A stretch of 64,000 nucleotides of DNA, taken from positions 2,336 to 66,335 of the forward strand of contig CALHZK010000011.1 in NCBI GenBank assembly GCA_938040655.1, read 5' to 3'. Origin of the DNA: an uncultured Candidatus Saccharibacteria bacterium. Lineage in GTDB: Bacteria > Patescibacteriota > Saccharimonadia > Saccharimonadales > Saccharimonadaceae. The notes beneath the pieces are model-generated. The model did not search any database, was not told where the DNA came from, and was given only the letters and a program-made list of their open reading frames with translations. Shown piece by piece: positions 1-64,000 of this stretch; the stretch's first letter is position 1; every line of letters begins with the position of its first letter. A program made the translations under genes and the position numbers.

Positions 1-60
1 CAAGTACTTTTCGGGGGTTGAAGTAATCACTATGGCTGCGTGGCTGCCGATAGGTAATAC

Positions 61-324
61 TTAAGCAGCCATCACCTGCGCCTCCGGCCACACCCGGCAG
101 ACCAGCCGTTTGCCACGATTTGTCAGACCAACCCATACACTATTTGACCAGTAGCGAACCCGCGCAAGGTTCTTGGCTTTCAGGTGGCGAATTAGCCGAA
201 TCACTGCCGACTGTGACAGCCCAACACTGTCTGCCAGCGACTGTGTATCATCCTCGCCTGCCTCATATAAATATTGCAGCAGCAAGGCTTCGTCTGTGGT
301 AAATGGTGTACTGTGGTATGTCAT
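61..324 (-). CDS. small helix-turn-helix / winged-helix DNA-binding protein (family not resolved)
   Basis: 87-aa ORF. The segment SLADSVGLSQSAVIRLIRHLKAKNL looks like an HTH recognition unit followed by a short wing. It is co-oriented with, and 33 nt downstream of, ORF 358-822. Confidence 0.45.
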   Translation of the reverse strand: MTYHSTPFTTDEALLLQYLYEAGEDDTQSLADSVGLSQSAVIRLIRHLKAKNLARVRYWSNSVWVGLTNRGKRLVCRVWPEAQVMAA

Positions 325-357
325 GAAAGACTCCTTTCTTGGTTGATACTGTTTGTA

Positions 358-822
358 TCATACGGAGTCGCTCTGTAATTTCGCTGAAGAAGGTGCCGCA
401 GGCTTGGTGATAGGCCGCCAGCCCGCAGAGAGTTCTCTGCCATATTGGTCGACAACTACGCAGTATTCTCTCCCGCGATCGGTCCGATCTATCACACTGA
501 TAGTCGTCACTACCGACTTGTAGTGCTTATTGTAGGTCGATATGGTCGTCACGTTAAACGCACCATTATCATACCGAGTGGTCCGCGGCACTGGGCGACC
601 ACTCATCCATCGAACTCCCATCTGGGCTAGCTGACGCACTGTATCTTCGCGATGTTGCGGAGTAAAATTAGCCGCCCCATGCTTTTCACCGGGGTCACGG
701 CGGTATATCACATTACCTTCTTTGTCTACTACATAGTGTCCATGGCCAGGACCCGCTGGTCGCTCCTTCCCGCCAAACAGAAAGTGGAGACGAACACCAT
801 TTCGATCAGCTCTTACCACCAT
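358..822 (-). CDS. hypothetical protein; distal part of a longer frame interrupted by one TAA
   Basis: 154-aa ORF in the same frame as ORF 982-1191. The 53 codons between them (823-981) are open and read as ordinary protein. No family recognised. Confidence 0.45.
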   Translation of the reverse strand: MVVRADRNGVRLHFLFGGKERPAGPGHGHYVVDKEGNVIYRRDPGEKHGAANFTPQHREDTVRQLAQMGVRWMSGRPVPRTTRYDNGAFNVTTISTYNKHYKSVVTTISVIDRTDRGREYCVVVDQYGRELSAGWRPITKPAAPSSAKLQSDSV

Positions 823-981
823 ATTATCCCAATATTCGTCTGGTATACCGATTTTTTCGGCAATAATTTTGATGTCTTCTTGGCGTTTAGCTTCGGCTAT
901 CTTGGACTCAGCACGTTTATCACGACATCGTGTATTCAGCGCAAGAAATTCACGCTTGGCCTGAGACGCATCGGCCAGTGC

Positions 982-1191
982 TTACTCATATGTACGAGTT
1001 GCCAGTACATACTCCGCTAACGCTATTTCCAACCGTGATGCGCTTGCACCCTCTCTCCTGAGTTTATCTTTCGCTTTCTTGGTTCGCTTTTTTTCGGTGC
1101 GGGTCGCAATCACGCGGACGCCTAATTCGCGTACCGCGTCGAGCGCATTTTGGCGAGCTATCTCTAACCGTGCAAGTTCAGCGTCTCTCAT
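982..1191 (-). CDS. hypothetical coiled-coil/basic protein; proximal part of the interrupted frame
   Basis: 69-aa ORF with an ATG at 1189-1191 preceded by a GGGGG Shine-Dalgarno-like run (the C5 tract at 1194-1198 on the + strand). It ends at TAA 982-984, which is in frame with ORF 358-822. Confidence 0.4.
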   Translation of the reverse strand: MRDAELARLEIARQNALDAVRELGVRVIATRTEKKRTKKAKDKLRREGASASRLEIALAEYVLATRTYE

Positions 1192-1287
1192 CGCCCCCTT
1201 TTTTTTCTACGTCGTCTCAGTTAGTTAATGAATGTCTTTTTATTATAAAATAACTAGCCAACTATGTCCACTACGAAACGTGGACTA

Positions 1288-1316
1288 ATAAAAACACTCG
1301 GACTTTCTGCCGAGTG
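1288..1316 (-). terminator. rho-independent terminator after tRNA-Asn
   Basis: 7-bp stem cactcgg(1295-1301)/ccgagtg(1310-1316). On the minus strand it is followed by a TTTTTAT run (A-run 1288-1294 on the + strand). Confidence 0.5.
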
Positions 1317-1327
1317 CAATAATACCG

Positions 1328-1402
1328 TGGCTCCGGCAGCTGGGCTCGAACCAGCGACCTATTGGTTAACAGCCAACCGCTCTACCACTGAGCTATGCCG
1401 GA
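1328..1402 (-). tRNA. tRNA-Asn (anticodon GTT), CCA encoded
   Basis: The reverse complement folds as a cloverleaf. Acceptor is TCCGGCA/TGCCGGA, the anticodon stem is GTTGG/CCAAT with loop CTGTTAA, and the T-loop is GGTTCGAGCC. Confidence 0.9.
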
Positions 1403-1480
1403 ACAAATTCGCTAAGAGAGCGAACACCTATATTGTAGCGTATGGGGCGGTGGATGTAAAGTGTCGCACTGAGCGAGCTG

Positions 1481-2929
1481 GTGCGTTATACTGGCACTAT
1501 GCGAGTATCTGTTTCGACGGTTCGTCTGTGGTTGTTGGCAGTGGTACTGTTTGGCGGTGCGATAGCTTTGCAGCCGAGCCTCGGCTTCAATGTGTTTCAC
1601 TTCCCTTCTCTGAGGGTTGGCGTGTACCAACTAGCAACTGTCGGTCTGGTGTGCTGCAGCCTCCCGCTTTGGTGGCATGCGCTAGCATCTCTTAGGAAGC
1701 GGCGCTGGGTGGTCGTCGCAGCAGGATTATTGAGCCTCAGTTTGGCTGTCGGCATGCTATCCTCACAGGTGCCTGGCCGGACTGCCCTGTACACGATTTC
1801 TCTACTCTATCTATTACTCACTGGTCTGGCCGCTGCCGTTACCTACCAGTCATTGTCGCAGCAGCAGCGAGCACGCCTGATGACGATCGGTCTGTGGAGC
1901 GGTGTGGTGTGCGGTATCGCGGCGGTCAGCCAATTGCTGGCGGCGAGTTTTCACCCGACCGCTTTTGGCACACTTTGCAGCGGCTGCCACGCCGGGGTGT
2001 TCGGCTTCCCTCGAGTGAATCTCCTAGCGGCTGAGCCGCAATTTTTGGCGAGTAGCCTTTTGCCGAGTCTGTGGGCTGGCTTCTGCTTTCGAAATAATCG
2101 ACTGGCTGCTTGGAGCGTCTTCTGGACAAGCCTGGCGATCGGCTTGACGTTCTCTCGTGGCGCTTTTGTCGCAATTATCGCAGCTAGTATACTCTATTTG
2201 CTTGTTTTAGTCTGGCGCTACCGACAGCCAGCCGACCGACCAGGTGTCAAAAAGTCTCTGAAATCTTTCATCGCCTGTAGCGGTATCATGCTTGCTGGTA
2301 TAGTGGTAAGCTTTAGTTTATTGCTGCTGTCTGCGACTATCCGCTACCACGACACGCCTCATATCACCTACCGTACCGCCGCAAGTATGCTAGATCAGCT
2401 ATCGCTAGGGGTGCTCAAACTACCAGCAAAGACCGAGTCACCTGCCTCGCCGCCTACTCAATCGACCACACCGCCACCAGCTACTGGCACGAAACACTTC
2501 CAGCCGAGCGGTTTTGTCGCGGCATCATCGAATGACCGCCTCAGTGCTGCTGACCTGGCTATGCGGGCGTGGTTAGCCTCACCAAAGACTATAGTATTTG
2601 GGGTTGGCCTGGCTAATCTCGGCAGTTTCATCCAGCAGACGCTTCACCAACCAGCCTCTCTCGACCAAACTGTTTATATTTTTTATATACTACTACTCAG
2701 TAGTATCGGGCTGCTCGGGCTACTGCCGCTACTGGCGATCGCATTATGGGCGCTCATACAGGCCGGGCGACATATCGACCACCCAAGTGGTCGGTTCGGG
2801 TTTTTGCTCACCAGTGCTTTTTTGATCCACTTTTGGTTTTTTGGCAGCCTGATAAATTCCGTCCACTGCTTTGCATGGATTGGGGTCTTCTTGTATAATT
2901 ACCGCAAGAATCATGCGGAGAAACTCTGA
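1481..2929 (+). CDS. O-antigen ligase/polymerase-like (WaaL/Wzy_C family) polytopic membrane protein
   Basis: About 12 hydrophobic segments. It has an SRGAFVAIIAA-type motif typical of Wzy_C proteins and a large Pro/Thr/Ser-rich external loop. The true start may be the ATG at 1499. Confidence 0.65.
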   Translation: MRYTGTMRVSVSTVRLWLLAVVLFGGAIALQPSLGFNVFHFPSLRVGVYQLATVGLVCCSLPLWWHALASLRKRRWVVVAAGLLSLSLAVGMLSSQVPGRTALYTISLLYLLLTGLAAAVTYQSLSQQQRARLMTIGLWSGVVCGIAAVSQLLAASFHPTAFGTLCSGCHAGVFGFPRVNLLAAEPQFLASSLLPSLWAGFCFRNNRLAAWSVFWTSLAIGLTFSRGAFVAIIAASILYLLVLVWRYRQPADRPGVKKSLKSFIACSGIMLAGIVVSFSLLLLSATIRYHDTPHITYRTAASMLDQLSLGVLKLPAKTESPASPPTQSTTPPPATGTKHFQPSGFVAASSNDRLSAADLAMRAWLASPKTIVFGVGLANLGSFIQQTLHQPASLDQTVYIFYILLLSSIGLLGLLPLLAIALWALIQAGRHIDHPSGRFGFLLTSAFLIHFWFFGSLINSVHCFAWIGVFLYNYRKNHAEKL

Positions 2930-4334
2930 CTTTTACTTCAAACTTGTGTTGATTGCGCTTGATACTTTAGCGTTAATTGGTGCGTTTACTGGTGCCTATA
3001 TTTTGCGTGTCTCACTTGACCCGCGGCCATTTCAGGTGCACATTGGTGCAATCACTTTTATCACTTCGATCTGTATGGTATTGCCGCTGTGGATTGTTTT
3101 GTTTAGCTTCTTTGGGCTCTATGACCGCGAGCACTATACCCACCCGCTGCGCGAGTTCTGGCGGCTCGCGATGGCAGCTATTTGCGGTATTATGATGATG
3201 ATATCGGTCAGTTTCTTTACCAGCACACCGCTGTTTCCGGCCAAAATGGTGGCAATTTATGCGTTGATTATTAGTTTTTTGATTCTGCTCCTGCTCCGCA
3301 GCACCGCCAATATTATCCGCCTTCATCTACTGCGCAATAGTATCGGTGTCAAAAAGGTGGTGTTGGTCGGCAATGCTGAGTCAACACGTACACTGGCTGA
3401 GTTTATCAGCGCGCACCCGTCGACCGGCTTTCAGCTCAGTGCAATTGTGGCAAAGCCAGAGCTGATCCCAGACAATCTACGTGGGTTACGCCGCTCATCG
3501 CTCGCGGCAAGCCTGACCCGTGATAAAATCGACGCGATCATCCAGACCGACACGACGAGGACCGAGGCGCACTACAACCTCGCAGAACAGCATTATCTTG
3601 ATTTTTATCAGGCACCGGCTCTTGATGGCTTGATGACGGCTCGGCATACTGTCGAAATTATTAATTCAGTGCCGCTGGCCTACATTCACCCGACACCGTT
3701 ATCTGGATATGGTCGGATTATTAAGCGAATTATGGACCTTGTCGGTGGCATACTAGGTCTGATTATCACTTCACCGGTGATGTTGCTCGTGGCTATCGCG
3801 GTGAAGCTTGGCGACCCAAAGGGGCCTGTATTTATGAAGGGGCGCCAACAAAAACGGCTGACGCGCTACAACCGCCCTTTCAAGGTGTACAAGTTCCGCT
3901 CACACTACGCCAAATTTGACGGCAAAACCGACGAGGAGGTGTTCACAATGATCGGCAAACCAGAGCTGATCGAGCAATATCGTGCCAATGGCGATAAGCT
4001 CGAGCATGATTTTCGGGTCACCCCAGTCGGCCGATTTATTCGCCGCTTCAGCCTCGATGAGCTACCGCAGTTGATTAACGTCATCAAAGGAGATATCAGC
4101 CTGGTTGGCCCTCGTGCACTAGTGCCACATGAGCTGAGTAATTATGAAAAAAAACACACCCTGCTGACGGTGAAATCTGGCCTGACTGGGCTGGCGGTCG
4201 TATCAGGCCGGCGCAGCATCAGCTTTGAGGAGCGGCGGCGGCTTGATTTATATTATGTACAGAACTGGAGCTTGTGGCTCGATATTACTATTTTACTCAA
4301 AACCTGCCTGGTTATATTTAAGAAGGAGTCCTAG
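2871..4334 (+). CDS. polyprenyl-phosphate sugar phosphotransferase (WbaP/bacterial sugar transferase family), initiating enzyme
   Basis: N-terminal TM bundle plus a C-terminal catalytic domain with [21 protein letters not shown] and LTGLA motifs. The likely start is the ATG at 2913. Confidence 0.9.
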
Positions 4335-4336
4335 CT

Positions 4337-5482
4337 ATGGCACAGCGTCGTCAACCAACTATCGCAATCGTCCACGACTGGCTCTATGGTGGTGGTGCCG
4401 AAAAGGTCGTCGAGCAGCTACACCGGCTGTATCCAGCAGCGCCAATTTACACCTCATACTGCACAAAAAAGTGGCGCCGACAGCTTGATGACAAGGTAGT
4501 CACTGGCTATCTGCAGCACTGGCCATTTGCGCAACTACGAAAATTCTTGCCAGTGTTGCGGCAGCGGTGGTTTCGACGGCTTGACCTCAGTCAGTTTGAT
4601 ATCATCATCTCAAGCTCTGGCAACGGCGAGGCAAAGTTTATCCGCAAGAGTCGCCCCGACCAGCTTCATATTTGCTATTGCCACACCCCAACTCATTTCT
4701 ATTGGCGGCACTATGATGCCTACATTGCTCGGCCAAGCTTCCGGCCGCACTGGCTCGCCAGGCTGGGGCTGCGACTGCTAGTGAAACCGCTACGCCGCCA
4801 TGATTATCAAGCAGCGCAAGAAGTTGATCTATTTATCGCTAATTCAACAGCTATTCAAGCTGATATTGCCGAGTTTTATGATCGCGGGAGTGTGGTGGTG
4901 TTCCCGCCGGTCACCATAAGCAATTTCGCGCCTCTCGCAGCCAAACGGCCGGCTAAGATAGTTCTCCCCAAAAAACCCCGCTGTGTTGTCTGGGGGCGCC
5001 TAGTGCCGATGAAGCAGCTCGATATCGCTATCAAAGCCTGCCAACAGTTGGGTTGGCGACTTGATATCATCGGTGATGGGCCAGATAGCAGGCGTTTGAA
5101 GAAACTGGCTGGCAAGAATAGCAAGATCAAGTTTCATGGCTTTTTATCAGACCGGCAGCGTGCCCAGTATGTGACCAAAGCTGATATATTCTTGTTTTGC
5201 TCGCATGAGGATTTTGGGATTGCGCCGGTTGAGGCGCTGGCGGCCGGTGTGCCAGTTGTCGCCTACCGGGGTGGTGGCGCCCTTGATTACATCCAACCAG
5301 ATAAAACCGGCTGGTTTTTTGCCAGGCAGACAGTCGACAGCCTGGTCGCGGTATTGCAGGCACTCCCCCTGACCAAGCTATCGAGTAAACGAATCACCAG
5401 CTCAGCCAAACCGTTTTCAGATGAGACTTTTCGGCGGACCATGGCTCGGCTGGTCAGCACCACCTGGAAGGAGCGACAGTGA
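4337..5482 (+). CDS. glycosyltransferase, GT-B fold (GT4-like)
   Basis: C-terminal EDFGIAPVEALAAGVPVVA motif (the E-x7-E region of GT4 enzymes). Start is 3 nt after the upstream stop. Confidence 0.85.
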   Translation: MAQRRQPTIAIVHDWLYGGGAEKVVEQLHRLYPAAPIYTSYCTKKWRRQLDDKVVTGYLQHWPFAQLRKFLPVLRQRWFRRLDLSQFDIIISSSGNGEAKFIRKSRPDQLHICYCHTPTHFYWRHYDAYIARPSFRPHWLARLGLRLLVKPLRRHDYQAAQEVDLFIANSTAIQADIAEFYDRGSVVVFPPVTISNFAPLAAKRPAKIVLPKKPRCVVWGRLVPMKQLDIAIKACQQLGWRLDIIGDGPDSRRLKKLAGKNSKIKFHGFLSDRQRAQYVTKADIFLFCSHEDFGIAPVEALAAGVPVVAYRGGGALDYIQPDKTGWFFARQTVDSLVAVLQALPLTKLSSKRITSSAKPFSDETFRRTMARLVSTTWKERQ

Positions 5483-6588
5483 TGAAAATCGCCATTGATG
5501 CCCGTGGCTTACGAACCAGCAGTGGCCGCTATGTCGAGCGGCTGATCCACTATCTCCAACAAGTCGATCAGCGCAACCATTATTTGATCATGCTGAGCCA
5601 AAAAGATTTCGACACCTGGCAGCCAACCAATCCGAATTTTTCCAAAGTAATTTGCCCACACAAAGAGTATAGCTTTGACGAGCAAATCGGCTTGAAGCGC
5701 CAGCTGGATGATTTAGGGCTTGATTTAGTTCATTTTGCGATGGTCCAGCAGCCAGCGTGGTATCATGCTAGTCCGGTTATCACGACGATGCAAGATCTGA
5801 CGACAATCCGTTTTCGCAACCCTGACAAAAACCCCCTGATATTTTGGCTAAAACAGCAAATCTATAAGTGGCTCAATAAGCGAGTCGCCAGAAAGTCTGC
5901 GCATATTATTACTATCTCTGAGTTTGTCAAAAAAGATATCGTCAATTTTACTGGTGTTGACCCGCACAAAATTACCGTCACTCTAGAATCGGCCGATGAA
6001 CTGCCTAGTGGCGGTGAGCCGGTAGCAGCGCTGGCAAACAGACAGTTTATCATGTATGTCGGTCGGCCAACTCCACACAAAAATCTGCGCCGATTGATCA
6101 ATGCGTTTCAGTTATTACAGGCTACCCACCCTGATTTGGTATTAGCACTCGCTGGCAAAAAGGATGGTAACTACGCTCGCCACGAGCGGTACGTCAAGGA
6201 GCGTGGTATTACGAATGTCGTCTTCACCGGTTTTGTGTCAGATGAGCAACTGCGCTGGATGTATGAACATACCGCTGTGTACTGCTTCCCCTCGCTGAGC
6301 GAAGGATTTGGCCTTCCGGGGCTTGAAGCGATGCTGCACGGTGCTCCGGTGGCCTCAAGCACCGCCACCTGCCTACCAGAGACACATGGCGAGGCCGCAC
6401 ACTATTTTGACCCCTATAATGTCAAAGATATGGCACGGGCGATCAATGACCTTCTGACTGACGACAAACTGCGCCGCCAGCTCATCAAGAATGGTAAACA
6501 GCACGTCAAAACCTTCTCCTGGCAGCGGATGGCCGAGCAAACCCTGGCAGTATATGAGCAGTACGGCCGCCGAGATACCGATTCATAA
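5479..6588 (+). CDS. glycosyltransferase, GT-B fold (GT4-like)
   Basis: SEGFGLPGLEAMLHGAPVASS motif. There is a 4-nt ATGA-type overlap with the upstream gene. Confidence 0.85.
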   Translation: MMKIAIDARGLRTSSGRYVERLIHYLQQVDQRNHYLIMLSQKDFDTWQPTNPNFSKVICPHKEYSFDEQIGLKRQLDDLGLDLVHFAMVQQPAWYHASPVITTMQDLTTIRFRNPDKNPLIFWLKQQIYKWLNKRVARKSAHIITISEFVKKDIVNFTGVDPHKITVTLESADELPSGGEPVAALANRQFIMYVGRPTPHKNLRRLINAFQLLQATHPDLVLALAGKKDGNYARHERYVKERGITNVVFTGFVSDEQLRWMYEHTAVYCFPSLSEGFGLPGLEAMLHGAPVASSTATCLPETHGEAAHYFDPYNVKDMARAINDLLTDDKLRRQLIKNGKQHVKTFSWQRMAEQTLAVYEQYGRRDTDS

Positions 6589-6661
6589 TACGTAGCCCCA
6601 CCAAGCTCGCTCGTGTAAACTCTACTCAGTGGTCGATCCTCGCGCTTTGCTTACTTTGGGG

Positions 6662-8760
<2,099 letters not shown>

Positions 8761-8762
8761 TT

Positions 8763-9329
8763 ATGTATGATCCACGCAAGTATAATGAACTCACCGTCAC
8801 CGAATCACCCATCCCCGGGCTATTCGTCATCAAATTGCCAGTCCACGGTGATAATCGCGGCTGGTTCAAAGAAAATTACCAGAAAGAAAAAATGGAGGCG
8901 TTAGGTCTGCCGTCATTTGACATCGTACAGAATAATATCAGCTTTAATGATAAAGCCGGTGCTACCCGTGGCCTACATGCCGAGCCGTGGAATAAGTTCA
9001 TCTCGACCGCCAATGGCCGGGTGTTTGGCGCCTGGTGCGACGTGCGCCAGGGGCCAAGTTTTGGCCAGACGTTTTCTATCGAAATCAACCCAGGCACCGC
9101 AGTGTTCGTACCCAAAGGGGTGGCCAATGGCTATCAGACGCTTGACGATAACGTCGCCTACACTTATTTGGTTGATGCTCATTGGTCACCAGATGCTCAC
9201 TACACCTTTGTCAATCTGTTTGATCCATCACTTGGTATTGATTGGCCAATTGACAAAACACAGGCGATTATCTCTGATAAAGATGCTGCCCACCCGTTCC
9301 TCAATAATGTAACAGCTATGGAGGTATAA
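8763..9329 (+). CDS. rmlC: dTDP-4-dehydrorhamnose 3,5-epimerase
   Basis: Cupin-type RmlC motifs (DNRGWF, RGLHAEPW) and its position between rmlB and rmlD. Confidence 0.93.
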   Translation: MYDPRKYNELTVTESPIPGLFVIKLPVHGDNRGWFKENYQKEKMEALGLPSFDIVQNNISFNDKAGATRGLHAEPWNKFISTANGRVFGAWCDVRQGPSFGQTFSIEINPGTAVFVPKGVANGYQTLDDNVAYTYLVDAHWSPDAHYTFVNLFDPSLGIDWPIDKTQAIISDKDAAHPFLNNVTAMEV

Positions 9330-10181
9330 ATGGACGATCAGACATTTTTTATCATCGGTGCTGGCGGCCAACTTGGTACCGCCTTGCGCGCCCAGTACCC
9401 ACGAGCTCGCTTTGCCGATGTCAGCCAACTCGATATCACCGATCCTCATTCGATCGAGGCGTTTGACTGGTCCGGTATCACGACAATCCTCAACGCCGCT
9501 GCCTTCACCGATGTCGATGGGGCAGAGACTGCTGAAGGTCGTGTCAAAGCCTGGCAGGTCAACGCTTCAGCGGTTGCACACATCAGCCGCCTCTGCCGAC
9601 AGCGTGGTATCACCTTGGTGCATATTTCGAGTGACTATGTGTTTGATGGCACCACCGCACCACATACCGAGCACGAGCCGCTGAGTCCTCTCAACGTGTA
9701 TGGCGCTTCAAAGGCTGCTGGTGATCTATTAGTTGAGCAGCTCGATGCCTATTATTTATTGCGAACAACTTGGGTAATCGGCCAAGGCAAAAACTTCGTC
9801 CGGACAATGCTTGACCTCGCACAAAAGAATATCTCGCCTACCGTGGTCGCCGACCAGATTGGTCGCCTCACCTTCACCAGCGAGTTGGTCCGGGCGATCG
9901 ACCACCTACTCAGCAGCGCTGCACCATTTGGCACCTACAACGTCACCAACAGCGGTCCATCTGCCAGCTGGGCTGATATCACTCGCCAGATTTTTGCGAT
10001 TGCCGGCCGCGATGATCTCACAGTGACTGACATCTCGACAGCTGACTATTTTGCCAACAAACCAGGTGTCGCCCCACGGCCACTTGCCTCAGATATGAGC
10101 CTCGAAAAACTACACGCCACTGGATTTGTCAGCCAGCCGTGGCCAGACGAACTACGAAATTACATCGCTCACCACGCCTAG
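9330..10181 (+). CDS. rmlD: dTDP-4-dehydrorhamnose reductase
   Basis: GAGGQLG motif, the YGASKAAGD catalytic YxxxK and 283-aa length. The start abuts the rmlC stop. Confidence 0.92.
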   Translation: MDDQTFFIIGAGGQLGTALRAQYPRARFADVSQLDITDPHSIEAFDWSGITTILNAAAFTDVDGAETAEGRVKAWQVNASAVAHISRLCRQRGITLVHISSDYVFDGTTAPHTEHEPLSPLNVYGASKAAGDLLVEQLDAYYLLRTTWVIGQGKNFVRTMLDLAQKNISPTVVADQIGRLTFTSELVRAIDHLLSSAAPFGTYNVTNSGPSASWADITRQIFAIAGRDDLTVTDISTADYFANKPGVAPRPLASDMSLEKLHATGFVSQPWPDELRNYIAHHA

Positions 10182-10218
10182 CTCAGCTACTACCAGAGGA
10201 TTTGGTGTGTAGGTTATT

Positions 10219-10246
10219 TTGACGTGCCATTGTTTTGTGCTACAGT
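10219..10246 (+). promoter_or_regulatory. sigma70-type promoter for rmlA
   Basis: TTGACG (10219-10224), a 16-nt spacer, then TGcTACAGT (-10 at 10241-10246). It is followed by an AAGGAGG Shine-Dalgarno sequence and the ATG at 10266. Confidence 0.55.
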
Positions 10247-10265
10247 AATAGCATTAAGGAGGACT

Positions 10266-11114
10266 ATGAAAGGTATTATTTTAGCCGGTGGCTCGGGGAC
10301 TCGTCTTTGGCCAATTACTCAAGCTATCAGCAAACAGCTGATGCCAATCTATGACAAACCAATGATTTATTATCCGCTGACCACGCTGATGCAAGCGGGT
10401 ATTCGGGATATTCTGGTGATTACCACCCCTGATGATCAAGCAGGTTTTCAGCGTCTACTGGGCGATGGTAGCCAATGGGGTATCCAGCTACAATATGCGG
10501 TCCAGCCGAAACCAGAGGGGCTCGCCCAAGCCTTTATCATCGGCGAGGAGTTTATCGGCCAGGATAAGGTAGCCCTGGTGCTTGGTGATAATATTTTTTA
10601 TGGTGATGCGCTCGATGACTCGCTACGCGACTGCACTGACCCAGATGGCGGTACCGTGTTTGCATACAAAGTGTCCGACCCAGAGCGCTACGGTGTGGTC
10701 GAGTTCGACGAGCATAATCAGGCAATTTCTATCGAGGAAAAGCCGCAGCAGCCGAAGTCAAACTTCGCAGTAGTTGGCCTGTATTTTTATGATAATCAAG
10801 TGGTTGATATCGCCAAAGCTGTCACGCCGTCAGACCGCGGCGAACTCGAGATTACTGCGATTAATGCTGAGTATCTTCGCCGAGGCACCCTGAAGGTACA
10901 GACTCTCGACAACAGCGATGTCTGGCTAGATACCGGTACTATAAACAGCCTGACTGATGCGGCAGACTTTGTCCGAGTTATCCAAAACCGAACCGGCCAG
11001 ATCGTCGGTAGCCCCGAAAAAATCGCTCATCTGAATGGCTGGATCACCGACCAACAGCTCAATAATCTAGTGCAACCTCTCAAAAAATCTGGTTACGGTA
11101 ATTATTTGGTATAG
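10266..11114 (+). CDS. rmlA: glucose-1-phosphate thymidylyltransferase
   Basis: [18 protein letters not shown] signature. I use the internal ATG at 10266, which has a perfect AAGGAGG upstream, rather than the track GTG at 10224. Confidence 0.95.
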
Positions 11115-11192
11115 TCGTCAGCATGCCACCTCTTCCTATAATATGGGTGGTAGTTTTGTAGACCACTGAATATGATACAATAAAGAAAGTAC

Positions 11193-11897
11193 ATGAAGCG
11201 AGTCTGTGTCATCGTCCCTGCGTATAATGAGGCGCCTGTTATTCGACAGGTGGTGGCCGCTGCCAGAAAAACCTTCAAAAAGGCAGCACCCGATTACCGT
11301 ATTGACCTGGTGGTAGTCAACGATGGCTCTGGTGACCAGACTCTCACCCAAGCCAAAAAAGGTGGGGCGATCACAATCGATCACATCCTCAATTCTGGTG
11401 CCGGCAGCGCCACCTTGACCGGCCTCGCCTATGCTCGCCAACACGACTATGATATCGCCGCGACCATGGATGCCGATGGTCAGCATGCACCAGACGATGT
11501 CTTGGTTGGCATTACCACGCTTGACAAAAATGCCGATGATTTACTAATCGGGAGCCGTCTGATTGATAGCCGCGGTATGTCAAAGATCAAAATCTTAGGC
11601 AACAAAGGCCTCAGCCTAATCACCCGCCTACTCTTCGGTATCAAGGTGACCGATTCGCAGTCTGGATTACGAATTTATTCAAAAAAGGCCCTGTCTCACC
11701 TCAGTTGGAAATCCTCTGGTTACGAATTTTGTTCAGAAATGATCTGGCGAGCCAAACAAGCCAAAATGACCATTAACGAGTACGCTATCCAGGCGATCTA
11801 TACCGACTACTCACGCAGCAAGGGCCAAAATAACTGGAATGCCATCAATATTGTCAAACAGTTAATCAAGCAGCGGCTTGTGGAGTTATTTGAATGA
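11193..11897 (+). CDS. GT2 polyprenyl-phosphate glycosyltransferase (GtrB/GacI-like, soluble-length form)
   Basis: VIVPAYNE...VVNDGSGD...DADGQH GT-A motifs. The stop overlaps the start of a small membrane protein gene. Confidence 0.8.
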   Translation: MKRVCVIVPAYNEAPVIRQVVAAARKTFKKAAPDYRIDLVVVNDGSGDQTLTQAKKGGAITIDHILNSGAGSATLTGLAYARQHDYDIAATMDADGQHAPDDVLVGITTLDKNADDLLIGSRLIDSRGMSKIKILGNKGLSLITRLLFGIKVTDSQSGLRIYSKKALSHLSWKSSGYEFCSEMIWRAKQAKMTINEYAIQAIYTDYSRSKGQNNWNAINIVKQLIKQRLVELFE

Positions 11898-12250
11898 GAT
11901 ACGTTGTCTTGGTGTTGCTCAACACCCCGATCATTATTGGTGCGCTCGTCAATATCATCACCCAGTATAAACTGCGAAAGGTCAGCGCTGTACGGTTTCG
12001 GCACCAACTCATCTTGTGGAGCATCCTCCTGGTGGTGCTAGTTGGGTCATTCCCGCTGTATAACCTGTCGATTGGTAAACCGCCGCTTGACTCATCAGAG
12101 CTTAGTTTGTTTGATATCGTCCAGACGACCGCTATTATTCTATTGTTTTATATTTTGAACCACCAGCGCCAACAGCTTGACCAGGCTGAATACCGCTTGC
12201 GGCAGCTTCACCAAGCTTTATCAATAAAACTATCCGAAAATGAGCGCTAG
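11894..12250 (+). CDS. small 3-4 TM membrane protein (DUF2304/GacJ-like partner of the preceding GT2)
   Basis: 118 aa and hydrophobic, with a 4-nt overlap with the upstream GT2. This matches the arrangement in streptococcal GacI-GacJ pairs. Confidence 0.55.
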   Translation: MRYVVLVLLNTPIIIGALVNIITQYKLRKVSAVRFRHQLILWSILLVVLVGSFPLYNLSIGKPPLDSSELSLFDIVQTTAIILLFYILNHQRQQLDQAEYRLRQLHQALSIKLSENER

Positions 12251-13049
12251 GGTCGACATATTTATTCCTTATTGGGGCGACTTCTGTTTATTGCAAGAAA
12301 CGGTTCGCTCAGTATTCAACCAAACTAGCGATGCCTGGCACCTGACTATTCTAGACGATCATTACCCCTCGGAAGAGGCCTACCACTATTACCGTGCACA
12401 CCCAGATCAGCGCCTGACGTACATTCGCCATGCCAAAAATATTGGAATTACTCACAATTTTAATACCGCACTGCAGCGCGCTACAGCTGAGTATTGTATG
12501 ATTGTTGGTTGTGATGACCGGCTACTCCCTCACTATGTCGAGACGGCCCTGGCTCATATTGGCCAGGCAGATTTTTATCAACCAGGTGTCCAGGTGATTG
12601 ATGCGGATGGCCACAGCTATCTCCCCCTGGCTGATCGGGTCAAGCGCTGGCTACAGCCCAAAAAGTCTGGTCTGTACCACGGCGAGCGGCTGGCGGCATC
12701 TTTGTGCCACGGCAATTGGCTTTATTTCCCTTCTATACTCTGGCGAACCAGTACGCTTCAGCGATATTCTTTCGATGCTTCGTACACTATTTTGGAAGAT
12801 GTCGTCCTCGAGTTGGCAATGATCGCTGACGGAGCAACTCTGTATTTCGATACAGCCGAGACGTTTCAATATCGCCGCTTTGCCGAATCTCTCTCCAGTA
12901 AAGAAAAAGGGAAGCACGGCGTACGGTTTGCCGAAGAGCGACAGGTATACCGCCACGCGGCGAGTGTATTCCAGGCGCACGGCTGGAGGCGAGCCGCTCG
13001 AGCCGCTCGCCTTCGCCTGACTTCACGCATTCATCAAACTATCAGTTAA
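12240..13049 (+). CDS. glycosyltransferase family 2
   Basis: DIFIPYWG...LDDHY...GCDD GT-A-like motifs. Confidence 0.7.
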   Translation: MSARVDIFIPYWGDFCLLQETVRSVFNQTSDAWHLTILDDHYPSEEAYHYYRAHPDQRLTYIRHAKNIGITHNFNTALQRATAEYCMIVGCDDRLLPHYVETALAHIGQADFYQPGVQVIDADGHSYLPLADRVKRWLQPKKSGLYHGERLAASLCHGNWLYFPSILWRTSTLQRYSFDASYTILEDVVLELAMIADGATLYFDTAETFQYRRFAESLSSKEKGKHGVRFAEERQVYRHAASVFQAHGWRRAARAARLRLTSRIHQTIS

Positions 13050-13097
13050 TATTAAGATGCACGCACCCAACAGGTCACTCAACTCGTGTACCGAGAT

Positions 13098-14132
13098 TTA
13101 GCTTTCTGTCTCGGCTGACTGGTCTTCTTGGGTATCTGGAGAGGTGACCTTGCCAAATTTACGATTCACCGCCACCGCGTAGAGCCGTAGCAATATTGTT
13201 TGCGGCAGTACATTGTACAAAAATCGACTAACCGTTCGCTTGGCTCGTGGCAGCTCAGCATCTTTCCATGGTGTCAATGCCAGATATTTTTGCCACAGTA
13301 AACGGTTCGGGTGGCGATTCCCAACCTCCCAGGGCTTGCCTTGCAAACCGTATAGCGAATGAATAACCTTCGGGCTGTAGTAATCCGTCATGATGTCATC
13401 GCGGCTATAAAAATATGGCGGCTTCAGATTATTGATATGCAAAAACTTTTTCAAATTATAGGCATAGTACGCACTCGAGAAATTATACGTCACCGGTAGC
13501 AGCGTGATCTTACCCTTGAATAATACATTGCAGAGATCTTGATCAGCGATCAAATAATCGCTCTTCTCTGATAGATGCTGTAGTATTTGGCCGGTGACAT
13601 CATCTTTGAGCCATTTTTTGTGATTGATCAGCATAATGCCACAATTATAGTAGCCGTCGGTCGGCTCCAAGCCAATAGTCGCCTTGTGCTTGTTGGTCAG
13701 CGCATCATAGCTCAGCGCCATCAGGTTACGCTCAAAATCAAGCTCAAGTAAACCGTCGAGTGTGCCGGTCACGATCGTGTGCGGATTAAGATACAACACT
13801 CGGTCAGTCTTGGCTGGTATATCGGCCAATGCCAGTAGCTTCAACCAGGTCACGTAGACACCATGCCACGGCTTGACACCAAGAGCTTGGAGCTTTTTGT
13901 GATAATTATTGGGATTAATAAAGGTCAGCGAGGCATTCGGATAACTTGCGACCAGCTTCTTTAGGCGATCCTTGCTGGTCTTACTTAGCTTGTAGCCACA
14001 GTAAAAAATAGCAACTTCCTGCAGTGTTTTGTTGTTTTCCAGAAGCGAGGCGATCGAAGTAGCGCTCACCGCCGCATAATTATCATCACTCTGATACAAC
14101 ACTGTTAAAAGTTTCTTTTTCACTCTGGGCAT
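13098..14132 (-). CDS. glycosyltransferase family 8-like (non-canonical DxD position)
   Basis: GT8 landmarks are present: SDDNYA, YNCGIMLINHKKW, ADQDLCN, and H...GKPW. Where LYLDxD is expected, the sequence reads LYLNPH. Confidence 0.7.
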   Translation of the reverse strand: MPRVKKKLLTVLYQSDDNYAAVSATSIASLLENNKTLQEVAIFYCGYKLSKTSKDRLKKLVASYPNASLTFINPNNYHKKLQALGVKPWHGVYVTWLKLLALADIPAKTDRVLYLNPHTIVTGTLDGLLELDFERNLMALSYDALTNKHKATIGLEPTDGYYNCGIMLINHKKWLKDDVTGQILQHLSEKSDYLIADQDLCNVLFKGKITLLPVTYNFSSAYYAYNLKKFLHINNLKPPYFYSRDDIMTDYYSPKVIHSLYGLQGKPWEVGNRHPNRLLWQKYLALTPWKDAELPRAKRTVSRFLYNVLPQTILLRLYAVAVNRKFGKVTSPDTQEDQSAETES

Positions 14133-14145
14133 AAATGCCTACTCC

Positions 14146-15003
14146 TTACTCCACCGCTGCTATGTTTTTTACGTAATTTTCCAGTAATGGCTGGTAGCTC
14201 TCACTGACGAATCCAGTCTTCTGCAATTTCGACAAATCCATATCACTATGCATCGGCCGGGGTGCAAACGGAATCTTGTCCTTACTATACTCTTCTGTTG
14301 AAATTCTTACAACCCTTGTGCGGTCATGCCCGGCGTATTCAAATACATCTTCGGCGAGTTCTGCCCACGACTTGATGGGCCCAGAGTTCGAAACATGGTA
14401 CAACCCATACTCTGCTCGGCAGTCAAGTAAATGCTTCGTGGCTCGAGCAATTTCTGACGCAAAGGTTGGCCGACCAAATTGATCGTCAACTACCTTTGGG
14501 CTGATCCGCATGTCTGCCAGCCGTTTCATGGTGCGTGGAAAATTATGACCATCACCAACCACCCAAGAGACCCGCAAAATATAGTACTGCGGCAGCACGC
14601 TGACCAATAAATCACCGGCAGCTTTGACATCGCCATAAACAGACAGCGGCGAGAGCGACTCCTCTTCGGTGTGATTTTGCTGTAGGCCATCAAACACATA
14701 ATCGGAAGAATAATGCACTAGTGTGAAGCCATGCCGCAAACTGGCACGGACAAGATTGCGCGGGCCTACTGCATTGACCTGCCAGGCTTTGACGCGCCCT
14801 TCGGTAGTTTCAGAGCCATCAGCATTGACGAAGGCCGCCGCATTGATCACCGCACCGACACCGGACCAGTCATAATTCTCTACCTGCGCCTGATCAGCGA
14901 TGTCAAGTTGCTGCCGATTTAAGGCGATGGCTTTCGGATAAACCTTTTGTAATGCCCGACCAACCTGACCATCACACCCTAAAATAACAACCGCCTTACC
15001 CAT
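14146..15003 (-). CDS. second RmlD-family dTDP-4-keto-6-deoxyhexose reductase paralog
   Basis: Aligns by eye along its full length with rmlD at 9330-10181 (for example RVKAWQVNA, LVH.SSDYVFDG, SPL.VYG..KAAGDLLV), with roughly half the positions identical. Confidence 0.85.
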   Translation of the reverse strand: MGKAVVILGCDGQVGRALQKVYPKAIALNRQQLDIADQAQVENYDWSGVGAVINAAAFVNADGSETTEGRVKAWQVNAVGPRNLVRASLRHGFTLVHYSSDYVFDGLQQNHTEEESLSPLSVYGDVKAAGDLLVSVLPQYYILRVSWVVGDGHNFPRTMKRLADMRISPKVVDDQFGRPTFASEIARATKHLLDCRAEYGLYHVSNSGPIKSWAELAEDVFEYAGHDRTRVVRISTEEYSKDKIPFAPRPMHSDMDLSKLQKTGFVSESYQPLLENYVKNIAAVE

Positions 15004-15072
15004 GACGCTACACCCCCGCTTACTTATTATGGTTACGCTTTTAGTATACCATAATTACCATAAGCTATTTAG

Positions 15073-16302
15073 CTAAGAATTCTTTAGCGCTGCTCGATAT
15101 ATCAGATACAATGTCAGTGCCTGCACTGCTCCCACCACCATAAAACACATCACACTGCCAAACATGCCATACTGCCGCACGACATAGGCGGACACGACCG
15201 CCAGTGCAACATTGCTGACAAATAAAGTAATGAACTGGCCACGAAACCGACGAAGCACTGTCAAGATATTGATATAAATTGACACGACCGCACTCGCCAC
15301 TGCCCCCACCACCATGATGAGTAGTTCTGTGCGGTAGTGAAGTATCTGATTATTAAACAGCAATGCCAGCAGTGGCGCCCCCACTAGCCAGGTAGCCAGC
15401 AAAGTGACCATACTGACTATCAGAACAACCAAAATAATCATATTGACTAAATTATGAAAGGCAGTGAATTGCCGTTTATGATACAGCCGCGATAGCTGGA
15501 CGATATTTGGCTGAATAATAAAACTGATAAATAGTGAGAGTAGGGTGATCGGCATGGCCATAATACCAAACAGCGCCAGCTCTTGGCTAAATTGGTATCG
15601 GTCCAAAAAATAGCGCGGAATATTCAGCGAAAACATCGTCAAAAACATCGTCAAAAATACTGGGGTACAGCGCTGCATAATGCAGGCGATCTGCCGTAAT
15701 TTTTTGACAACAAAGCCGGAGCGGAGACAGAGGCGAATCGGCTCATAGCGCCGCGCCCGCGGCCAGTCGTAGAGCATCACCACCAGGCCATTGATACTGG
15801 TGACCGCCAACACACCGAGCAAAATATTATGTGTCAAAAGGTCAACCACCACAAAGCCGATAAACCCAGCCAAAGCCTTGATGGTCAGCGAGTAGCCGAC
15901 AAGGTAGAGTTTGTCGTGGAGCTGTAGTACACCATACAGTGCATCAGCAATCGCCTCAAATGCTTTAAACAGCACCAGTGTCATGATTAGGCTCGTTTTG
16001 AACACATCATAGCCATTGACCAGGCAAAACAAAGTCGCCCCCACCAGCATGATCAGCGAAGTCGCTAGCTTGACTGCGATATAGCTACTGTGGCTAAACT
16101 CATGGCGCACGTCAGATACCTGGTAAGTCCTGCCGCCCCATAAGCCAATCGCCCAAAACACCACCGATAATGACAAAGCAAATGAAAAAATACCTGAGTC
16201 GGTCAGGCCGTGGAGCCGGGTGATCACCAATAGTAGCGCTGGCGATATCGCACTCTGCAGAAAGGAGCCGATCGAGTTCCAGAGATAGTTTTTTGGCTGC
16301 AT
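15073..16302 (-). CDS. wzx: Wzx-type polysaccharide flippase (MOP superfamily)
   Basis: 409 aa with about 12 TM segments and the typical Wzx-like hydrophobic profile, located inside a glycan locus. Confidence 0.7.
   Translation of the reverse strand: MQPKNYLWNSIGSFLQSAISPALLLVITRLHGLTDSGIFSFALSLSVVFWAIGLWGGRTYQVSDVRHEFSHSSYIAVKLATSLIMLVGATLFCLVNGYDVFKTSLIMTLVLFKAFEAIADALYGVLQLHDKLYLVGYSLTIKALAGFIGFVVVDLLTHNILLGVLAVTSINGLVVMLYDWPRARRYEPIRLCLRSGFVVKKLRQIACIMQRCTPVFLTMFLTMFSLNIPRYFLDRYQFSQELALFGIMAMPITLLSLFISFIIQPNIVQLSRLYHKRQFTAFHNLVNMIILVVLIVSMVTLLATWLVGAPLLALLFNNQILHYRTELLIMVVGAVASAVVSIYINILTVLRRFRGQFITLFVSNVALAVVSAYVVRQYGMFGSVMCFMVVGAVQALTLYLIYRAALKNS
15630..15653 (-). repeat. perfect 2 x 12-nt tandem duplication inside wzx
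   Basis: aaaacatcgtca occurs twice back to back (15630-15641 and 15642-15653), encoding FLTM-FLTM in the Wzx protein. Confidence 0.9.
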
Positions 16303-16365
16303 GACTCCTCTTAGTATATCAGGTATTTGCCCTGTTGTTATTTGTGCTATATAATCAATCGTATT

Positions 16366-17775
16366 ATGAAGAAATATTGGTCTCGCGTTGTTTCTTTGGT
16401 CGAAAAGCCAGAGAACCTTTTCCTTGCATTATCACTAGTTTTCGGGGTGATATCTGCGGTGCTAGTGCCGCAATTATCAGTCAGCGATGAGAATATGCAC
16501 TATCTCCGATCCTACAGTCTGGCGGAGGGGCGGCTTGAATCAAAACGCTGTACCTACCCCAAGGTTGTCGACAAGCGAGCCGGCTCTGTCTACAAAGGTA
16601 ATATCAGTGCTGACTATTCACAGCAGATCGACCGGCACGACACCAAGACTGGTAAGTGTAGTAGCGCCACCGGTTACGCACCGATCATGCACGCACCGCA
16701 AACCCTGGGCATCTTCATCGCCAACCTGTTTCATCCGTCTACCGGCCTGACTATTCTATTCGGTCGCTTGGCAAATTTGCTATTTTATAGTATAAGTGTC
16801 TTCTTCATCATCCGCTGGGTTCGTGTCGGCAAGTGGGTGTTCACTGTGGTTGGTTTATTACCTCTGATGATCCACCTGGCAGCCTCACTTTCAAGCGACG
16901 CCATGACCAATGTGGCAGTCTTCCTTATCAGTGCGTTCACGCTCAATTTGTTCAGCCAAACGAGCCGGCTACGGCGCAATCAAGCAGTGGCGCTATTGGC
17001 AATTGCTGGCTTTTTGGCGCTCACTAAATCGGTTAATGGATTATTGCTCTTCCCGCTGTTGTTTTTGCCAGCTCGCTTATTTACGCCAAACAAGCGGCTC
17101 AAAAAGGTGCCGCAGATGCTACAAAAATTACCATGCAATATTCAAAAATGGTCACTTTTGGTCGGTGCCGGGTTGGTGGCGATCGCAGCACTGTTTATCT
17201 GGCAAAAAATTTATGGTGCCTCATTATTAACCTCAGGCGCACCGGATAACCCACTACACCACAATCCTCTTGATTTCTTCCGTATCTTGTTTAACACCTA
17301 TATTAATCCAAACATTGGCTATGTCGACGTGATTATTCGTGGTGGTATCGGTGAGTTTTCGAGCTTCAAGTACCACCTGCCGCTGTTTGTCTTGGTGCCA
17401 TGCTTTGTGATCGTGCTGATTGCCCTCCTCAAGCGAGACCCCGCCGAGGAGAAAGCCCTTGCACCACACACTCGCCGGCTAGCCATCGCTAATATCACGA
17501 CGATTCTGCTATTTATCGCCGCTGTCTCGTATGTCATGTACACCGCCTGGGCGCTGCTGCCACAACGTTTTGGTACCGGTGCCTATTATGCAGACGGTGT
17601 GCAGGGTCGCTATTTTACGGCGCTCTTAGTCATGTTGGTCCCTGTCGGCATATGGCTTCGAACCTATTGTCGAATCGACACACCATCAGCCAAGACGTTT
17701 AGCTTGTTGATCTTCTTCAGTATGCTCTACATTCTTGGGTATTACACTTTTGGTACGTATTGGGCTTTTCATTAG
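16366..17775 (+). CDS. GT-C-like polytopic membrane protein (DUF2142/GacL-like)
   Basis: About 470 aa with many TM segments and an N-terminal external loop. The start is taken at ATG 16366 (MKKYW). Confidence 0.6.
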   Translation: MKKYWSRVVSLVEKPENLFLALSLVFGVISAVLVPQLSVSDENMHYLRSYSLAEGRLESKRCTYPKVVDKRAGSVYKGNISADYSQQIDRHDTKTGKCSSATGYAPIMHAPQTLGIFIANLFHPSTGLTILFGRLANLLFYSISVFFIIRWVRVGKWVFTVVGLLPLMIHLAASLSSDAMTNVAVFLISAFTLNLFSQTSRLRRNQAVALLAIAGFLALTKSVNGLLLFPLLFLPARLFTPNKRLKKVPQMLQKLPCNIQKWSLLVGAGLVAIAALFIWQKIYGASLLTSGAPDNPLHHNPLDFFRILFNTYINPNIGYVDVIIRGGIGEFSSFKYHLPLFVLVPCFVIVLIALLKRDPAEEKALAPHTRRLAIANITTILLFIAAVSYVMYTAWALLPQRFGTGAYYADGVQGRYFTALLVMLVPVGIWLRTYCRIDTPSAKTFSLLIFFSMLYILGYYTFGTYWAFH

Positions 17776-17797
17776 ATAATTGCTTTACAGCGTATAC

Positions 17798-17838
17798 TGC
17801 TTATGCTATAGTGACTCAGACTATTATTAGCATAAGCA
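17798..17838. promoter_or_regulatory. perfect 11-bp inverted repeat ending 4 nt before the start codon of ORF 17843
   Basis: tgcttatgcta (17798-17808) and tagcataagca (17828-17838) with a 19-nt spacer. The left arm overlaps a TGcTATAGT extended -10-like element (17804-17812). Confidence 0.6.
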
Positions 17839-17842
17839 TTAT

Positions 17843-18403
17843 ATGAAATTCTCATTACCTACACCAACTCGACGGGCAGTTATCATCGCATGCCTAGGCG
17901 TCGCCGTTATTGCTGGCAGCCTGTATGTCTATTCATTATTATCTCGGCCATCACTTCCTCAGCTCAAAGATGAGGCTACTCCGGCCCAAAAACAGACTGA
18001 GCAAAAAACCAATGCCACCACCAAGCAGGATTTTTTGGATAGCCAGACCAACCAGGCGGCAAAATCCTCCCCGCAGTCAGCCCAGCAGGCAAAGCCAGCA
18101 CCGGTGCCTACCACTGCCACACACATCAGTATGTCGATCGAGCAAACTGACCAGACAGTCACTGCGCTCATCAAATTAAAAGAACAGGGGTTCTCCAGCG
18201 GCAGCTGCCAGCTAACTGTCAGTAGTGGTTCACACCAAGTCACCCAACAAGCAGCGATCATCTACCAGCCAGAGTATTCGACTTGTGCTGGGTTTTCGCT
18301 GCCACGTACTGCTTTGCCAAAGGGAGTGTGGCGCTTTACCCTCTCAGTCACACCACTGAATGGTGCACCCCTGACAAAAACGATCGATAAGGAGGTAAAA
18401 TAA
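17843..18403 (+). CDS. membrane-anchored hypothetical protein with Gln/Thr/Pro-rich linker
   Basis: N-terminal TM segment, a low-complexity linker and a roughly 90-aa C-terminal domain with two Cys. Its stop abuts the ATG of the ChW-repeat gene. Confidence 0.55.
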   Translation: MKFSLPTPTRRAVIIACLGVAVIAGSLYVYSLLSRPSLPQLKDEATPAQKQTEQKTNATTKQDFLDSQTNQAAKSSPQSAQQAKPAPVPTTATHISMSIEQTDQTVTALIKLKEQGFSSGSCQLTVSSGSHQVTQQAAIIYQPEYSTCAGFSLPRTALPKGVWRFTLSVTPLNGAPLTKTIDKEVK

Positions 18404-20674
18404 ATGAAATCTATGCGGCTATGGCTCATCGGTTTACTGTGCTTTGGCAGTATGGCGGGAGCAGTTTTCGCTATAGCGAACCGGCCGGCTGCTGCAGTGA
18501 CAGCTCGTGACTGGCGAGCTGGCAATATCGTCGATGATTTACTATTCACCGACGCAAATGATATGTCCGTCGCCGATATCCAAGCGTTTTTGAATAGTCT
18601 CAACCCCTCCTGCGACACCTATGGCACTCAGCCAGCGACCGAACGCGGCCGACCGTCGATGACACATGCACAATATGCTGCCTCGCGCGGCTGGCATGGC
18701 CCACCATACATTTGCCTGAAAGATTATCACGAAGTGCCGAAGTACTCGCCGGGCAATTTCATCCCCGCAAATAATTACAGCGGGTCAATTCCACCAGGAG
18801 CAGTCAGTGCTGCCCAGATTATCTACGATGCGGCCCGCCGGAATAATATCAACCCAAAGGTGATCCTTGTCAAAATTGCCACCGAATCGGCTGGGCCACT
18901 CACAACCGACAATTGGCCATTACAGTCGCAATACACCTATGCGATGGGGTCTCACTGCCCTGATAGCGGCCCTGGCGGCAGCGCAAATTGTGACCGTAAT
19001 TATGCTGGGTTTTCTATGCAAGTAGAGTCTGGTGCTCAGTTGATGCGCTGGTATCTCGACAATATGAATCAGCCATGGTGGTCGTACAAAAAGCCATTCG
19101 CTGTCAATAGTATTTTGTGGAACGTAGTCCAGCGCGGTTGCGGTGCCGGCGATGTCTATATCGAGACTAAGGCCACCGCCGCCCTCTACACCTATACACC
19201 ATATCAGCCAAATCAAGCCGCACTCAATAATATGTACGGTCTGGGCGATCATTGTAGCGCCTATGGTAATCGCAACTTTTGGCGAGTATGGAATGACTGG
19301 TTTGGCTCAACTCAATATAGTCAAACTCTGGTCGGTATTCGCTCACACATCGGCTATTACGGCTGGACCGGCACAACTCGTAATAGAGGTATCACTGGGT
19401 TTACCGGCCAAAGCAAGTCGATGCAGGCCTTTGTCGTCGATGGCGAAGTCGAATACGCTTCATACAGCAAAGAGCGTGGGTGGCAGCCAACAGTTATCGG
19501 CGGCATGCAGTCTGGTACGACCGATCTCAATCGACCTATTCAAGCGATCACCCTCAAGCCAACCGGTAGTCTCGCTGCTCAGTATGATCTATACTACCGC
19601 GCACATGTCAGCTATGTCGGCTGGATGGGTTGGGCGAAGAATGGACAGCCAGCGGGGGTAACCGGCAAGAATGAAAATAATATAGAAGCAATCGAAATAC
19701 GCCTTGTCCGCAAAGGGTCAGCCATGCCAGATGATGGGAACGCTGCCTATCGAGACGTCGCAACGATCAAAGACCCTTCTCCGCTCGCACTATCGATTCA
19801 TTCACACGTTGGCATGGTTGGCTGGGTGCCAGAAGTGACTGACGAAATGGTCAGCGGTATCACTGGCCATAGCCGGCGTATCGAGGCGTTTCGAGCCAAG
19901 CTCCACAACAAAACTGGCCTGGCCGGTACGCTTCGCTACTCAAGCCACGTCTCATACGCCGGATGGCAGGAGTGGAAATCTGAAAACGACCTTGCTGGGA
20001 CGACCGGTCAGTTCCGCGCAGTCGAGGCGGTCCGCTTCAACCTCACCGGACAATTGGCGAATCATTACGATATTTGGTATCGTGGCTATTCGCAGTATGT
20101 CGGCTGGATGGGTTGGGCGAAGAATGGACAGCCAGCGGGTTCTACTGGTGCAGGCCGGCAGCTAGAGGGTATTCAAGTCCGCCTCGTACCAAAAAACTCT
20201 CTCACTTTACCTGGCGGGGCCTTCTATAATCCAGCCAATGTACCGGTTCCTGATGATTATTCGCTGTCATACGCGGCCCATGTATCATATGTTGGCTGGC
20301 AGCCAGTAGTCAGTCAAGGTGTCATGGCTGGGACAACCGGCCGGTCACGGGCGGTTGAGGCACTACGCCTGGCGGGTATCTCGACACCGTATGGCCCAGC
20401 AACCATCAATTGTGCCGCGCAATCTGATCATACTGCCTTTACTCCAGACACCGCCCTCTCACCAGATGCAATCTGTGGCACAACCGGCCAAAAGAAATCT
20501 CTCACCGCCATCAAGCTGACGCTTGACGCCGAAACTGCGAAGTATTACGACATCGTATATCGAGTTCATCTCTCCTGGGTGGGCTGGCAAGAATGGAAAA
20601 AGAACGGTGAGATCGCCGGTAATCGACCAGCGTCTCATATCGAGGCAATTACCATCAAACTCGTCAAAAAGTAG
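18404..20674 (+). CDS. secreted protein: putative glycoside-hydrolase-like N-domain plus nine ChW-type (conserved-Trp) repeats
   Basis: It has a signal peptide. The N-domain contains AAQIIYDAARRNNINPKVILVKIATES, which is glucosaminidase/lysozyme-like. Then come 9 repeats of about 50 aa with the pattern Y..HVS.VGW..W..NG..AGTTG....EA..I.L, arranged as 3 x 3. Confidence 0.7.
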   Translation: MKSMRLWLIGLLCFGSMAGAVFAIANRPAAAVTARDWRAGNIVDDLLFTDANDMSVADIQAFLNSLNPSCDTYGTQPATERGRPSMTHAQYAASRGWHGPPYICLKDYHEVPKYSPGNFIPANNYSGSIPPGAVSAAQIIYDAARRNNINPKVILVKIATESAGPLTTDNWPLQSQYTYAMGSHCPDSGPGGSANCDRNYAGFSMQVESGAQLMRWYLDNMNQPWWSYKKPFAVNSILWNVVQRGCGAGDVYIETKATAALYTYTPYQPNQAALNNMYGLGDHCSAYGNRNFWRVWNDWFGSTQYSQTLVGIRSHIGYYGWTGTTRNRGITGFTGQSKSMQAFVVDGEVEYASYSKERGWQPTVIGGMQSGTTDLNRPIQAITLKPTGSLAAQYDLYYRAHVSYVGWMGWAKNGQPAGVTGKNENNIEAIEIRLVRKGSAMPDDGNAAYRDVATIKDPSPLALSIHSHVGMVGWVPEVTDEMVSGITGHSRRIEAFRAKLHNKTGLAGTLRYSSHVSYAGWQEWKSENDLAGTTGQFRAVEAVRFNLTGQLANHYDIWYRGYSQYVGWMGWAKNGQPAGSTGAGRQLEGIQVRLVPKNSLTLPGGAFYNPANVPVPDDYSLSYAAHVSYVGWQPVVSQGVMAGTTGRSRAVEALRLAGISTPYGPATINCAAQSDHTAFTPDTALSPDAICGTTGQKKSLTAIKLTLDAETAKYYDIVYRVHLSWVGWQEWKKNGEIAGNRPASHIEAITIKLVKK
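19613..19656 (+). repeat. 44-nt exact intragenic repeat, copy 1
   Basis: tatgtcggctggatgggttgggcgaagaatggacagccagcggg is identical to 20096-20139. Confidence 0.9.
20096..20139 (+). repeat. 44-nt exact intragenic repeat, copy 2
   Basis: Identical to 19613-19656. The offset is 483 nt, or 161 codons, which equals one triple-repeat unit. Confidence 0.9.
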
Positions 20675-20681
20675 GGACCGG

Positions 20682-20714
20682 TCCGCTGTGTCGATGCAAG
20701 CATGCCACAGCGGA
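20682..20714. terminator. hairpin between convergent genes (candidate bidirectional terminator)
   Basis: 9-bp stem tccgctgtg/cacagcgga with an internal atgc/gcat extension. It lies between stop 20674 (+) and stop 20732 (-). Confidence 0.5.
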
Positions 20715-20731
20715 GCCATACTCTTTACCGC

Positions 20732-22930
20732 TTATTCGTAGAGAGCGCGGACGCCGGCCTCCATGTTCTCCCACTGGTAAGCCTCGGCGGTTTGCCGGCC
20801 TTGACGGATCAACTTTTGCCGCAGCGCGGGGTCCTCGACCACTCGAGTTATTTTCTCTACTGCATCAGCCAAATCACCCTGCTTATAAAAGAGGCAGTTC
20901 TCGCCGTCTCGCAGATATTCTACGTTGCCGTCATTTGGCAAGACAACCGCCACCCCACCGGTCGCCATCATCTCTAGTGGTGGATACGAAAAACTCTCAA
21001 GCAGGCTCGTTTTCAGCAGTATGTCACAGCTGGCGTAGACTTCACCAACCTTTTCTGGTGCAATCCGATTATAAAAATGGTCGACCCGGTACCACTCTTT
21101 TGGCTCTTTGCGGTACGACAAATACGATATCTCGTACTTTTGGGGATCGAGCTGGTTGATAATCCGGAACGCTTCGTCGGTATTTTTGTACTCACTCTTG
21201 CTGTCACCCTCGACTAAAATTTTTATCTTGCCAGTGAAGTCGCGATCACGATAAGGGTACCACTGTAAATCTATACCATTCGAGGCATAGCGCGACTCTT
21301 TGTGAAACTGCTCTCTCAGCCAACGTTGGCACCAGAGCGACATGGTGATATAGGCGACACCGGTCTGATCATTATACGAAGCATTCGCCAAGAAGCGTGG
21401 CCCACCCGTGCCGGGAGTATAAAAATCCGTCTCAAAATTTTGCACAAAGTATAAGCGATTTTTGACGTTCGGCTGCTTTTTGATAACCGCTTCGGTTGAC
21501 CACAGCGTCGCGACTAGACTATCAAAAAAGCCTTTCATCTTGGTTTCGTGGAGTCGCACCACATTAAATCCAGGTAAATCATAGCGGTAGTGGTAAGTCT
21601 TATTCGCGAGCTTCAGCGCATGGCGACTGACACCGTCAAGCAGCGTCACATCCCAGCCAGAGCGCCGCAAAATATCAGCGTGTTTTAAGGCGACAATGAC
21701 ACCGCCAGAAATATCGGTCGACGGCAGCACAAAGCCAATATTGCGCGCCAGCTTTTGCCGGATAAAGTCCGCCAGCGGGTAGCTATTATAAACAGTCGAG
21801 TGACTTTTGGCGGTCGCTCGATGTGCCGCATAGCCGAGTTTTTGCCGCTGCGCTGGGTCGTCGATCAGCTGCTTCAGTGCCGTATACCACTCATCATCAC
21901 CAACTAATACACCGGTCACACCGTCTTCGATTTGCTCGGCAAAGGCGCCGACCCTACTCGCCACGACCGGCAGCTTAACAAGCGATGCCTCGAGCCATTT
22001 ATTCTCAGATTTCGCACGGTTAAAGATTGTATCGGTCAGCGGTGAAATAACGATATCGCAATCAGCCATCGCTGCCGGTAGCAAGCGCCAATCCATAAAG
22101 CCGACGGTAATAAGCCGGTCACGATACGGCTCAAGTTGTGGTGGCACATCGAGGAGACCAGCTATTTTAAGATGAAGCTGCGGATACTCCTCAAATAGCC
22201 TGACGAGGCTTGGCAGCACCAGCTCAAAATCCTCATTGTGAGTAATACTGCCGCTGAAATAGCCGATCACCACCCGGTGCGGATCTTTTTGGACTGTCTC
22301 CAGTGCCTTGTTTGACATATAAGTCATTTCGTCTGACGCAGTGTTGCGGTTGATAAAAACGTCACCCTTGGTGTAGTGTTGTAGCTCCTGCTTGAGCTGC
22401 GTGGTGGTGGTGATCACGTGGTCACATAGCTCGAGAGTTTGGCGCATCCGCTGTACACCGTCATCATAGAGTGCTTTATCAGCCGCTGACATCTGCCGGA
22501 CATGGCGAATCTGGTCTGTATAGGCGGTGTCAATCACTAAATCATCTATATCAAAAAAACAGGTCTTATTATAGTAATGAGCCTGATCAATGAACTGCTT
22601 GATAGTCTCCGTCACCGGGCAGCGAAAGAAGACGAAGCCGCGGTAATACTTCAGCATATCGAGATTGAGCCGGTCATAAAATACACTATCGGCGACCAAC
22701 CCTTGCGAGGCAAGCTGCTCAATCTGGTGCGCTACCCGGTAGCGCTCCGGGTGAGGGAGTGTACAGCCATTAATGAACAGGATATCCTTGTAGAACTTTG
22801 GCTTTTTGGCAGGAAATTTTTTGTAATAGGCGTAGCGAGCTGCTCGCTTGGTGAACCGAATAAGCCCGTCGTCACGAATAATTTTACTACTTTTTTTGGT
22901 CGCGTTGTATAACTTGTTTAGCATGATCAC
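20732..22930 (-). CDS. large two-module glycosyltransferase (tandem GT-B/GT4-like halves)
   Basis: 732 aa. The C-terminal half carries ESFSYPPLEMMATGGVAVV and the central part has GT4-like nucleotide-sugar binding region features. Confidence 0.7.
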   Translation of the reverse strand: MIMLNKLYNATKKSSKIIRDDGLIRFTKRAARYAYYKKFPAKKPKFYKDILFINGCTLPHPERYRVAHQIEQLASQGLVADSVFYDRLNLDMLKYYRGFVFFRCPVTETIKQFIDQAHYYNKTCFFDIDDLVIDTAYTDQIRHVRQMSAADKALYDDGVQRMRQTLELCDHVITTTTQLKQELQHYTKGDVFINRNTASDEMTYMSNKALETVQKDPHRVVIGYFSGSITHNEDFELVLPSLVRLFEEYPQLHLKIAGLLDVPPQLEPYRDRLITVGFMDWRLLPAAMADCDIVISPLTDTIFNRAKSENKWLEASLVKLPVVASRVGAFAEQIEDGVTGVLVGDDEWYTALKQLIDDPAQRQKLGYAAHRATAKSHSTVYNSYPLADFIRQKLARNIGFVLPSTDISGGVIVALKHADILRRSGWDVTLLDGVSRHALKLANKTYHYRYDLPGFNVVRLHETKMKGFFDSLVATLWSTEAVIKKQPNVKNRLYFVQNFETDFYTPGTGGPRFLANASYNDQTGVAYITMSLWCQRWLREQFHKESRYASNGIDLQWYPYRDRDFTGKIKILVEGDSKSEYKNTDEAFRIINQLDPQKYEISYLSYRKEPKEWYRVDHFYNRIAPEKVGEVYASCDILLKTSLLESFSYPPLEMMATGGVAVVLPNDGNVEYLRDGENCLFYKQGDLADAVEKITRVVEDPALRQKLIRQGRQTAEAYQWENMEAGVRALYE

Positions 22931-24369
22931 TCCTCCTCTTTGTTGACTGTTATGTGTGGGCTGTACACGGTTCGGTACCCAGCTGATTGAAGCGCTCGGC
23001 TCAGTGCTCGACTGGTCAGTGGTGTTGACTGGTCAATCTGACGAAGTTTTGCCGTGTCAATCATTATCAATGGGCTATCGATCTCTGGTATATTATACGT
23101 CGCCGTCAGATAAATATGGCGGGTAAACGAGCGACGATTGAGTTTTTGGATTAGTCGAACGGTATCGTCTGCGAGCAAAAATTTAAGGTTCTCTCGCACC
23201 AACGAATCGTTGAGCCGGCCCGACACTACCCCGACGTCAGATCGCACAGCTTCGGCCGCGAGCGCCCGTGTATAAGCTGGCGGGAGGTGCCGCTGCTGAC
23301 TAAGAATGACAAAGTGGCTACTGAGCGATGGCAGAACTTCTCCAACCGTCTGCTGCGAAGGTGAAAGGTATGAGACAGTAGGCCGCTCCGGCGGAGTATA
23401 GTCGATGCGCCACTGTGCCCCATAAACAGGGTCACGCTGGACAGTCGCAGTTACCTGACGCACGGCGATATCGTCTTCTAGGGCCTGTCGCTGCGCAGCG
23501 ACAACATACGGCTTGGCATCAAGCTCACCAGCAGTTGATGCCTGATGAACCCGCCAATAGTATAAGATGTGTGGAATATGATAGATTGTCTCGGCGGCAA
23601 TCTGCCGTGTCAGTCGCAAAAATAGTTCCCAATCTTGCGTGCCATTATAGCGACCGTCTTCGCCACCAGCCGCCTCAAGTAGGGAGCGCTTAATAGTTGA
23701 AAAGTGGGTGATGTAATTTACCGATCGCAAAAAATCAGGGTTCCAATCTGGCTTAAAAAACGGTTGATACGGGCCGTGCGTATCATACTTTGCCTCATCT
23801 GTATAAATAAACTGAGCATCAGGGTGCTGGTTGATGACTTCGACGACTTTCCACAGTGCGTGTTGGTGCAACAAATCATCATGGTCAAGCAGCGACACAA
23901 AGTCACCCCGAGCCTGGGCTATTCCTGCGTTGGTCGCACCAGCAATATGCCGATTCTCTGGTAAAAAGTGGCCTTTGATGCGCGGGTCGGTGTCGACAAA
24001 TTGGCGAATGTCATCTCTGACTCGTTGATCGGTCGATAGATCGTCAACCAAGATAAGCTCCCAATTATCGTATGATTGCCCTTGCACCGAAGCAACCATT
24101 TCAGCCAAGTATTGAGCCGGCGTGTTATACAGCGGCACCACGATAGACATCAAGGGCCGCTCGGTAATTGGTGCCGTCACCACCGGGTGACGCCGCTGCC
24201 AGCGCTGGTAGAGCTGACGCTGACGCCAGTCGATATATGTGAGACACGGAGAGGCAAGCTTGCGAGCGATCTGATACCACTTTGGCTGACGTTGCTGATA
24301 CTGCCGGATATTGCCCACACGCCTTCTCACTATTTCCACCGGTACTCTAGTTTTGTGACTCCGCCCCAA
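22927..24369 (-). CDS. glycosyltransferase family 2
   Basis: SIVVPLYNT...VDDLSTD...DHDD GT-A motifs. The start is uncertain, and a GTG at 24318 would remove the overlap with wzt. Confidence 0.75.
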   Translation of the reverse strand: MGRSHKTRVPVEIVRRRVGNIRQYQQRQPKWYQIARKLASPCLTYIDWRQRQLYQRWQRRHPVVTAPITERPLMSIVVPLYNTPAQYLAEMVASVQGQSYDNWELILVDDLSTDQRVRDDIRQFVDTDPRIKGHFLPENRHIAGATNAGIAQARGDFVSLLDHDDLLHQHALWKVVEVINQHPDAQFIYTDEAKYDTHGPYQPFFKPDWNPDFLRSVNYITHFSTIKRSLLEAAGGEDGRYNGTQDWELFLRLTRQIAAETIYHIPHILYYWRVHQASTAGELDAKPYVVAAQRQALEDDIAVRQVTATVQRDPVYGAQWRIDYTPPERPTVSYLSPSQQTVGEVLPSLSSHFVILSQQRHLPPAYTRALAAEAVRSDVGVVSGRLNDSLVRENLKFLLADDTVRLIQKLNRRSFTRHIYLTATYNIPEIDSPLIMIDTAKLRQIDQSTPLTSRALSRALQSAGYRTVYSPHITVNKEEE

Positions 24370-25502
24370 CGACCTTTATCGTAATCTCGGCGCATCGAGA
24401 AATGAGGCCCCTCTTCAACAAAAGCAATAGTGTCAGTGTCATCTTTGCCTGTCAAACCGGCCTTGACGAAATAATCGCCTTCATTAAGATTAAGTTGTAC
24501 CGTGTACTCGGCCTGATGGTTTGACTGTAGTGTATAGTTATCCTGGTACGTATTTGGGCCAAAAACATATTCGCCGTTGTCGCGAAATATCGCCACGCCA
24601 ACATTCTTGACACCCTGCTGCTGCCACGATAGCCGCACAGTCATCGTCTCACCATAATCAAAGCTGGTCTTTGGGGTTCCCTCAGCGTCAAACAATTCTA
24701 CTGAAAAATCTGGCTGCTCATCGCTGACTTCTTGTGATCCATCATAATTCTGATTATTACTACGGCTATAGGCGGCGGCTACTCGATGTGGCTTGCCGAT
24801 TAGTTTGATCTGACCATCCTCGATAAAGACTGCTTTGCTACAAAATCGCTCAACCGCCGCCATGTCGTGAGTGACTAGCACAACTGTCCGTTTTTCACGC
24901 TTCAGTTTATCAAAGTAGGCGTAGCATTTTTTCTGAAACGCCTCGTCACCAACCGCCAAGACTTCATCCAAAAGCAAGATATCACCGCGAGCTCGAATCG
25001 CGATACTAAAGGCCAGCCGCACCTGCATGCCGCTCGAATAGTTTTTGAGGCGCTCTTCCATGAAGCCATCGAGCTCAGCAAAATCAACGATATCGTCATA
25101 CATTTTTTCCATCTCTTCACGGCTAAAGCCAAGCAGCGCACCATTCAGAAAGATATTTTCACGACCGGTCAGTTCAGGGCTGAAACCAACTCCCAGCTCA
25201 ATAAACGGTATCAGGGTGCCGTGGACTTGGACAGAGCCGCTGTTTGGCGCATAGATACCAGCGATCGTCTTCAGGAGCGTACTCTTACCAGAACCGTTTC
25301 GCCCTACGATACCAAAAAATTCACCCTGTTTTATCTCAAATGAGATATCTTGTAGCGGCGTAAAAATCCGGTAGCCTTTTTTGCGACTCAGCAGGCCGAC
25401 CAGCCGCTGCTTGAGCATCGTGGTCGATTCGATTGGAATCTTGAAGCTCTTCGTTAAGTGGTCTATACGAATCGCCACCTCAGACTGCTCTGATGTCGCC
25501 AT
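24330..25502 (-). CDS. wzt: polysaccharide ABC exporter ATP-binding protein with C-terminal glycan-binding-type extension (Wzt/TagH-like)
   Basis: Walker A GRNGSGKST, signature YSSGMQVRL and Walker B ILLLDE, plus a roughly 150-aa beta-rich C-terminal domain. The start is taken at ATG 25502, adjacent to the wzm stop. Confidence 0.88.
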   Translation of the reverse strand: MATSEQSEVAIRIDHLTKSFKIPIESTTMLKQRLVGLLSRKKGYRIFTPLQDISFEIKQGEFFGIVGRNGSGKSTLLKTIAGIYAPNSGSVQVHGTLIPFIELGVGFSPELTGRENIFLNGALLGFSREEMEKMYDDIVDFAELDGFMEERLKNYSSGMQVRLAFSIAIRARGDILLLDEVLAVGDEAFQKKCYAYFDKLKREKRTVVLVTHDMAAVERFCSKAVFIEDGQIKLIGKPHRVAAAYSRSNNQNYDGSQEVSDEQPDFSVELFDAEGTPKTSFDYGETMTVRLSWQQQGVKNVGVAIFRDNGEYVFGPNTYQDNYTLQSNHQAEYTVQLNLNEGDYFVKAGLTGKDDTDTIAFVEEGPHFSMRRDYDKGRWGGVTKLEYRWK

Positions 25503-25503
25503 A

Positions 25504-26322
25504 TTAAATATCCTCCGCAAAATACTTTGACTTCTTTGAAAAATACCAGGCTCCGACAAGGACCGTCAGTGTAATCACCAAACCCGGGATTATCACTCGC
25601 CAATCATGGATTAAATCAGTCATCCGAATCGTCGACTCGTTTTGATTGATCAAGGCATAGCGAGCATCTTGAATGATCTGCGTCACCGGATTCACAAACA
25701 ATAGTTCAGCTGCCATTCGACTACGCTCCAGAGCCATCTGGAGTGGATAGATGATCGGTGCCGCATAAAACGCCGCTTGCAAAATAATCTCCCAAATATA
25801 GCCGGTATCACGAAATTTCACATTCAAGACAGACAGCAAAAGAGCAATCCCTAATGAAAAAATATACAGCTCAAATATCAGTGGGATAATCCACAAAGCA
25901 GTCCAATGAAGTTCAACCCCATTGAGCAACATAAAGGCAATCACCACCAACAGATTGATGAATAAATTAATAAGCGACGAAATTGTCCCTGATATGACGA
26001 TAATGTATTTCGGAAAATCAAGTTTGCGAATCAAGTCACCACGGTTCACAATTGAGCCAAGACCATTACTTGTCGCCTCAGTAAAGAACGACCACAACAC
26101 CACACCCAGTAGTAAGGTTACGGCAAAATGCGGCACCCCCCGGTCCATCCGCAAAATATAGACAAACACGACATACAAAATCGCAAATATAAATAGTGGC
26201 TTGAGCACGCTCCAAATATACCCAAGGACAGAACCCTGATATCGCAGCTTAAAATCAGTCACTACCAGCTCGCGCAGAAGAATCCGATTCTTCCGGCTCA
26301 GCAACCCAATTCCTTGTTTCAT
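25504..26322 (-). CDS. wzm: ABC-2 type polysaccharide exporter permease (Wzm/TagG-like)
   Basis: 272 aa with 6 TM segments and the typical ABC-2 N-terminus (ELVVTDFKLRYQGSVLGYIWS). It lies immediately upstream of wzt. Confidence 0.88.
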   Translation of the reverse strand: MKQGIGLLSRKNRILLRELVVTDFKLRYQGSVLGYIWSVLKPLFIFAILYVVFVYILRMDRGVPHFAVTLLLGVVLWSFFTEATSNGLGSIVNRGDLIRKLDFPKYIIVISGTISSLINLFINLLVVIAFMLLNGVELHWTALWIIPLIFELYIFSLGIALLLSVLNVKFRDTGYIWEIILQAAFYAAPIIYPLQMALERSRMAAELLFVNPVTQIIQDARYALINQNESTIRMTDLIHDWRVIIPGLVITLTVLVGAWYFSKKSKYFAEDI

Positions 26323-26342
26323 AGGCTATATTATAGAGTATA

Positions 26343-27377
26343 ATGGACTATATGAACAGACTAGTTGTGATTATTCTTAACTGGAACGGTGCTGACGATA
26401 CCATCGCCTGTATTGACTCATTGCGGCAACAAAAAACTGTCCCGTCGATCATTGTGGTAGATAATGATTCGTCCGACGATTCGCTCGCTCGCTTGCAGCA
26501 GTACAAAAAGCGCCACAGTAAAAGCGATCTCCGCTTGATCAAAAATACGCGAAACAGCGGCTTTGCCGGCGGCATCAATGTCGGCCTTCTGCATGCACTT
26601 GGTGAAGGATTTGAATATATTGGTATTCTCAATCCAGATGCTACGGCCGCAAAAATGTGGTCAACCGAGTTAATAAAGGAGCTTGATAAAAATCCAGAAT
26701 ATGGCTTGGCAACCGGTCTGCTTTTGAGCCGTGATGGCAAAACGATTGACAGTACTGGTGACTTTTATTCAACGTGGGGGTTGGCGTTTCCGCGTGGCCG
26801 CGGCCAGCCAAGAAGCCAGGCTTCCAAAAAGGCCGAGCCGGTGTTTGGTGCGACTGGTGGCTCGGTGGTATTTCGAGCAAGTGTGTTTGAAAAAATTGGC
26901 CTATTTGATGAGCGGTTTTTTATGTATTACGAAGATGTCGATATCAGTTTTCGGGCGCAACTTGCTGGCTTTCGCGTTCGCTACACTCCCCGAGCAATTG
27001 CTTACCATAAGCAAGGTGCCAGTTCACAGAAAGTACCTGGTTTAACTGTCTATAACACCTTCAAAAATCTACCGCTGCTCGCGTATAAAAACCTACCGAC
27101 AGGTTTATTGTGGAGTGTTCTCCCACGTTTTTGGTTGGCGTATTGGCTGTTTTACTTCAACGCAATTCGCCGTGGTAATGGCTGGGCGGCGACCAAGGGT
27201 ATCGGAGCGAGTTTGCGGCTCCTCCCATACTGCATCGCCTACCGGCACAAAAATCGACGAGCCCGTATTGTCACTGTCAAATATATTCGCTCGCTAATTT
27301 ACAATGGACTCCCGCCGGTTGAGTCTGGTTTACAGCGGTTAATTCATCCTTTTAAAAGTCGCCGATCTAAAACATGA
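26343..27377 (+). CDS. glycosyltransferase family 2 (rhamnosyltransferase-like)
   Basis: VVIILNWNG...VVDNDSSD...NSGFAGG...FMYYEDVD motifs. Confidence 0.8.
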   Translation: MDYMNRLVVIILNWNGADDTIACIDSLRQQKTVPSIIVVDNDSSDDSLARLQQYKKRHSKSDLRLIKNTRNSGFAGGINVGLLHALGEGFEYIGILNPDATAAKMWSTELIKELDKNPEYGLATGLLLSRDGKTIDSTGDFYSTWGLAFPRGRGQPRSQASKKAEPVFGATGGSVVFRASVFEKIGLFDERFFMYYEDVDISFRAQLAGFRVRYTPRAIAYHKQGASSQKVPGLTVYNTFKNLPLLAYKNLPTGLLWSVLPRFWLAYWLFYFNAIRRGNGWAATKGIGASLRLLPYCIAYRHKNRRARIVTVKYIRSLIYNGLPPVESGLQRLIHPFKSRRSKT

Positions 27378-28333
27378 GTATGAAAAAATGTATCACTATC
27401 CTTATCCCTACCTACAACGAGCAAGCGGTACTTCCCGAGCTCTTTCAGCGGCTCAATCAGCTGACACAAAAAACCGATAAATATCAGTTTGAATTCTTGT
27501 TTGTCGATGACGGCAGCCGCGATGCGACGCGCCAACTACTGAGAGAACAGGCCGCACGAGACCCACGCATTAGCTACCTGGCGCTATCGCGTAATTTCGG
27601 CAAAGAAATCTCCATGACCGCTGGTATCGATCATGTTCATAGCGATGCGCTAGTGATTATTGACGCTGATCTGCAAGACCCACCCGAGTTGATTCCTCAG
27701 ATGATTCATTATTGGGAGCAAGGGTTTGATGACGTATACGCTCGCCGGCAAAGTCGCCGAGGCGAAACGTGGCTCAAAAAGAAAACAAGCCAGTGGTACT
27801 ACAAACTTCTTCAGACCACTACCTCCATACCGATCCAAGTCGACACTGGTGATTTTCGCCTGCTAGACCGGCGCTGTATCGAGGCATTACAACAATTTCG
27901 TGAAAGCCAGCGCAACACCAAGGCTCTGTTTAGCTGGATTGGTTACAAAAAGAAGGAAATCTACTACCATCGTGATTCACGACTAGCCGGCTCTACCAAG
28001 TGGAATTATCGACAGCTCATTAATCTCGCGATTGATGGTATCACTAGCTTTACGACCGCACCATTACGGATTGCGGCTATCCTTGGTTTCATTATTTCGC
28101 TTGTAGCTTTTTTGTGGATCGTCTATCTACTGGTACGGCCATTATTCGGTGTGCCGACCGGTGCTGGCTACTCATCATTGATGGCTACTATCCTATTTTT
28201 GGGCGGCGTGCAGTTGCTGTCTCTCGGAGTAATTGGTGAATATGTTGGCCGGATCTTCTTAGAGACAAAACGACGACCACTATATCTCATAGAGGAGCAC
28301 CACACTGCCACGACAGCCAAAAAGCAATCTTAA
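27374..28333 (+). CDS. GT2 polyprenyl-phosphate glycosyltransferase with two C-terminal TM helices (GtrB/ArnC-like)
   Basis: ILIPTYNE...VDDGSRD...IDADLQDPPE motifs and two C-terminal TM segments. Confidence 0.88.
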   Translation: MSMKKCITILIPTYNEQAVLPELFQRLNQLTQKTDKYQFEFLFVDDGSRDATRQLLREQAARDPRISYLALSRNFGKEISMTAGIDHVHSDALVIIDADLQDPPELIPQMIHYWEQGFDDVYARRQSRRGETWLKKKTSQWYYKLLQTTTSIPIQVDTGDFRLLDRRCIEALQQFRESQRNTKALFSWIGYKKKEIYYHRDSRLAGSTKWNYRQLINLAIDGITSFTTAPLRIAAILGFIISLVAFLWIVYLLVRPLFGVPTGAGYSSLMATILFLGGVQLLSLGVIGEYVGRIFLETKRRPLYLIEEHHTATTAKKQS

Positions 28334-28385
28334 ATGGCGTTTTATATTAGTTGGCTGTGTTAATACGCTGATTGATTTCGGTCTC

Positions 28386-28712
28386 TTGTATATACTGACG
28401 AGTTGGGCTGCTTTGCCTCATCTGGTCGCTAATATTATTTCAACCACAAGTGCTTTTTGTGTCAGTTTTTTTGCCAATCGTCGCTACACGTTTCGATCAA
28501 CCCATCAACAGGCTGTGCAGCAATTTTGGCGTTTTAGCCTTGTCACCCTAAGTGGGTTATGGATTATCCAGAGTGGTGTCCTCGCTGTCGCTATGCCGCT
28601 TCTGCAACGCGGCCTACCTCACGATGTTGCCCTCCTCGTTGGTAAGATAATCGCGACGGCAACTTCTCTCGTATGGAATTTTGTGCTTTATCGCCGGATA
28701 GTATTTAGATAG
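28386..28712 (+). CDS. GtrA-family small membrane protein (N-terminus probably lies upstream of the track start)
   Basis: The sequence is GtrA-like. The same frame is open back to 28293 and encodes KWRFILVGCVNTLIDFGLL, the conserved first GtrA helix. However, no ATG, GTG or TTG occurs there. Confidence 0.75.
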   Translation: MYILTSWAALPHLVANIISTTSAFCVSFFANRRYTFRSTHQQAVQQFWRFSLVTLSGLWIIQSGVLAVAMPLLQRGLPHDVALLVGKIIATATSLVWNFVLYRRIVFR

Positions 28713-28719
28713 AAATCCT

Positions 28720-29181
28720 TTAGTCGTCTTTTTTACTCATCACTAAGTGGCGCGCCCGACCCTCACCTTCAGAGTGTGTCTCGACATCGTTGTATTCGCT
28801 GGCCACATGGTGCACCACCCAGCGGTCGGCTGCATTGAGATCGATCATCTTTGTCTCACCAGTCTGGCGGACGTAGTCGATCCAGCCACGAGCTTTTTCA
28901 GCAATTTTTTCAGCATGCTGTTTCTTGTAGTCAGCGATATCGACATTGACACGAGTAATAGCCGCCTCATTATTACGTAGTGTTGTCGACACTAAATATT
29001 GTAGGCTACGCAAAGTCTCTGCCCCACGCCCAATAAGCAAACTATTTCGCTCACTCGAAGGAATGGTCGCAATAACCACCTCGCCCTCTAGTCGTACCGT
29101 CACATCGATATTGAGATCAAAAAACGCCAGTATGTCTTCTAGGTATTTCTTTACAAATGCAAGCGTTGCATCTTGATCCAT
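28720..29181 (-). CDS. jag: Jag/SpoIIIJ-associated RNA-binding protein (KH + R3H)
   Basis: 153 aa with KH-like and R3H-like segments, in the conserved position downstream of yidC. Confidence 0.8.
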   Translation of the reverse strand: MDQDATLAFVKKYLEDILAFFDLNIDVTVRLEGEVVIATIPSSERNSLLIGRGAETLRSLQYLVSTTLRNNEAAITRVNVDIADYKKQHAEKIAEKARGWIDYVRQTGETKMIDLNAADRWVVHHVASEYNDVETHSEGEGRARHLVMSKKDD

Positions 29182-29190
29182 AGTCCTCTC

Positions 29191-30117
29191 CTATTCTTTG
29201 GCTTTAATGCGAGTAACTCGGGCTTCGGTTGCTTCCTTAGCTCGTTTTTTGGCAGTTGGTTGAGACGAACGTGATGCTGGCGACTTTTTCTGGGCGATCT
29301 GCTGTAGTTCTTCTTTGTCTTGTCGTAAAATAATTGCGTTTTGGCCATATGCGACTGCATTAGCTGTGGCGATATAGAGCGCTAGCGCCCCCGGCAGGCT
29401 TATCATGATCAAAAAGAGAGTTATTGGCATGATCTTCATCATCTTACGCATGACGATCGCGTTGATTTCAGACTGGTCAGCCTCTTTCCCTTGACTAGCT
29501 TCTGCCAATACATCACGGAGGCGGCGCTTACTTTCAGTGTTCGGCGACATCTGCCGAGAGGTGAGATACTGCAACACTGCCGCCACCAACGCCAGTACTA
29601 CCAACCCAAACGCTACGCCCTTTGGTGACATAGCTTGCTGAGTCAGGTCAACAATACCGAGGAAATTCTGGTTGAAATTATCCGGCGCAGCAAGCAGCTG
29701 CTTGACTGCCGGCCACCCCTCTATAAAGTCGTAGGTATACTTTGCCAGCTCGTTTCGATGCAGCGCAAACAGCTGAACCACTCGATAAATCCCAATCAAC
29801 ACTGGCAATTGAATCAGCAATACACCAATTGACCCGACCGCACTGACATTGTGCTTTTTATAAAGATCCATCATCGCCAGAGCTTGCATCTGCCGGTTGT
29901 TTTTGTATTTGGTTTTTATCTTGGCTAACTCTGGCTGCATTTTACGCATAGCTTTTGCCTGATGAAGCTGTTTCTTCACGAGCGGCCATAGCAAAAAGCG
30001 AACTATCATCGTCAACAAGATGATACTGACACCAAAATCACCCCCCGGAATCAAGGCATAAATCGCCATCAGTAAATTGAAAATCGGTTGTACGACAACC
30101 ACGTCAAACAAATTCAT
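29191..30117 (-). CDS. yidC: membrane protein insertase YidC (short monoderm form)
   Basis: PLVKKQ...MQ.LQP... motifs, about 5 TM segments, a basic C-tail, and synteny with rnpA. Confidence 0.9.
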   Translation of the reverse strand: MNLFDVVVVQPIFNLLMAIYALIPGGDFGVSIILLTMIVRFLLWPLVKKQLHQAKAMRKMQPELAKIKTKYKNNRQMQALAMMDLYKKHNVSAVGSIGVLLIQLPVLIGIYRVVQLFALHRNELAKYTYDFIEGWPAVKQLLAAPDNFNQNFLGIVDLTQQAMSPKGVAFGLVVLALVAAVLQYLTSRQMSPNTESKRRLRDVLAEASQGKEADQSEINAIVMRKMMKIMPITLFLIMISLPGALALYIATANAVAYGQNAIILRQDKEELQQIAQKKSPASRSSQPTAKKRAKEATEARVTRIKAKE

Positions 30118-30142
30118 GCTGATTATTATATCAGATACCGGC

Positions 30143-30490
30143 TCATTTATATAGCCCCGCCTGAGCGAACAGCTGTGATATTATCGCCTGCAGGTCTTGA
30201 TGACTCTTCTGCAACACCTCGGCCGAAAACACCAAGATTGCCACATCTTGGTTAGTTTTTAACAGAGGTAATTGATGGCGAATAATCTCATACACTCGCC
30301 GCCGAACTCGGTTACGCCCTACTGCTGATTTAAGAATTTTCTTACTAATCACCACCGCAAACCGGCTCGATCGACGCCGTGGATTATTACTATATTTAAT
30401 AGTCAGCAACGATGAACGAACTGCTGCACCACGCGCATATAAAAACCGTAAACTACCGTGCCCATGAAATCGATACCGCTGCCCTAGCAT
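30143..30490 (-). CDS. rnpA: ribonuclease P protein component
   Basis: 115 aa and basic, with the RNR-type motif AVGRNRVRRR. It lies downstream of rpmH. Confidence 0.9.
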   Translation of the reverse strand: MLGQRYRFHGHGSLRFLYARGAAVRSSLLTIKYSNNPRRRSSRFAVVISKKILKSAVGRNRVRRRVYEIIRHQLPLLKTNQDVAILVFSAEVLQKSHQDLQAIISQLFAQAGLYK

Positions 30491-30512
30491 ACGATAAGTA
30501 TATCATTATAAA

Positions 30513-30550
30513 TGTAAAACCCCACTCATAATCTGCAGTGGGGGTTTACA
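30513..30550 (-). terminator. hairpin directly after the rpmH stop (possible attenuator between rpmH and rnpA)
   Basis: 13-position stem tgtaaaaccccac/gtgggggtttaca with one A-G mismatch and a 12-nt loop. Only a weak T-rich tail follows on the minus strand. Confidence 0.35.
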
Positions 30551-30688
30551 TCAAATCGCAAGTTTTGCGCGACCTTTGAGCCGGCGGCGCTTCAAAACGG
30601 CGCGACCCGCCTTGGTCGACACCCGTGCCCGAAACCCATGTGTCTTGGCGCGGTGTCGCTTATGTGGTTGAAATGTTCGCTTTGGCAT
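30551..30688 (-). CDS. rpmH: 50S ribosomal protein L34
   Basis: My own translation of the minus strand gives [45 protein letters not shown]. At 45 aa it is below the ORF-track cutoff. Confidence 0.95.
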
Positions 30689-30737
30689 ATCGCCTTATAG
30701 TGTAGCTTTTTTTGGTCAGTTTTTCAAGCTAGCATAA

Positions 30738-30849
30738 TTTTCCACTTTTTGGAGTGGGTTTTCCACTATACTATCAGGGGTAGTAATTTATTGTGGAAAA
30801 CCCACAGTTGGGTCATAAATTTTTGCCATGTGACACTACTTGTGGAAAA
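30738..30849. promoter_or_regulatory. DnaA-box cluster upstream of dnaA
   Basis: Four TTTTCCAC(A/T) boxes. Copies at 30738-30746 and 30759-30767 are forward, and copies at 30792-30800 and 30841-30849 are reverse. An AT-rich stretch follows. Confidence 0.7.
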
Positions 30850-30904
30850 CTCAATTTTTTTGTTATAGTAATCTACGGAATCAGATAAAACTAAGGAGAC
30901 GGCG

Positions 30905-32272
30905 GTGCTGATAAATAGTCGAGCAGTGTGGCAGGGTGTGTTAGGTGAGATGGAACTGTCAATTCCTGCTTCTTCGTTTTCAGCCTGGTTTCGCTCGACT
31001 GAATTAGAAATTGTTTCGGATAATGAAGTCGTCGTCATAGCACCAAATATTTTTGTCAAAACCCAATTAGAAAAACGCTACCGCCAACAAATTACCGAGT
31101 GCTTGGAGAAAAATGGTCTTATCTCGCCGACGGTCCGCTTTCGAATTAAGTCAAACAAAGACAGCAAACCGCGCCTGAGCCGCGACGAGCCAAAGCCAGC
31201 AGCAGCCAAAGAGCCACCCACCAATACCCCGCCGCGTATCGGCAGAAAAACTACGCCGGGCAACCTCAATCCGCGATATACTTTTGATAACTTTATTGTC
31301 GGCTCGAGTAACGACCTCGCCCACGCTGCTTGCCAGGCAGTCGCTGACAATCCTGGCACCAAATATAATCCGCTCTATCTCTATGGTGGATCCGGTCTTG
31401 GTAAAACGCACCTTATGCAAGCAGTTGGCAATGAAATCATCCGGCGACAACCGACTGCTCGAGTCCTCTACACGACGATCGAAACTTTTGTGAATGAGTT
31501 TGTTGACTCGATTCGCTTTAAGAAAAAAGGGTTTTCTGATAAATATCGCAATGTCGATGTGCTTATCGTCGATGATATGCAATTTATCGCCAATAAAGAA
31601 CAGACACAAGATGCCTTCTTTCATACTTTTAACGACCTTCATCAGAATGATAAACAAATCATCATCAGTTCTGATAAGCCTCCCAAGAGTATCCCTACAT
31701 TGACCGACCGACTGCGTAGCCGTTTTGAATGGGGGATGACAATCGATGTTCAAATGCCAGACTACGAGACTCGCTGTGCTATTGTCACCGCCAAAGCAAG
31801 CCTTAGTGGCGCTGAATTGGCGAGCGATGTGGTTGAATTTTTGGCAGCGAACTTCAAGACGAACATCCGCGAGCTCGAGGGCGCACTCAACCAACTACTC
31901 GCTTACGCTGAGATGCAAAATATTGTACCAGATGTCGAAATCGCCGAAGGACTACTCGGCAACGTCAAACGGTCGCGACCACGGCACATTACGGCTCGTC
32001 AGATTTTAGAGAAAACGGCTCGTCACTTTGGTGTCGAAGTGAAAGATATCTGCTCACCAAAGCGCGATAAATATATTATGCAACCTCGCCAGATTGCGAT
32101 GTATCTACTCCGGAGCGAGCTAAAAATGAGCTTCCCAAAAATCGCCCAAGAGCTTGGCCGTAAAGACCACACCACTGCAATGTATGCAGTTGAAAAGATT
32201 ACCAAAGAGAGCCTGGTAAATATCGCGGTTCGAGAACAGATCAACGATGTCCGCGACAAGCTCTACGTGTAA
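30905..32272 (+). CDS. dnaA: chromosomal replication initiator DnaA
   Basis: Walker A GGSGLGKTHL, an AAA+ core, and a C-terminal DnaA-box binding domain (DHTTAMYA). A GTG start is preceded by AAGGAG with a 6-nt spacer. Confidence 0.97.
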   Translation: MLINSRAVWQGVLGEMELSIPASSFSAWFRSTELEIVSDNEVVVIAPNIFVKTQLEKRYRQQITECLEKNGLISPTVRFRIKSNKDSKPRLSRDEPKPAAAKEPPTNTPPRIGRKTTPGNLNPRYTFDNFIVGSSNDLAHAACQAVADNPGTKYNPLYLYGGSGLGKTHLMQAVGNEIIRRQPTARVLYTTIETFVNEFVDSIRFKKKGFSDKYRNVDVLIVDDMQFIANKEQTQDAFFHTFNDLHQNDKQIIISSDKPPKSIPTLTDRLRSRFEWGMTIDVQMPDYETRCAIVTAKASLSGAELASDVVEFLAANFKTNIRELEGALNQLLAYAEMQNIVPDVEIAEGLLGNVKRSRPRHITARQILEKTARHFGVEVKDICSPKRDKYIMQPRQIAMYLLRSELKMSFPKIAQELGRKDHTTAMYAVEKITKESLVNIAVREQINDVRDKLYV

Positions 32273-32317
32273 AACCTGCGAAAAACATGGGTAAAATTTG
32301 TCGAAAGGTTTGGCAGT

Positions 32318-32525
32318 GTATCCACTGCCGGCTCATAATGAATCGGCACGATTTATAGGCCGTGGACAACCCGCCGACTATCCACTCAAATTCCCCGATC
32401 CATCCACTGACCTATCCACAGCAACCACTCCGACACTACCCCTGATAAATCAGGACTTTTACCCAGTTTACACAACACTTATTATTATCAAGACAAAAGA
32501 AATATAAAAAGGTATAATAGATATT
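32318..32525. other. candidate oriC core: DnaA boxes plus AT-rich unwinding region in the dnaA-dnaN spacer
   Basis: Four same-orientation (T/C)ATCCAC boxes at 32318-32326, 32378-32386, 32400-32408 and 32412-32420, plus a reverse TTGTCCACG at 32361-32369. A roughly 70-nt AT-rich tract (32455-32525) follows. Confidence 0.65.
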
Positions 32526-33626
32526 ATGAAGTTGACTGTCACCCAAGAAAACCTCGCCAAATCACTCGCTATCATTAGTCGAGTAGCTAGTAGTCGCAAC
32601 GAGCTGGCTATTTTAAATAATATCTTGCTACGTACTGATGGCGGTCGACTCTTAATCGCCGCGACAAATTTAGAGATTGCATCGACGCAGTATATTGGCG
32701 CAAAGGTTGAGCAGCCAGGGTCAATCACGGTGCCAGCGCGGCTGGTGTCAGAATTTGTCTCAAGCTTGCCAAGTGGTACAGTTGAGCTGGAAGTAAAAAA
32801 TGATCATCTCCACATTACGGCTGGTAAATTCTCTTCGGTGATTAATGGCGTGGTGGCTGATGAGTTTCCAGAGCTGCCGACTGTCAATGAGGCTGATTCG
32901 GTCAAAGTGACCGTTCCGATAGATGCTTTCAAAAAGGCTGTTTCACAGGTACTGATCGCTGCCAGTAACGACCTCACACGAGCCGTCTTGACTGGGGTAT
33001 ATTGGCATACGTATGAGGGAGTGCTCTACTTGGCGGCGACTGATGGCTATCGATTGGCCGAAAAACGCTGCCATACGATAGATCAGGATATTGCGGCGGT
33101 CATCCCTGCCTCAACTCTCCAAGAAGTGATGCGAAGTCTGCAGGATGTCTCAGAAGATATGACGATTTTCTTTGATGAGACGCAGGTTTGTTTTTGGACA
33201 GCCGACATGGAGATTATTAGCCGCTTGATTGACGGAAAATTTCCTGATTATCGACAGCTCATCCCCGCGAAGTCAGAGACGACGATCACAGTGAAAAAGG
33301 CTGATTTTGCTCGGATCACCAAAGTGGCGAGCCTATTTGCTCGCGAGTCAGGCGGCGGTATTACGCTACTGGCCTCACACGAGGACTCTCTGCTGTCGAT
33401 ACACTCAATTGCCTCTGAATTAGGCGAAAACACCTCTGAGGCAAGTGCTCAGGTGACGCATGATGGGCAGATTACCCTCAACTCTCGCTACCTGATAGAA
33501 GCGCTCAATGTGATCGATGGCGACGAGGTGACATTTGCCTTCAGCGGTAAACTGTCGCCATGTATCATCCGTCAGGATGCCAAACAGACCGATTACACAC
33601 ACATTATCATGCCGCTCAAAAGCTAA
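32526..33626 (+). CDS. dnaN: DNA polymerase III beta sliding clamp
   Basis: 366 aa with a three-domain clamp pattern, starting MKLTV..ENL and ending IMPLKS. It is syntenic with dnaA. Confidence 0.95.
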   Translation: MKLTVTQENLAKSLAIISRVASSRNELAILNNILLRTDGGRLLIAATNLEIASTQYIGAKVEQPGSITVPARLVSEFVSSLPSGTVELEVKNDHLHITAGKFSSVINGVVADEFPELPTVNEADSVKVTVPIDAFKKAVSQVLIAASNDLTRAVLTGVYWHTYEGVLYLAATDGYRLAEKRCHTIDQDIAAVIPASTLQEVMRSLQDVSEDMTIFFDETQVCFWTADMEIISRLIDGKFPDYRQLIPAKSETTITVKKADFARITKVASLFARESGGGITLLASHEDSLLSIHSIASELGENTSEASAQVTHDGQITLNSRYLIEALNVIDGDEVTFAFSGKLSPCIIRQDAKQTDYTHIIMPLKS

Positions 33627-33629
33627 GTA

Positions 33630-34379
33630 TTAGTAAATCGAGGCGCGGATAATCGAGTACTCGATCTTATATTTAGCTGGGTCTAGGCCGACAGATTTGA
33701 TCCAGTCGTTGATTTCCTTTTTGTATCCCTCGACAGCCGCTGCAGGGTCGCTACGCTCGTCTGCGCCGCTGGTCTCGATTCTGGCTTTGAGTGTGTTAGA
33801 TTGGCTGTCATAGGTGATTTTGTATGACAAAGTCTCTTTTGGTAAGAATTGTAGGATTGGGTCGTTTTCGCCGTGTGTCTCGCTAAACATGTCGTGACAT
33901 TTGAAGTTTTTGTAAATGACATCAGCTTGGTCGGGGCACGATACTACCGTGCCCCACTCGTCGACATTTGTTTGATTGTTGTGGTTTTGTGCCCACTGGT
34001 AGGAGACTTTGTATGACTGCTGTAGCTTGGCGCTATCGACAATAAAGCGCACTGTATGGACGCCGTTTTTATCGTCGTACTTCTGCGAGAAGCTATTCTG
34101 CCTGATGGTCAAGTCGGTGACATCTTTGCCAGCAATCGGTTGTTTGAGATTTTGGTTAATTGTCTTTAGTAAATCGTTCTCAATATATTGGACAGTTCGG
34201 CGGTCACTCGGTTTACCGCGAGTCAGTTCGCTGAGATTCTTGATAGTCACGGCATCGCCAAACGGATTACTCGGGTAGAAGAATCGGTAGACCAGAAAGC
34301 TGATACTCGCGATCAACAAGATGATAATCACGCTGAGCGCTGCTTTTGCTTTCTTATCAAGGGCAGCGAACTGATTCAT
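33630..34379 (-). CDS. bitopic membrane protein, last gene of the T4SS-like operon (a VirB8/TcpC-like role is a guess)
   Basis: N-terminal TM segment plus a roughly 200-aa external domain. The start is 2 nt from the upstream stop. Confidence 0.4.
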   Translation of the reverse strand: MNQFAALDKKAKAALSVIIILLIASISFLVYRFFYPSNPFGDAVTIKNLSELTRGKPSDRRTVQYIENDLLKTINQNLKQPIAGKDVTDLTIRQNSFSQKYDDKNGVHTVRFIVDSAKLQQSYKVSYQWAQNHNNQTNVDEWGTVVSCPDQADVIYKNFKCHDMFSETHGENDPILQFLPKETLSYKITYDSQSNTLKARIETSGADERSDPAAAVEGYKKEINDWIKSVGLDPAKYKIEYSIIRASIY

Positions 34380-34380
34380 G

Positions 34381-35847
34381 CTACTTCACTTCTCCGTCGG
34401 CGATAAACTTTTGGATTTTTGCAGTGTCAACACTCGATGGGTAGGCAAATTCTTTTGGCACAACACCCTGCCAGACTTTCGGATCGTTCTTTTTGCCAAT
34501 CATCACATAGGCAGCACCATCACCCCATTTAGTGCCGCTTCCGGCACCTTTGGCGCCCTTTTGAGTGCCGGCGCTACAGCTCGCCTGGCCAACGATCACG
34601 GTATCGCCATGTACCCCTAGCACGATACCGGTGTGCCCAGCACCGCCATCTCCCCAGCTAAAGGTAGCGAAGGCTTTTGGCTCGCTGCCAGTCTTGGCAC
34701 CCTTAGCTCGCATGTTTTTCACGACGTCGACTCCGTTACCCATCCGGCCGGTGGTTGGTATGTCGGTAAAGGCGGCGTTGAAGAATTTAGAGAAAGTGAC
34801 GCAGTTGGAGCCGTGGCCACCACAGTAAGCCCAGTAGGCTGGGCCGGCCATTTTTCTGCTGTAGCCATTTTTGTTTGCCCCGTAGTTTTTAGCAAGTTGG
34901 ATGGCCTGCTCTTTGGTGAGGCCCTGGCTGGAGACTGGCCCACTCGGGTTTGATTGGTTGTTGTCGCTATTTTCAGGGGTACAATTGGTCGTGCCGTCGG
35001 TACTCTGAGGACTAATCTTACCACGTAATGATGCATACATAACGAAAGCACCGTGGTCAGCATTGGCCGGGGTTTTGAGCGGCCCGTAATCGCGTTTCAC
35101 TTGCCCCCACTTAGAGTTTACGCCATTCTTTTCGTTGCCACCGATGTACGGTTCTCGCTTGGCATCAGCCTTGTTCATCACGTAGGGCGACCCCTCGCCG
35201 ATTTCTGCCTGCTCTTCTGAAAAGCCGAGAGCTCGTGCCTGCTCCTTATATCTTTTGGAAGTTCCGTTATACGCGAAGAAAGTGTATTTTATTGCCTTTT
35301 CATCGCCCTTCTTTAGGGCGTTTGCATATTTTCCAGCTTTTCCTAAAAGGAACTGGGCAGCCCTATCTGTCTGGCGCTGAAATTCCTGATCGCTCACTTT
35401 AAGTCCCGGAGGATAAGGACCACCCTCCTTGCCGACAAATTGGTAGATTCCCTGGTCGTTCGTTGTTGGATTTGCTTTTTTTAGGCCAGACTCTCGCTTG
35501 TGGACCACCGCCAGCATCTCCCAGGGGATACCGACTTTATCGGCGGCTGATTTATAGACTGGCGCGTTGGCCCGAATTGTTTCGAGCTCCTTTTTGTTAA
35601 AGACCTCTCGGTTTAAGTAATCAAGGCTGGCCTTGATAGCGTTTCCCAGTACATTCCCGGCGGTCTCTGGTGAGATGTCGGTTGTCTCTGAGCCGACCGA
35701 GCAGACCTCGTCGTCTGGTTTGTAGTAGAGGATGTCATTTGATGAATAAAAATCCTCGTTAAAGCTGCTTTTCGCCATGGTCATATACGGCATTAGCACC
35801 GCTATAGCACAGGCGATAGTAATAATTTGATATAGTTTTGCCTTCAT
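34381..35847 (-). CDS. secreted two-domain peptidoglycan hydrolase: lytic-transglycosylase-like + CHAP
   Basis: It has a signal peptide. HKRESGL...GIYQF resembles the SLT catalytic Glu-Ser and GxxQ motifs. The C-terminal NCVTFSKFF...GHTGIVLG...D pattern fits the CHAP Cys-His arrangement. Confidence 0.7.
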   Translation of the reverse strand: MKAKLYQIITIACAIAVLMPYMTMAKSSFNEDFYSSNDILYYKPDDEVCSVGSETTDISPETAGNVLGNAIKASLDYLNREVFNKKELETIRANAPVYKSAADKVGIPWEMLAVVHKRESGLKKANPTTNDQGIYQFVGKEGGPYPPGLKVSDQEFQRQTDRAAQFLLGKAGKYANALKKGDEKAIKYTFFAYNGTSKRYKEQARALGFSEEQAEIGEGSPYVMNKADAKREPYIGGNEKNGVNSKWGQVKRDYGPLKTPANADHGAFVMYASLRGKISPQSTDGTTNCTPENSDNNQSNPSGPVSSQGLTKEQAIQLAKNYGANKNGYSRKMAGPAYWAYCGGHGSNCVTFSKFFNAAFTDIPTTGRMGNGVDVVKNMRAKGAKTGSEPKAFATFSWGDGGAGHTGIVLGVHGDTVIVGQASCSAGTQKGAKGAGSGTKWGDGAAYVMIGKKNDPKVWQGVVPKEFAYPSSVDTAKIQKFIADGEVK

Positions 35848-36296
35848 GGGTTACTCCTCCTCTGTCGTTTGGCATCGACGGACTTACTATTGAGCGTATA
35901 GGTGATAGTGTACGTAGTATCGCCAATGGTGACGCGAAAGGACTGAGTGTCACCAAGCGTATCTGTTGACAGATCAGAAATCGCCCCGTTGATAAACTCG
36001 GGCGTTTGTTTGTGGTCTGTCGTATAATCATCAAGCAGTGAATTAACCAGGTGGTTTTGCGTTTCGGTATCCATAGTTGTAGATAGCGAGCGGCCCTGGT
36101 TATCTTGGGTATCCCAGCCAGATAATACAAGTGTTTTTTCCTCTGGTGAGCCAGCACCGCCAGTTGGGCCGGTATAGTTGTCGTTACCTCGGAATGGATT
36201 GAACATGAAGATAATCACCGCCACGATCAACACCAATAATACTACAGTGCTTATGATGATAACTGCTCGTCGATGTGTGCGTAAAAACTGCTGCAT
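35844..36296 (-). CDS. small bitopic membrane protein of the T4SS-like operon
   Basis: 150 aa with an N-terminal TM segment. It overlaps both neighbours, by 1 nt upstream and 4 nt downstream. Confidence 0.5.
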   Translation of the reverse strand: MQQFLRTHRRAVIIISTVVLLVLIVAVIIFMFNPFRGNDNYTGPTGGAGSPEEKTLVLSGWDTQDNQGRSLSTTMDTETQNHLVNSLLDDYTTDHKQTPEFINGAISDLSTDTLGDTQSFRVTIGDTTYTITYTLNSKSVDAKRQRRSNP

Positions 36297-39200
36297 TAGT
36301 TTGCCCTCTTAACGATCCACATACCACGGGTACCGCTATCCTGGCCAAAATAGAATTGGCCTGGTTTAAACCCTTCATCGCTGGTGGTGCGTTTGCGGCT
36401 GGCTGGGTCGCCGACCAAGAAATTGCCGTCGCTGGTCTTGCCACGAATCACCAGGATGTGCCCGCCGTTGGTGAACGGTGTTTTTTGCCTGACTGATATC
36501 AACACCAGCCCACCCTGGTCAAGGCCGCGAGTCGCATTGTCGGCACTTGGCTGAACTTTCTCAAAGGTGACACCATAATTATTTTTGAAATAATGGCTTT
36601 GGTCTTGCCAGATCCACTTTGAGCCACAATCTGGTAACTGCCCCTTTAGCTGGACAAAGGTATCAGCCATTTGCTTTGGTGTGACCTTTTTATCAGGGTT
36701 GAGCGCGCTGATGATACTGGCAACTGATGTCGGGCCACAGCCGCATTCATTGATCGAGCCAGAGCCGTAGCGCTGTGACTTCCATGGATCTTCTACCTGG
36801 TAGTACATACTTTCTTTAAGGTTTGATGGATTGCCCGGTGTACCGGATTGAGGTGTTGTTTGCTCATCGCCTTCTTCGTCTTCACCGTTGGTCGACTGGG
36901 CAATTTGGAAATCAACCAAGAAAACAGACATAGCCGAGACCGCCCGAGCGTCTTTCAATTTTTCAGGGTTTTTGAGCGGTGCATCATTTTCGCCGGCGCC
37001 ATCTTTGAGAGTGTCGCTACTACAGACGCTCTTACCCTCGCCCTTGTTGACGCACTCAGTTTTGACCTTTCGCTTCAAGAGGTCATTTGAGCCGTCGTCG
37101 ACCATACAGCCAGCGGCGCTGAACAGATAGTCACCGCTACTGGCATCGCTACAACTGGTGATGTAATCAGCCAGTGGCGAGTCTTCCTTGATATAACTAC
37201 CGATCAGCTCATCAACCGTCGCACCATCTGGCACGTCGGCGTCAGGATTAATCCACCCTTCACGTGCCAATATATCGATCGCTTCCTCGGTGCTCATCGC
37301 ATCTTGACCAGGGGTGATACCAGTACACGGGAGGCCTGCCATGTTGATACCTGGGGTCGCATCGCGGCCATCGACGACCGTCTCGAGGCCAAAGTTGCTG
37401 GCGTAATTACAGTATTGCTGGTTAAAGCCAACCGCTGCACCGGCGGTCGACGGCGATAATGCCATCGCCGGCAAACGGAAGAGGTTGCTGGCCATCGACG
37501 CCAACGATGTATTGTAGGTGCCGCTAGCCAACATCGTATTTTGCATCGATGAGACAATACTCCCCAAAAATGTGTATTGGCTTGAGGTGTCAAACGGACT
37601 CAGTGAGGCAATATCCATCTCGCGCTGGAACTTCTCGTTCTCGGCCTTGATATTGTTGAAGGCCTTGACATCATTGCGCCGCAGCACTGGGATGTGCCGA
37701 GCCATGCTGCCAGAAGAGAAGAAGGCAGCGGCTGAAGTACCTAAGACATCCCCTAGCTCACGGCCGCGGGCCTTTGGTAGGTCATCATTTTTGGCGATTT
37801 CGGTGATAGCCTTTTCGACTGTCTCACCCAGCAGGTCCTTCGTAATTTCGCCGACAATCTCTGACACTACCCAGTTAGCGATTAACCCAAGCAGCCCACC
37901 GGTCGCCACACTCGCCACGACCGAGGCGGTCATCGCTGAATACATAGCAGCGGGGCTGAGGATCGCATTACACTCGGTCTCGCTGGCATCGGTGACTTTC
38001 TTTGAGGCTTTGACTAGCTTATTGTTGAGTGCACCATTACCAGGGGCATATTTTTTTGACAGGCCGACTTTACCTTTGTTGACGCCGATTGCTGCTAGCA
38101 AAATCGCTGAATCAAGTGCCGAACCAACATTGCCATCATTATCTTTGGTCCGCTCAGTTAGTATGTTTCCTGCTGCCTCGGCATCTTTCGCGCTGAAACC
38201 GCTGCCGTCGCCAGCCGCCTTCGCCTTAGACCCTGGTGACAAGATAAAGTCCATCACAAACGGCATAAGTTGCGCGAGCTGAACTGCCGCCACCCCAGCG
38301 GCAATATATTGCGGTAGCTTTGCAGCGGTACAACTTGATGCAGCGATAAAGTAAGCTGTACCACCTTTCTTCAGCTTCCCTAAATTCGCCTCAACCTTGC
38401 TCTTGACCTTGCCGGTGATACCAGAGGCTTTTTCGCTCAGTTTTGGTATACTTTCTTTGTATTTAGCCAGGCGTTCCTTGGCCGAGCCCTTGAGTTTCGA
38501 TAATGCATTGCCATTGCGGTTTAAACGAAATACGTTGTAGAATTTCTTCTTGATATATTTACCGCGCCAGGCTCGAAACCGCATATTAAAGGCGCCGGCT
38601 CGCCCCAACACCTTGGCGGCCAGCTCTCGATTCTCTGACTGGGTCAGATAGCCGGTCAGATCCTTGGCCTTGACATTAATTGGCGGCTTGCCATCGCCCT
38701 TGTCGATAGTATAAAACGCAGGGTTCTTCTCTGGGTAGCCGATTCGCTTGGTATCCATTCGCTCGCCGTTTGCAGTATGAGCGACCACACCCTTTTTGGA
38801 TAATTTGCGTAGGGCATGGTTGGAAATTCGGCCCATTTTACACTTAACCTTATGAGCTTTACAGAGGTCAGGGTTGGTCATGTGCTTGAACACTCGCATA
38901 AATCGGCGCTCCATGACCGGGCTCGCGGAGTCATTGTGAAGATTGAGATTACTCGTCAGGCCAATCAGCATAGTGAAAAAGGCGAACGTTCCGCCCAAGA
39001 AGGTGGCGCCAAAGCCAAATATCGCCAGCCCGCCGAGTATCCCACCTCGTTTCTTGAGAGTAGAGGTAATTTTGTTCTGTTTTTTTGACTGACGTGGTGA
39101 ATAGAGATTCTGAGCGGTATTTTCTCGCTGCTTGAGGGTGTCTTGAGCGGTTTGGTCGGGAGATTGACTCCGGGCGTTGTCGTCACGATAGCCTGCCTCG

Positions 39201-39322
39201 ATCTGATCCCACTGGGCCTGCTCACGGGCGTCGAGCGGTTTATCAGTATACATGTCTGAAGAAGGATCGGCCGGATTAAGCCGGTCGTCTGCTCTGTCAT
39301 CCGTTTTATAACTCAACGCCAT
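36296..39322 (-). CDS. 1008-aa membrane protein with C-terminal papain-fold (peptidase C39-like) domain
   Basis: Several TM segments (around residues 95-125, 330-360 and 470-500). The C-terminal 170 aa contain NECGCGPTSVASII and GGHILVIRG, the Cys and His motifs of C39-like peptidases. Confidence 0.6.
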   Translation of the reverse strand: MALSYKTDDRADDRLNPADPSSDMYTDKPLDAREQAQWDQIEAGYRDDNARSQSPDQTAQDTLKQRENTAQNLYSPRQSKKQNKITSTLKKRGGILGGLAIFGFGATFLGGTFAFFTMLIGLTSNLNLHNDSASPVMERRFMRVFKHMTNPDLCKAHKVKCKMGRISNHALRKLSKKGVVAHTANGERMDTKRIGYPEKNPAFYTIDKGDGKPPINVKAKDLTGYLTQSENRELAAKVLGRAGAFNMRFRAWRGKYIKKKFYNVFRLNRNGNALSKLKGSAKERLAKYKESIPKLSEKASGITGKVKSKVEANLGKLKKGGTAYFIAASSCTAAKLPQYIAAGVAAVQLAQLMPFVMDFILSPGSKAKAAGDGSGFSAKDAEAAGNILTERTKDNDGNVGSALDSAILLAAIGVNKGKVGLSKKYAPGNGALNNKLVKASKKVTDASETECNAILSPAAMYSAMTASVVASVATGGLLGLIANWVVSEIVGEITKDLLGETVEKAITEIAKNDDLPKARGRELGDVLGTSAAAFFSSGSMARHIPVLRRNDVKAFNNIKAENEKFQREMDIASLSPFDTSSQYTFLGSIVSSMQNTMLASGTYNTSLASMASNLFRLPAMALSPSTAGAAVGFNQQYCNYASNFGLETVVDGRDATPGINMAGLPCTGITPGQDAMSTEEAIDILAREGWINPDADVPDGATVDELIGSYIKEDSPLADYITSCSDASSGDYLFSAAGCMVDDGSNDLLKRKVKTECVNKGEGKSVCSSDTLKDGAGENDAPLKNPEKLKDARAVSAMSVFLVDFQIAQSTNGEDEEGDEQTTPQSGTPGNPSNLKESMYYQVEDPWKSQRYGSGSINECGCGPTSVASIISALNPDKKVTPKQMADTFVQLKGQLPDCGSKWIWQDQSHYFKNNYGVTFEKVQPSADNATRGLDQGGLVLISVRQKTPFTNGGHILVIRGKTSDGNFLVGDPASRKRTTSDEGFKPGQFYFGQDSGTRGMWIVKRAN

Positions 39323-39347
39323 AACGCTATATTCCTATTATACTCTA

Positions 39348-41207
39348 CTACACCCCTCCATAGCCACCAATTGGTGTTTCTGACGGCATCGCTTGGTTGT
39401 AGGCGGGTGAGGTGTTGATTAGGTTGTATTCAGTATCGCTGGCCTGAATCTGAATATGGACATGGTTTTGCCCAGCAAAGAACAGCCCCTGCCCGACTGG
39501 GAAGTTGGCGAGTCGCTTTTGCTCTTCTTCGGTCAGCTTAAAGACGCTCGATAGCACATCGACTGCGGTGGTCGACTGTTTCAAGAGTAGCTGCATTGAC
39601 GAGTTAGCGACGATCGCGCGGCCCATTTTGCTGCCCATAAAGTCTTCGACATCCTGAGTAATGGTCGTCAGGCCCAACTGGTATTTACGGGCGCGCTTGG
39701 CGAGCGAGAAGAGGAAGTTAGCCGAGTCGTCGTAGCGCATCAACTGCCACGCCTCATCGACGATCAGCATCCGCTTTTTTTGGTCTGTGCGGGTAATATT
39801 CCAAATATGATTCAGCACGATATACATGGCGGTCGGCCGCAGTTCGTCTTCTAGGTCACGGATATTAAACACAACCATGTTGTTATTGATGTCAATATTG
39901 CTCTGCTGAGAGAAGATACCGGCAAAGGTTCCAGAGGTAAATTTACGCAGTCGCTGAGCTAGGCTTGGCCCGGTGCCACCCATATGAAGTAGTGTGTCAT
40001 ACAAATCAGAAATTGTCGGTGGCGTCGAGTTATGAGTCAGCGGATCAGAGGTAATCCCAACCCGAGCGTATGTATCAATCAACGCTTGGTCGATATCAGC
40101 CTCCTCAGCCGCTGTCAAGCCGGCAACAAGCTGGCCACTTGAGGTGACCTGTGAACCCCCAAGCATTTGCCGCAGTAGCCCGTGAAGGGTCACCAAATTT
40201 GCTCGCAAAGCATCATCAGCCTCTTCGGTATCGATCACTCGAGGGAGATCAAATGGGTTAATACGGGTGTCGCTATTGAGACTCAGGCGAATATAACTAC
40301 CACCAACCGCATCACACAGCCGTTGATACTCGTTTTCTGGGTCAATGATGACAATATCAGCACCTGTCATCATGCTGCGCAGCGCCTCAAGCTTCACGGT
40401 GAATGATTTACCAGCACCAGATTTTGCGAATACCACCATATTAGCATTCTCAAGTGAAAACCGGTCAAAAATCACCAGGCCATTATTGTGCATGTTGATG
40501 CCATAGAGAACTCCTTTGCCATCAGTCAAGTCAGCTGAGGTGAAAGGAAATGAAGTAGAGATCGCTCCAGTGTTCATGTTGCGACGGATCTGCAACTGGT
40601 CGGTCAGCTGAGGGATCGTGCTATTCAACCCCTGCTCTTGCTGGCTCGACGCCACCTTGCTAAAGATCAGTTGCTGGCCAAAAATCGTCTCAATCTTGTG
40701 CTGGATAAAGTTGAGCTCGTCAATACTATCAGCATACAGCGTAATATACAGGCCATAGCGGAAGAATTTCTCGGCACCGATCTGTAGTTGATTACGCAGT
40801 TCTTCAGCATCCTGTAGCGCCGCTTCCATGCCAGGGTCACGGACACGGCCCTTCTCGGCGTTGATGTTGAGGCTTGCCTCTAGCTGAGTAACCTTTTTGC
40901 GCAAATTATTCAAAACAGTCTGAGTGTCGACCGGGTAAATAAACATGCTAATATCAAGCACTTCATCGATATTGATCACTGAGCTTAGCCAGCCGGTATA
41001 TATCTCACGCGGGTAGCCATAGACATACATGGTGCGGCCATATTTGCTACCGAGGCGAAAATGGCTAGAATGTAGCTCAATGCTACTAGGAGCAATAAAG
41101 TCGCGCAGCGTTCGTACACCGGTCAAAAACGCTTGCTCAACTTCAGCTTGCTCGCGTGCTCGTTGCTGTGCGGCGATATCTACCGCATCCATCTTCTTTC
41201 GTGCCAT
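39348..41207 (-). CDS. virB4: VirB4/TrsE-family type IV secretion ATPase
   Basis: Walker A KSGAGKSFT, Walker B LIVDEAWQL (the DEAW motif typical of VirB4), and an N-terminal region laid out as in monoderm VirB4 proteins. Confidence 0.85.
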   Translation of the reverse strand: MARKKMDAVDIAAQQRAREQAEVEQAFLTGVRTLRDFIAPSSIELHSSHFRLGSKYGRTMYVYGYPREIYTGWLSSVINIDEVLDISMFIYPVDTQTVLNNLRKKVTQLEASLNINAEKGRVRDPGMEAALQDAEELRNQLQIGAEKFFRYGLYITLYADSIDELNFIQHKIETIFGQQLIFSKVASSQQEQGLNSTIPQLTDQLQIRRNMNTGAISTSFPFTSADLTDGKGVLYGINMHNNGLVIFDRFSLENANMVVFAKSGAGKSFTVKLEALRSMMTGADIVIIDPENEYQRLCDAVGGSYIRLSLNSDTRINPFDLPRVIDTEEADDALRANLVTLHGLLRQMLGGSQVTSSGQLVAGLTAAEEADIDQALIDTYARVGITSDPLTHNSTPPTISDLYDTLLHMGGTGPSLAQRLRKFTSGTFAGIFSQQSNIDINNNMVVFNIRDLEDELRPTAMYIVLNHIWNITRTDQKKRMLIVDEAWQLMRYDDSANFLFSLAKRARKYQLGLTTITQDVEDFMGSKMGRAIVANSSMQLLLKQSTTAVDVLSSVFKLTEEEQKRLANFPVGQGLFFAGQNHVHIQIQASDTEYNLINTSPAYNQAMPSETPIGGYGGV

Positions 41208-42127
41208 TATTGCTGCTCCTTCCCGTATGGTGATTGCCCAGTACCCTTGCGGACATAGGTTGATGTCAGATCACTCGGGTTGATAGACATTGGCTCACGT
41301 GGTGCGGTATCAGGGTTGTACGAGGTATAAAATAGCTCACCAAGCTGTTTGGTGCTGAGCTGGCTGCTCTTGATGCCCATCTGAAACAGACCGCTCATCA
41401 CTGAGTCGATACGGTTTTTTATCTCATCTTTGGCTTTTTCGTAGGTGACTTGGTCGACTCGGGTGACTGTGGTTTCTTTCTTCCCGCTGAAGAAACTGTC
41501 GAATAACCCCTTAGCCTGCTGCTTGATAACGTTGAGATCGCCTGTCGGATAATACGGTACGACGATATAAAAACTTTTATCCATAATGTTAGCTTCTTGC
41601 GCCAGAATATCGATAAAGTTCATATAGTCATCAATCAGCACATTCAGCAGCATATTATCTTGCCCCCGGCGAATTGCCGCCAAGCGATCAAGGTACGGCC
41701 CGATATCAACCCGGCGCGACCGGACCAACACCTGCACCGGAAAATACAATGAATTTAAGAAGTTCTGGTAGCTATATTCAATACCCTCACGCTCTCGCGA
41801 GCTCATCAAGTCGAAGTTGATGGATTCGCACTCGACCACCGCGCGAAAACTACCATCATTCATGACGATCATATTCTCGCGCATCTCAGAAAATAATAGC
41901 GAATTTTGAGTAGTGATGGGCCCCTTTTGTTTTTTGTCAGCCTCCTCAGTCGACTGATTTGGTTGATTGACTGGTGGCTGGCCTGGTAGCTGATCGTTTT
42001 GCTGATCCCCGGTTGGATACTGGGGCTGAGGCTGCTGTGGCTGACCCGGCATCAAACGAGCATCAGCTGCCGACATAACCGGCAGTTGCTCGCGACCATA
42101 GAGTGATTGCTGATTCGTAGGTTGCAT
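41207..42127 (-). CDS. hypothetical protein with Gln/Pro-rich N-terminus, translationally coupled to virB4
   Basis: 306 aa. Its TAA stop and the virB4 ATG share one nucleotide (TAATG). The globular part loosely echoes the layout of the VirB4 N-domain but has no P-loop. Confidence 0.5.
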   Translation of the reverse strand: MQPTNQQSLYGREQLPVMSAADARLMPGQPQQPQPQYPTGDQQNDQLPGQPPVNQPNQSTEEADKKQKGPITTQNSLLFSEMRENMIVMNDGSFRAVVECESINFDLMSSREREGIEYSYQNFLNSLYFPVQVLVRSRRVDIGPYLDRLAAIRRGQDNMLLNVLIDDYMNFIDILAQEANIMDKSFYIVVPYYPTGDLNVIKQQAKGLFDSFFSGKKETTVTRVDQVTYEKAKDEIKNRIDSVMSGLFQMGIKSSQLSTKQLGELFYTSYNPDTAPREPMSINPSDLTSTYVRKGTGQSPYGKEQQ

Positions 42128-42136
42128 AAGCGTTAT

Positions 42137-43048
42137 TTATCGTAATGGAATTACGATCTCGTCCTCCTCTTTTTTGATGCGCTTCGCCTCTCGCTGGAGC
42201 GACTCAACCGAGCGATCGCTGTGATTGCGTGCTAAATCCATTATAGCAGGTGAAACAGCTTGTTGACGAATAGATTTTTGATTACCTGGCCGAATATCAC
42301 TGATAGGCTGCAAAACAGCTTGCCGCATTGTTGGGTATGGGTCTATCTGCAATTTTGGCTCTGGCTCCTCTGTTGTGGCTGGCTGGCTCGACTTCTTTGG
42401 CGCACTGGCCTGGCGATTGTCAGCTACGTTTGGCTGCGGTTGAGGTGTGCCTGCACTACTACCGTGCTTCATCTTCTCGATCATCTCTTGCCGGCGCTTC
42501 ATGTCAGCCTTGTTGATCAGGCTATCGATCTGCCGCGATGTCGAGTTATTATCGTCCAGCATGTCATTGACGTTTTGTGCCTCATTATAAATCTCCACCT
42601 GCATCGAACTATTCGGGCTGTTGACGCCTCGCACCGACCACCCTCGACTATCAACCAGATTTGCCAAGTAGGACAACCGCCGCTGCACTTCTGCCTGGTC
42701 ATACCCCTTACCGTACTGGCGCTCCTCAACCTTCGGCGCAACCACCTCGACCATCGTCTCGATACCGTCAGAGTACCACAACCGCCGTTTTGGCTTGACG
42801 ATGAAGGAAATCACCGCTGCGAGATACACCTCCATCGGCTGATCTTTGCGAAGTGGGAGTGCCAACGCGGCAAAAAACAGCGCAATCGGCAGCGGGATAA
42901 TCGCCAGTGGCAAAAATATCTGAGATAGCATATAAGCAAGCCCAAGCATCATCACCATGATGAGCAAGAAAATAAACTGCTTGAAGCTAAACGGCCCTAA
43001 TAGCTTATCGTCCGCTTCGACGTCTTGAGGAACTTTGTATACAGCCAT
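42137..43048 (-). CDS. PrgI-family (VirB3-like) membrane protein with long C-terminal extension
   Basis: The N-terminus MAVYKVPQDVEADDKLLGPFSFKQFIFLL plus two TM helices matches the PrgI/TcpE-type pattern. It sits two genes upstream of virB4. Confidence 0.55.
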   Translation of the reverse strand: MAVYKVPQDVEADDKLLGPFSFKQFIFLLIMVMMLGLAYMLSQIFLPLAIIPLPIALFFAALALPLRKDQPMEVYLAAVISFIVKPKRRLWYSDGIETMVEVVAPKVEERQYGKGYDQAEVQRRLSYLANLVDSRGWSVRGVNSPNSSMQVEIYNEAQNVNDMLDDNNSTSRQIDSLINKADMKRRQEMIEKMKHGSSAGTPQPQPNVADNRQASAPKKSSQPATTEEPEPKLQIDPYPTMRQAVLQPISDIRPGNQKSIRQQAVSPAIMDLARNHSDRSVESLQREAKRIKKEEDEIVIPLR

Positions 43049-43055
43049 TAGTTTT

Positions 43056-43082
43056 ATTATAGCAAAATAAAATTATAAGCAA
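43056..43082 (-). promoter_or_regulatory. extended -10 promoter immediately upstream of the PrgI-like gene (near-leaderless mRNA)
   Basis: The minus strand reads TTGCTT-15 nt-TGCTATAAT. The TATAAT (43056-43061) ends 7 nt before the ATG at 43048, and no Shine-Dalgarno sequence is present. Confidence 0.45.
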
Positions 43083-43115
43083 TTAATATAAAAGCGAATT
43101 TTGATTGATTGGGAG

Positions 43116-45980
43116 CTAATTTTTTCTATTATTTTTAGCTCCTTGTACAGACTTGAGACCCTTATCGATATTTGATTTTTGTTGATCTTCACTTCCTCTA
43201 ATAATCGCTTGGAATTTTTGTCGTTTATCATAACTTATTTCGCCTTGCAGATCAGCGGCAGACAGAACCGCTCGAGCTTGATCGACTGATATATAGTCTG
43301 ATTTTATATTATCACTAATTTGCTGAATAAGTTGTTCAGGGCTAAGCTTGCTGAATGCTTTTCTCATAGCGGCCTTGTCTGAACGTATTTGATCAAGAGT
43401 TTTACCATCTGGATTGTTGTAAATCCACTCGTCGACTGTAACGTCATTATTTTTGAGACCTTTCGCCATACCAGCTTCTTGTTTCACAGCTTCCATTACT
43501 GTTGGATTTGAAAGAGACTCTATATTTATTGTCTCATTAGTTCCTGCAAAAGTAAAACTTTCATCTCCACTACCTATCGCTCGGACAACACTATTGAACG
43601 CATCTTTTCCTGGTTTACCAGTCTTATCGGTTAATAGCTGAGTAGCAGCACGAGCCTTAATAGTATCTCCACTACGTGTTGCTTCAACAAGCGCTTTTTG
43701 GAGACGCCCAAGCTTTTGACTCTCAGGTACCCCTTGTACCAATCCGGCCATAGACTGCTCGACCATCTCCTCTTCCTCACGACGGACAATGCTTTGACCT
43801 ATAGCGGTAGATCTGTTAGCAAAGTTTCGAGCCGATGGAAGATGGCTTGCTACCCTATTAAAACCGCGGCTTGAGGCAGATTTTATATTTCGTGGGTTGA
43901 ATATACCACCTCTTCCACGATATGTACCGGCTTTGATTTGCTCATCTCGAAGTTTACGCTGCTGTTTCATATGTTGACCAAGCCGGCCAAGGCGTGAATT
44001 TTCTCCACGATTACGTGCCCAATTATCTAGCTTACCGCCAATACCACTGACAGCAGCGCCGAATCGACCAGTCGCATTTAGTGCTGACTTCAACAGAGGT
44101 AGTGTTGCAAATAATGGAGCAGTCCTCACCACAAGAGCAACTATATCGCCAAAATTCTTCTCAAGTGAGCTTTGAATAATGAATGCAGCCAGGCCGGACG
44201 CACCATACAAAACGCCAATAATAGGGTACAGCACCAAAAGCGAGAAGAACAAACTTTTCCATTTCTGGAATAACTTCTCGGTATTAGGTAGTAAATAGGC
44301 AGCAAAAGCTACTGGCGATATTGCGATGAGCAGCACAATAAGAGCTTGTCGCCCGATGAGAATTAATGTAATAAACAAGACGGCCATCAATCCCATTGGT
44401 AGCGCAATACCAAGCAGCGCCAATGCGGCAAACAATGCTGCTCCTGCCAAGGCTAAGACGGTGCCGACTGATGCTGCTGTTTGAAATGCAGATATCTGAC
44501 CACCACTCTCAATACTATTAACCCCACCGCCGATTTCAATACCATGGCTAAAGAAGCCATGGAGGTTTTTGCCTAGGATATTTGATACATCAACGGCTAT
44601 CTGACAAAGATAAATTGATATATTAACTAGCAGAGCTATCACTATGAGCCGAGGTAGCATTTTCTTGATACCATAATTACTAATACCAAGGTTTGTGATT
44701 TGAGAATAAATTATTATGATAAAGGCTATAACAAATAAACCATTGGCAATATTACGAAAACTGTCCCAGGCTGTTTTTAGGTTTGAGTCGGCTGTAATCT
44801 TTGGTTGCACTTGAAGGAAATTATCACCAATAAAATTAAAGGCGCCATCCATCAATTTACCCATATAAAGCATAAGTGGACAGATGATATATCCGACACC
44901 CTCTACGTTACAGGTGGTACCATTATTTTCATCGTCTTTTTTATTCTCTGACTTTGATTCTGGATTAATATTAGTCTTTTCTGCATTAAGACCTGCTTCA
45001 CAGGCAGCCTTTTCGTTGCCCGACTTAGAATTACAAATATTTTTGTTTTGAGAACTGTAACCCTGCTTACAGGATTCGAGGTCCTTTCCGGAGAACTTCT
45101 TTTCCGAGCAGAACTTTTCTGCACCTTCTTTTAACATAGCATCTAGATAGCCTTGGGCTGATCTATTAACTTTTTTTGCTGCATCAAAACAACCTATCGA
45201 ATTATTTACGGTGTCTGTATAAATCTCACGATCATAGGGATAAGCATAGTAATTACCATTATCTTTTGACTTCAAAGAGTAATATTTTTTGACTACCTTG
45301 TTACCGTCAACAGCATCAAATGATAAACGAGACTTGGTGTTACTCTTGTCAAACTCATCTTTCGACATAAGTTTACCTGTTGTACAGCCGTTGACGACAA
45401 TACTATGCCATTTGGTGTACTGAACTACAGGGTCTTTCTCGGCTAAAGCGTGGTCATATTTGGTTAATTTTTTCAGAGCATTAAAAAACTTCTGCTTTCG
45501 GTTGTTGGTGTTTTCTTGTGCAAAAGGCTTATCTGAAGAAAAGCAGCCAGCGCCTCCTTCTCTTGTGTAGCCCATGTTACAAAGCAGATCGACTCCATTA
45601 ATACCAAATCGTTGCATTGCTGCTTTTGCAAACTCATTAGAACCGTTATTGCATCCAAGTGTACGAGGAGGGTCTCCCGCTATAAAGGTAGAGTACGTAG
45701 ATATATAACCACCACCACCGTTAAAGAGGTTATTCCCTTTTAGCTTTTCTTCATCGGTGTGATTCCTCATTGCTGTTGCAAAACAATCACCCAGAACACT
45801 GGCATACTCATGAAACCAATACTTATCGTTTGGATTTAAACCATTGTAGTTTGTTTCTGCGCGCGAAGGGGTCGACTGCAGCAAACTGACAACTGGCGAG
45901 ATTAGCAAACCAAGAATAACCACAAACAAGACAAAGTTTTTCTTGAGACTCTTCTTTTGTTGCGTAAGACTAAAAAGCAT
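43116..45980 (-). CDS. 954-aa VirB6/TrbL-like polytopic protein with Cys-rich external N-domain and long cytoplasmic tail
   Basis: Signal peptide, a roughly 370-aa Cys-rich domain, then 6 or so TM helices (residues about 400-640), then a basic/charged tail. The coding sequence is markedly AT-rich. Confidence 0.5.
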   Translation of the reverse strand: MLFSLTQQKKSLKKNFVLFVVILGLLISPVVSLLQSTPSRAETNYNGLNPNDKYWFHEYASVLGDCFATAMRNHTDEEKLKGNNLFNGGGGYISTYSTFIAGDPPRTLGCNNGSNEFAKAAMQRFGINGVDLLCNMGYTREGGAGCFSSDKPFAQENTNNRKQKFFNALKKLTKYDHALAEKDPVVQYTKWHSIVVNGCTTGKLMSKDEFDKSNTKSRLSFDAVDGNKVVKKYYSLKSKDNGNYYAYPYDREIYTDTVNNSIGCFDAAKKVNRSAQGYLDAMLKEGAEKFCSEKKFSGKDLESCKQGYSSQNKNICNSKSGNEKAACEAGLNAEKTNINPESKSENKKDDENNGTTCNVEGVGYIICPLMLYMGKLMDGAFNFIGDNFLQVQPKITADSNLKTAWDSFRNIANGLFVIAFIIIIYSQITNLGISNYGIKKMLPRLIVIALLVNISIYLCQIAVDVSNILGKNLHGFFSHGIEIGGGVNSIESGGQISAFQTAASVGTVLALAGAALFAALALLGIALPMGLMAVLFITLILIGRQALIVLLIAISPVAFAAYLLPNTEKLFQKWKSLFFSLLVLYPIIGVLYGASGLAAFIIQSSLEKNFGDIVALVVRTAPLFATLPLLKSALNATGRFGAAVSGIGGKLDNWARNRGENSRLGRLGQHMKQQRKLRDEQIKAGTYRGRGGIFNPRNIKSASSRGFNRVASHLPSARNFANRSTAIGQSIVRREEEEMVEQSMAGLVQGVPESQKLGRLQKALVEATRSGDTIKARAATQLLTDKTGKPGKDAFNSVVRAIGSGDESFTFAGTNETINIESLSNPTVMEAVKQEAGMAKGLKNNDVTVDEWIYNNPDGKTLDQIRSDKAAMRKAFSKLSPEQLIQQISDNIKSDYISVDQARAVLSAADLQGEISYDKRQKFQAIIRGSEDQQKSNIDKGLKSVQGAKNNRKN

Positions 45981-46033
45981 AAGTACCCCTATTTAATCAC
46001 ATATAGGGGTACTTAGACAAGAAGATAATTTAT

Positions 46034-47287
46034 CTACAGTCTTGGGTCTTGTACAGGTTGTGCAGATACTAGATCTGGGTCTTTGTTTACACCGTCCTCG
46101 CTTGTCGGCAGAGCTACCTCTAATCTATATACACGACCATCACCAAGCTGTACAATGATAATGATGTGAGGAGTCTCTTTCTGTGAAGGCCCGTAAGGCT
46201 TTTGTTCTTCTTCTGTGCTAATAATAGTATATTCATGGAATCTACTACCTTCAGGTACATTTTTTGTATCTTCGGGGCATATTGCACTACGAACACCACC
46301 GTCTAATGTAGGATCTTTATCAAGCCTGTTCCCTTTGTTGTTTACCTCCTGCGTAACTTCACGTACCAATAGAAACCCAGCATCACTAGAAATACCATAG
46401 AAATACTTGGTTGCCCTGCTATCGTCTAGCTCGTTGTTGCAGCCAGGGGTTTCTTGGTTTTCCTTCTGTAGTGATGCCGCAAACCATACACTTCGATCAA
46501 GATCCTTCAAAACTTTATCGGCGATAGTATTCAGGGAGTCATTTGGTGAGATTCTGACTTCTTCGTCAGAGGATAAGTTTGCCCCAACCTTATTAGCTCT
46601 TTCTATGAACTCCTTTCTCATTTTTGCATTCATAACCCAATCACGCCATTTCGCTCTTGCTTCATGAGATTGACTGTTATAGTTGGCTCTGTCGCTTCCT
46701 CCTACCTTCACTGACATACCCTCTAGACTTGTCACAGTTCCTAGAGGCATTGGCTCTCGATATGAATCAAGGCTTTTATGTACTGTTGCGGTTTCGCCGC
46801 CTGGTGTAGGATAGTCGGTCGATGCTGCATCAGGGCTCTCGGTTGAGTCCGCAGAGTCTTCTGGAGACGTTGTAGTTTCCTCTGGGTATGGGCTAGGACT
46901 GAATTCTGTGGTAGTTGTATCCCCTCCTGTTGGTGTCGCCTCACCATTAGCTTGTTCTGTCATACAGCGTGTTATACCTACAAAGCCTGCAAGGGCAAGG
47001 GCAACTGCTGCTAATCCCTTGAAAGCCCCCTTCTTTATAGCTTCACCAGCTGTTCCTTGTTTTCCTTTCCAGAAGTCCCAAGGTTTTTTATCTGGCTGGT
47101 CGCTCCCTGTTTCTGGCGGTGTAAATGTATCTGACGACTGTTTCTCTTGATCACTTGGGTTGTTGTCTGGGTCGTAAGACTTTGACCCTTTTTCTATCTC
47201 AGACATAACGCTTGGGATCCTTTCTCCGGCTGGCCGGATTTGCAATATTTGCCGTAAATTTAGGTACGGGTCGCGTATTGACCCCAA
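46034..47287 (-). CDS. bitopic hypothetical protein with acidic Thr/Ser/Pro-rich stalk
   Basis: The track start is a TTG at 47287, and the ATG at 47206 (MSEIEKG) is equally plausible. It has a single TM segment, an acidic linker and an external globular domain. Confidence 0.5.
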   Translation of the reverse strand: MGSIRDPYLNLRQILQIRPAGERIPSVMSEIEKGSKSYDPDNNPSDQEKQSSDTFTPPETGSDQPDKKPWDFWKGKQGTAGEAIKKGAFKGLAAVALALAGFVGITRCMTEQANGEATPTGGDTTTTEFSPSPYPEETTTSPEDSADSTESPDAASTDYPTPGGETATVHKSLDSYREPMPLGTVTSLEGMSVKVGGSDRANYNSQSHEARAKWRDWVMNAKMRKEFIERANKVGANLSSDEEVRISPNDSLNTIADKVLKDLDRSVWFAASLQKENQETPGCNNELDDSRATKYFYGISSDAGFLLVREVTQEVNNKGNRLDKDPTLDGGVRSAICPEDTKNVPEGSRFHEYTIISTEEEQKPYGPSQKETPHIIIIVQLGDGRVYRLEVALPTSEDGVNKDPDLVSAQPVQDPRL

Positions 47288-47330
47288 TACGGCAGTCAGA
47301 TAATACCATGATTATGAATATGATGCAAAC

Positions 47331-47358
47331 AAAAAACCGCCCTCACGAAAAACGGCGG
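47331..47358 (-). terminator. short GC hairpin plus T-run after tRNA-Asp
   Basis: The minus strand reads CCGCC-12 nt-GGCGG followed by TTTTTTGTTT. Confidence 0.45.
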
Positions 47359-47365
47359 ATAATTA

Positions 47366-47443
47366 TGGCGCGCCCGACCGGATTCGAACCGGCGATCTCC
47401 TCCGTGACAGGGAGGCGTGATAGGCCAACTTCACTACGAGCGC
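47366..47443 (-). tRNA. tRNA-Asp (anticodon GTC), CCA encoded
   Basis: Reverse-complement cloverleaf with acceptor GCGCTCG/CGGGCGC, anticodon stem CCTCC/GGAGG with loop CTGTCAC, and T-loop GGTTCGAATCC. Confidence 0.9.
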
Positions 47444-47492
47444 AAACTACCTCGTATGGTAGCAGAATAGCGGCTGTTTTTCAAGGGAGTGT

Positions 47493-47521
47493 TTGCATTT
47501 TTGTCGCCACTATTTTACAAT
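47493..47521 (+). promoter_or_regulatory. sigma70-type promoter for the pilin-like gene array
   Basis: TTGCAT (47493-47498), a 17-nt spacer, then TACAAT (47516-47521), 18 nt before the ATG at 47540. Confidence 0.55.
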
Positions 47522-47539
47522 TCTGACTAGAGAAAGCTC

Positions 47540-47920
47540 ATGAAAAAAAGAAAGAATAGTCATTTTCTGTATCCGCTTGTTTTTTGCCTATCGGTGGCTG
47601 GGTTTGGTTTGTTTCAGGCAAGGCCAGCCGTGGCGGCTTCTTGCGGCGGGGTACAGACTACAATAGTGAACTGCGAAGGCAAAGGTAAAGACGCGCTTCT
47701 CGATATTATCAAAACAGCCATTAAGCTTTTAACTGCCGGTATCGGTATTCTGGCTGTCGGTGCGGTAGTGTTTGGTGGTATTTTGTACTCATCGGCCGGT
47801 GGATCGGTTGATAATATTCGGCGGGCAAAAAATATTTGGATCAATACAGCAATTGGGCTGATTCTTTTCGCGTCTTTCGTGACTGTTACAAATTTTCTTA
47901 TTCCAGGGGGGATATTTTGA
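47540..47920 (+). CDS. VirB2/TrbC-like T4SS pilin candidate, paralog 1
   Basis: Signal peptide, a Cys pair, then two hydrophobic helices joined by the polar loop GGILYSSAGGSVDNIRRAKN. Confidence 0.6.
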   Translation: MKKRKNSHFLYPLVFCLSVAGFGLFQARPAVAASCGGVQTTIVNCEGKGKDALLDIIKTAIKLLTAGIGILAVGAVVFGGILYSSAGGSVDNIRRAKNIWINTAIGLILFASFVTVTNFLIPGGIF

Positions 47921-48345
47921 TGATCAAGCGCTATATAGTTGCGACGATGGTAATGATTTCGGTAATTACAGGCTCAGCACTGATGGTTTCGCCCTCGGCC
48001 CAGGCGGCGGCAAACTGTCCGAGTGGGCGTATTCTGACGCTGAAGCCGTGGTACGATGGCCTGCTTGACAACAGTTGTGTTGTCAAGAGTCCTGGGACAA
48101 CAACTGAGGAACACTCCAAATTTATTTGGACAATCGTCCTTAATGTAATTGATGATTTGTTTCAGGTTATTGGCTATATTGCGACTGGATTTATTATCTA
48201 CGGTGGCTTTTTATTCATGACAACCAGTGGCGATCCGGCGAGGGCTGCCCAGGCGAGGAAGACACTTCTCTATGCGGTGATTGGTGTGGTGATTGCTATT
48301 GCCTCGGTTGGGGTGATTAATCTTGTGTCAGGGGCGGTCTTATGA
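47920..48345 (+). CDS. VirB2/TrbC-like T4SS pilin candidate, paralog 2
   Basis: Start taken at ATG 47920, which overlaps the upstream TGA by 1 nt. Signal peptide, a Cys pair, and the loop GGFLFMTTSGDPARAAQARK between two TM helices. Confidence 0.6.
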   Translation: MIKRYIVATMVMISVITGSALMVSPSAQAAANCPSGRILTLKPWYDGLLDNSCVVKSPGTTTEEHSKFIWTIVLNVIDDLFQVIGYIATGFIIYGGFLFMTTSGDPARAAQARKTLLYAVIGVVIAIASVGVINLVSGAVL

Positions 48346-48647
48346 TGGTCGCATATATTTATTATATTTCGGCTCAGTTGTTTAAAGGAACAAAACCGGA
48401 TGATCTAGGGATTCCGGCTGAAAAAAATGTCAATTCACAGGTAGCAAGTATCCTCAACCTCGTGTATGCGATCGCTGGTATTGTTGCAGTGATTGTTATT
48501 ATTATTGCAGGTATTCAATATTCCCTGTCGACTGGTAATTCTCAGAAGGTATCGAAAGCAAAGGACGCGATAATTTATTCGATGGTTGGTCTGGTTGTTG
48601 TCGCCAGCGCTTTTGCTATCACCAACTTTATTTTAGGGAGGATATAA
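48342..48647 (+). CDS. VirB2/TrbC-like pilin candidate, paralog 3 (no obvious signal peptide)
   Basis: ATGA overlap with the upstream gene. The loop AGIQYSLSTGNSQKVSKAKD lies between two TM helices. Confidence 0.55.
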   Translation: MMVAYIYYISAQLFKGTKPDDLGIPAEKNVNSQVASILNLVYAIAGIVAVIVIIIAGIQYSLSTGNSQKVSKAKDAIIYSMVGLVVVASAFAITNFILGRI

Positions 48648-48652
48648 TCACG

Positions 48653-49066
48653 ATGAAGAGATTTTTTGTTGCTATTGCTGCGGTCGTCTACGGCATAAGC
48701 GTGCTGGCGGGGCCATCAGCCGGCGCCGTCAGTATCTATAAAGCTTGCACCGGTAATGATAACAGTACAGTCTGCGCCAGCCGGGGTGATAATGTATACA
48801 ATGTGATCCGCAACGTCATCAATGTATTGCTGGCACTGGTTGGTATCATCGCGGTGATTATGATTATCATTGGCGGTATCAAGTATGTGACCTCAAACGG
48901 TGACCCGCAATCAGTCAAGTCCGCTAAAGACACCGTACTCTACGCAGTGATTGGTTTAGTGGTGGCGATTTGTGCGCTGGCGATTGTCAACTTTACGGTC
49001 GATCGATTCCTCAAAAGGTCAGCCCCGTCGCAGCGGCCGGCTCCAGAGGGCCGACCACGCGTCTGA
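48653..49066 (+). CDS. VirB2/TrbC-like T4SS pilin candidate, paralog 4
   Basis: GGGAGG Shine-Dalgarno sequence, a signal peptide, a Cys pair, the loop GGIKYVTSNGDPQSVKSAKD, and a basic Pro-rich tail. Confidence 0.6.
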   Translation: MKRFFVAIAAVVYGISVLAGPSAGAVSIYKACTGNDNSTVCASRGDNVYNVIRNVINVLLALVGIIAVIMIIIGGIKYVTSNGDPQSVKSAKDTVLYAVIGLVVAICALAIVNFTVDRFLKRSAPSQRPAPEGRPRV

Positions 49067-49091
49067 TAGCGTAGTCAAATCAAACAACTCG

Positions 49092-49100
49092 TGCTATAAT
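49092..49100 (+). promoter_or_regulatory. extended -10 element (TGCTATAAT) ahead of pilin paralog 5
   Basis: A perfect TGnTATAAT lies in the 78-nt gap between paralogs 4 and 5. The -35 region is only weak. Confidence 0.45.
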
Positions 49101-49144
49101 GGCGCTAAACAATAGTTTTTGTGAAGAAAGGACATATAGGAAAT

Positions 49145-49546
49145 ATGAAACAACTAAAAACAATAGTGGCTGCAGCGCTGATTGTCCCGACGTTGGCCCT
49201 CGGACTGACGGCGGTATTGCCAGGAGCAAATGTGAGTGCGCAATCAAACGGCAAAGGACTCAATGAATATAGAGATGTTGCAAAGCCTAACGATGTTCCT
49301 ACCGACCTCGCTGGTAAAGGAGGTGTGATTACACAGGTTATTAACTTCTTATTGTTTGCAATTGGCATTATATCAGTGGTCATGATTATTATTGGCGGTA
49401 TTCGCTATACAACCTCAAATGGTGATAGCAACAAAGTGACGGCCGCCAAAAACACCGTCATGTACGCAGTGATCGGTTTGGTGATCGCTATCTTTGCCTA
49501 TGCGATCGTCAACTTCGTGGTAGAAAAAGCATCAACTAATAGCTAA
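49145..49546 (+). CDS. VirB2/TrbC-like T4SS pilin candidate, paralog 5
   Basis: Start taken at ATG 49145 (the track GTG at 49121 is possible). Signal peptide and the loop GGIRYTTSNGDSNKVTAAKN between two TM helices. Confidence 0.6.
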   Translation: MKQLKTIVAAALIVPTLALGLTAVLPGANVSAQSNGKGLNEYRDVAKPNDVPTDLAGKGGVITQVINFLLFAIGIISVVMIIIGGIRYTTSNGDSNKVTAAKNTVMYAVIGLVIAIFAYAIVNFVVEKASTNS

Positions 49547-49568
49547 AGCAATCACTCTAAAAACCTTC

Positions 49569-49600
49569 TACACCCCGCGCGTATCGCGGGGTGTATTTAT
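49569..49600. terminator. strong bidirectional rho-independent terminator
   Basis: Perfect 11-bp stem tacaccccgcg/cgcggggtgta (49569-49579 and 49585-49595) with a 5-nt loop, then TTTAT. It lies between the convergent pilin-5 and hsp20 genes. Confidence 0.8.
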
Positions 49601-49685
49601 CTGGTATTTCTCTGGCAGGTAGATAAAGAGGATATAAAAAAGAAGAGCCGCCCGTTGCTCTCTTCTTTTCTCTTTAGGATAAAAT

Positions 49686-50204
49686 TTACAGTACTTGGAT
49701 CTTTTTCGCTTTTTCTTGCTTGATCTTTTCGAAGGTGATAGTGAGGACACCGTCTTTCAACTCAGCCTTGATATCGTCTTCACCGTCTTTGACAGCTACT
49801 GGTAGTGCGAGTGTCCGACTAAATTCACCCCAGTAGCATTCTTGGATATGCCAGTTTTTCACCTCGGTCTCGTCACCGCTCGAGAGAGTGCCGCTGATAG
49901 TCAAAATACCATCAGAGATTCGCACATCTAAATCTTTGCGGTCAACACCAGCGGTACGTGCTTTGACAATTAGTTCTTCTTCGGTTTCAAACACATCAAC
50001 CGCCAACTGCCCCATCAGATCATCAGCCTCATTTTCCCAGTTGTCTTCGGCCGGCGCCGGCGCAGGAGCAGCGGCTGGTATTTGAGTTGGTGCGACCGGT
50101 GCGACGGGCGCCATCGGTGCTTGGGGTGCTGGTGCCAAATCATCGTCCAAAAAGGCTGCTGCTAACTCATCTTCCATTAATAAATCATCATTCTTACGGG
50201 CCAT
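49686..50204 (-). CDS. Hsp20/alpha-crystallin family small heat-shock protein with Ala/Pro-rich N-region
   Basis: C-terminal alpha-crystallin domain (DV.ETEEELIVKA..PGV...L.V.I.DG.LTISG...). Start taken at ATG 50204, which is preceded by GGAGGAAAGC. Confidence 0.85.
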   Translation of the reverse strand: MARKNDDLLMEDELAAAFLDDDLAPAPQAPMAPVAPVAPTQIPAAAPAPAPAEDNWENEADDLMGQLAVDVFETEEELIVKARTAGVDRKDLDVRISDGILTISGTLSSGDETEVKNWHIQECYWGEFSRTLALPVAVKDGEDDIKAELKDGVLTITFEKIKQEKAKKIQVL

Positions 50205-50309
50205 GCTTTCCTCCACTTTCCTAGGGTTCATTTGACAATGGTCATTTCCTAGTATAACCGTCATGTACGGTATAATCAACAGTGGAGGATAGAAAACGTA
50301 AAAAATACA

Positions 50310-50981
50310 ATGCTTGACAGACTTCTCGCACTACTTGCTCCGCACCACTGTTATAGTTGTGGTTTGACAGGCACGTTGTTGTGTGAAAAATGTAAAAAAC
50401 ACATCATGACGACATCTTTCAGAGACTGTGTCGTGTGTGGCCGGCCAACTACCGAAAATAATTGCCAGCGGCACCGTCTTCCCTACCAGCAGGCGTATGT
50501 CGTATCGCTGCGCCAGGGGGTGGTAGCGCGTTTGCTTGATGATTTGAAGTTCCAGCGGGTACAAGCAGCTGCGCACACGGCAGCTGAGTTATTAGAGGCT
50601 CGATTGCCCGTGCTCCATCCACAGACAGTCATTGTGCCAATTCCGACCATTGCTCGGCACGTTCGCCGCCGTGGCTATGACCACATGAAATTGATCGGTC
50701 GCGCTATTTCACGCAGGCGTCGCCTTCCGATGCGCTGCCTCTTGCGGCGCCGCACTAATGTGACACAACACGTTGCCGCGACTGCCGTGCAGCGTCGCCG
50801 GCAAGCACAGCGATTTTTCCGGGTAGTTGGCCAGATTGATGATCAGGCACGCTACCTCATTATTGATGACATTTTTACTACGGGGAGTACGATCAAAGCT
50901 GCGGCAACAGTGCTGCGTCAGGCTGGTGCTCGCTATGTTGATATTGCGGTGGTCGCTCGCCAGGAAATAACTCACTCGTGA
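50310..50981 (+). CDS. comFC: ComF-family phosphoribosyltransferase-fold competence protein
   Basis: N-terminal 4-Cys zinc-finger pattern (CxxC...CxxC) and a C-terminal PRT motif LIIDDIFTTGST. Confidence 0.85.
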   Translation: MLDRLLALLAPHHCYSCGLTGTLLCEKCKKHIMTTSFRDCVVCGRPTTENNCQRHRLPYQQAYVVSLRQGVVARLLDDLKFQRVQAAAHTAAELLEARLPVLHPQTVIVPIPTIARHVRRRGYDHMKLIGRAISRRRRLPMRCLLRRRTNVTQHVAATAVQRRRQAQRFFRVVGQIDDQARYLIIDDIFTTGSTIKAAATVLRQAGARYVDIAVVARQEITHS

Positions 50982-51424
50982 TGGTAGTGGCTACCTTTGG
51001 CAATTTCTTGGGCGCGGTATAGTTGCTCGGCCAAAATAAGCCTGACTAATTGATGTGGAAAAACCAATCGAGAGAGCGACCACACAATATTCGCCCGCTG
51101 GCGCAGCTCTTCTGTGACACCATAGGCGCCGCCAATAACGAAGACGATTTGTTGACGAGTATGACTCGTGATAAGTTGTGATAGTTCTGGCGAGCTTAGC
51201 TCCTGCCCTCGTTCATCCAGCAGTACCACAAAATCATCTGGCCGCAGACGAGCCAAGATACGCGCTGACTCGTCCTGAGGCGCTGTCGGCTGCTGCGCGG
51301 CTGCATGTGGTAATATAGTCATTTCTGCAGCAAAGGGCGGCCGTAAGCGCTCTAAAAAGCGAAAAACGCCTGGTTTGACCCAGGCTTCATGACGTTTTCC
51401 AATAGTGATAATGTGAAGTTTCAT
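50972..51424 (-). CDS. rlmH: 23S rRNA (pseudouridine1915-N3)-methyltransferase RlmH
   Basis: 150-aa SPOUT protein, MKLHIITIGK...FVIGGAYG...LS...FPHQL.R..L.EQLYRA. Confidence 0.88.
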   Translation of the reverse strand: MKLHIITIGKRHEAWVKPGVFRFLERLRPPFAAEMTILPHAAAQQPTAPQDESARILARLRPDDFVVLLDERGQELSSPELSQLITSHTRQQIVFVIGGAYGVTEELRQRANIVWSLSRLVFPHQLVRLILAEQLYRAQEIAKGSHYHHE

Positions 51425-51430
51425 AAATAA

Positions 51431-51518
51431 TGGCGGAAGGAGAGGGATTCGAACCCTCGATAGCGCTTGCTATACCGCTTTTCGAGAGCGGCCAGTTCAA
51501 CCACTCCTGCACCCTTCC
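51431..51518 (-). tRNA. tRNA-Ser (anticodon CGA), long variable arm, CCA encoded
   Basis: Reverse complement has acceptor GGAAGGG/TCCTTCC, anticodon stem CCGCT/AGCGG with loop CTCGAAA, a long extra arm, and T-loop GGTTCGAATCC. Confidence 0.88.
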
Positions 51519-51527
51519 AGAATTATA

Positions 51528-51604
51528 TGGTACACCCGGCAAGATTCGAACTTACGACCTTTGGCTCCGCAAGCCAACGCTCTATCCAGCTGAGCTACGG
51601 GTGC
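51528..51604 (-). tRNA. tRNA-Arg (anticodon GCG), CCA encoded
   Basis: Reverse complement is GCACCCG TA GCTC AGCTGGATA GAGC G TTGGC TTGCGGA GCCAA AGGTC GTAAG TTCGAAT CTTGC CGGGTGT A CCA. The anticodon loop reads T-T-GCG-G-A. Confidence 0.85.
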
Positions 51605-51722
51605 ATACAGCCGTCCGGTAGACCGTTCGGCTATAACAAAAATAAGAAGGTGCTTCCCCGAGATTTATATGGAAGAACTAGGGACAGATGTATTCTACCA
51701 CAATGACCGGTGTCGGACAAGC

Positions 51723-52220
51723 CTAGAGCTTGATCATCCGCAGCAACTTCTCGATAGCATCTGGCTTGATCTGCTGCATCGGCAGGCGGTTACCGATCAT
51801 GTCAACAATCTTTTCGCCGTCGGTCTCAGAAAAATACAAGGTTAATCCAGGAGCAAACCGTTTGACTGGCAGCAACAAAACCGAGGGCTGGCGATGCTCT
51901 GCGATGACACCAAAGCCACGAAACTCGCTAAATAAATGAAACTGATCCCCTACGAAAATCCCCTCGTGATTGATGGTGTAATGGATCATTCGCGGTGGTT
52001 TGGAGATGAGAAGGATAATCGATAGCGCCATCACCGGTATCAAAACAGCAAAAGTGGTGCTCTTGAATACAAATATCGCTATCGCTACCAGGGCGACTGT
52101 GATGACGATAAACCAGCTATACCAGATAAAACCACGCTCTTCCTGTAGTCCTTCAGGGGCTGTCCAGCTCAGGGGCTGCGCTGCATCAAAACCAGTGATG
52201 TGTGAGCGCTGATCGTCCAT
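51723..52220 (-). CDS. two-TM membrane protein with small cytoplasmic beta-rich domain (bacterial PH-like is a guess)
   Basis: 165 aa with two adjacent TM helices followed by a roughly 80-aa soluble domain. Confidence 0.45.
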   Translation of the reverse strand: MDDQRSHITGFDAAQPLSWTAPEGLQEERGFIWYSWFIVITVALVAIAIFVFKSTTFAVLIPVMALSIILLISKPPRMIHYTINHEGIFVGDQFHLFSEFRGFGVIAEHRQPSVLLLPVKRFAPGLTLYFSETDGEKIVDMIGNRLPMQQIKPDAIEKLLRMIKL

Positions 52221-52249
52221 AAGGCTAGTATACCATGGGTTAATGCTTC

Positions 52250-52657
52250 CTATACATCAGTGCCGTTGCCGCCACCATTAAGCGCCACGCTCAGGACAAA
52301 CTGAATGATCGCATAGGCAAAGATTGCCACCAACAAACCAACAATTGCATATAGGATAGTGTTCTTGGCAGCGCTGACTTTGTCGTTTTGACCACCAGAG
52401 ATGATGTAGCGGAACCCACCCATGATCAGCATGACCACACTAAGGACACCGATACCATAGAGCATCAAGTTAATGATTTTGCTGACAATTGAGCCGTCGC
52501 CATTGGCGAAGTTAGTCGGTACCCCTGCGCCCTTTGCTGCCTCGATGCCGCCAGTCGCACCGTTTTCGCCAAGCGCCAACGTCGGCAGACTGACAATCGC
52601 TGCGGCTAGAACTGCTGCGACACTTATACTAATACATACACCAAAGATTTTTCTCAT
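52250..52657 (-). CDS. VirB2/TrbC-like pilin candidate, paralog 6 (orphan copy)
   Basis: Signal peptide, a Gly-rich variable part, and the loop GGFRYIISGGQNDKVSAAKN between two TM helices. The second helix LVAIFAYAI is identical to that of paralog 5. Confidence 0.6.
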   Translation of the reverse strand: MRKIFGVCISISVAAVLAAAIVSLPTLALGENGATGGIEAAKGAGVPTNFANGDGSIVSKIINLMLYGIGVLSVVMLIMGGFRYIISGGQNDKVSAAKNTILYAIVGLLVAIFAYAIIQFVLSVALNGGGNGTDV

Positions 52658-52779
52658 ATTACTACCATATCCTTTCCATTTCTGTCTGTCAACACTCTCG
52701 TTCTGAGGTGGCGCCAGAGACTATTATTCTTGATATTTTTATGATACACTACAGGCAGTCTGTCTACAGCAGAAATATT

Positions 52780-52872
52780 GGAGGAGTACCCAAGTGGCTG
52801 AAGGGGACGGTTTGCTAAATCGTTAGTACGGGGAGACCTGTAGCGGGAGTTCGAATCTCCCCTCCTCCGCCA
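52780..52872 (+). tRNA. tRNA-Ser (anticodon GCT), long variable arm, CCA encoded
   Basis: Acceptor GGAGGAG/CTCCTCC, anticodon stem ACGGT/ATCGT with loop TTGCTAA, a long extra arm, and T-loop AGTTCGAATCT. Confidence 0.88.
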
Positions 52873-52945
52873 GCGTAAGATCCTGTCGAGTAATCGGCGG
52901 GATTTTTCGTTCTCATCGCTACCGCTGTGAGAATGGCGGCTATGC

Positions 52946-52974
52946 TTGACATAATTAGCTTCATGTGCTAATAT
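52946..52974 (+). promoter_or_regulatory. near-consensus sigma70 promoter
   Basis: TTGACA (52946-52951), a 17-nt spacer, then TGcTAATAT (-10 at 52969-52974), about 48 nt upstream of ORF 53022. Confidence 0.6.
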
Positions 52975-53021
52975 AATAACCGTTCTTCACATCAAAGTAC
53001 GCAAAATAAACAATTATCACT

Positions 53022-53390
53022 ATGAAACTTCTCTCAACGTATCTCAGCTACACTATCATGCTCCTTGGTATCACTACCTCGCTTGGAGTGTTTTTGCACG
53101 ATACGAATGTTGATAAGATGCTCATCTCACTAGCGACGCCGTATCAATTCACGGGAGCTGAACAGGCGGTAGCGAGCCATGATTCACACCGAGCGAAACC
53201 AGATACTCACCTACATACCCATACTGATCATGCGGTGTTTCATCAACTTGTCAAAGAAAATCACAATCACCCTCGCACTACCCCTCGTGGTAATGATCGC
53301 AAACAGCCGTACCATAAACGCGCCGGTGGTAGCCACGAGTTTGATGGCAATCGGCTGGTGATTGATCCGCAGACCCCTCCTGTATTATGA
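53022..53390 (+). CDS. small membrane-anchored His-rich hypothetical protein
   Basis: 122 aa with an N-terminal TM segment and the His-rich run HDSHRAKPDTHLHTHTDHAVFH...NHNHP. It has a strong promoter upstream but no Shine-Dalgarno sequence. Its 3' end overlaps the valS stop by 6 nt. Confidence 0.4.
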   Translation: MKLLSTYLSYTIMLLGITTSLGVFLHDTNVDKMLISLATPYQFTGAEQAVASHDSHRAKPDTHLHTHTDHAVFHQLVKENHNHPRTTPRGNDRKQPYHKRAGGSHEFDGNRLVIDPQTPPVL

Positions 53391-55940
53391 CGAGCTAATC
53401 ACGCGAAGCTCTGCGACGAGTCGCTCAATAGTGCGCTCTTGCTCGGCTAATTGGTCGGTTGTTTCTTTGACGAGGTTGGCTGGTGCCTTTTGGCGGTAAG
53501 TCGGGTTCGCTAATCGGTCAGCCAGGCGCTGCTTGGTTTGGCGAGCTTCAGCCAGGCGGACTTCGAGATTCTCTTGGTGCTGGTAGAGAGTTTCCGCATC
53601 AATATCCAACCAGGCTTCACGATTGGCGGCTGCCAAACGCAACCCTCGTGGTGTATCGGTTGGTTCGATAGCCTCGAGACGGAGTAGCTGTGTGATAAGT
53701 TGCTTGTTCTCAGCGATCAGTGAATCGTTGCCGTACAGGAGACGATAGCGCGTGTTTCCTGGAAGCTCAGCAATTACCCAGCGCCCTTCGCTAATTAGTT
53801 TTTTCAGCTGCTCAAATTGCTCAGCGGCGATCTCATCGTATTGAAAGGCTGTCGGCCACGACTCACGAATCAACAACCCGTTCGTGTATGGTAGCGTCTG
53901 CCAAATTGTCTCCGTGACAAATGGTGCAAAGGGATGAGCAATACGCAGACTGGTCATCAAAACCCACAGCAACAAGGGTTTATTATCGGCTGTCTTCGCT
54001 GCTTCGATATACCAGTCAGCGACATCATCCCAGATAGTGTGATACACCGTGTCGACCGCCTCCGAAAAACGGTATTGGCTCAACTGCACCCCTATCGTGT
54101 TGGCTGCCTGGGTCAACTGGCGAATAATCCAATGATCAGCCGGGCTGTCTGGGTGGACTGGCTCTTTGGTAGTGGACTGGTCAATCTGTGATTCAACAAA
54201 TCGGGCAATATTCCATAGCTTATTGCAGAAGTTGCGAGCGGCGATGACGGCACCGCGATTGAAGGCTTGGTTTTGTGCTGCGGCCCGACCAGTTATAATA
54301 CCCATCCGTGTTGCGTCAGAGCCATAGGTCGAGATCAGCTCGATCGGGTTTATCACATTACCCTTTGACTTACTCATCTTTTGGTTATGCTCATCATTGA
54401 CCATGCCGTGCATGTAAACGTCACGGAACGGCACCTGGCCGGTGCGATAAAGACTGAGCATGATCATCCGGGCAACCCATTGACGGAGTAAGTCAGAGCC
54501 AGTCTCCATCAGGCTAGTCGGGAAAAATCGACTCAAGCTACCCTGATCAAGATAATCGGTGATAATGTATGGCCACTGCCCTGACGAAAACCACGTATCA
54601 AAGGTGTCTTCCTCGCGAATATATGTTGTGTTATTAACAACGATTTTCGTTTGATCAACTCGTGTGTCAAATATCCAATCGGTTCGGTCGTGCTGGTTCA
54701 CAAACGCTGGGATCGGAATACCCCAAGGGATTTGTCGGCTAATATTCCAGTCTCGCAGCTGCGCCAAGTAGGCAATCAGCTCCTTTTGCTTGGTCGCAGG
54801 GTAGAAAGTGATCTCCCCTGCTCTGAGGTGGTCAATTGCCTTCTGGGCCAGGGGTTGTACCTTGACGAACCACTGCTCTTTGATCATTGGCTCGATGACA
54901 CTGCCGCATTTATAACAATGACCAACCGCATGTTCGATGGTTGTGTCGCCGCGCAGCAACTCTTCTTCTTGTAGTAGTTTGAGAATTTTTTGGCGAGCTT
55001 CTTGGACAGTTAAGCCAGCAAAGTCATCTGGCACATTGACCATTGTTCCGTCAGTCGCGATAATTTGCTCGATAGGTAGATGGTGGCGCTGTGCTATTTC
55101 GAAGTCGTTTGGGTCATGTGCTGGAGTGATCTTGACGGCGCCGGTCCCGTAGGTCATGTCAACATATTCATCAGCGATAATTGGAATTTCCTTGTTAATT
55201 ATTGGGAGCAAAATTCGCGTCCCGATCAACTGTTGATAGCGCGTATCATCTGGGTGAACAGCGACGGCAACATCACCAAGCATGGTTTCTGGGCGAGTCG
55301 TGGCGATGACGATCTCGCCGATTTTGTCGAGTGTCGGATAAGCAATATGCCATAACGTCCCCTTCTCTGTTTTGTACTCCACCTCAATATCAGCGAAGCT
55401 AGTCTGGTGAGTCGTACAATAATTGACCATTCGCTCACCTCGGTAAATCAGGCCATCATCCCATAGCTGTTTGAAGGTCTGGTAGACAGTCCGAATTACC
55501 TTCTCATCTAGGGTGAAAGTCAGGTGATTCCAAGCGGCGCTAACGCCCAGAGCTCGAAGCTGCAGCTCCATATTTCCCCGCTTTTCTTCAACAAACTGCC
55601 AGACTTGGCTATATAGCTGATCGCGTGAAAAATCAAACCGACTCTTGCCCTGCTTTGCCAACTCTCGCTCATACACGACCCAAGTTTCAAATCCCGCGTG
55701 GTCAGCTCCAGGGATAAATACTGCATCGTCCCCTTTCATACGGTGGTATCGCACCAAAATATCCTTCAAATTCATGTCGAGCGCATGGCCGATATGAAGG
55801 TTACCATTGGCGTTTGGTGGTGGCATGATGATAGAATATGGCGCACCAACCCCAGTTGGTTCAAATGCTCCACTGGTTTCCCAGAGAGCGTAGATATCAG
55901 GCTCGTAGGTATTTGGTGAATATTGTTTTGCTAATTGCAT
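53385..55940 (-). CDS. valS: valine--tRNA ligase
   Basis: HIGH-type motif PPPNANGNLHIGH, KMSKS present, and a C-terminal coiled coil. 851 aa. Confidence 0.97.
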   Translation of the reverse strand: MQLAKQYSPNTYEPDIYALWETSGAFEPTGVGAPYSIIMPPPNANGNLHIGHALDMNLKDILVRYHRMKGDDAVFIPGADHAGFETWVVYERELAKQGKSRFDFSRDQLYSQVWQFVEEKRGNMELQLRALGVSAAWNHLTFTLDEKVIRTVYQTFKQLWDDGLIYRGERMVNYCTTHQTSFADIEVEYKTEKGTLWHIAYPTLDKIGEIVIATTRPETMLGDVAVAVHPDDTRYQQLIGTRILLPIINKEIPIIADEYVDMTYGTGAVKITPAHDPNDFEIAQRHHLPIEQIIATDGTMVNVPDDFAGLTVQEARQKILKLLQEEELLRGDTTIEHAVGHCYKCGSVIEPMIKEQWFVKVQPLAQKAIDHLRAGEITFYPATKQKELIAYLAQLRDWNISRQIPWGIPIPAFVNQHDRTDWIFDTRVDQTKIVVNNTTYIREEDTFDTWFSSGQWPYIITDYLDQGSLSRFFPTSLMETGSDLLRQWVARMIMLSLYRTGQVPFRDVYMHGMVNDEHNQKMSKSKGNVINPIELISTYGSDATRMGIITGRAAAQNQAFNRGAVIAARNFCNKLWNIARFVESQIDQSTTKEPVHPDSPADHWIIRQLTQAANTIGVQLSQYRFSEAVDTVYHTIWDDVADWYIEAAKTADNKPLLLWVLMTSLRIAHPFAPFVTETIWQTLPYTNGLLIRESWPTAFQYDEIAAEQFEQLKKLISEGRWVIAELPGNTRYRLLYGNDSLIAENKQLITQLLRLEAIEPTDTPRGLRLAAANREAWLDIDAETLYQHQENLEVRLAEARQTKQRLADRLANPTYRQKAPANLVKETTDQLAEQERTIERLVAELRVISSS

Positions 55941-55953
55941 GGTTCGTTCCTAT

Positions 55954-56001
55954 GTTTTCACATGAAAAACAGCTGTGTTCTCAAAATTTTCATGTGAAAA
56001 C
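55954..56001 (-). promoter_or_regulatory. paired palindromes / 15-bp hairpin in the valS 5' leader
   Basis: TTTTCA-CA-TGAAAA (55955-55968) and TTTTCA-TG-TGAAAA (55987-56000), 32 bp centre to centre. Together they can form a 15-bp stem (55954-55968 with 55987-56001) ending 13 nt before the valS ATG. Confidence 0.65.
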
Positions 56002-56043
56002 TTGTGATTGCAACTGGTTTCTCACGTGTTTGTATTCGCCACT

Positions 56044-56052
56044 ATTATACCA
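56044..56052 (-). promoter_or_regulatory. extended -10 element (TGGTATAAT) for valS
   Basis: The minus strand reads TGGTATAAT, which predicts a leader of about 95 nt containing the paired palindromes. Confidence 0.5.
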
Positions 56053-56097
56053 CAACGAAGAGAGGTCGCTGCTGGCCGCTGACTCTAGGGCGTATGT

Positions 56098-57048
56098 TTA
56101 GCGTATTGTCTGATACGCGCGGTAGAGCCAGTAGGACACAGGGCGAAGAGGCAAATCCCAGGCACCAGCAAAGGTGACATCGGATCCGCCAAAAGAACGC
56201 TTAAACTTCGTAAAACCAGCCCAGGGGTGATCTGGTGACGCACCTGTGGGTGCGATCCCGTAGAGATCGACTAACTGTAACCCACGTTGTTGAGCATCGA
56301 TGATTGCTTCAGCCAAGACAGCGGTACCGGCATTGAGTTTGCGGTGTTGGGGGAGGGCCGAGGCGCCAGCATGGGCATAGTACAGTGTTGTCTCGGTCTG
56401 GTAGAACAGGGCAGCAGCGATTGGCTGACCTTCGAACATGGCATACCATAGCTGAGCGGCGTGCAGCGGAAAGAGGGTTGCAGCTTGCTGCCGGAAGTAG
56501 TCATCGCGGTGGGGTCGAATGCCATTACGCTGCGCTACCTGGTGGACAAATTGGAGCAAAATTTCGATATCTTTTGGGTCGGTTGAATGATGAACCACCA
56601 CACCTTTCTTGTGATAATTGCGGTAGATATTACGGACAGGCTGGGCCATCTGAGCGATCAGCTGTTCTTTTGGTTGGGTCAAGTCGAGCAGGTGAGAGTG
56701 CTCTGGCTGTAGTTGCTGGTAGGTCACCTTTCGCCATTTGTGTGATGACAGGAACGCATTGTAGGCAGGGTCAACCGGTTCAATGCGAAGAAAACTCACC
56801 CGTTGTGATTGACCAAGTTGTGTCAGCTCAGTGATTGCTGCAGTGAGGGCAGTGCGGTCAGCGACTGTCGGGCCGTAGGGGCAGTAGAGGCGAGAATTGG
56901 CGGTGCCAGGCTCAAGGATTGCCAGGAAATCCCAGCCATCGCCGGATCGTCGAAAGGTGGTTCGGCCGAGTGATTGCTGGAATGTTTCCCAGGCAGTTGA
57001 TTGTAGGAAATGATGAGAATGTGTCACTTGTTGTAATCTCCACAACAT
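56098..57048 (-). CDS. FemAB-family peptidyltransferase (lipid II interpeptide-bridge formation)
   Basis: 316 aa starting FLQS..W..FQ, with a C-terminal ...YYAHAGAS...L.AEAI......G....DLYGI... pattern typical of FemX/MurM-type GNAT-fold enzymes. Confidence 0.7.
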   Translation of the reverse strand: MLWRLQQVTHSHHFLQSTAWETFQQSLGRTTFRRSGDGWDFLAILEPGTANSRLYCPYGPTVADRTALTAAITELTQLGQSQRVSFLRIEPVDPAYNAFLSSHKWRKVTYQQLQPEHSHLLDLTQPKEQLIAQMAQPVRNIYRNYHKKGVVVHHSTDPKDIEILLQFVHQVAQRNGIRPHRDDYFRQQAATLFPLHAAQLWYAMFEGQPIAAALFYQTETTLYYAHAGASALPQHRKLNAGTAVLAEAIIDAQQRGLQLVDLYGIAPTGASPDHPWAGFTKFKRSFGGSDVTFAGAWDLPLRPVSYWLYRAYQTIR

Positions 57049-57063
57049 TAGAATTACTATTGA

Positions 57064-58146
57064 TCATTGGGCTGTAGCCATCGATAGGCTCGGGACAACC
57101 TCTAGGTTGTACGGGTCGGTGGGCTGGTCAATGTGCGACCGATAATAACCCAGCGCAGCCACCATAGCGGCATTATCGGTACAGAGCTGAATTGGTGCAT
57201 AGTCAATTGTGATCGGCAGCGCTTGCCGAAGCTGGCGACGAAGCTCTTGATTGGCTGCGACACCACCTGCGATGACGACTGATGCTGGCTGGAAATTTTG
57301 AAAAGCCAGGCAGGTTTTATCGACAAGGGTCTTGATAGCGGTGAACTGAAAACTGGCGGCAATATTAGATTGAAGTTCATCAGTGACAAGGCCGGGGAGT
57401 TGATGCGAGGGGAAGGTGAAATCTTGGCCAACTTGGCGCTGGACAGTCCGTAATACGGCAGTTTTGAGGCCAGAAAAAGAAAAATCATAAAGCCCTGACA
57501 ACTTGGCGATTGGCAGCCGAAAGGCGTGAGGGTCACCGTGCTGGGCTGCTGCGGCAATCGCTGGGCCGCCGGGGTAGGGGAGGCCGATAATTTTGGCCAC
57601 CTTGTCAAAAGCTTCACCGACCGCATCATCTTGCGTTTGGCCAATAAGTTGATAACGACCGTGCGCATGAAAGAGCACTAACTGTGAGTGCCCACCAGAG
57701 ACGATGAGCGCCAATAGAGGAAATTGCGGCGGTTTATTTGGTAGCGACAGAGAAGGCGAGGCGGCGTGGCTGTTTTGCTGGGTGATGAAATTAGCGTAGA
57801 CGTGCGCTTCGACGTGGTGTATTTTGTAGAGCGGCTTGTGGTGAAGAATAGCTAAGGTGCGAGCAGCCAGTGTGCCAATCAGCAGCGAGCCAACCAACCC
57901 GGGTGCATACGTGACCGCCAGCGCATCAATATCATCCCAGCTACAGCCGGCGGTTTTGAGCGCATCGTGAATAACTGGATTGATAACCTCGAGATGGCTA
58001 CGAGCGGCAATCTCAGGGATAACCCCGCCGTAATGGGCGTGAATATCAATTTGTGAATGTACGACATTCGCTAGCAGGCGTTTGCCATCCTCAACGATAG
58101 CCGCCGCCGTCTCATCACAACTCGACTCGATTCCCAACACTCGCAT
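57064..58146 (-). CDS. tsaD: tRNA N6-adenosine threonylcarbamoyltransferase
   Basis: MRVLGIESSCDETAAAIV and HHVEAHVYA motifs. Start taken at ATG 58146, with an AGGTGA Shine-Dalgarno sequence 9 nt upstream. Confidence 0.93.
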   Translation of the reverse strand: MRVLGIESSCDETAAAIVEDGKRLLANVVHSQIDIHAHYGGVIPEIAARSHLEVINPVIHDALKTAGCSWDDIDALAVTYAPGLVGSLLIGTLAARTLAILHHKPLYKIHHVEAHVYANFITQQNSHAASPSLSLPNKPPQFPLLALIVSGGHSQLVLFHAHGRYQLIGQTQDDAVGEAFDKVAKIIGLPYPGGPAIAAAAQHGDPHAFRLPIAKLSGLYDFSFSGLKTAVLRTVQRQVGQDFTFPSHQLPGLVTDELQSNIAASFQFTAIKTLVDKTCLAFQNFQPASVVIAGGVAANQELRRQLRQALPITIDYAPIQLCTDNAAMVAALGYYRSHIDQPTDPYNLEVVPSLSMATAQ

Positions 58147-58239
58147 AAGTATACTCACCTAGTATACACCACCCGAGGAATATCATCGACTAGGACAGAT
58201 AGTCTGCAAAATAAAAGAAAAATGATATAATATGAGTCT

Positions 58240-58872
58240 ATGGAAAAATCACAATCTCCCGACTTGCGGAAATCGGCCGAAGTGACCCGACAACCTAGTG
58301 ATGCTATGGCAGCGCAGATAATCGAGTATATGACTTCGGCCGATCAGCACACTGCCAAGCAGCAGGCAATATATAACCAGCTACAGCACATATGGTCGAA
58401 AGCAGAGAGGGGTGGTGGCCAGCCATCCGTACGGATCCTCGACCTGTTTCGGCAGCAACTTGAAGACACCTTTGCGGCAGCGGACGCCGCATCAGCGCAG
58501 CCAATCGAGGTGTGCTTTGCGGAGACGCCTGAAAAAAATGTAGAGAAATTTAAGCAAATGTTTCAAGAATTCGGTGAGATCGAACAGCCGGGTAAGAGTC
58601 AGAAATATTACATTAATCCAGATGACTATCAGGGTGAAGCGGCTGCCGGTGATGTGGCGGTAGCTCGTGCGCTGCTCAAAACGAGTAGCCTCGCAGATAT
58701 TGATAAGCTTATTAATCCAGACCTAATAAAGGTCGTGGCAGGGCTTCCGCATCATCGCGAAATAGTCGAAGAGTGGGAAATCGAGGCTAAGTATAAAGTG
58801 TGTGTATGGCTTATCGCACTGCTACCAACCGAGACAATGCGTCAGTATCGTGAACCGCCGTTATTCACGTGA
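58240..58872 (+). CDS. hypothetical protein
   Basis: 210-aa ORF with a TATAAT-containing upstream region. No recognisable motifs. Confidence 0.5.
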   Translation: MEKSQSPDLRKSAEVTRQPSDAMAAQIIEYMTSADQHTAKQQAIYNQLQHIWSKAERGGGQPSVRILDLFRQQLEDTFAAADAASAQPIEVCFAETPEKNVEKFKQMFQEFGEIEQPGKSQKYYINPDDYQGEAAAGDVAVARALLKTSSLADIDKLINPDLIKVVAGLPHHREIVEEWEIEAKYKVCVWLIALLPTETMRQYREPPLFT

Positions 58873-58940
58873 AATAGTCGCAGTCGCAGCAGTCAGCGTG
58901 TTTTAGCTGACATTACGCCAAATGATGGTAGAATAGAGAC

Positions 58941-60239
58941 ATGAAGACCCAATTGGTAAAAATTGTCAGAGCTATTCTGCCAACGACGGTGGTGCATTAT
59001 ATAGAGACGATATATCGGCGTGCTCGAGTCAGGCTGGTGAGTGCTCGCTATGGTAACCCGTCAAAACACCTGCGAGTCATCGCTATCACTGGTACCAATG
59101 GTAAGACAACAACTGCCTGCTATATTAATGAAATCCTCAAAGAAGCCAAGTTCAAGACAGCTATGTTCACTACGGCGCTGATCGAGGTGGCGGGCCAGGC
59201 TCAGATTAATGATTTGAACGCAACCGTGGCGACGACGGCTCGGATGCAACGATTCTTCCGAGATGCCAAACGAGCGAATGTCGACTATGTCGTCTTGGAA
59301 GTGACCAGTCACGCGCTTGATCAGCATAAGCTTGATGGTGTACCGATTGAGGCGGCAGTCATGACAAACCTGACGCAAGATCATCTCGATTATCACAACA
59401 CGATGGAGCAGTACGCGGCGGCGAAAGCCAAGCTATTTCAGCTGAAGCCACGGTTTATCATTTTGAACCGAGACGATCAATGGTTTGATTACTTCGATCA
59501 GTTTGTAGCGACTGAGCAAAAAATGAATTATGGCCTTAGTGAAGAGGCTGAAGCGCGGATCGATCGGGTCAAGCTGTACCGCAAGGGAACTGAGGCTGAT
59601 GTGGTGTTGGACCATCAGACACACCTCGAGCTGGCGACTGCACTACCAGGTGAATACAATGTGATGAATATGACCGCGGCTACCACGCTTGCTTATCTTT
59701 TGGGGGTGAAGCTGAAAGATATCCAGGAGGGGGTAGCCAATGTCGAGGCGGTGCCAGGCAGGTTTGAGCGAGCAGTCGAGGGGTTGCCGTATGATGTGAT
59801 TGTTGACTATGCTCATACACCCGATGCGCTCGAGAAGCTACTCACCTCAGCGCGCCATATTGCCAAAGGTCGGGTGATTTTGGTGTTTGGTGCGACAGGC
59901 GATCGTGATAAAGGGAAACGACCGATCATGGGGCAGATCGCTGCGGCGTATGCTGATAGAATTTTTCTGACAGATGAAGAAAGCTACAACGAAAACCCTG
60001 AGCAAATTCGCCGAATGGTCTACCAGGGTATTGTAGAAGCCCACGGGAGCGGCAAGGCGACCGAAATCGCTGATCGACGGCAGGCAATTGAGCGGGCGTT
60101 GGGTTCAGCCAAAAAGGGTGATATTGTTCTGATCACTGGTATGGGGCACGAGCAGTATCGGATCGTTCGTGGTCACCGGCTGCCGTGGAACGATAGCCAG
60201 GTAGTCCGTGAGATCGTTGGTCAGAGCTCGGCAGAATAG
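58941..60239 (+). CDS. murE: Mur ligase, MurE-type (UDP-MurNAc-L-Ala-D-Glu : diamino acid ligase), short N-terminus
   Basis: ITGTNGKTTT P-loop, the DHLDYH motif, and C-terminal GATGDRDKGKRP...FLTDEESYNENP (MurE-type DNPR-like region). Confidence 0.85.
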   Translation: MKTQLVKIVRAILPTTVVHYIETIYRRARVRLVSARYGNPSKHLRVIAITGTNGKTTTACYINEILKEAKFKTAMFTTALIEVAGQAQINDLNATVATTARMQRFFRDAKRANVDYVVLEVTSHALDQHKLDGVPIEAAVMTNLTQDHLDYHNTMEQYAAAKAKLFQLKPRFIILNRDDQWFDYFDQFVATEQKMNYGLSEEAEARIDRVKLYRKGTEADVVLDHQTHLELATALPGEYNVMNMTAATTLAYLLGVKLKDIQEGVANVEAVPGRFERAVEGLPYDVIVDYAHTPDALEKLLTSARHIAKGRVILVFGATGDRDKGKRPIMGQIAAAYADRIFLTDEESYNENPEQIRRMVYQGIVEAHGSGKATEIADRRQAIERALGSAKKGDIVLITGMGHEQYRIVRGHRLPWNDSQVVREIVGQSSAE

Positions 60240-60247
60240 GAGAAGCT

Positions 60248-61432
60248 ATGCGCACATTATTTATTACCAGGGGTATTCCCGGGTCTGGTAAGTCGACTTT
60301 TTTACAGCAGACTGGCTTGGTCACTTACACATTGTCGCCAGATACTATTCGCTTGACCATGGCCGCACCGCGGCTAACTTGCCAGGGGAGGATGGCTATG
60401 CCGGCGCATCAAGATCCTCAGGTGTGGAAACTGCTATACCAGCTGATCGAACAGCGGATGGTTTGCGGCGAAACGACGGTGGTCGACGCTACCCACACCA
60501 CCGATGACTATTTCGAAGCCTACCGACAGTTGTGCCAGCGCTATCGCTATCAGTTGGTGGTGATTGATTTTTCTGGTGTAGCATTGGCGACTTGCCGCGT
60601 ACAGAATCGCCGCCGCCCGGCCTATAAAGTTGTCCCTGACGAAGTCTTGACGACAATGTACCAGCAGTTGCAGCAGAGTACAGTGCCAGACTGGGCGACC
60701 ATAGTCACAACGACTGAGGAGGTCGATCAGCTCTTGGCAAACCGGCTGGAGCAGTTTGATAATTATCGGCGAATTCATCACCTTGGTGGTGTTCAGGGGT
60801 ACCACAGGCCATTGCGGGAATACTTTCGGCAGTATCCGCTGCGAGATGATGAGCTCTATATCTTTGTCGGTGATCTGTTTGACCGTGGGAGTGAAAACGG
60901 CGCAGTGATGCAGTGTGTCTGCGACGACCTCTTGCCACGACCAAATGTGCGATTCGTCGAGGGAAATCATGACCTCTACCTTTGGCAATGGGCAACCAAC
61001 CAGCCGATCACTGGGCGGGAATTTGCTGACCAAACGAGGCCTCAGCTTGAGGCGGCAGCTATCGATAAGTCAGTGGTTAGGCAGCTGTTTTCTCGAATGG
61101 ACCAGTATATTTTGTACCAATTTCATGCCAAGACGGTCTTGGTGACACACGGTGGACTCAGCACACTACCCGAGCAGCTACCACTCCTGGCGACTGATCA
61201 GCTGATCTATGGGGTTGGCCGCTATGATGATGCCGGTGCAGTAGATGATGCCTTTGTGGCTACCACTCGCCAAACTACCTACCAAATTCACGGCTATCGC
61301 AATGCGCCCAGCTATCCTATTCGTTATAATCAACGTTGCTACAGTCTCGGGGGTGGAGTAGAGCACGGTGGTGAGGTGCGAGCTGTGCAGCTCGATAAGC
61401 AGGGTATGACGCCGGTGACAATTTCTTATTGA
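60248..61432 (+). CDS. fusion of P-loop (polynucleotide-kinase-like) domain and calcineurin-like metallophosphoesterase domain
   Basis: N-terminal GIPGSGKST. The C-terminal half has GDLFDRG, GNHD, VTHGG and IHGY motifs. The first phosphoesterase motif reads LGGVQG where GDxHG is expected. Confidence 0.7.
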   Translation: MRTLFITRGIPGSGKSTFLQQTGLVTYTLSPDTIRLTMAAPRLTCQGRMAMPAHQDPQVWKLLYQLIEQRMVCGETTVVDATHTTDDYFEAYRQLCQRYRYQLVVIDFSGVALATCRVQNRRRPAYKVVPDEVLTTMYQQLQQSTVPDWATIVTTTEEVDQLLANRLEQFDNYRRIHHLGGVQGYHRPLREYFRQYPLRDDELYIFVGDLFDRGSENGAVMQCVCDDLLPRPNVRFVEGNHDLYLWQWATNQPITGREFADQTRPQLEAAAIDKSVVRQLFSRMDQYILYQFHAKTVLVTHGGLSTLPEQLPLLATDQLIYGVGRYDDAGAVDDAFVATTRQTTYQIHGYRNAPSYPIRYNQRCYSLGGGVEHGGEVRAVQLDKQGMTPVTISY

Positions 61433-61484
61433 TTGTGATGAGTGACCAAGCGAGGCAATAAAACCCGATATCGCGGAGTCGATG

Positions 61485-62771
61485 TTATGACTTTTGGTTA
61501 AAAAATGCTTGCTTACGCTGGAGCCACTCCGGCGACTGCCGCACTAGTTTGCTGGCATCGTGAGGGTTCTTCAATAGTGGCTTGACGGCTTCCTCTAAAT
61601 AAATACCACCCTGCGAGCCTTTGAAGAGGAAGACGGCATCTTGGCCGGTCAGTTTCTTGAGAGTCGGTACCGCCTGGAGTGCAGTAGCAAACGACAAAAC
61701 GCGGCAGCCACGCTGCGTGGCGGCGGGAGCTAAGAACTGCTGCGCCAGTGGGCCAACTGTCACGACACAATAGAGCTTTTTTGGATCACACAGTTTACCA
61801 ATGGCTTCGTGCTCTAACTGTGTCATTTTGCCGAGTTCATTCATGTCGCCGAGCACGGCAATTTTTCGTTTGGTGGGCAATCGGTATAATGTCTCGAGTG
61901 CAGAAGTGACTGCTAGTGGGCTAGCGTTGTAGGTGTCATCGATAATAGTGGCGCCCTTCATGCCCGGCAAAATACTCATCCGCCCGGCGACTGCTCGAAA
62001 GCGAGCGAGTGAGCGGACCACCATCTTCATTGAGACACCAAGCTCTAGTGCGACAGCTGCAGCACCCGCAGCGATTCGTAATTGATGGATACCGATCACT
62101 GGCATGACAAATGGCTGTGATGCGTGATCAGCGTAAGTTAACTGGCAGGCGAAACCGCGGCCCGGCTGAAAGGTACCAGCGCGCATCCGGTAGGTGGCTT
62201 CTTCGCTTGTCCCATAAGACATGACGATAGGGCTAGTCGCACAGGTAGCAAATTCTGGCCGAATATCTTCTTTGTTGTAGAGTGTTTTGCGGCTGACGCG
62301 GCTGAGTCCAAACTCTTCTTGCGCAACTGTGGTGAGGTTACCAAAAAACTCCATATGCTCGGGTGAGATAGCAGTCACGACAGTGATGTCTGGCCGTAGG
62401 TAGCGGGCAAACTGTGCCATCTCGCCAGGGTGGTCGATGCCAAACTCCTGCACCACAATATCGATATCGTGGTGTTGTCGTGCAGACATCCGTGCTTTTT
62501 TTACTACATCAATCCAGTCAGCGAGTCGGCGTGGGTTTGCTGGTGACTCAACCGCCAATATTTCAAGCGGCGCACTGAGCGCAGCGTTAAAATTACCACG
62601 ATTTGTCCGTACGCGATACTTTGTAGTCAGAAGATCAACAATCGTTGATTTGGTGCTAGTTTTGCCAACACTGCCGACAACGGCAACCAGCTTAATATGA
62701 CTATTTGTCCGAAAGAATTGCCGTACATATCGCGCCAACAGGCGACCAAGACAGAGTTTTACGAATCGCAT
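61485..62771 (-). CDS. murF: UDP-MurNAc-tripeptide--D-Ala-D-Ala ligase
   Basis: VGSVGKTSTK P-loop, plus DDTYNASPLAV and LGDMNELG motifs characteristic of MurF. Confidence 0.88.
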   Translation of the reverse strand: MRFVKLCLGRLLARYVRQFFRTNSHIKLVAVVGSVGKTSTKSTIVDLLTTKYRVRTNRGNFNAALSAPLEILAVESPANPRRLADWIDVVKKARMSARQHHDIDIVVQEFGIDHPGEMAQFARYLRPDITVVTAISPEHMEFFGNLTTVAQEEFGLSRVSRKTLYNKEDIRPEFATCATSPIVMSYGTSEEATYRMRAGTFQPGRGFACQLTYADHASQPFVMPVIGIHQLRIAAGAAAVALELGVSMKMVVRSLARFRAVAGRMSILPGMKGATIIDDTYNASPLAVTSALETLYRLPTKRKIAVLGDMNELGKMTQLEHEAIGKLCDPKKLYCVVTVGPLAQQFLAPAATQRGCRVLSFATALQAVPTLKKLTGQDAVFLFKGSQGGIYLEEAVKPLLKNPHDASKLVRQSPEWLQRKQAFFNQKS

Positions 62772-62860
62772 ACTATGTATTATACCAAACTATTTGTAGT
62801 TGTAATATGTTCATCAGTTTGCTTTTTCACCGAATTATGATACCATACTCTACATTAATT

Positions 62861-63967
62861 ATGGCATTTAGCGAAACGAAAGTACCTGCTGTTGAAAAGA
62901 CAACATACCCCGTTGTAAAGAGTTATCTTCAGGGTGGTGTGCTTGACAAACAGGCGACGACCGGTGCGCCGAACGAACAACAAAATGGTAGTTGGGATCC
63001 TGAATGGATCGTCTCGTGCTATATAGCTCTGACTGATCGGATGATTCAGCTATGTGGTGGCTATCGCGAAGACCTGCCTGATACGCCGCTGCCAGACACG
63101 GTGATTTTTCTTGATAAGTCAGCACGGCCGGTCGCGTGGTTGATGGATTCGCTATGGGGCCAATTGGCTGACGACGATACGACGCAGCCTCATTATGACT
63201 TCCTCAACATTGACCGGAAGACGTGGTGGGCGCTCGTCGGCCGGCCGCTAGTGGGAGAGGAGAACCGTAATCCTGCCGAGTTTGATGTCAATGATGTGCC
63301 GCAAGAATTGATAGATCAAATTCGGACGCATTTCGTGATTGGTGATGTCACTGAAGAGAACTATCGAGAAAAAGTGTGGCAGTTGCCGACCAATCTCGAT
63401 GGCAAAGAAGTATTGATTGTCGACGAAGTGAAGAGCAGTGGCGCAACCACCGCAATGGCCGAGGCCTTGCTTTCGCGAGCGGTTCCGGAGGCGTCGTTTC
63501 GATCGGATTATTTCTGGCAGCGGCCTTATCGAGAGACTATGGAGATAGAGATCCAAGATAAGCAGGCAAAGACTCGCCGGGTTGAAACACAGCAGCTCAA
63601 CGTGCCGGCCTGGTACAACAAAGATACGCCGGATGGCCGAGAAGTCAGAGATCCAAGCCGTCTCGTGATGGCTGACCTGGTGCGCCGCATGCCAACGCAA
63701 GAGAATATCAAACGGAAAATTGCTTGGCTGATTGAGAGTGTCACACCAGAAGATTTAGGGCAGGACCTTGACCCTGTGACGAAACGGCTCAAGCAAGATG
63801 TCGCTATGTTGAGCTACCTTAATCCTGAAGACTGGCTTGACCATGTGTTACCGCTGACTGATGCGATGTATGAGTGGATGCTCCAGCGGCTTGGGCCGAG
63901 TAGCTTGAAACGCCACATCACACGAATGCGGGCTGTCAAAAATCAGCGCGGGCCATACCGAGCCTAA
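62861..63967 (+). CDS. hypothetical protein with phosphoribosyltransferase-like nucleotide-binding motif
   Basis: EVLIVDEVKSSGATTAMA resembles the PRT PRPP-binding loop. The track start (62705) overlaps murF, so I use ATG 62861, but 62807 and 62837 are also possible. Confidence 0.45.
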   Translation: MAFSETKVPAVEKTTYPVVKSYLQGGVLDKQATTGAPNEQQNGSWDPEWIVSCYIALTDRMIQLCGGYREDLPDTPLPDTVIFLDKSARPVAWLMDSLWGQLADDDTTQPHYDFLNIDRKTWWALVGRPLVGEENRNPAEFDVNDVPQELIDQIRTHFVIGDVTEENYREKVWQLPTNLDGKEVLIVDEVKSSGATTAMAEALLSRAVPEASFRSDYFWQRPYRETMEIEIQDKQAKTRRVETQQLNVPAWYNKDTPDGREVRDPSRLVMADLVRRMPTQENIKRKIAWLIESVTPEDLGQDLDPVTKRLKQDVAMLSYLNPEDWLDHVLPLTDAMYEWMLQRLGPSSLKRHITRMRAVKNQRGPYRA

Positions 63968-64000
63968 ATTCTTATAAACGGCGGAGCTGGCCCAGCGTGG

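What the first reader, a model, noticed from the sequence alone, without database searches (positions are those of the whole stretch)
33630..49546. T4SS-like machine with VirB4 as sole ATPase and no coupling protein, relaxase, VirB11 or integrase
Ten minus-strand genes (47287 down to 33630) are packed with 1-4 nt overlaps or gaps of at most 70 nt. The set comprises a bitopic stalk protein and a VirB6/TrbL-like 954-aa protein. Next come a PrgI/VirB3-like protein, a 306-aa coupled protein and VirB4 (GAGKS Walker A, DEAW Walker B). Then follow a 1008-aa membrane protein with a C39-like domain, a 150-aa bitopic protein, an SLT+CHAP hydrolase and a 249-aa bitopic protein. Five VirB2-like genes are transcribed divergently. 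This is the monoderm minimal T4SS parts list. Everything that would make it a conjugation module is missing from the 64 kb: VirD4/TcpA-type coupling ATPase, relaxase, oriT-like nick region and integrase. Two functional readings are open. One is a ComB-like DNA-uptake device, with comFC only 0.8 kb beyond the pilin array. The other is a contact-dependent apparatus directed at a host cell, as would suit an epibiotic CPR bacterium. Either would be poorly characterised biology.
Basis: partly seen in the sequence, partly recalled or inferred. Interest (0 to 1): 0.85.

Follow-up and report, generated by a model that had tools for sequence, protein, structure and literature searches.

The report
Known Saccharibacteria type IV secretion locus
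This is the chromosomal type IV secretion gene cluster that all Saccharibacteria (tiny bacteria living on other bacteria) carry next to their replication origin; it is real and biologically intriguing, but it has already been described and shown to be essential in a cultured relative, so the finding is not new.

Summary
A tightly packed minus-strand operon of nine genes (not ten) lies at 33630-47287. Five VirB2-like pilin genes are transcribed divergently at 47540-49546. The 619-aa protein is a bona fide VirB4. No coupling ATPase, relaxase, VirB11 or integrase occurs anywhere in the 64 kb.

The locus is not an unrecognised machine. It is the conserved, origin-proximal chromosomal T4SS of Saccharibacteria. 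It has the same gene order as SEML1_0004-0019 of Southlakia epibionticum ML1, where Tn-seq showed it is required for epibiotic growth (Wang 2023, Cell). A phylum-wide survey (Quinonero-Coronel 2025) reported its MPF-FATA ancestry, TrsD/PrgI/VirB6 partners, pilin arrays, missing relaxase, dnaA/dnaN proximity and comF neighbourhood.

"VirB4 as sole ATPase" is shown only for this window. ML1 encodes a TraG/TraD-like ATPase 113 kb from the locus.

- A natural 898-aa fusion shows the 306-aa gene is the split-off VirB4 N-domain.
- VirB4 is 85-94% identical across species, more conserved than DnaA, while the surface parts diverge beyond recognition.
- The cell-wall hydrolase domains are swapped between species on a conserved scaffold.

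Function remains unknown; host-directed translocation is most likely.

The parts
33630..34379 (-). 249-aa bitopic protein, last gene of the operon. It has an N-terminal TM helix and two small extracytoplasmic domains. It is the positional and length equivalent of SEML1_0004.
   Evidence: ORF and single TM. There is no Pfam or NCBIfam hit. Only 3 homologues were found in the 5.8-billion-protein set. It is 35% identical to the positional orthologue in L079. The AF2 model has pLDDT 74.6. Foldseek against PDB gave nothing at E<=1e-3; weak hits include NTF2-like and VirB8 folds. The ML1 orthologue of 750 bp is called GD/ES/ES by Tn-seq.
34381..35847 (-). 488-aa secreted peptidoglycan hydrolase (VirB1-like). 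It has an N-terminal weak SLT/lysozyme-like region and a C-terminal CHAP cysteine peptidase.
   Evidence: CHAP PF05257 E=1.3e-6 at residues 345-419. SLT PF01464 E=0.049 at residues 99-143, below the cut-off. PcsB CHAP domain in PDB, E=6e-5. A signal-like N-terminus is seen. Positional orthologues carry Phage_lysozyme2 or Transglycosylase plus C39_2, CHAP or GDSL.
35844..36296 (-). 150-aa bitopic protein of unknown fold
   Evidence: ORF; one strong TM at residues 12-30. No family hits. It is recognisable in only 2 of 48 related loci.
36296..39322 (-). 1008-aa membrane protein. It has a conserved N-terminal scaffold of about 800 aa of unknown fold and a C-terminal Peptidase_C39_2 (papain-like) domain.
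   Evidence: PF13529 E=5.8e-12 at residues 845-974. Two to three hydrophobic segments. Only the N-terminal scaffold is conserved in relatives, at query residues 3-811/853. In orthologues the C-terminal domain is VanY/M15 or M23 instead. No PDB sequence match.
39348..41207 (-). VirB4 ATPase (619 aa), lacking the canonical N-terminal domain. Walker A is SGAGKS and Walker B is VDEAW.
   Evidence: Pfam P-loop_TraG E=3.8e-29, plus AAA_10 and DUF87. NCBIfam NF045971 conju_CD1110 at 379.6 bits against a cut-off of 325, covering profile positions 174-751 of 752. PDB 4AG5 VirB4 C-terminal domain, E=1.8e-51. More than 8000 homologues, the top 120 at 89-100% identity and named Saccharibacteria.
41207..42127 (-). 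306-aa soluble protein. It is the VirB4 N-terminal domain encoded as a separate, translationally coupled gene (TrsD-like).
   Evidence: It shares one nucleotide with the virB4 start. NCBIfam hits: TrsD E=8.8e-5, VirB4_plasma E=2.2e-5, CD1110 profile positions 1-100, and VirB4_CagE positions 19-136. The natural fusion P0279 (898 aa) aligns at residues 14-218 to this protein (36% identity, E=5e-39) and at residues 311-886 to the 619-aa VirB4 (49% identity). The gene is present and adjacent in 48 of 48 loci.
42137..43048 (-). 303-aa PrgI/VirB3-like membrane protein with a long hydrophilic C-terminal tail
   Evidence: PF12666 PrgI E=1.6e-11 at residues 5-90. Hydrophobic hairpin region at residues 26-65. 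Present in 48 of 48 loci, median 52% identity.
43116..45980 (-). 954-aa extended VirB6/TrbL-like polytopic protein. It has a signal/TM segment, a Cys-rich ectodomain of about 370 aa, a core of five or more TM helices, and a cytoplasmic tail of about 320 aa.
   Evidence: The window copy matches PF04610 TrbL only at E=0.21, but across profile positions 25-203 of 215. 17 of 32 orthologues hit PF04610, best E=3.2e-6, and no other family is matched by more than 2. Topology. Only the TM core (residues about 335-700) is conserved. No PDB sequence match.
46034..47287 (-). First gene of the operon. It is a 417-aa ORF as listed; the probable true start is M28 at 47206, giving 390 aa. The protein is bitopic, with a cytoplasmic N-terminus, one TM helix, a Ser/Thr/Pro/Glu-rich linker and a variable C-terminal ectodomain.
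   Evidence: ORF and TM at residues 87-105. Most homologues start at MSEIE. A promoter-like site at 47329-47300 lies upstream of the M28 start. Only 9 homologues exist in the large database, with the N-terminus and linker near-identical and the C-terminal domain 35-50% identical. No hit in 48 related loci. The AF2 model failed, pLDDT 37.
47366..47443 (-). tRNA-Asp (GTC), co-oriented with and just upstream of the T4SS operon. A terminator-like hairpin follows at 47356-47336.
   Evidence: ARAGORN and Rfam. Hairpin. The same tRNA occupies the same relative position in 28 of 46 related loci.
47540..47920 (+). VirB2-like T4SS pilin 1 (126 aa)
   Evidence: PF18895 E=2.6e-8. Signal peptide plus two hydrophobic helices. 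Promoter-like site at 47492-47521.
47917..48345 (+). VirB2-like pilin 2. It is 142 aa from the ATG that overlaps the pilin 1 stop; the longest ORF runs 47836-48345.
   Evidence: PF18895 E=5.3e-11; alignment.
48342..48647 (+). VirB2-like pilin 3 (101 aa, no obvious signal peptide)
   Evidence: PF18895 E=6.5e-14. TrbC/VirB2 PF04956 E=3.2e-5, below the cut-off.
48653..49066 (+). VirB2-like pilin 4 (137 aa)
   Evidence: PF18895 E=5.9e-16. TrbC PF04956 at 28.6 bits, above the cut-off of 27.9.
49121..49546 (+). VirB2-like pilin 5 (141 aa). A strong bidirectional terminator hairpin follows at 49569-49595.
   Evidence: PF18895 E=8.8e-10; terminator. The pilins are 18-28% identical to pilin 1.
52250..52657 (-). 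An unannotated 165-aa membrane protein (51723-52220) lies downstream.
   Evidence: PF18895 E=5.1e-7; it aligns with the array pilins. ML1 has a comparable unlinked pilin, SEML1_0024, called non-essential.

Best explanation
The locus is this genome's copy of the conserved, vertically inherited, origin-proximal chromosomal type IV secretion system of Saccharibacteria (Patescibacteria). This system derives from monoderm MPF-FATA conjugation machinery. It has lost the DNA-processing module and gained VirB2-like pilins.

Shown here:
- A VirB4 ATPase split into two translationally coupled genes (306 aa and 619 aa).
- A PrgI/VirB3-like anchor.
- An extended VirB6-like polytopic protein.
- Two proteins carrying peptidoglycan-hydrolase domains.
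- Three bitopic proteins.
- A divergent array of five pilin genes.

Inferred mechanism: the VirB4 hexamer docks on PrgI and VirB6 at the membrane. The bitopic proteins and the VirB6 ectodomain span the wall. The hydrolases open a passage through the epibiont's own wall, the host's wall, or both. VirB4 powers assembly of a VirB2-type filament or conduit at the contact site with the actinobacterial host. Substrates other than relaxase-bound DNA then pass through it. These are most likely proteins sent into the host, or possibly host molecules taken up. This supports the obligate epibiotic life style.
For: Identity of the parts.

Taxon and conservation:
- VirB4 is 85-94% identical in at least 567 species representatives, all among the best 80 being Saccharibacteria or Saccharimonadales.
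- The gene order is conserved in the 48 full-length loci: pilins | bitopic | VirB6-like | PrgI | VirB4-N | VirB4 | hydrolase scaffold | hydrolase | bitopic | dnaN-dnaA-rnpA-yidC. dnaN is present in 47 and dnaA in 46 of them.
- tRNA-Asp is conserved at the operon head in 28 of 46 loci.

No DNA-transfer module: Pfam scans of the window, the P-loop scan and the absence of att-like repeats.

Literature:
- The syntenic ML1 locus SEML1_0004-0019 is nearly all essential for growth on Actinomyces israelii. It has pilins and no recognisable relaxase or coupling protein in the cluster (PMC10633639).
- The phylum-wide description is in PMC12102498, and the system is reviewed in PMC12857230.

Pattern of evolution: the cytoplasmic motor is hyper-conserved. 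Median identities are VirB4 92%, VirB4-N 71%, DnaA 73% and DnaN 70%. The extracytoplasmic parts diverge beyond tblastn detection, and the hydrolase domains are swapped between species. This pattern fits a surface that meets a variable partner.
Against: - No substrate, effector or direction of transport is known. The literature calls the role 'completely unknown' (PMC11665869).
- No clear VirB8-like component was identified here. The 249-aa fold search was inconclusive and the 417-aa model failed.
- The window's own VirB6-like and SLT matches are below the Pfam cut-offs.
- Whether the hydrolases act on the host wall or the epibiont's own wall is untested.
- Essentiality was shown in another species, not in this genome.
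Confidence: 0.85

Rival explanations
1. ComB-like uptake device. The T4SS runs inward and imports DNA or nucleotides from the host or the medium. It would hand them to ComFC and ComEC, or bypass them, to feed a cell that cannot make nucleotides.
For: - A comFC-like gene lies 764 nt beyond the pilin array, as in ML1 (SEML1_0021).
- comF, recG and radA co-localise with the T4SS in the ABY1 class.
- The H. pylori ComB precedent and this very hypothesis are voiced in PMC11665869.
- There is no relaxase or T4CP in the window.
Against: - In ML1, transformation is abolished by deleting comEC, yet comEC, comF and dprA are dispensable while the T4SS is essential. T4SS essentiality therefore does not run through the Com pathway (review).
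- The comFC neighbour is separated from the pilins by a strong terminator and an opposite-strand hsp20 gene.
- The ComB system is a diderm VirB7/9/10-containing machine with no counterpart here.
Confidence: 0.1
2. Pilus-assembly or adhesion machine only. VirB4, VirB3 and VirB6 serve just to extract and polymerise VirB2-like pilins into an attachment filament. Nothing is translocated.
For: - There are five to six divergent pilin genes, and they are essential in ML1.
- VirB4 is the ATPase that drives pilus biogenesis in diderm systems (established knowledge of MPF-T and MPF-F systems).
- No T4CP is in the locus, and a T4CP is what normally recruits substrates.
Against: - Saccharibacteria already use two type IV pili and several adhesins for attachment.
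- Two proteins with several wall-degrading domains and an extended VirB6 with a cytoplasmic tail of about 320 aa point to a channel, not only a fibre.
- T4CP-less effector T4SSs exist (Ptl, Brucella VirB).
Confidence: 0.12
3. Degenerate or partial conjugative element (ICE). Its relaxase, T4CP and integrase would lie outside the window.
For: - VirB4 belongs to the CD1110 family typical of Firmicute ICEs.
- A tRNA gene abuts the operon.
- ML1 encodes a TraG/TraD-like ATPase elsewhere in its genome.
Against: - The locus sits between dnaN and housekeeping genes, with 33 kb and 14 kb of core genes on either side.
- Position and order are the same in 46-47 of 48 species.
- tRNA-Asp is conserved in place and has no duplicated 3' end.
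- GC content is not distinct apart from the VirB6 ectodomain.
- Relaxases are found in only 103 Patescibacteria genomes and are rarely near virB4.
Confidence: 0.03

Closest known systems
T4SS of Candidatus Southlakia epibionticum ML1, SEML1_0004-0019 (Wang et al. 2023, Cell; PMC10633639)
   Same: The order and orientation match after dnaA-dnaN:
- a 249-aa bitopic protein
- hydrolase(s)
- a membrane protein of about 1000-1100 aa with a C-terminal peptidase
- VirB4 and an overlapping upstream gene of about 300 aa
- PrgI and VirB6-like
- a divergent pilin array
- then hsp20 and comFC, plus an extra unlinked pilin

There is no relaxase or T4CP in the cluster.
   Different: - The window has no recF after dnaN.
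- It has one VirB6-like gene instead of two large polytopic genes (0011, 0013).
- It has five array pilins instead of six.
- It has a 150-aa bitopic gene instead of the PEGA protein.
- The scaffold carries a C39-like domain instead of a DD-peptidase.
- The hydrolase is SLT-like plus CHAP, instead of two lysozyme-like domains plus a cysteine proteinase.
- Essentiality is not tested in this organism.
Patescibacteria-clade T4SS as surveyed by Quinonero-Coronel et al. 2025 (PMC12102498)
   Same: - VirB4 is related to MPF-FATA.
- TrsD, PrgI/VirB3 and VirB6 sit next to virB4.
- VirB2 arrays of 2-11 divergent genes are present.
- The relaxase is absent and the T4CP is not nearby.
- The locus is close to dnaA, dnaN and rnpA.
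   Different: Nothing of substance. The details added here are the fusion proof of the VirB4 split, the identity gradient, and the hydrolase-domain swapping on a conserved scaffold.
Monoderm conjugative T4SSs of MPF-FATA type (pCF10 Prg/Pcf, pIP501 Tra, CTn2/CD1110 family, pGO1 Trs)
   Same: The following have counterparts here:
- VirB4 (PrgJ/TraE/CD1110)
- PrgI/VirB3
- PrgH/VirB6-type polytopic protein
- TrsD
- multidomain wall hydrolase (PrgK/TraG: SLT plus CHAP)
- bitopic scaffold proteins
   Different: - Those systems have a T4CP (PcfC/TraJ), a relaxase, oriT and surface adhesins. They have no VirB2 pilins and sit on mobile elements.
- This locus is chromosomal and core, has pilins, and lacks the DNA-processing module.
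T4CP-less effector T4SSs (Bordetella Ptl, Brucella VirB) and the H. pylori ComB uptake system
   Same: They work without a VirD4-type coupling protein in the locus, have non-conjugative functions, and have VirB2-type pilins (and established knowledge).
   Different: Those are diderm MPF-T machines with a VirB7/9/10 outer-membrane core and, for Ptl and Brucella, VirB11. None of these parts is present here.

Membership tests
Patescibacteria/Saccharibacteria chromosomal T4SS | VirB4 of the Patescibacteria clade, related to MPF-FATA | tested here: met
   NF045971 CD1110-family at 379.6 bits against a cut-off of 325. PDB 4AG5 at E=1.8e-51. 85-100% identity to thousands of Saccharibacteria VirB4 proteins. 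No phylogenetic tree was built.
Patescibacteria/Saccharibacteria chromosomal T4SS | TrsD-like (VirB4 N-domain) gene adjacent to virB4 | tested here: met
   TrsD E=8.8e-5 and N-terminal VirB4 profile matches. Rosetta-stone fusion P0279. Adjacent in 48 of 48 loci.
Patescibacteria/Saccharibacteria chromosomal T4SS | PrgI/VirB3 and VirB6 homologues next to virB4 | tested here: met
   PrgI PF12666 at 45 bits against a cut-off of 27. For VirB6, the window copy is sub-threshold (E=0.21), but 17 of 32 orthologues hit PF04610, down to E=3e-6.
Patescibacteria/Saccharibacteria chromosomal T4SS | Array of divergent VirB2-like pilin genes in the cluster | tested here: met
   Five tandem genes, all above the PF18895 cut-off, 18-28% identical to the first. 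A sixth lies 2.7 kb away.
Patescibacteria/Saccharibacteria chromosomal T4SS | Chromosomal core location near dnaA/dnaN, with no relaxase or T4CP in the neighbourhood | tested here: met
   dnaA at 30905-32272 and dnaN at 32526-33626 abut the operon. None of these genes is found in the 64 kb. Synteny holds in 46-47 of 48 species.
Patescibacteria/Saccharibacteria chromosomal T4SS | Required for epibiotic growth on the host | not testable with these tools
   Shown only for the ML1 orthologues by Tn-seq.
Conjugative T4SS / ICE (MPF-FATA) | Relaxase and oriT | tested here: not met
   No relaxase family hit in any ORF of the window. oriT cannot be recognised without a relaxase family. The rest of the genome was not available.
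Conjugative T4SS / ICE (MPF-FATA) | VirD4/TcpA-type coupling ATPase | tested here: not met
   The only P-loop genes in the window are Wzt, DnaA, VirB4 and an AAA_33 kinase. Genome-wide presence was not testable. ML1 has a TraG/TraD-like gene 113 kb from the locus.
Conjugative T4SS / ICE (MPF-FATA) | Integrase and flanking attachment repeats, variable genomic position | tested here: not met
   No integrase Pfam hit. No flanking direct repeats or tRNA-Asp duplication. The position is fixed across species.
Diderm MPF-T T4SS (VirB/D4, ComB, Ptl) | VirB7/VirB9/VirB10 outer-membrane core, VirB5, VirB11 | tested here: not met
   No such family hits in the operon. Only VirB2-, VirB3-, VirB4-, VirB6- and VirB1-like parts are present.
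VirB8/TcpC/PrgL-like scaffold (as a component) | Bitopic protein with an NTF2-like ectodomain | tested here: inconclusive
   For the 249-aa model (pLDDT 74.6), Foldseek gave no hit at E<=1e-3. PrgL, TraE, TraH and VirB8 appear only at E 0.2-0.6. The 417-aa model is unusable, pLDDT 37. In ML1 a different gene (SEML1_0012) is the one called NTF2-like, matching TraM 4EC6.

The most novel reading that the evidence does not exclude
The apparatus may be a host-wall-breaching conduit whose specificity is set by exchangeable modules. A hyper-conserved VirB4/VirB3/VirB6 motor would be combined, species by species, with different peptidoglycan-cleaving domains (VanY/M15, M23, C39-like, CHAP, lysozyme-like), fast-evolving ectodomains and pilin sets. 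These would be matched to the cell-wall chemotype of the particular actinobacterial host. Through this conduit the epibiont would draw host cytoplasmic material inward, or inject effectors. The general idea of a conduit is already speculated in print. The modular hydrolase-swap reading as a host-range determinant is the part not seen in the papers read here.
Probability: 0.2. Interest if true: 0.7.

Novelty: already known. Interest (0 to 1): 0.25.

Why it matters
The system matters biologically. It is the first T4SS reported to be essential for the bacterium that carries it. It is conserved across a huge uncultured radiation, and its substrate and direction of transport are unknown. The finding as submitted adds no new kind of system, because locus, composition, missing conjugation genes, genomic position and both proposed functions are all published.

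The value of this window is as one more, slightly more compact, example: a single VirB6-like gene and a C39-like hydrolase module.
- the VirB4 split, shown by a natural fusion;
- the extreme conservation of the motor against the hypervariable surface parts;
- the swapping of hydrolase domains on a conserved scaffold.

Tried and rejected
- **PDB sequence searches.** Searches with the 306-aa, 954-aa (single sequence and 32-sequence profile), 1008-aa and 303-aa proteins gave nothing meaningful.
- **249-aa structure.** The AF2 model of the 249-aa protein (4-sequence alignment, pLDDT 74.6) gave no significant Foldseek match in PDB. NTF2/VirB8-like folds appear only among weak hits, so I do not call it VirB8.
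- **417-aa structure.** The AF2 model of the 417-aa protein failed (pLDDT 37), so no fold search was run on it.
- **Source contig.** The look-up of encoding contigs with the 100%-identical homologue P0124, tried in order to identify the source contig, returned nothing.
- **Genome-wide T4CP or relaxase.** I could not scan the rest of the source genome.
- **DnaA boxes.** They are not enriched in the window (17 found against 14 expected). The 'origin-proximal' statement therefore rests on the rnpA/yidC | dnaA-dnaN gene order and on the literature.
- **ICE hypothesis.** Rejected on synteny and the lack of repeats.
- **C39-like domain as pilin-leader peptidase.** I considered this idea. It is not supported, because the pilins have ordinary Sec-type signal peptides and orthologues replace this domain with M15 or M23 wall hydrolases.

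Full report
**1. Observation**

Nine minus-strand ORFs run from 47287 down to 33630. The junctions are +1, -4, -1, +25, -1, +9, +67 and +53 nt.

Pfam confirms the following:
- CHAP in the 488-aa protein
- Peptidase_C39_2 at residues 845-974 of the 1008-aa protein
- P-loop_TraG, AAA_10 and DUF87 in the 619-aa protein
- PrgI at residues 5-90 of the 303-aa protein

The SLT call for the 488-aa protein is only a weak match (E=0.049). Walker A (SGAGKS) and Walker B (VDEAW) are present. A hydropathy scan supports three bitopic proteins, a polytopic 954-aa protein, and pilins with a signal peptide plus two helices. All five plus-strand ORFs between 47540 and 49546 exceed the Pfam cut-off for T4SS_pilin.

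- tRNA-Asp at 47366-47443 (minus strand), between the operon and the pilins.
- A sixth pilin gene at 52250-52657 (minus strand).
- The 417-aa ORF probably starts at M28 (47206). Most homologues start there. A promoter-like site (47329-47300) and a terminator-like hairpin after the tRNA (47356-47336) lie upstream of it.

**2. What surrounds it**

Pfam scans of about 40 further ORFs show ordinary chromosome:
- a rhamnose/polysaccharide cluster in the first 28 kb
- jag-yidC-rnpA, followed by dnaA-dnaN
- then the T4SS operon, whose stop codon lies 3 nt from the dnaN stop
- on the other side hsp20, a comFC-like gene, rlmH, tRNAs, valS, femAB, tsaD and Mur ligases

No relaxase, VirD4/TraG-type ATPase, VirB11 or integrase was hit. 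The only real Walker-A genes in the 64 kb are Wzt, DnaA, VirB4 and an AAA_33 kinase. There are no att-like repeats; the only repeats are pilin paralogy.

**3. Identity of the parts**

*VirB4.* The 619-aa protein passes the NCBIfam CD1110-family VirB4 model (379.6 bits, cut-off 325). It covers only profile positions 174-751 of 752. It also matches the Thermoanaerobacter VirB4 C-terminal domain in PDB (4AG5) at E=1.8e-51.

*Split VirB4.* The overlapping upstream 306-aa gene hits TrsD (E=8.8e-5) and the N-terminal parts of three VirB4 models. An exhaustive HMMER search found 2066 clusters of this family, mostly stand-alone proteins. One is an 898-aa protein, P0279. Its residues 14-218 align to the 306-aa protein (36% identity, E=5e-39). 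Its residues 311-886 align to the 619-aa VirB4 (49% identity). The two genes are therefore a split VirB4.

*VirB6-like.* The 954-aa protein itself is sub-threshold for TrbL/VirB6 (E=0.21, but across almost the whole profile). Of 32 orthologues, 17 hit PF04610 (best E=3e-6), and no other family recurs.

*Bitopic proteins.* The 249-aa, 150-aa and 417-aa proteins have no family. The 249-aa AF2 model (pLDDT 74.6) gave no significant PDB match. VirB8-family and other NTF2-like folds appear only at E 0.1-0.6. The 417-aa model failed.

**4. Taxon and synteny**

VirB4 has more than 8000 database relatives. The top 120 are 89-100% identical, and those with names are Candidatus Saccharibacteria. In the GTDB species set, at least 567 stretches encode a relative. 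The best 80 are nearly all Saccharibacteria, Saccharimonadales or Nanosynbacter, at 85-94% identity.

Presence and median identity in the 48 loci with full 10-kb flanks:

| Gene | Present | Median identity |
|---|---|---|
| VirB4 | 48/48 | 92% |
| VirB4-N (306 aa) | 48/48 | 71% |
| PrgI | 48/48 | 52% |
| VirB6-like (TM core only) | 48/48 | 36% |
| Hydrolase scaffold (1008 aa) | 32/48 | 39% |
| DnaN | 47/48 | 70% |
| DnaA | 46/48 | 73% |
| 249-aa protein | 7/48 | 35% |
| 488-aa protein | 7/48 | 45% |
| 150-aa protein | 2/48 | 29% |
| 417-aa protein | 0/48 | not detected |

The gene order is the same in eight loci inspected. tRNA-Asp sits at the operon head in 28 of 46 loci. Many relatives carry two VirB6-like genes where the window has one. 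This is a vertically inherited core locus, not a mobile element.

**5. Comparison with the literature**

Wang et al. 2023 (PMC10633639) describe an 'apparent T4SS (SEML1_0006-0019)' in Southlakia epibionticum ML1. They report that it:
- is essential by Tn-seq
- most resembles Gram-positive conjugative systems
- has essential pilin genes in the cluster
- has no recognisable coupling or relaxase proteins

Their supplementary tables give the same gene order as the window. After dnaA, dnaN and recF come a 750-bp gene (the same length as the window's last gene), then hydrolases, VirB4, an overlapping 882-bp gene, PrgI and VirB6-like genes. Six pilins, hsp20 and comFC follow.

Quinonero-Coronel et al. 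2025 (PMC12102498) report, phylum-wide:
- the MPF-FATA-related VirB4 clade
- TrsD, PrgI/VirB3 and VirB6 next to virB4
- peptidase and lysozyme genes downstream of virB4
- VirB2 arrays of 2-11 genes
- near-absence of relaxases
- T4CP homologues encoded elsewhere in the genome
- proximity to dnaA, dnaN and rnpA
- the comF neighbourhood in the ABY1 class

A 2025 review covers the system. A 2024 perspective states that the role is completely unknown. It names both effector delivery and ComB-like nucleotide or DNA uptake as candidates. I found no later paper in the library that resolves the function.

**6. Mechanism**

*Shown:* the parts list, the coupling of the genes, and the conservation pattern.

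*Inferred:* a VirB4 hexamer (N-domain supplied in trans) sits on PrgI and VirB6. Bitopic proteins and the VirB6 ectodomain cross the wall. Hydrolases open the peptidoglycan. The pilins form a filament or conduit to the host.

The ComB-like reading is weakened by the ML1 genetics. Transformation needs comEC, yet comEC and comF are dispensable while the T4SS is essential.

'Sole ATPase' cannot be claimed beyond the window. ML1 encodes a TraD/TraG-like FtsK-fold protein, SEML1_0142, about 113 kb from the locus, and Table S1 lists it as essential.

- The fusion P0279 shows that the 306-aa gene and the 619-aa gene form a split VirB4.
- The motor is more conserved than DnaA and DnaN, while the surface parts are hypervariable. 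The 417-aa family is mosaic: its N-terminus and linker are near-identical, but its ectodomain is 35-50% identical.
- The roughly 1000-aa protein after VirB4 keeps its N-terminal scaffold, but its C-terminal domain varies. It is VanY/M15 in 4 loci, M23 in 5 loci, and C39-like in the window.
- The secreted hydrolase mixes a lysozyme, SLT or transglycosylase N-terminal domain with a C39, CHAP or GDSL C-terminal domain.

**8. Verdict**

The system is already known, so the finding as submitted carries low novelty. The underlying biological question, what this machine transports and in which direction, remains open.

Noticed in passing
window 52250-52657 (-) and 51723-52220 (-): A sixth VirB2-like pilin gene lies apart from the array, across the tRNA cluster. 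A 165-aa membrane protein with no family hit follows it. ML1 has a similar unlinked pilin (SEML1_0024) that is non-essential.
   Followed up: partly
window 36296-39322 vs L001, L007, L015, L026, L047, L054, L055, L069, L073 (gene just after virB4): The roughly 1000-aa membrane protein keeps an N-terminal scaffold of about 800 aa, but its C-terminal wall-hydrolase domain differs between species. It is VanY/M15 in four loci, M23 in five, and C39-like in the window. The C39-like domain is found on the neighbouring secreted hydrolase in L007, L055 and L073. This looks like cassette exchange of peptidoglycan-cleaving modules.
   Followed up: partly
window 39348-41207 vs 30905-33626, across 48 related loci: VirB4 is more conserved between Saccharibacteria species than DnaA or DnaN. 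Median identity is 92% (minimum 85%) for VirB4, 73% for DnaA and 70% for DnaN. The extracytoplasmic T4SS proteins in the same operon are often unrecognisable by tblastn.
   Followed up: partly
window 46034-47287 (-): The few homologues of the 417-aa protein are mosaic. The cytoplasmic N-terminus, the TM helix and the Ser/Thr/Pro-rich linker are almost identical, but the C-terminal ectodomain drops to 35-50% identity. This suggests recombination or diversifying selection on the exposed domain.
   Followed up: no
window 44001-46000: GC content dips to 0.40, against about 0.50 elsewhere. The dip lies over the Cys-rich ectodomain of the VirB6-like gene, which is also the part not conserved in relatives.
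   Followed up: no
window 47366-47443 (-); L001, L008-L051 etc.: tRNA-Asp (GTC) lies between the pilin array and the T4SS operon, co-oriented with the operon. It is found there in 28 of 46 related loci. In the window it is followed by a terminator-like hairpin and a promoter-like site.
   Followed up: yes
window 33626-33630: The dnaN stop and the stop of the last T4SS gene are convergent and only 3 nt apart, with no room for a terminator. ML1 has recF between them, and the window does not.
   Followed up: no
L015 2610-8175, L026 2291-8127, L079 1476-8141: Many relatives carry two large VirB6-like polytopic genes upstream of PrgI, as ML1 does with SEML1_0011 and 0013. The window has only one.
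   Followed up: partly
literature: SEML1_0142 of S. epibionticum ML1: Table S1 of Wang 2023 lists the TraD/TraG-like (T4CP-like) gene SEML1_0142 as ES/ES/ES. Quinonero-Coronel 2025 states that the ML1 t4cp homologue was not essential. The two may refer to different genes or criteria.
   Followed up: no
window 18404-20674 (+) within 1-28300: A 756-aa protein with six ChW (clostridial hydrophobic W) repeats sits inside a large gene cluster. The cluster encodes rhamnose synthesis, glycosyltransferases and a Wzm/Wzt-type ABC exporter for surface polysaccharide.
   Followed up: no
window 60248-61432 (+): A fusion of an AAA_33 kinase domain with a calcineurin-like phosphoesterase domain, resembling a polynucleotide kinase-phosphatase. 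It lies between two Mur-ligase genes.
   Followed up: no

Follow-up and report, generated by a model that had tools for sequence, protein, structure and literature searches.

The window, a 64,000-nucleotide stretch of DNA from an uncultured Candidatus Saccharibacteria bacterium, contains, as an ORF check confirmed, five consecutive small genes on the plus strand at 47540-49546; they encode divergent VirB2-like pilin paralogs, here called P1-P5. A sixth copy (P6), noted in the preliminary description, does lie nearby on the opposite strand, and a type IV secretion system (T4SS) operon is located on the other side of the array. The features of the locus are as follows.

33630-47287, minus strand: T4SS operon of the monoderm type, divergent from the array (nine proteins scanned)
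47366-47443, minus strand: tRNA-Asp(GTC) gene, separating the T4SS operon from the pilin array
47492-47521, plus strand: promoter-like site upstream of P1, TTTGCA-18-TACAAT, 9/12 consensus match
47540-47920, plus strand: P1, 126 aa; predicted leader cleavage AVA↓A near residue 32; Cys35/Cys45; two TM helices
47920-48345, plus strand: P2, 141 aa from ATG; predicted leader cleavage AQA↓A; Cys33/Cys53; longest variable segment of the array
48342-48647, plus strand: P3, 101 aa, short and leaderless; two hydrophobic segments only
48653-49066, plus strand: P4, 137 aa; predicted leader cleavage AGA↓V; Cys32/Cys41; short Pro/Arg-rich C-terminal tail
49072-49100, plus strand: internal promoter-like site ahead of P5, TAGTCA-17-TGCTATAAT, extended -10
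49145-49546, plus strand: P5, 133 aa from ATG; predicted leader cleavage VSA↓Q; no Cys
49569-49595, no strand assigned: hairpin terminator, 11-bp stem with 8 GC pairs, followed by the T-rich tail TTTAT
52250-52657, minus strand: P6, 135 aa, the solitary sixth VirB2-like pilin

Two of these genes have alternative starts. P2 could begin at a TTG at 47917 or at an upstream TTG at 47836, and P5 at a GTG at 49121, which would lengthen it to 141 aa; the 141-aa form of P2 is the call in related contigs, and the 133-aa form of P5 is the call elsewhere, this exact protein being present in a public collection. P1 and P2 have 1 nt in common (TGATG), P2 and P3 overlap by 4 nt (ATGA), and P3 and P4 are separated by a 5-nt gap, so that the junctions from which translational coupling had been proposed are present in the sequence. 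The array and the T4SS operon had also been described as facing each other, which holds in the sense that they are divergent and head-to-head, with the tRNA-Asp gene in between.

In all six proteins two hydrophobic helices form a hairpin, linked by a polar loop that is conserved and contains Lys. Hydropathy analysis gives three hydrophobic segments (a leader and two TM helices) for P1, P2, P4, P5, and P6, and two segments with no charged n-region for P3, in agreement with the earlier claims that the five array genes have a single architecture and that only the third lacks a leader. Five of the six are thus predicted to carry Sec/SPase-I-type leaders, their cleavage positions being candidate (-3,-1) sites read from the sequence. 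The mature parts consist of 25-55 variable residues followed by the two helices, and Cys pairs occur in the variable segment of P1 (C35/C45), P2 (C33/C53), and P4 (C32/C41) only. Pairwise identity among the six is 19-49% (mean 30%), and four Gly and one Ala are the only columns, the initiator Met aside, that are invariant across all of them. The proposed loop motif GG(I/F)xYxxSxG(D/N)...(A/S)AK is therefore valid as a consensus and is not strictly kept given so few invariant columns, and the proposed ending of helix 2, (V/I)NF, fails for three of the six, which read TNF, INL, or IQF. An ORF of 165 aa at 51723-52220 on the minus strand was considered as a seventh pilin and rejected, as it does not align with the others (8% identity) and has no Pfam match.

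The site upstream of P1 is a candidate promoter for a P1-P4(-P5) transcript. The element TGCTATAAT at 49092-49100, found where it had been placed ahead of the fifth gene, belongs to the best promoter-like site of the region (10/12 consensus match plus TG), and because P5 appears to have its own promoter it is a candidate major subunit, a suggestion for which promoter consensus is the sole basis. The strong bidirectional terminator, likewise found where it had been placed, closes both the array and a convergent hsp20 gene.

The locus adjoins dnaA/dnaN. The T4SS operon encodes a 417-aa single-TM protein, a 954-aa polytopic VirB6-like protein, PrgI/VirB3 (42137-43048), a TrsD/TraC-like protein (41207-42127), VirB4 (39348-41207), a 1008-aa protein with a C39-like peptidase domain, a 150-aa protein, a CHAP hydrolase (34381-35847), and a 249-aa protein. 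In scans of all nine proteins with Pfam-A, and of four of them with NCBIfam, no match to a coupling-protein or relaxase family was obtained. The PrgI and VirB4 genes lie 4.5-8 kb from the array on the opposite strand; the same arrangement of pilins with PrgI/VirB4 is found in six strain contigs of the species, and PrgI/VirB3 and VirB4 genes stand beside pilin genes in 39 of the 52 related genomes whose upstream flank is long enough to show them.

The six paralogs belong to the T4SS_pilin family (PF18895), which is related to TrbC/VirB2. All of them exceed the curated gathering score of 26.6 bits (P1 34.3, P2 43.2, P3 52.2, P4 58.7, P5 39.0, and P6 30.1 bits), with E-values of 5e-7 to 6e-16 that are far beyond chance. 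Against the TrbC/VirB2 model itself (PF04956; gathering score 27.9 bits), P4 passes with 28.6 bits, P3 (24.5) and P5 (19.3) are below the cut-off, and P1, P2, and P6 have no match at all. For the NF045849 equivalog model, which has a cut-off of 40, P3 (45.8 bits) and P4 (41.3 bits) pass, and P2, P5, and P6 match below it. Furthermore, the family is large (at least 1723 hits, several of them named pilin or T4SS pilin by their sources), and all 88 homologues sampled from it match PF18895, with 62 of the 88 also matching TrbC at E<=1e-3.

The AlphaFold (AF2) model of P4 is a confident helix-loop-helix, with a hairpin formed by residues 48-80 and 85-120 (pLDDT 83-93). A Foldseek search of this model against the PDB gave a best E-value of 2.6, with no pilin, VirB2, or TraA among the 50 matches listed; those matches, all at E>2, are generic helical hairpins such as the metal sensor CnrX and histidine-kinase DHp domains, and since a bare helical hairpin gives this test little power, its result is uninformative either way on pilin identity. 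PDB sequences searched with a profile of the six paralogs returned two chance-level matches and no pilin. Because a bare hairpin is not discriminating, the structural link to pilins is carried by the HMMs. Taken together with the hairpin model and the adjoining PrgI/VirB3 and VirB4 genes, the HMM matches support the VirB2/TrbC-type interpretation put forward in the preliminary description, and they do not place these proteins in an unrelated holin-like family, the outcome named there as contrary. Identity as type IV pilus (T4P) pilins was considered as well and rejected: the prepilin peptidase site G↓F/M-x-x-x-E of class III signal peptides is absent from all six sequences, and the proteins have two C-terminal TM helices, not one N-terminal hydrophobic helix.

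These family matches also bear on the original reading of the corresponding array in TM7x (McLean et al., 2020; PMC7427843), in which such genes encode Sec-exported effector or toxin subunits that the T4SS would release, as at the ptx/ptl locus of pertussis toxin. The arrangement is similar in that four to six small signal-peptide genes lie beside T4SS genes, and TM7x transcriptome papers still use the label "putative effectors." However, the proteins are made up of hardly more than a leader, two hydrophobic helices, and the short variable segment in between, and lack a soluble catalytic domain; all of them match pilin HMMs, no Ptx or ADP-ribosyltransferase match was found among them with Pfam, and the reported identity to Ptx S1 is just 11%. 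We therefore regard an effector function as very improbable.

The six genes are old paralogs, with 19-49% identity and no DNA-level repeats, kept in a fixed order beside the PrgI/VirB4 T4SS operon. In other species the first gene next to the T4SS operon has its best match in P1 in every case and the second in P2, and the gene in third position is always leaderless (93-98 aa), so that the order of the genes, with a short third one lacking a leader, is kept between species. The genes best matching P1 or P2 are 36-65% identical to them, versus 85-94% for VirB4 among Saccharibacteria homologues (about 92-94% for oral MAGs and Nanosynbacter sp. TM7-053). The 10-kb flank taken around VirB4 ended most other-species arrays at the locus edge, and full copy numbers are those of one locus with five genes (L071) and of the same-species contigs (5+1). 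Neither invertible elements nor long DNA repeats able to drive cassette exchange were found at the array, and a cassette or gene-conversion mechanism was rejected, the only such stretches being core segments common to P3, P4, and P5 that are 64-75% identical.

This conservation is relevant to the proposal that the paralogs are alternative major pilins used singly, through phase or antigenic variation or in a host-specific manner, as discussed for Bartonella Trw and Anaplasma virB2 and suggested in a 2025 survey (PMC12102498). Their divergent exposed segments, the putative promoter of P5, and the dimorphism of P1 and P5 between strains (see below) would fit such a use. However, the translational coupling of P1-P4 implies co-expression, order and paralog identity are kept across species, there are no repeats or invertible elements to serve as a switch, and in Southlakia epibionticum ML1 all six array genes (SEML1_0014-0019) are essential by Tn-seq, SEML1_0024 being non-essential (PMC10633639). 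Alternative use of single pilins thus appears improbable. The conserved order, and the finding that each gene of the S. epibionticum array is essential, instead favour non-redundant subunits, forming a heteropolymer or having specialised roles, and to this extent the heteropolymeric fibre among the earlier suggestions is favoured too.

Between strains, P1 occurs as two old alleles (126 or 133 aa) whose differences are confined to the mature N-terminal segment, and P5 as two old alleles (133 or 134 aa) whose differences are concentrated in the exposed N-terminal segment. In these variable segments dS is 1.0-1.8, versus 0.04-0.08 in the flanks, and dN/dS is 0.15-0.33 with dS saturated; recent positive selection was rejected, the pattern being that of old alleles moved by recombination. 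Strong purifying selection between strains acts on P2, P3, P4, and P6, and a comparison of seven strains showed P6 to be 100% identical in all of them. The alleles of P1 and P5 belong to a recombination mosaic extending to two hypervariable surface proteins of the T4SS: on a strain background that is 96-100% identical, discrete and independently assorting blocks of ancient divergence (dS >= 1) coincide exactly with the exposed N-terminal segments of P1 and of P5, with the ectodomain of the 417-aa protein, and with the C-terminal part of the VirB6-like one. For the 954-aa gene, the apparent dN/dS (1.9) cannot be relied on, as the alignment is poor and saturated pairs drop out.

Earlier suggestions of receptor specificity or antigenic variation, for which a dN/dS comparison of the variable segment had been proposed, thus gain limited support, which is confined to P1 and P5 and takes the form of old recombining alleles. 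A broader reading, which we consider tentative and on balance unlikely, is that the array is a component of a host-recognition module that varies between strains. In that case, the surfaces of the VirB6-like protein, the 417-aa protein, P1, and P5 would jointly decide which host strain is available for attachment or T4SS feeding, and the pilin paralogs would form a heteropolymeric fibre with exchangeable specificity subunits.

Overall, we consider it likely that the locus corresponds, in a human-oral Saccharibacterium of the Nanosynbacter-like kind, to the VirB2-like array published for Patescibacteria T4SSs, and that it works along the following lines. The pre-pilins would be inserted into the cytoplasmic membrane by Sec/YidC and their leaders cut off, except for P3, which would insert leaderless, leaving a pool of hairpins in the membrane whose variable N-terminal segments are extracellular. 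From this pool, a VirB3/VirB6-like platform together with the VirB4 ATPase would extract subunits and assemble them into a fibre or conduit attached to the T4SS, reaching through the wall to the host bacterium, with the variable N-termini outward and the conserved loop lining the lumen, as in VirB2 and TraA pili. Exposure of the N-termini is suggested because the strain differences of P1 and P5 concentrate there. The paralogs would be non-redundant, serving as shaft with base, tip, or minor subunits or as a true heteropolymer, and not as interchangeable cassettes. P1-P4 would be made in fixed ratios through translational coupling, P5, with its probable additional promoter, would be the best candidate for the most abundant subunit, and the exposed segments of P1 and P5, swapped between strains by recombination, would probably tune host or surface specificity.

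It is also conceivable that the pilins form an integral membrane channel of the T4SS or a short in-wall stalk, that is, a fixed hetero-oligomeric ring or stalk with no extended pilus. Monoderm T4SSs normally lack pili; a pilus or fibre has not been reported for any Patescibacteria T4SS and is given in reviews as a possibility only; translational coupling suggests fixed stoichiometry; and the core and loop are strongly conserved, as are P2, P3, P4, and P6 as a whole. However, the long, variable N-termini of five paralogs, Cys-bonded or strain-dimorphic, fit surface exposure better, and homology at the family level is to filament-forming pilins. We regard a channel or stalk as possible, if rather unlikely, and the T4SS-attached fibre or conduit as the preferred reading.

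The T4SS described here is that of a wall-bearing monoderm, and it appears to have pilins, to lack a relaxase, and to be of a kind essential for an obligate epibiont; such a system may therefore be a feeding or signalling conduit to the host bacterium. The importance of pilin-bearing T4SSs has already been argued in print (Wang, 2023; Quinonero-Coronel, 2025; a 2025 FEMS review), and the window is a further instance from a common human-oral lineage. Its additions are modest: the positional orthology that includes a leaderless third pilin, the dimorphic exposed segments of P1 and P5, and the recombination mosaic common to the pilins and the neighbouring T4SS surface proteins. These details could guide the choice of subunits for host-specificity tests.

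The set of five pilins plus one, first described as unusual, is a published feature of this group, with arrays reported for TM7x in 2020, Southlakia ML1 in 2023, and, in 2025, 441 loci; multi-copy VirB2-like arrays in Saccharibacteria and other Patescibacteria T4SS loci are documented in PMC7427843, PMC10633639, PMC12102498, and PMC12857230. The 441 surveyed arrays contain 2-11 VirB2-like genes, are enriched in Saccharimonadia, and show low inter-paralog identity (mean 25%, maximum 54%), an array being defined as at least two pilin genes in tandem or one gene apart in a genome with a Patescibacteria-clade VirB4 (PMC12102498). The window conforms to this definition, with five tandem genes of 19-49% identity and a Saccharibacteria-like VirB4.

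The closest comparison is with the ML1 array (Wang et al., 2023; PMC10633639), from the same phylum-level group, of which the locus is a gene-for-gene orthologue according to the published gene table and synteny. In both, the pilin array lies on the strand opposite to VirB4, a TrsD-like gene, and PrgI, with the same order, strands, and sizes; genes 2 and 3 overlap by 4 nt, genes 3 and 4 lie 5 nt apart, the third gene is short (about 100 aa), and there are matches to PF18895 and PF04956. Downstream of the array, both loci have hsp20 and comF and then a separate pilin on the opposite strand, P6 occupying the position of the non-essential SEML1_0024. There are also differences: ML1 has six array genes versus five in the window, genes 1 and 2 are separated by a 26-nt gap in ML1 and overlap by 1 nt here, and a VirB6-like gene adjoins the ML1 array where the window has the 417-aa protein and the tRNA-Asp gene. 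It should be noted that the Tn-seq essentiality of the upstream S. epibionticum array genes may in part be due to polar effects, the operon being a coupled one. Nanosynbacter lyticus TM7x is also oral and carries four to six small leader-bearing genes beside VirB4 and VirB6, the window being from a different species; its "Sec-secreted protein array," first interpreted as Ptx-like effectors (McLean et al., 2020; PMC7427843), was later reinterpreted by Quinonero-Coronel et al. (2025; PMC12102498) as an array of VirB2 genes.

Outside the Patescibacteria, tandem divergent VirB2-like genes (virB2/trwL families) are also found in host-associated Bartonella (Trw) and Anaplasma phagocytophilum, for which roles in surface variation or a broader host range have been proposed (cited in PMC12102498). 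These are, however, diderm MPF-T systems of intracellular animal pathogens. The Bartonella Trw copies are recent and similar, unlike the paralogs of the window, which are ancient, fixed in order, and probably all required. Agrobacterium VirB2 and RP4 TrbC resemble the window proteins in their long leader, two hydrophobic helices, and short polar loop, and the corresponding HMM match reaches or approaches threshold for P3-P5; they differ in being encoded by a single gene per system, and P1, P2, and P6 have no PF04956 match. The window proteins are not known to undergo cyclisation or C-terminal processing by dedicated peptidases. Finally, the "pilin-like conjugal transfer protein" of Mycoplasma ICEs (Mbov_0395/MMCAP2_0565; NF045849), matched by P3 and P4, likewise comes from a monoderm T4SS whose VirB4 is related; its relationship to the window proteins is one seen at the level of the HMM, and it occurs in a single copy within a conjugative element. 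As a tentative side reading, this match would mean that VirB2-like pilins are ancestral to monoderm MPF-FATA systems, and not borrowed from diderms.

Membership of the six paralogs in the VirB2-like pilin family is established, as all six proteins (P1 to P5 of the array and the separate copy P6) pass the curated cut-off of PF18895 (T4SS_pilin), and P4 is also above that of PF04956 (TrbC/VirB2), which P3 and P5 match below threshold. A profile search of a public protein collection returned at least 1723 relatives; the best 120 all carry PF18895 and many of them PF04956 too, and a few bear the source annotation "pilin" or "Type IV secretion system pilin". Among 88 sampled family members, PF18895 matched 88 and TrbC 62. 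The VirB2/TrbC-like pilin reading of the preliminary description is correct and agrees with the published arrays of this group. In addition, P3 (48342-48647) and P4 (48653-49066) score above the threshold of an NCBIfam model for proteins from Mycoplasma ICEs, NF045849 ("Mbov_0395 family pilin-like conjugal transfer protein"). This match suggests that VirB2-like pilins occur in monoderm MPF-FATA systems; a 2025 survey stated that Gram-positive T4SS classes lack them (Quinonero-Coronel et al., 2025; PMC12102498).

Hydropathy predicts a leader and two hydrophobic helices for P1, P2, P4, P5, and P6, and two helices only, with an uncharged N-terminus, for P3, which had been described as leaderless. 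For P4, AlphaFold2 with an 88-sequence alignment predicted a helix-loop-helix hairpin (residues 48-80 and 85-120, pLDDT 83-93). Neither Foldseek against the PDB nor a profile search of PDB sequences produced a significant hit, as expected for a bare hairpin, so that the link to solved pili is carried by the HMMs only. Paralog pairs are 19-49% identical (mean 30%, six copies), and besides the initiator Met the six have just four Gly and one Ala as invariant residues; the polar-loop motif proposed earlier thus holds as a consensus, not as a strict signature. P1, P2, and P4 have a Cys pair in their variable segment. The array of TM7x was originally taken for pertussis toxin (Ptx)-like effectors (McLean et al., 2020; PMC7427843), a reading made unlikely by the make-up of the mature proteins, which amount to scarcely more than two TM helices.

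The array lies head-to-head with a T4SS operon, with a tRNA-Asp gene between the two, and the locus comprises the following features.

30905-33626, forward strand: dnaA and dnaN, directly adjoining the T4SS operon
33630-47287, reverse strand: T4SS operon (PrgI/VirB3, VirB4 ATPase, TrsD/TraC-like, 954-aa VirB6-like, 417-aa single-TM, and 1008-aa C39-like proteins, CHAP hydrolase)
36296-39322, reverse strand: 1008-aa operon protein with a C-terminal C39-like peptidase domain (residues 845-974)
43116-45980, reverse strand: 954-aa polytopic VirB6-like protein at the operon head, without Pfam match
46034-47287, reverse strand: 417-aa single-TM protein at the operon head, without Pfam match
47492-47521: weaker promoter-like site upstream of P1
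47540-49546, forward strand: P1 to P5, consecutive ORFs of 126, 141, 101, 137, and 133 aa
P4-P5 spacer (78 nt): TAGTCA-17-TGCTATAAT, the top promoter-like match of the region
49569-49595: strong bidirectional hairpin terminator after P5
52250-52657, reverse strand: P6, sixth copy of the pilin family

The position of dnaA and dnaN beside the operon places the entire T4SS and pilin locus at the replication origin, as noted for some Patescibacteria (PMC12102498). The 1008-aa protein may act on the wall as a hydrolase or process the pilins as a protease. No match to a coupling-protein or relaxase family was found among the nine operon proteins, all of which were scanned with Pfam-A and four also with NCBIfam. 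The VirB4 shares 85-94% identity with counterparts in Saccharibacteria MAGs and Nanosynbacter sp. TM7-053. This locus also occurs, with P3 unchanged, on human oral metagenome contigs, so the organism is an oral Nanosynbacter-like Saccharibacterium. Directly downstream of P6 on the same strand, a 165-aa membrane protein (51723-52220) is 98% identical in all strains; it has no family match and, at 8% identity, is ruled out as a pilin.

The junctions are as previously claimed: P1 and P2 share one base (TGATG), P2 and P3 overlap by ATGA, and 5 nt separate P3 from P4. Purine runs resembling Shine-Dalgarno sequences within the 3' ends of P1, P2, and P3 are consistent with translational coupling. The TGCTATAAT element attributed to P5 lies in the P4-P5 spacer. 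P5 likely starts at ATG 49145 rather than GTG 49121, since this start gives the 133-aa product that public collections contain and that gene calls in related contigs use. A 104-aa ORF (47212-47526, forward strand) overlaps the opposite-strand tRNA-Asp gene and the intergenic promoter region and is almost certainly no gene.

In the species compared, the gene closest to the T4SS operon is in every case most similar to P1, and the one after it to P2. The third is always leaderless, has 93-98 aa in other species, and starts with MRYMEFFAGLLG or similar; a leaderless short pilin (93-101 aa) occupies this position in many Saccharibacteria species (loci L005, L015, L030, L034, L050, L071, L079, and others), and the N-terminus MRYMEFFAGLLG recurs within one clade. 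The missing P3 leader is thus a conserved trait and no annotation artefact. Relatives best matching P1 and P2 share only 36-65% identity with them, compared with 85-94% for VirB4, which together with the conserved positions indicates that the paralogs are ancient, fixed in order, and fast-evolving. A search for DNA repeats among the copies gave nothing beyond core stretches of 64-75% identity, and hence no sequence basis was seen for cassette exchange between them. Antigenic variation with one pilin at a time is unlikely given the translational coupling, the conserved gene order, and the essentiality of all array members in S. epibionticum; we infer that the subunits are non-redundant.

Within the species, seven strains were compared (the window and six related contigs). 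VirB4, the TrsD-like protein, PrgI, ValRS, and Hsp20 are 98-100% identical, P3 and P6 identical, and P2 and P4 98% identical, and P1 and P5 have two alleles each (loci L082-L084 and L086) that assort independently among strains. The P1 alleles differ only in the mature N-terminal segment (47640-47740, residues ~38-68), and those of P5 mainly in the N-terminal segment (49245-49340, residues ~34-66), with the divergent tract extending to the 3' end. These variable segments have a dS of 1.0-1.8 (flanks: 0.04-0.08) and a dN/dS of 0.15-0.33; the alleles are old and are moved by recombination. A DNA identity scan places discrete divergent blocks at 47500-47750 (P1) and 49250-49750 (P5), against a background of 96-100%, and others in the 954-aa VirB6-like gene, most of all where it encodes the C-terminus, and in the part of the 417-aa gene that specifies the ectodomain. 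Both proteins are hypervariable among strains of this one species (mean amino acid identity 63%, minimum 35%, lengths 954-1111 aa for the former; 45%, 25%, and 372-417 aa for the latter), and the genes around them are 97-100% identical. Most of the variation in the two proteins lies toward the C-terminus, in discrete recombination blocks, and these variable C-terminal parts are probably extracellular. Among the findings on the array, only this strain-level mosaic might merit more work.

As a mechanism, the pre-pilins would enter the membrane by way of Sec/YidC and be cut at their AXA-like sites by signal peptidase I. The resulting hairpins would form a pool in the membrane, their variable N-termini outside. 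VirB4 would pull these hairpins out and build a fibre or conduit toward the host cell on the VirB3/VirB6-like platform, with P5 perhaps the most abundant subunit because of its own extended -10 promoter. In the main rival reading, the paralogs would build no more than a short hetero-oligomeric stalk or channel, and a long pilus would never arise; no filament has been reported for any Patescibacterium.

Overall, the array is a real feature, correctly interpreted, and the multi-pilin array is already known from the publications of McLean et al., Wang et al., and Quinonero-Coronel et al. and from a 2025 T4SS review, which called it "remarkable" and speculated on a pilus as a conduit. The 2025 survey reported 441 arrays, each with 2-11 VirB2-like genes, across 383 Patescibacteria assemblies, enriched in Saccharimonadia and with a mean identity of 25% (maximum 54%), and proposed that they are an adaptation to different host strains (PMC12102498). 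In Ca. Southlakia epibionticum ML1, the tables of Wang et al. (2023; PMC10633639) place SEML1_0014-0019 on the forward strand with PF18895 and PF04956 matches, all scored essential. Then come hsp20 and comF and, farther away, SEML1_0024, a lone pilin gene that is non-essential and lies on the opposite strand. The layout agrees gene for gene with that of the window, down to the 4-nt overlap of the second and third genes and the 5 nt that separate the third from the fourth, but the ML1 array has six genes and that of the window five.
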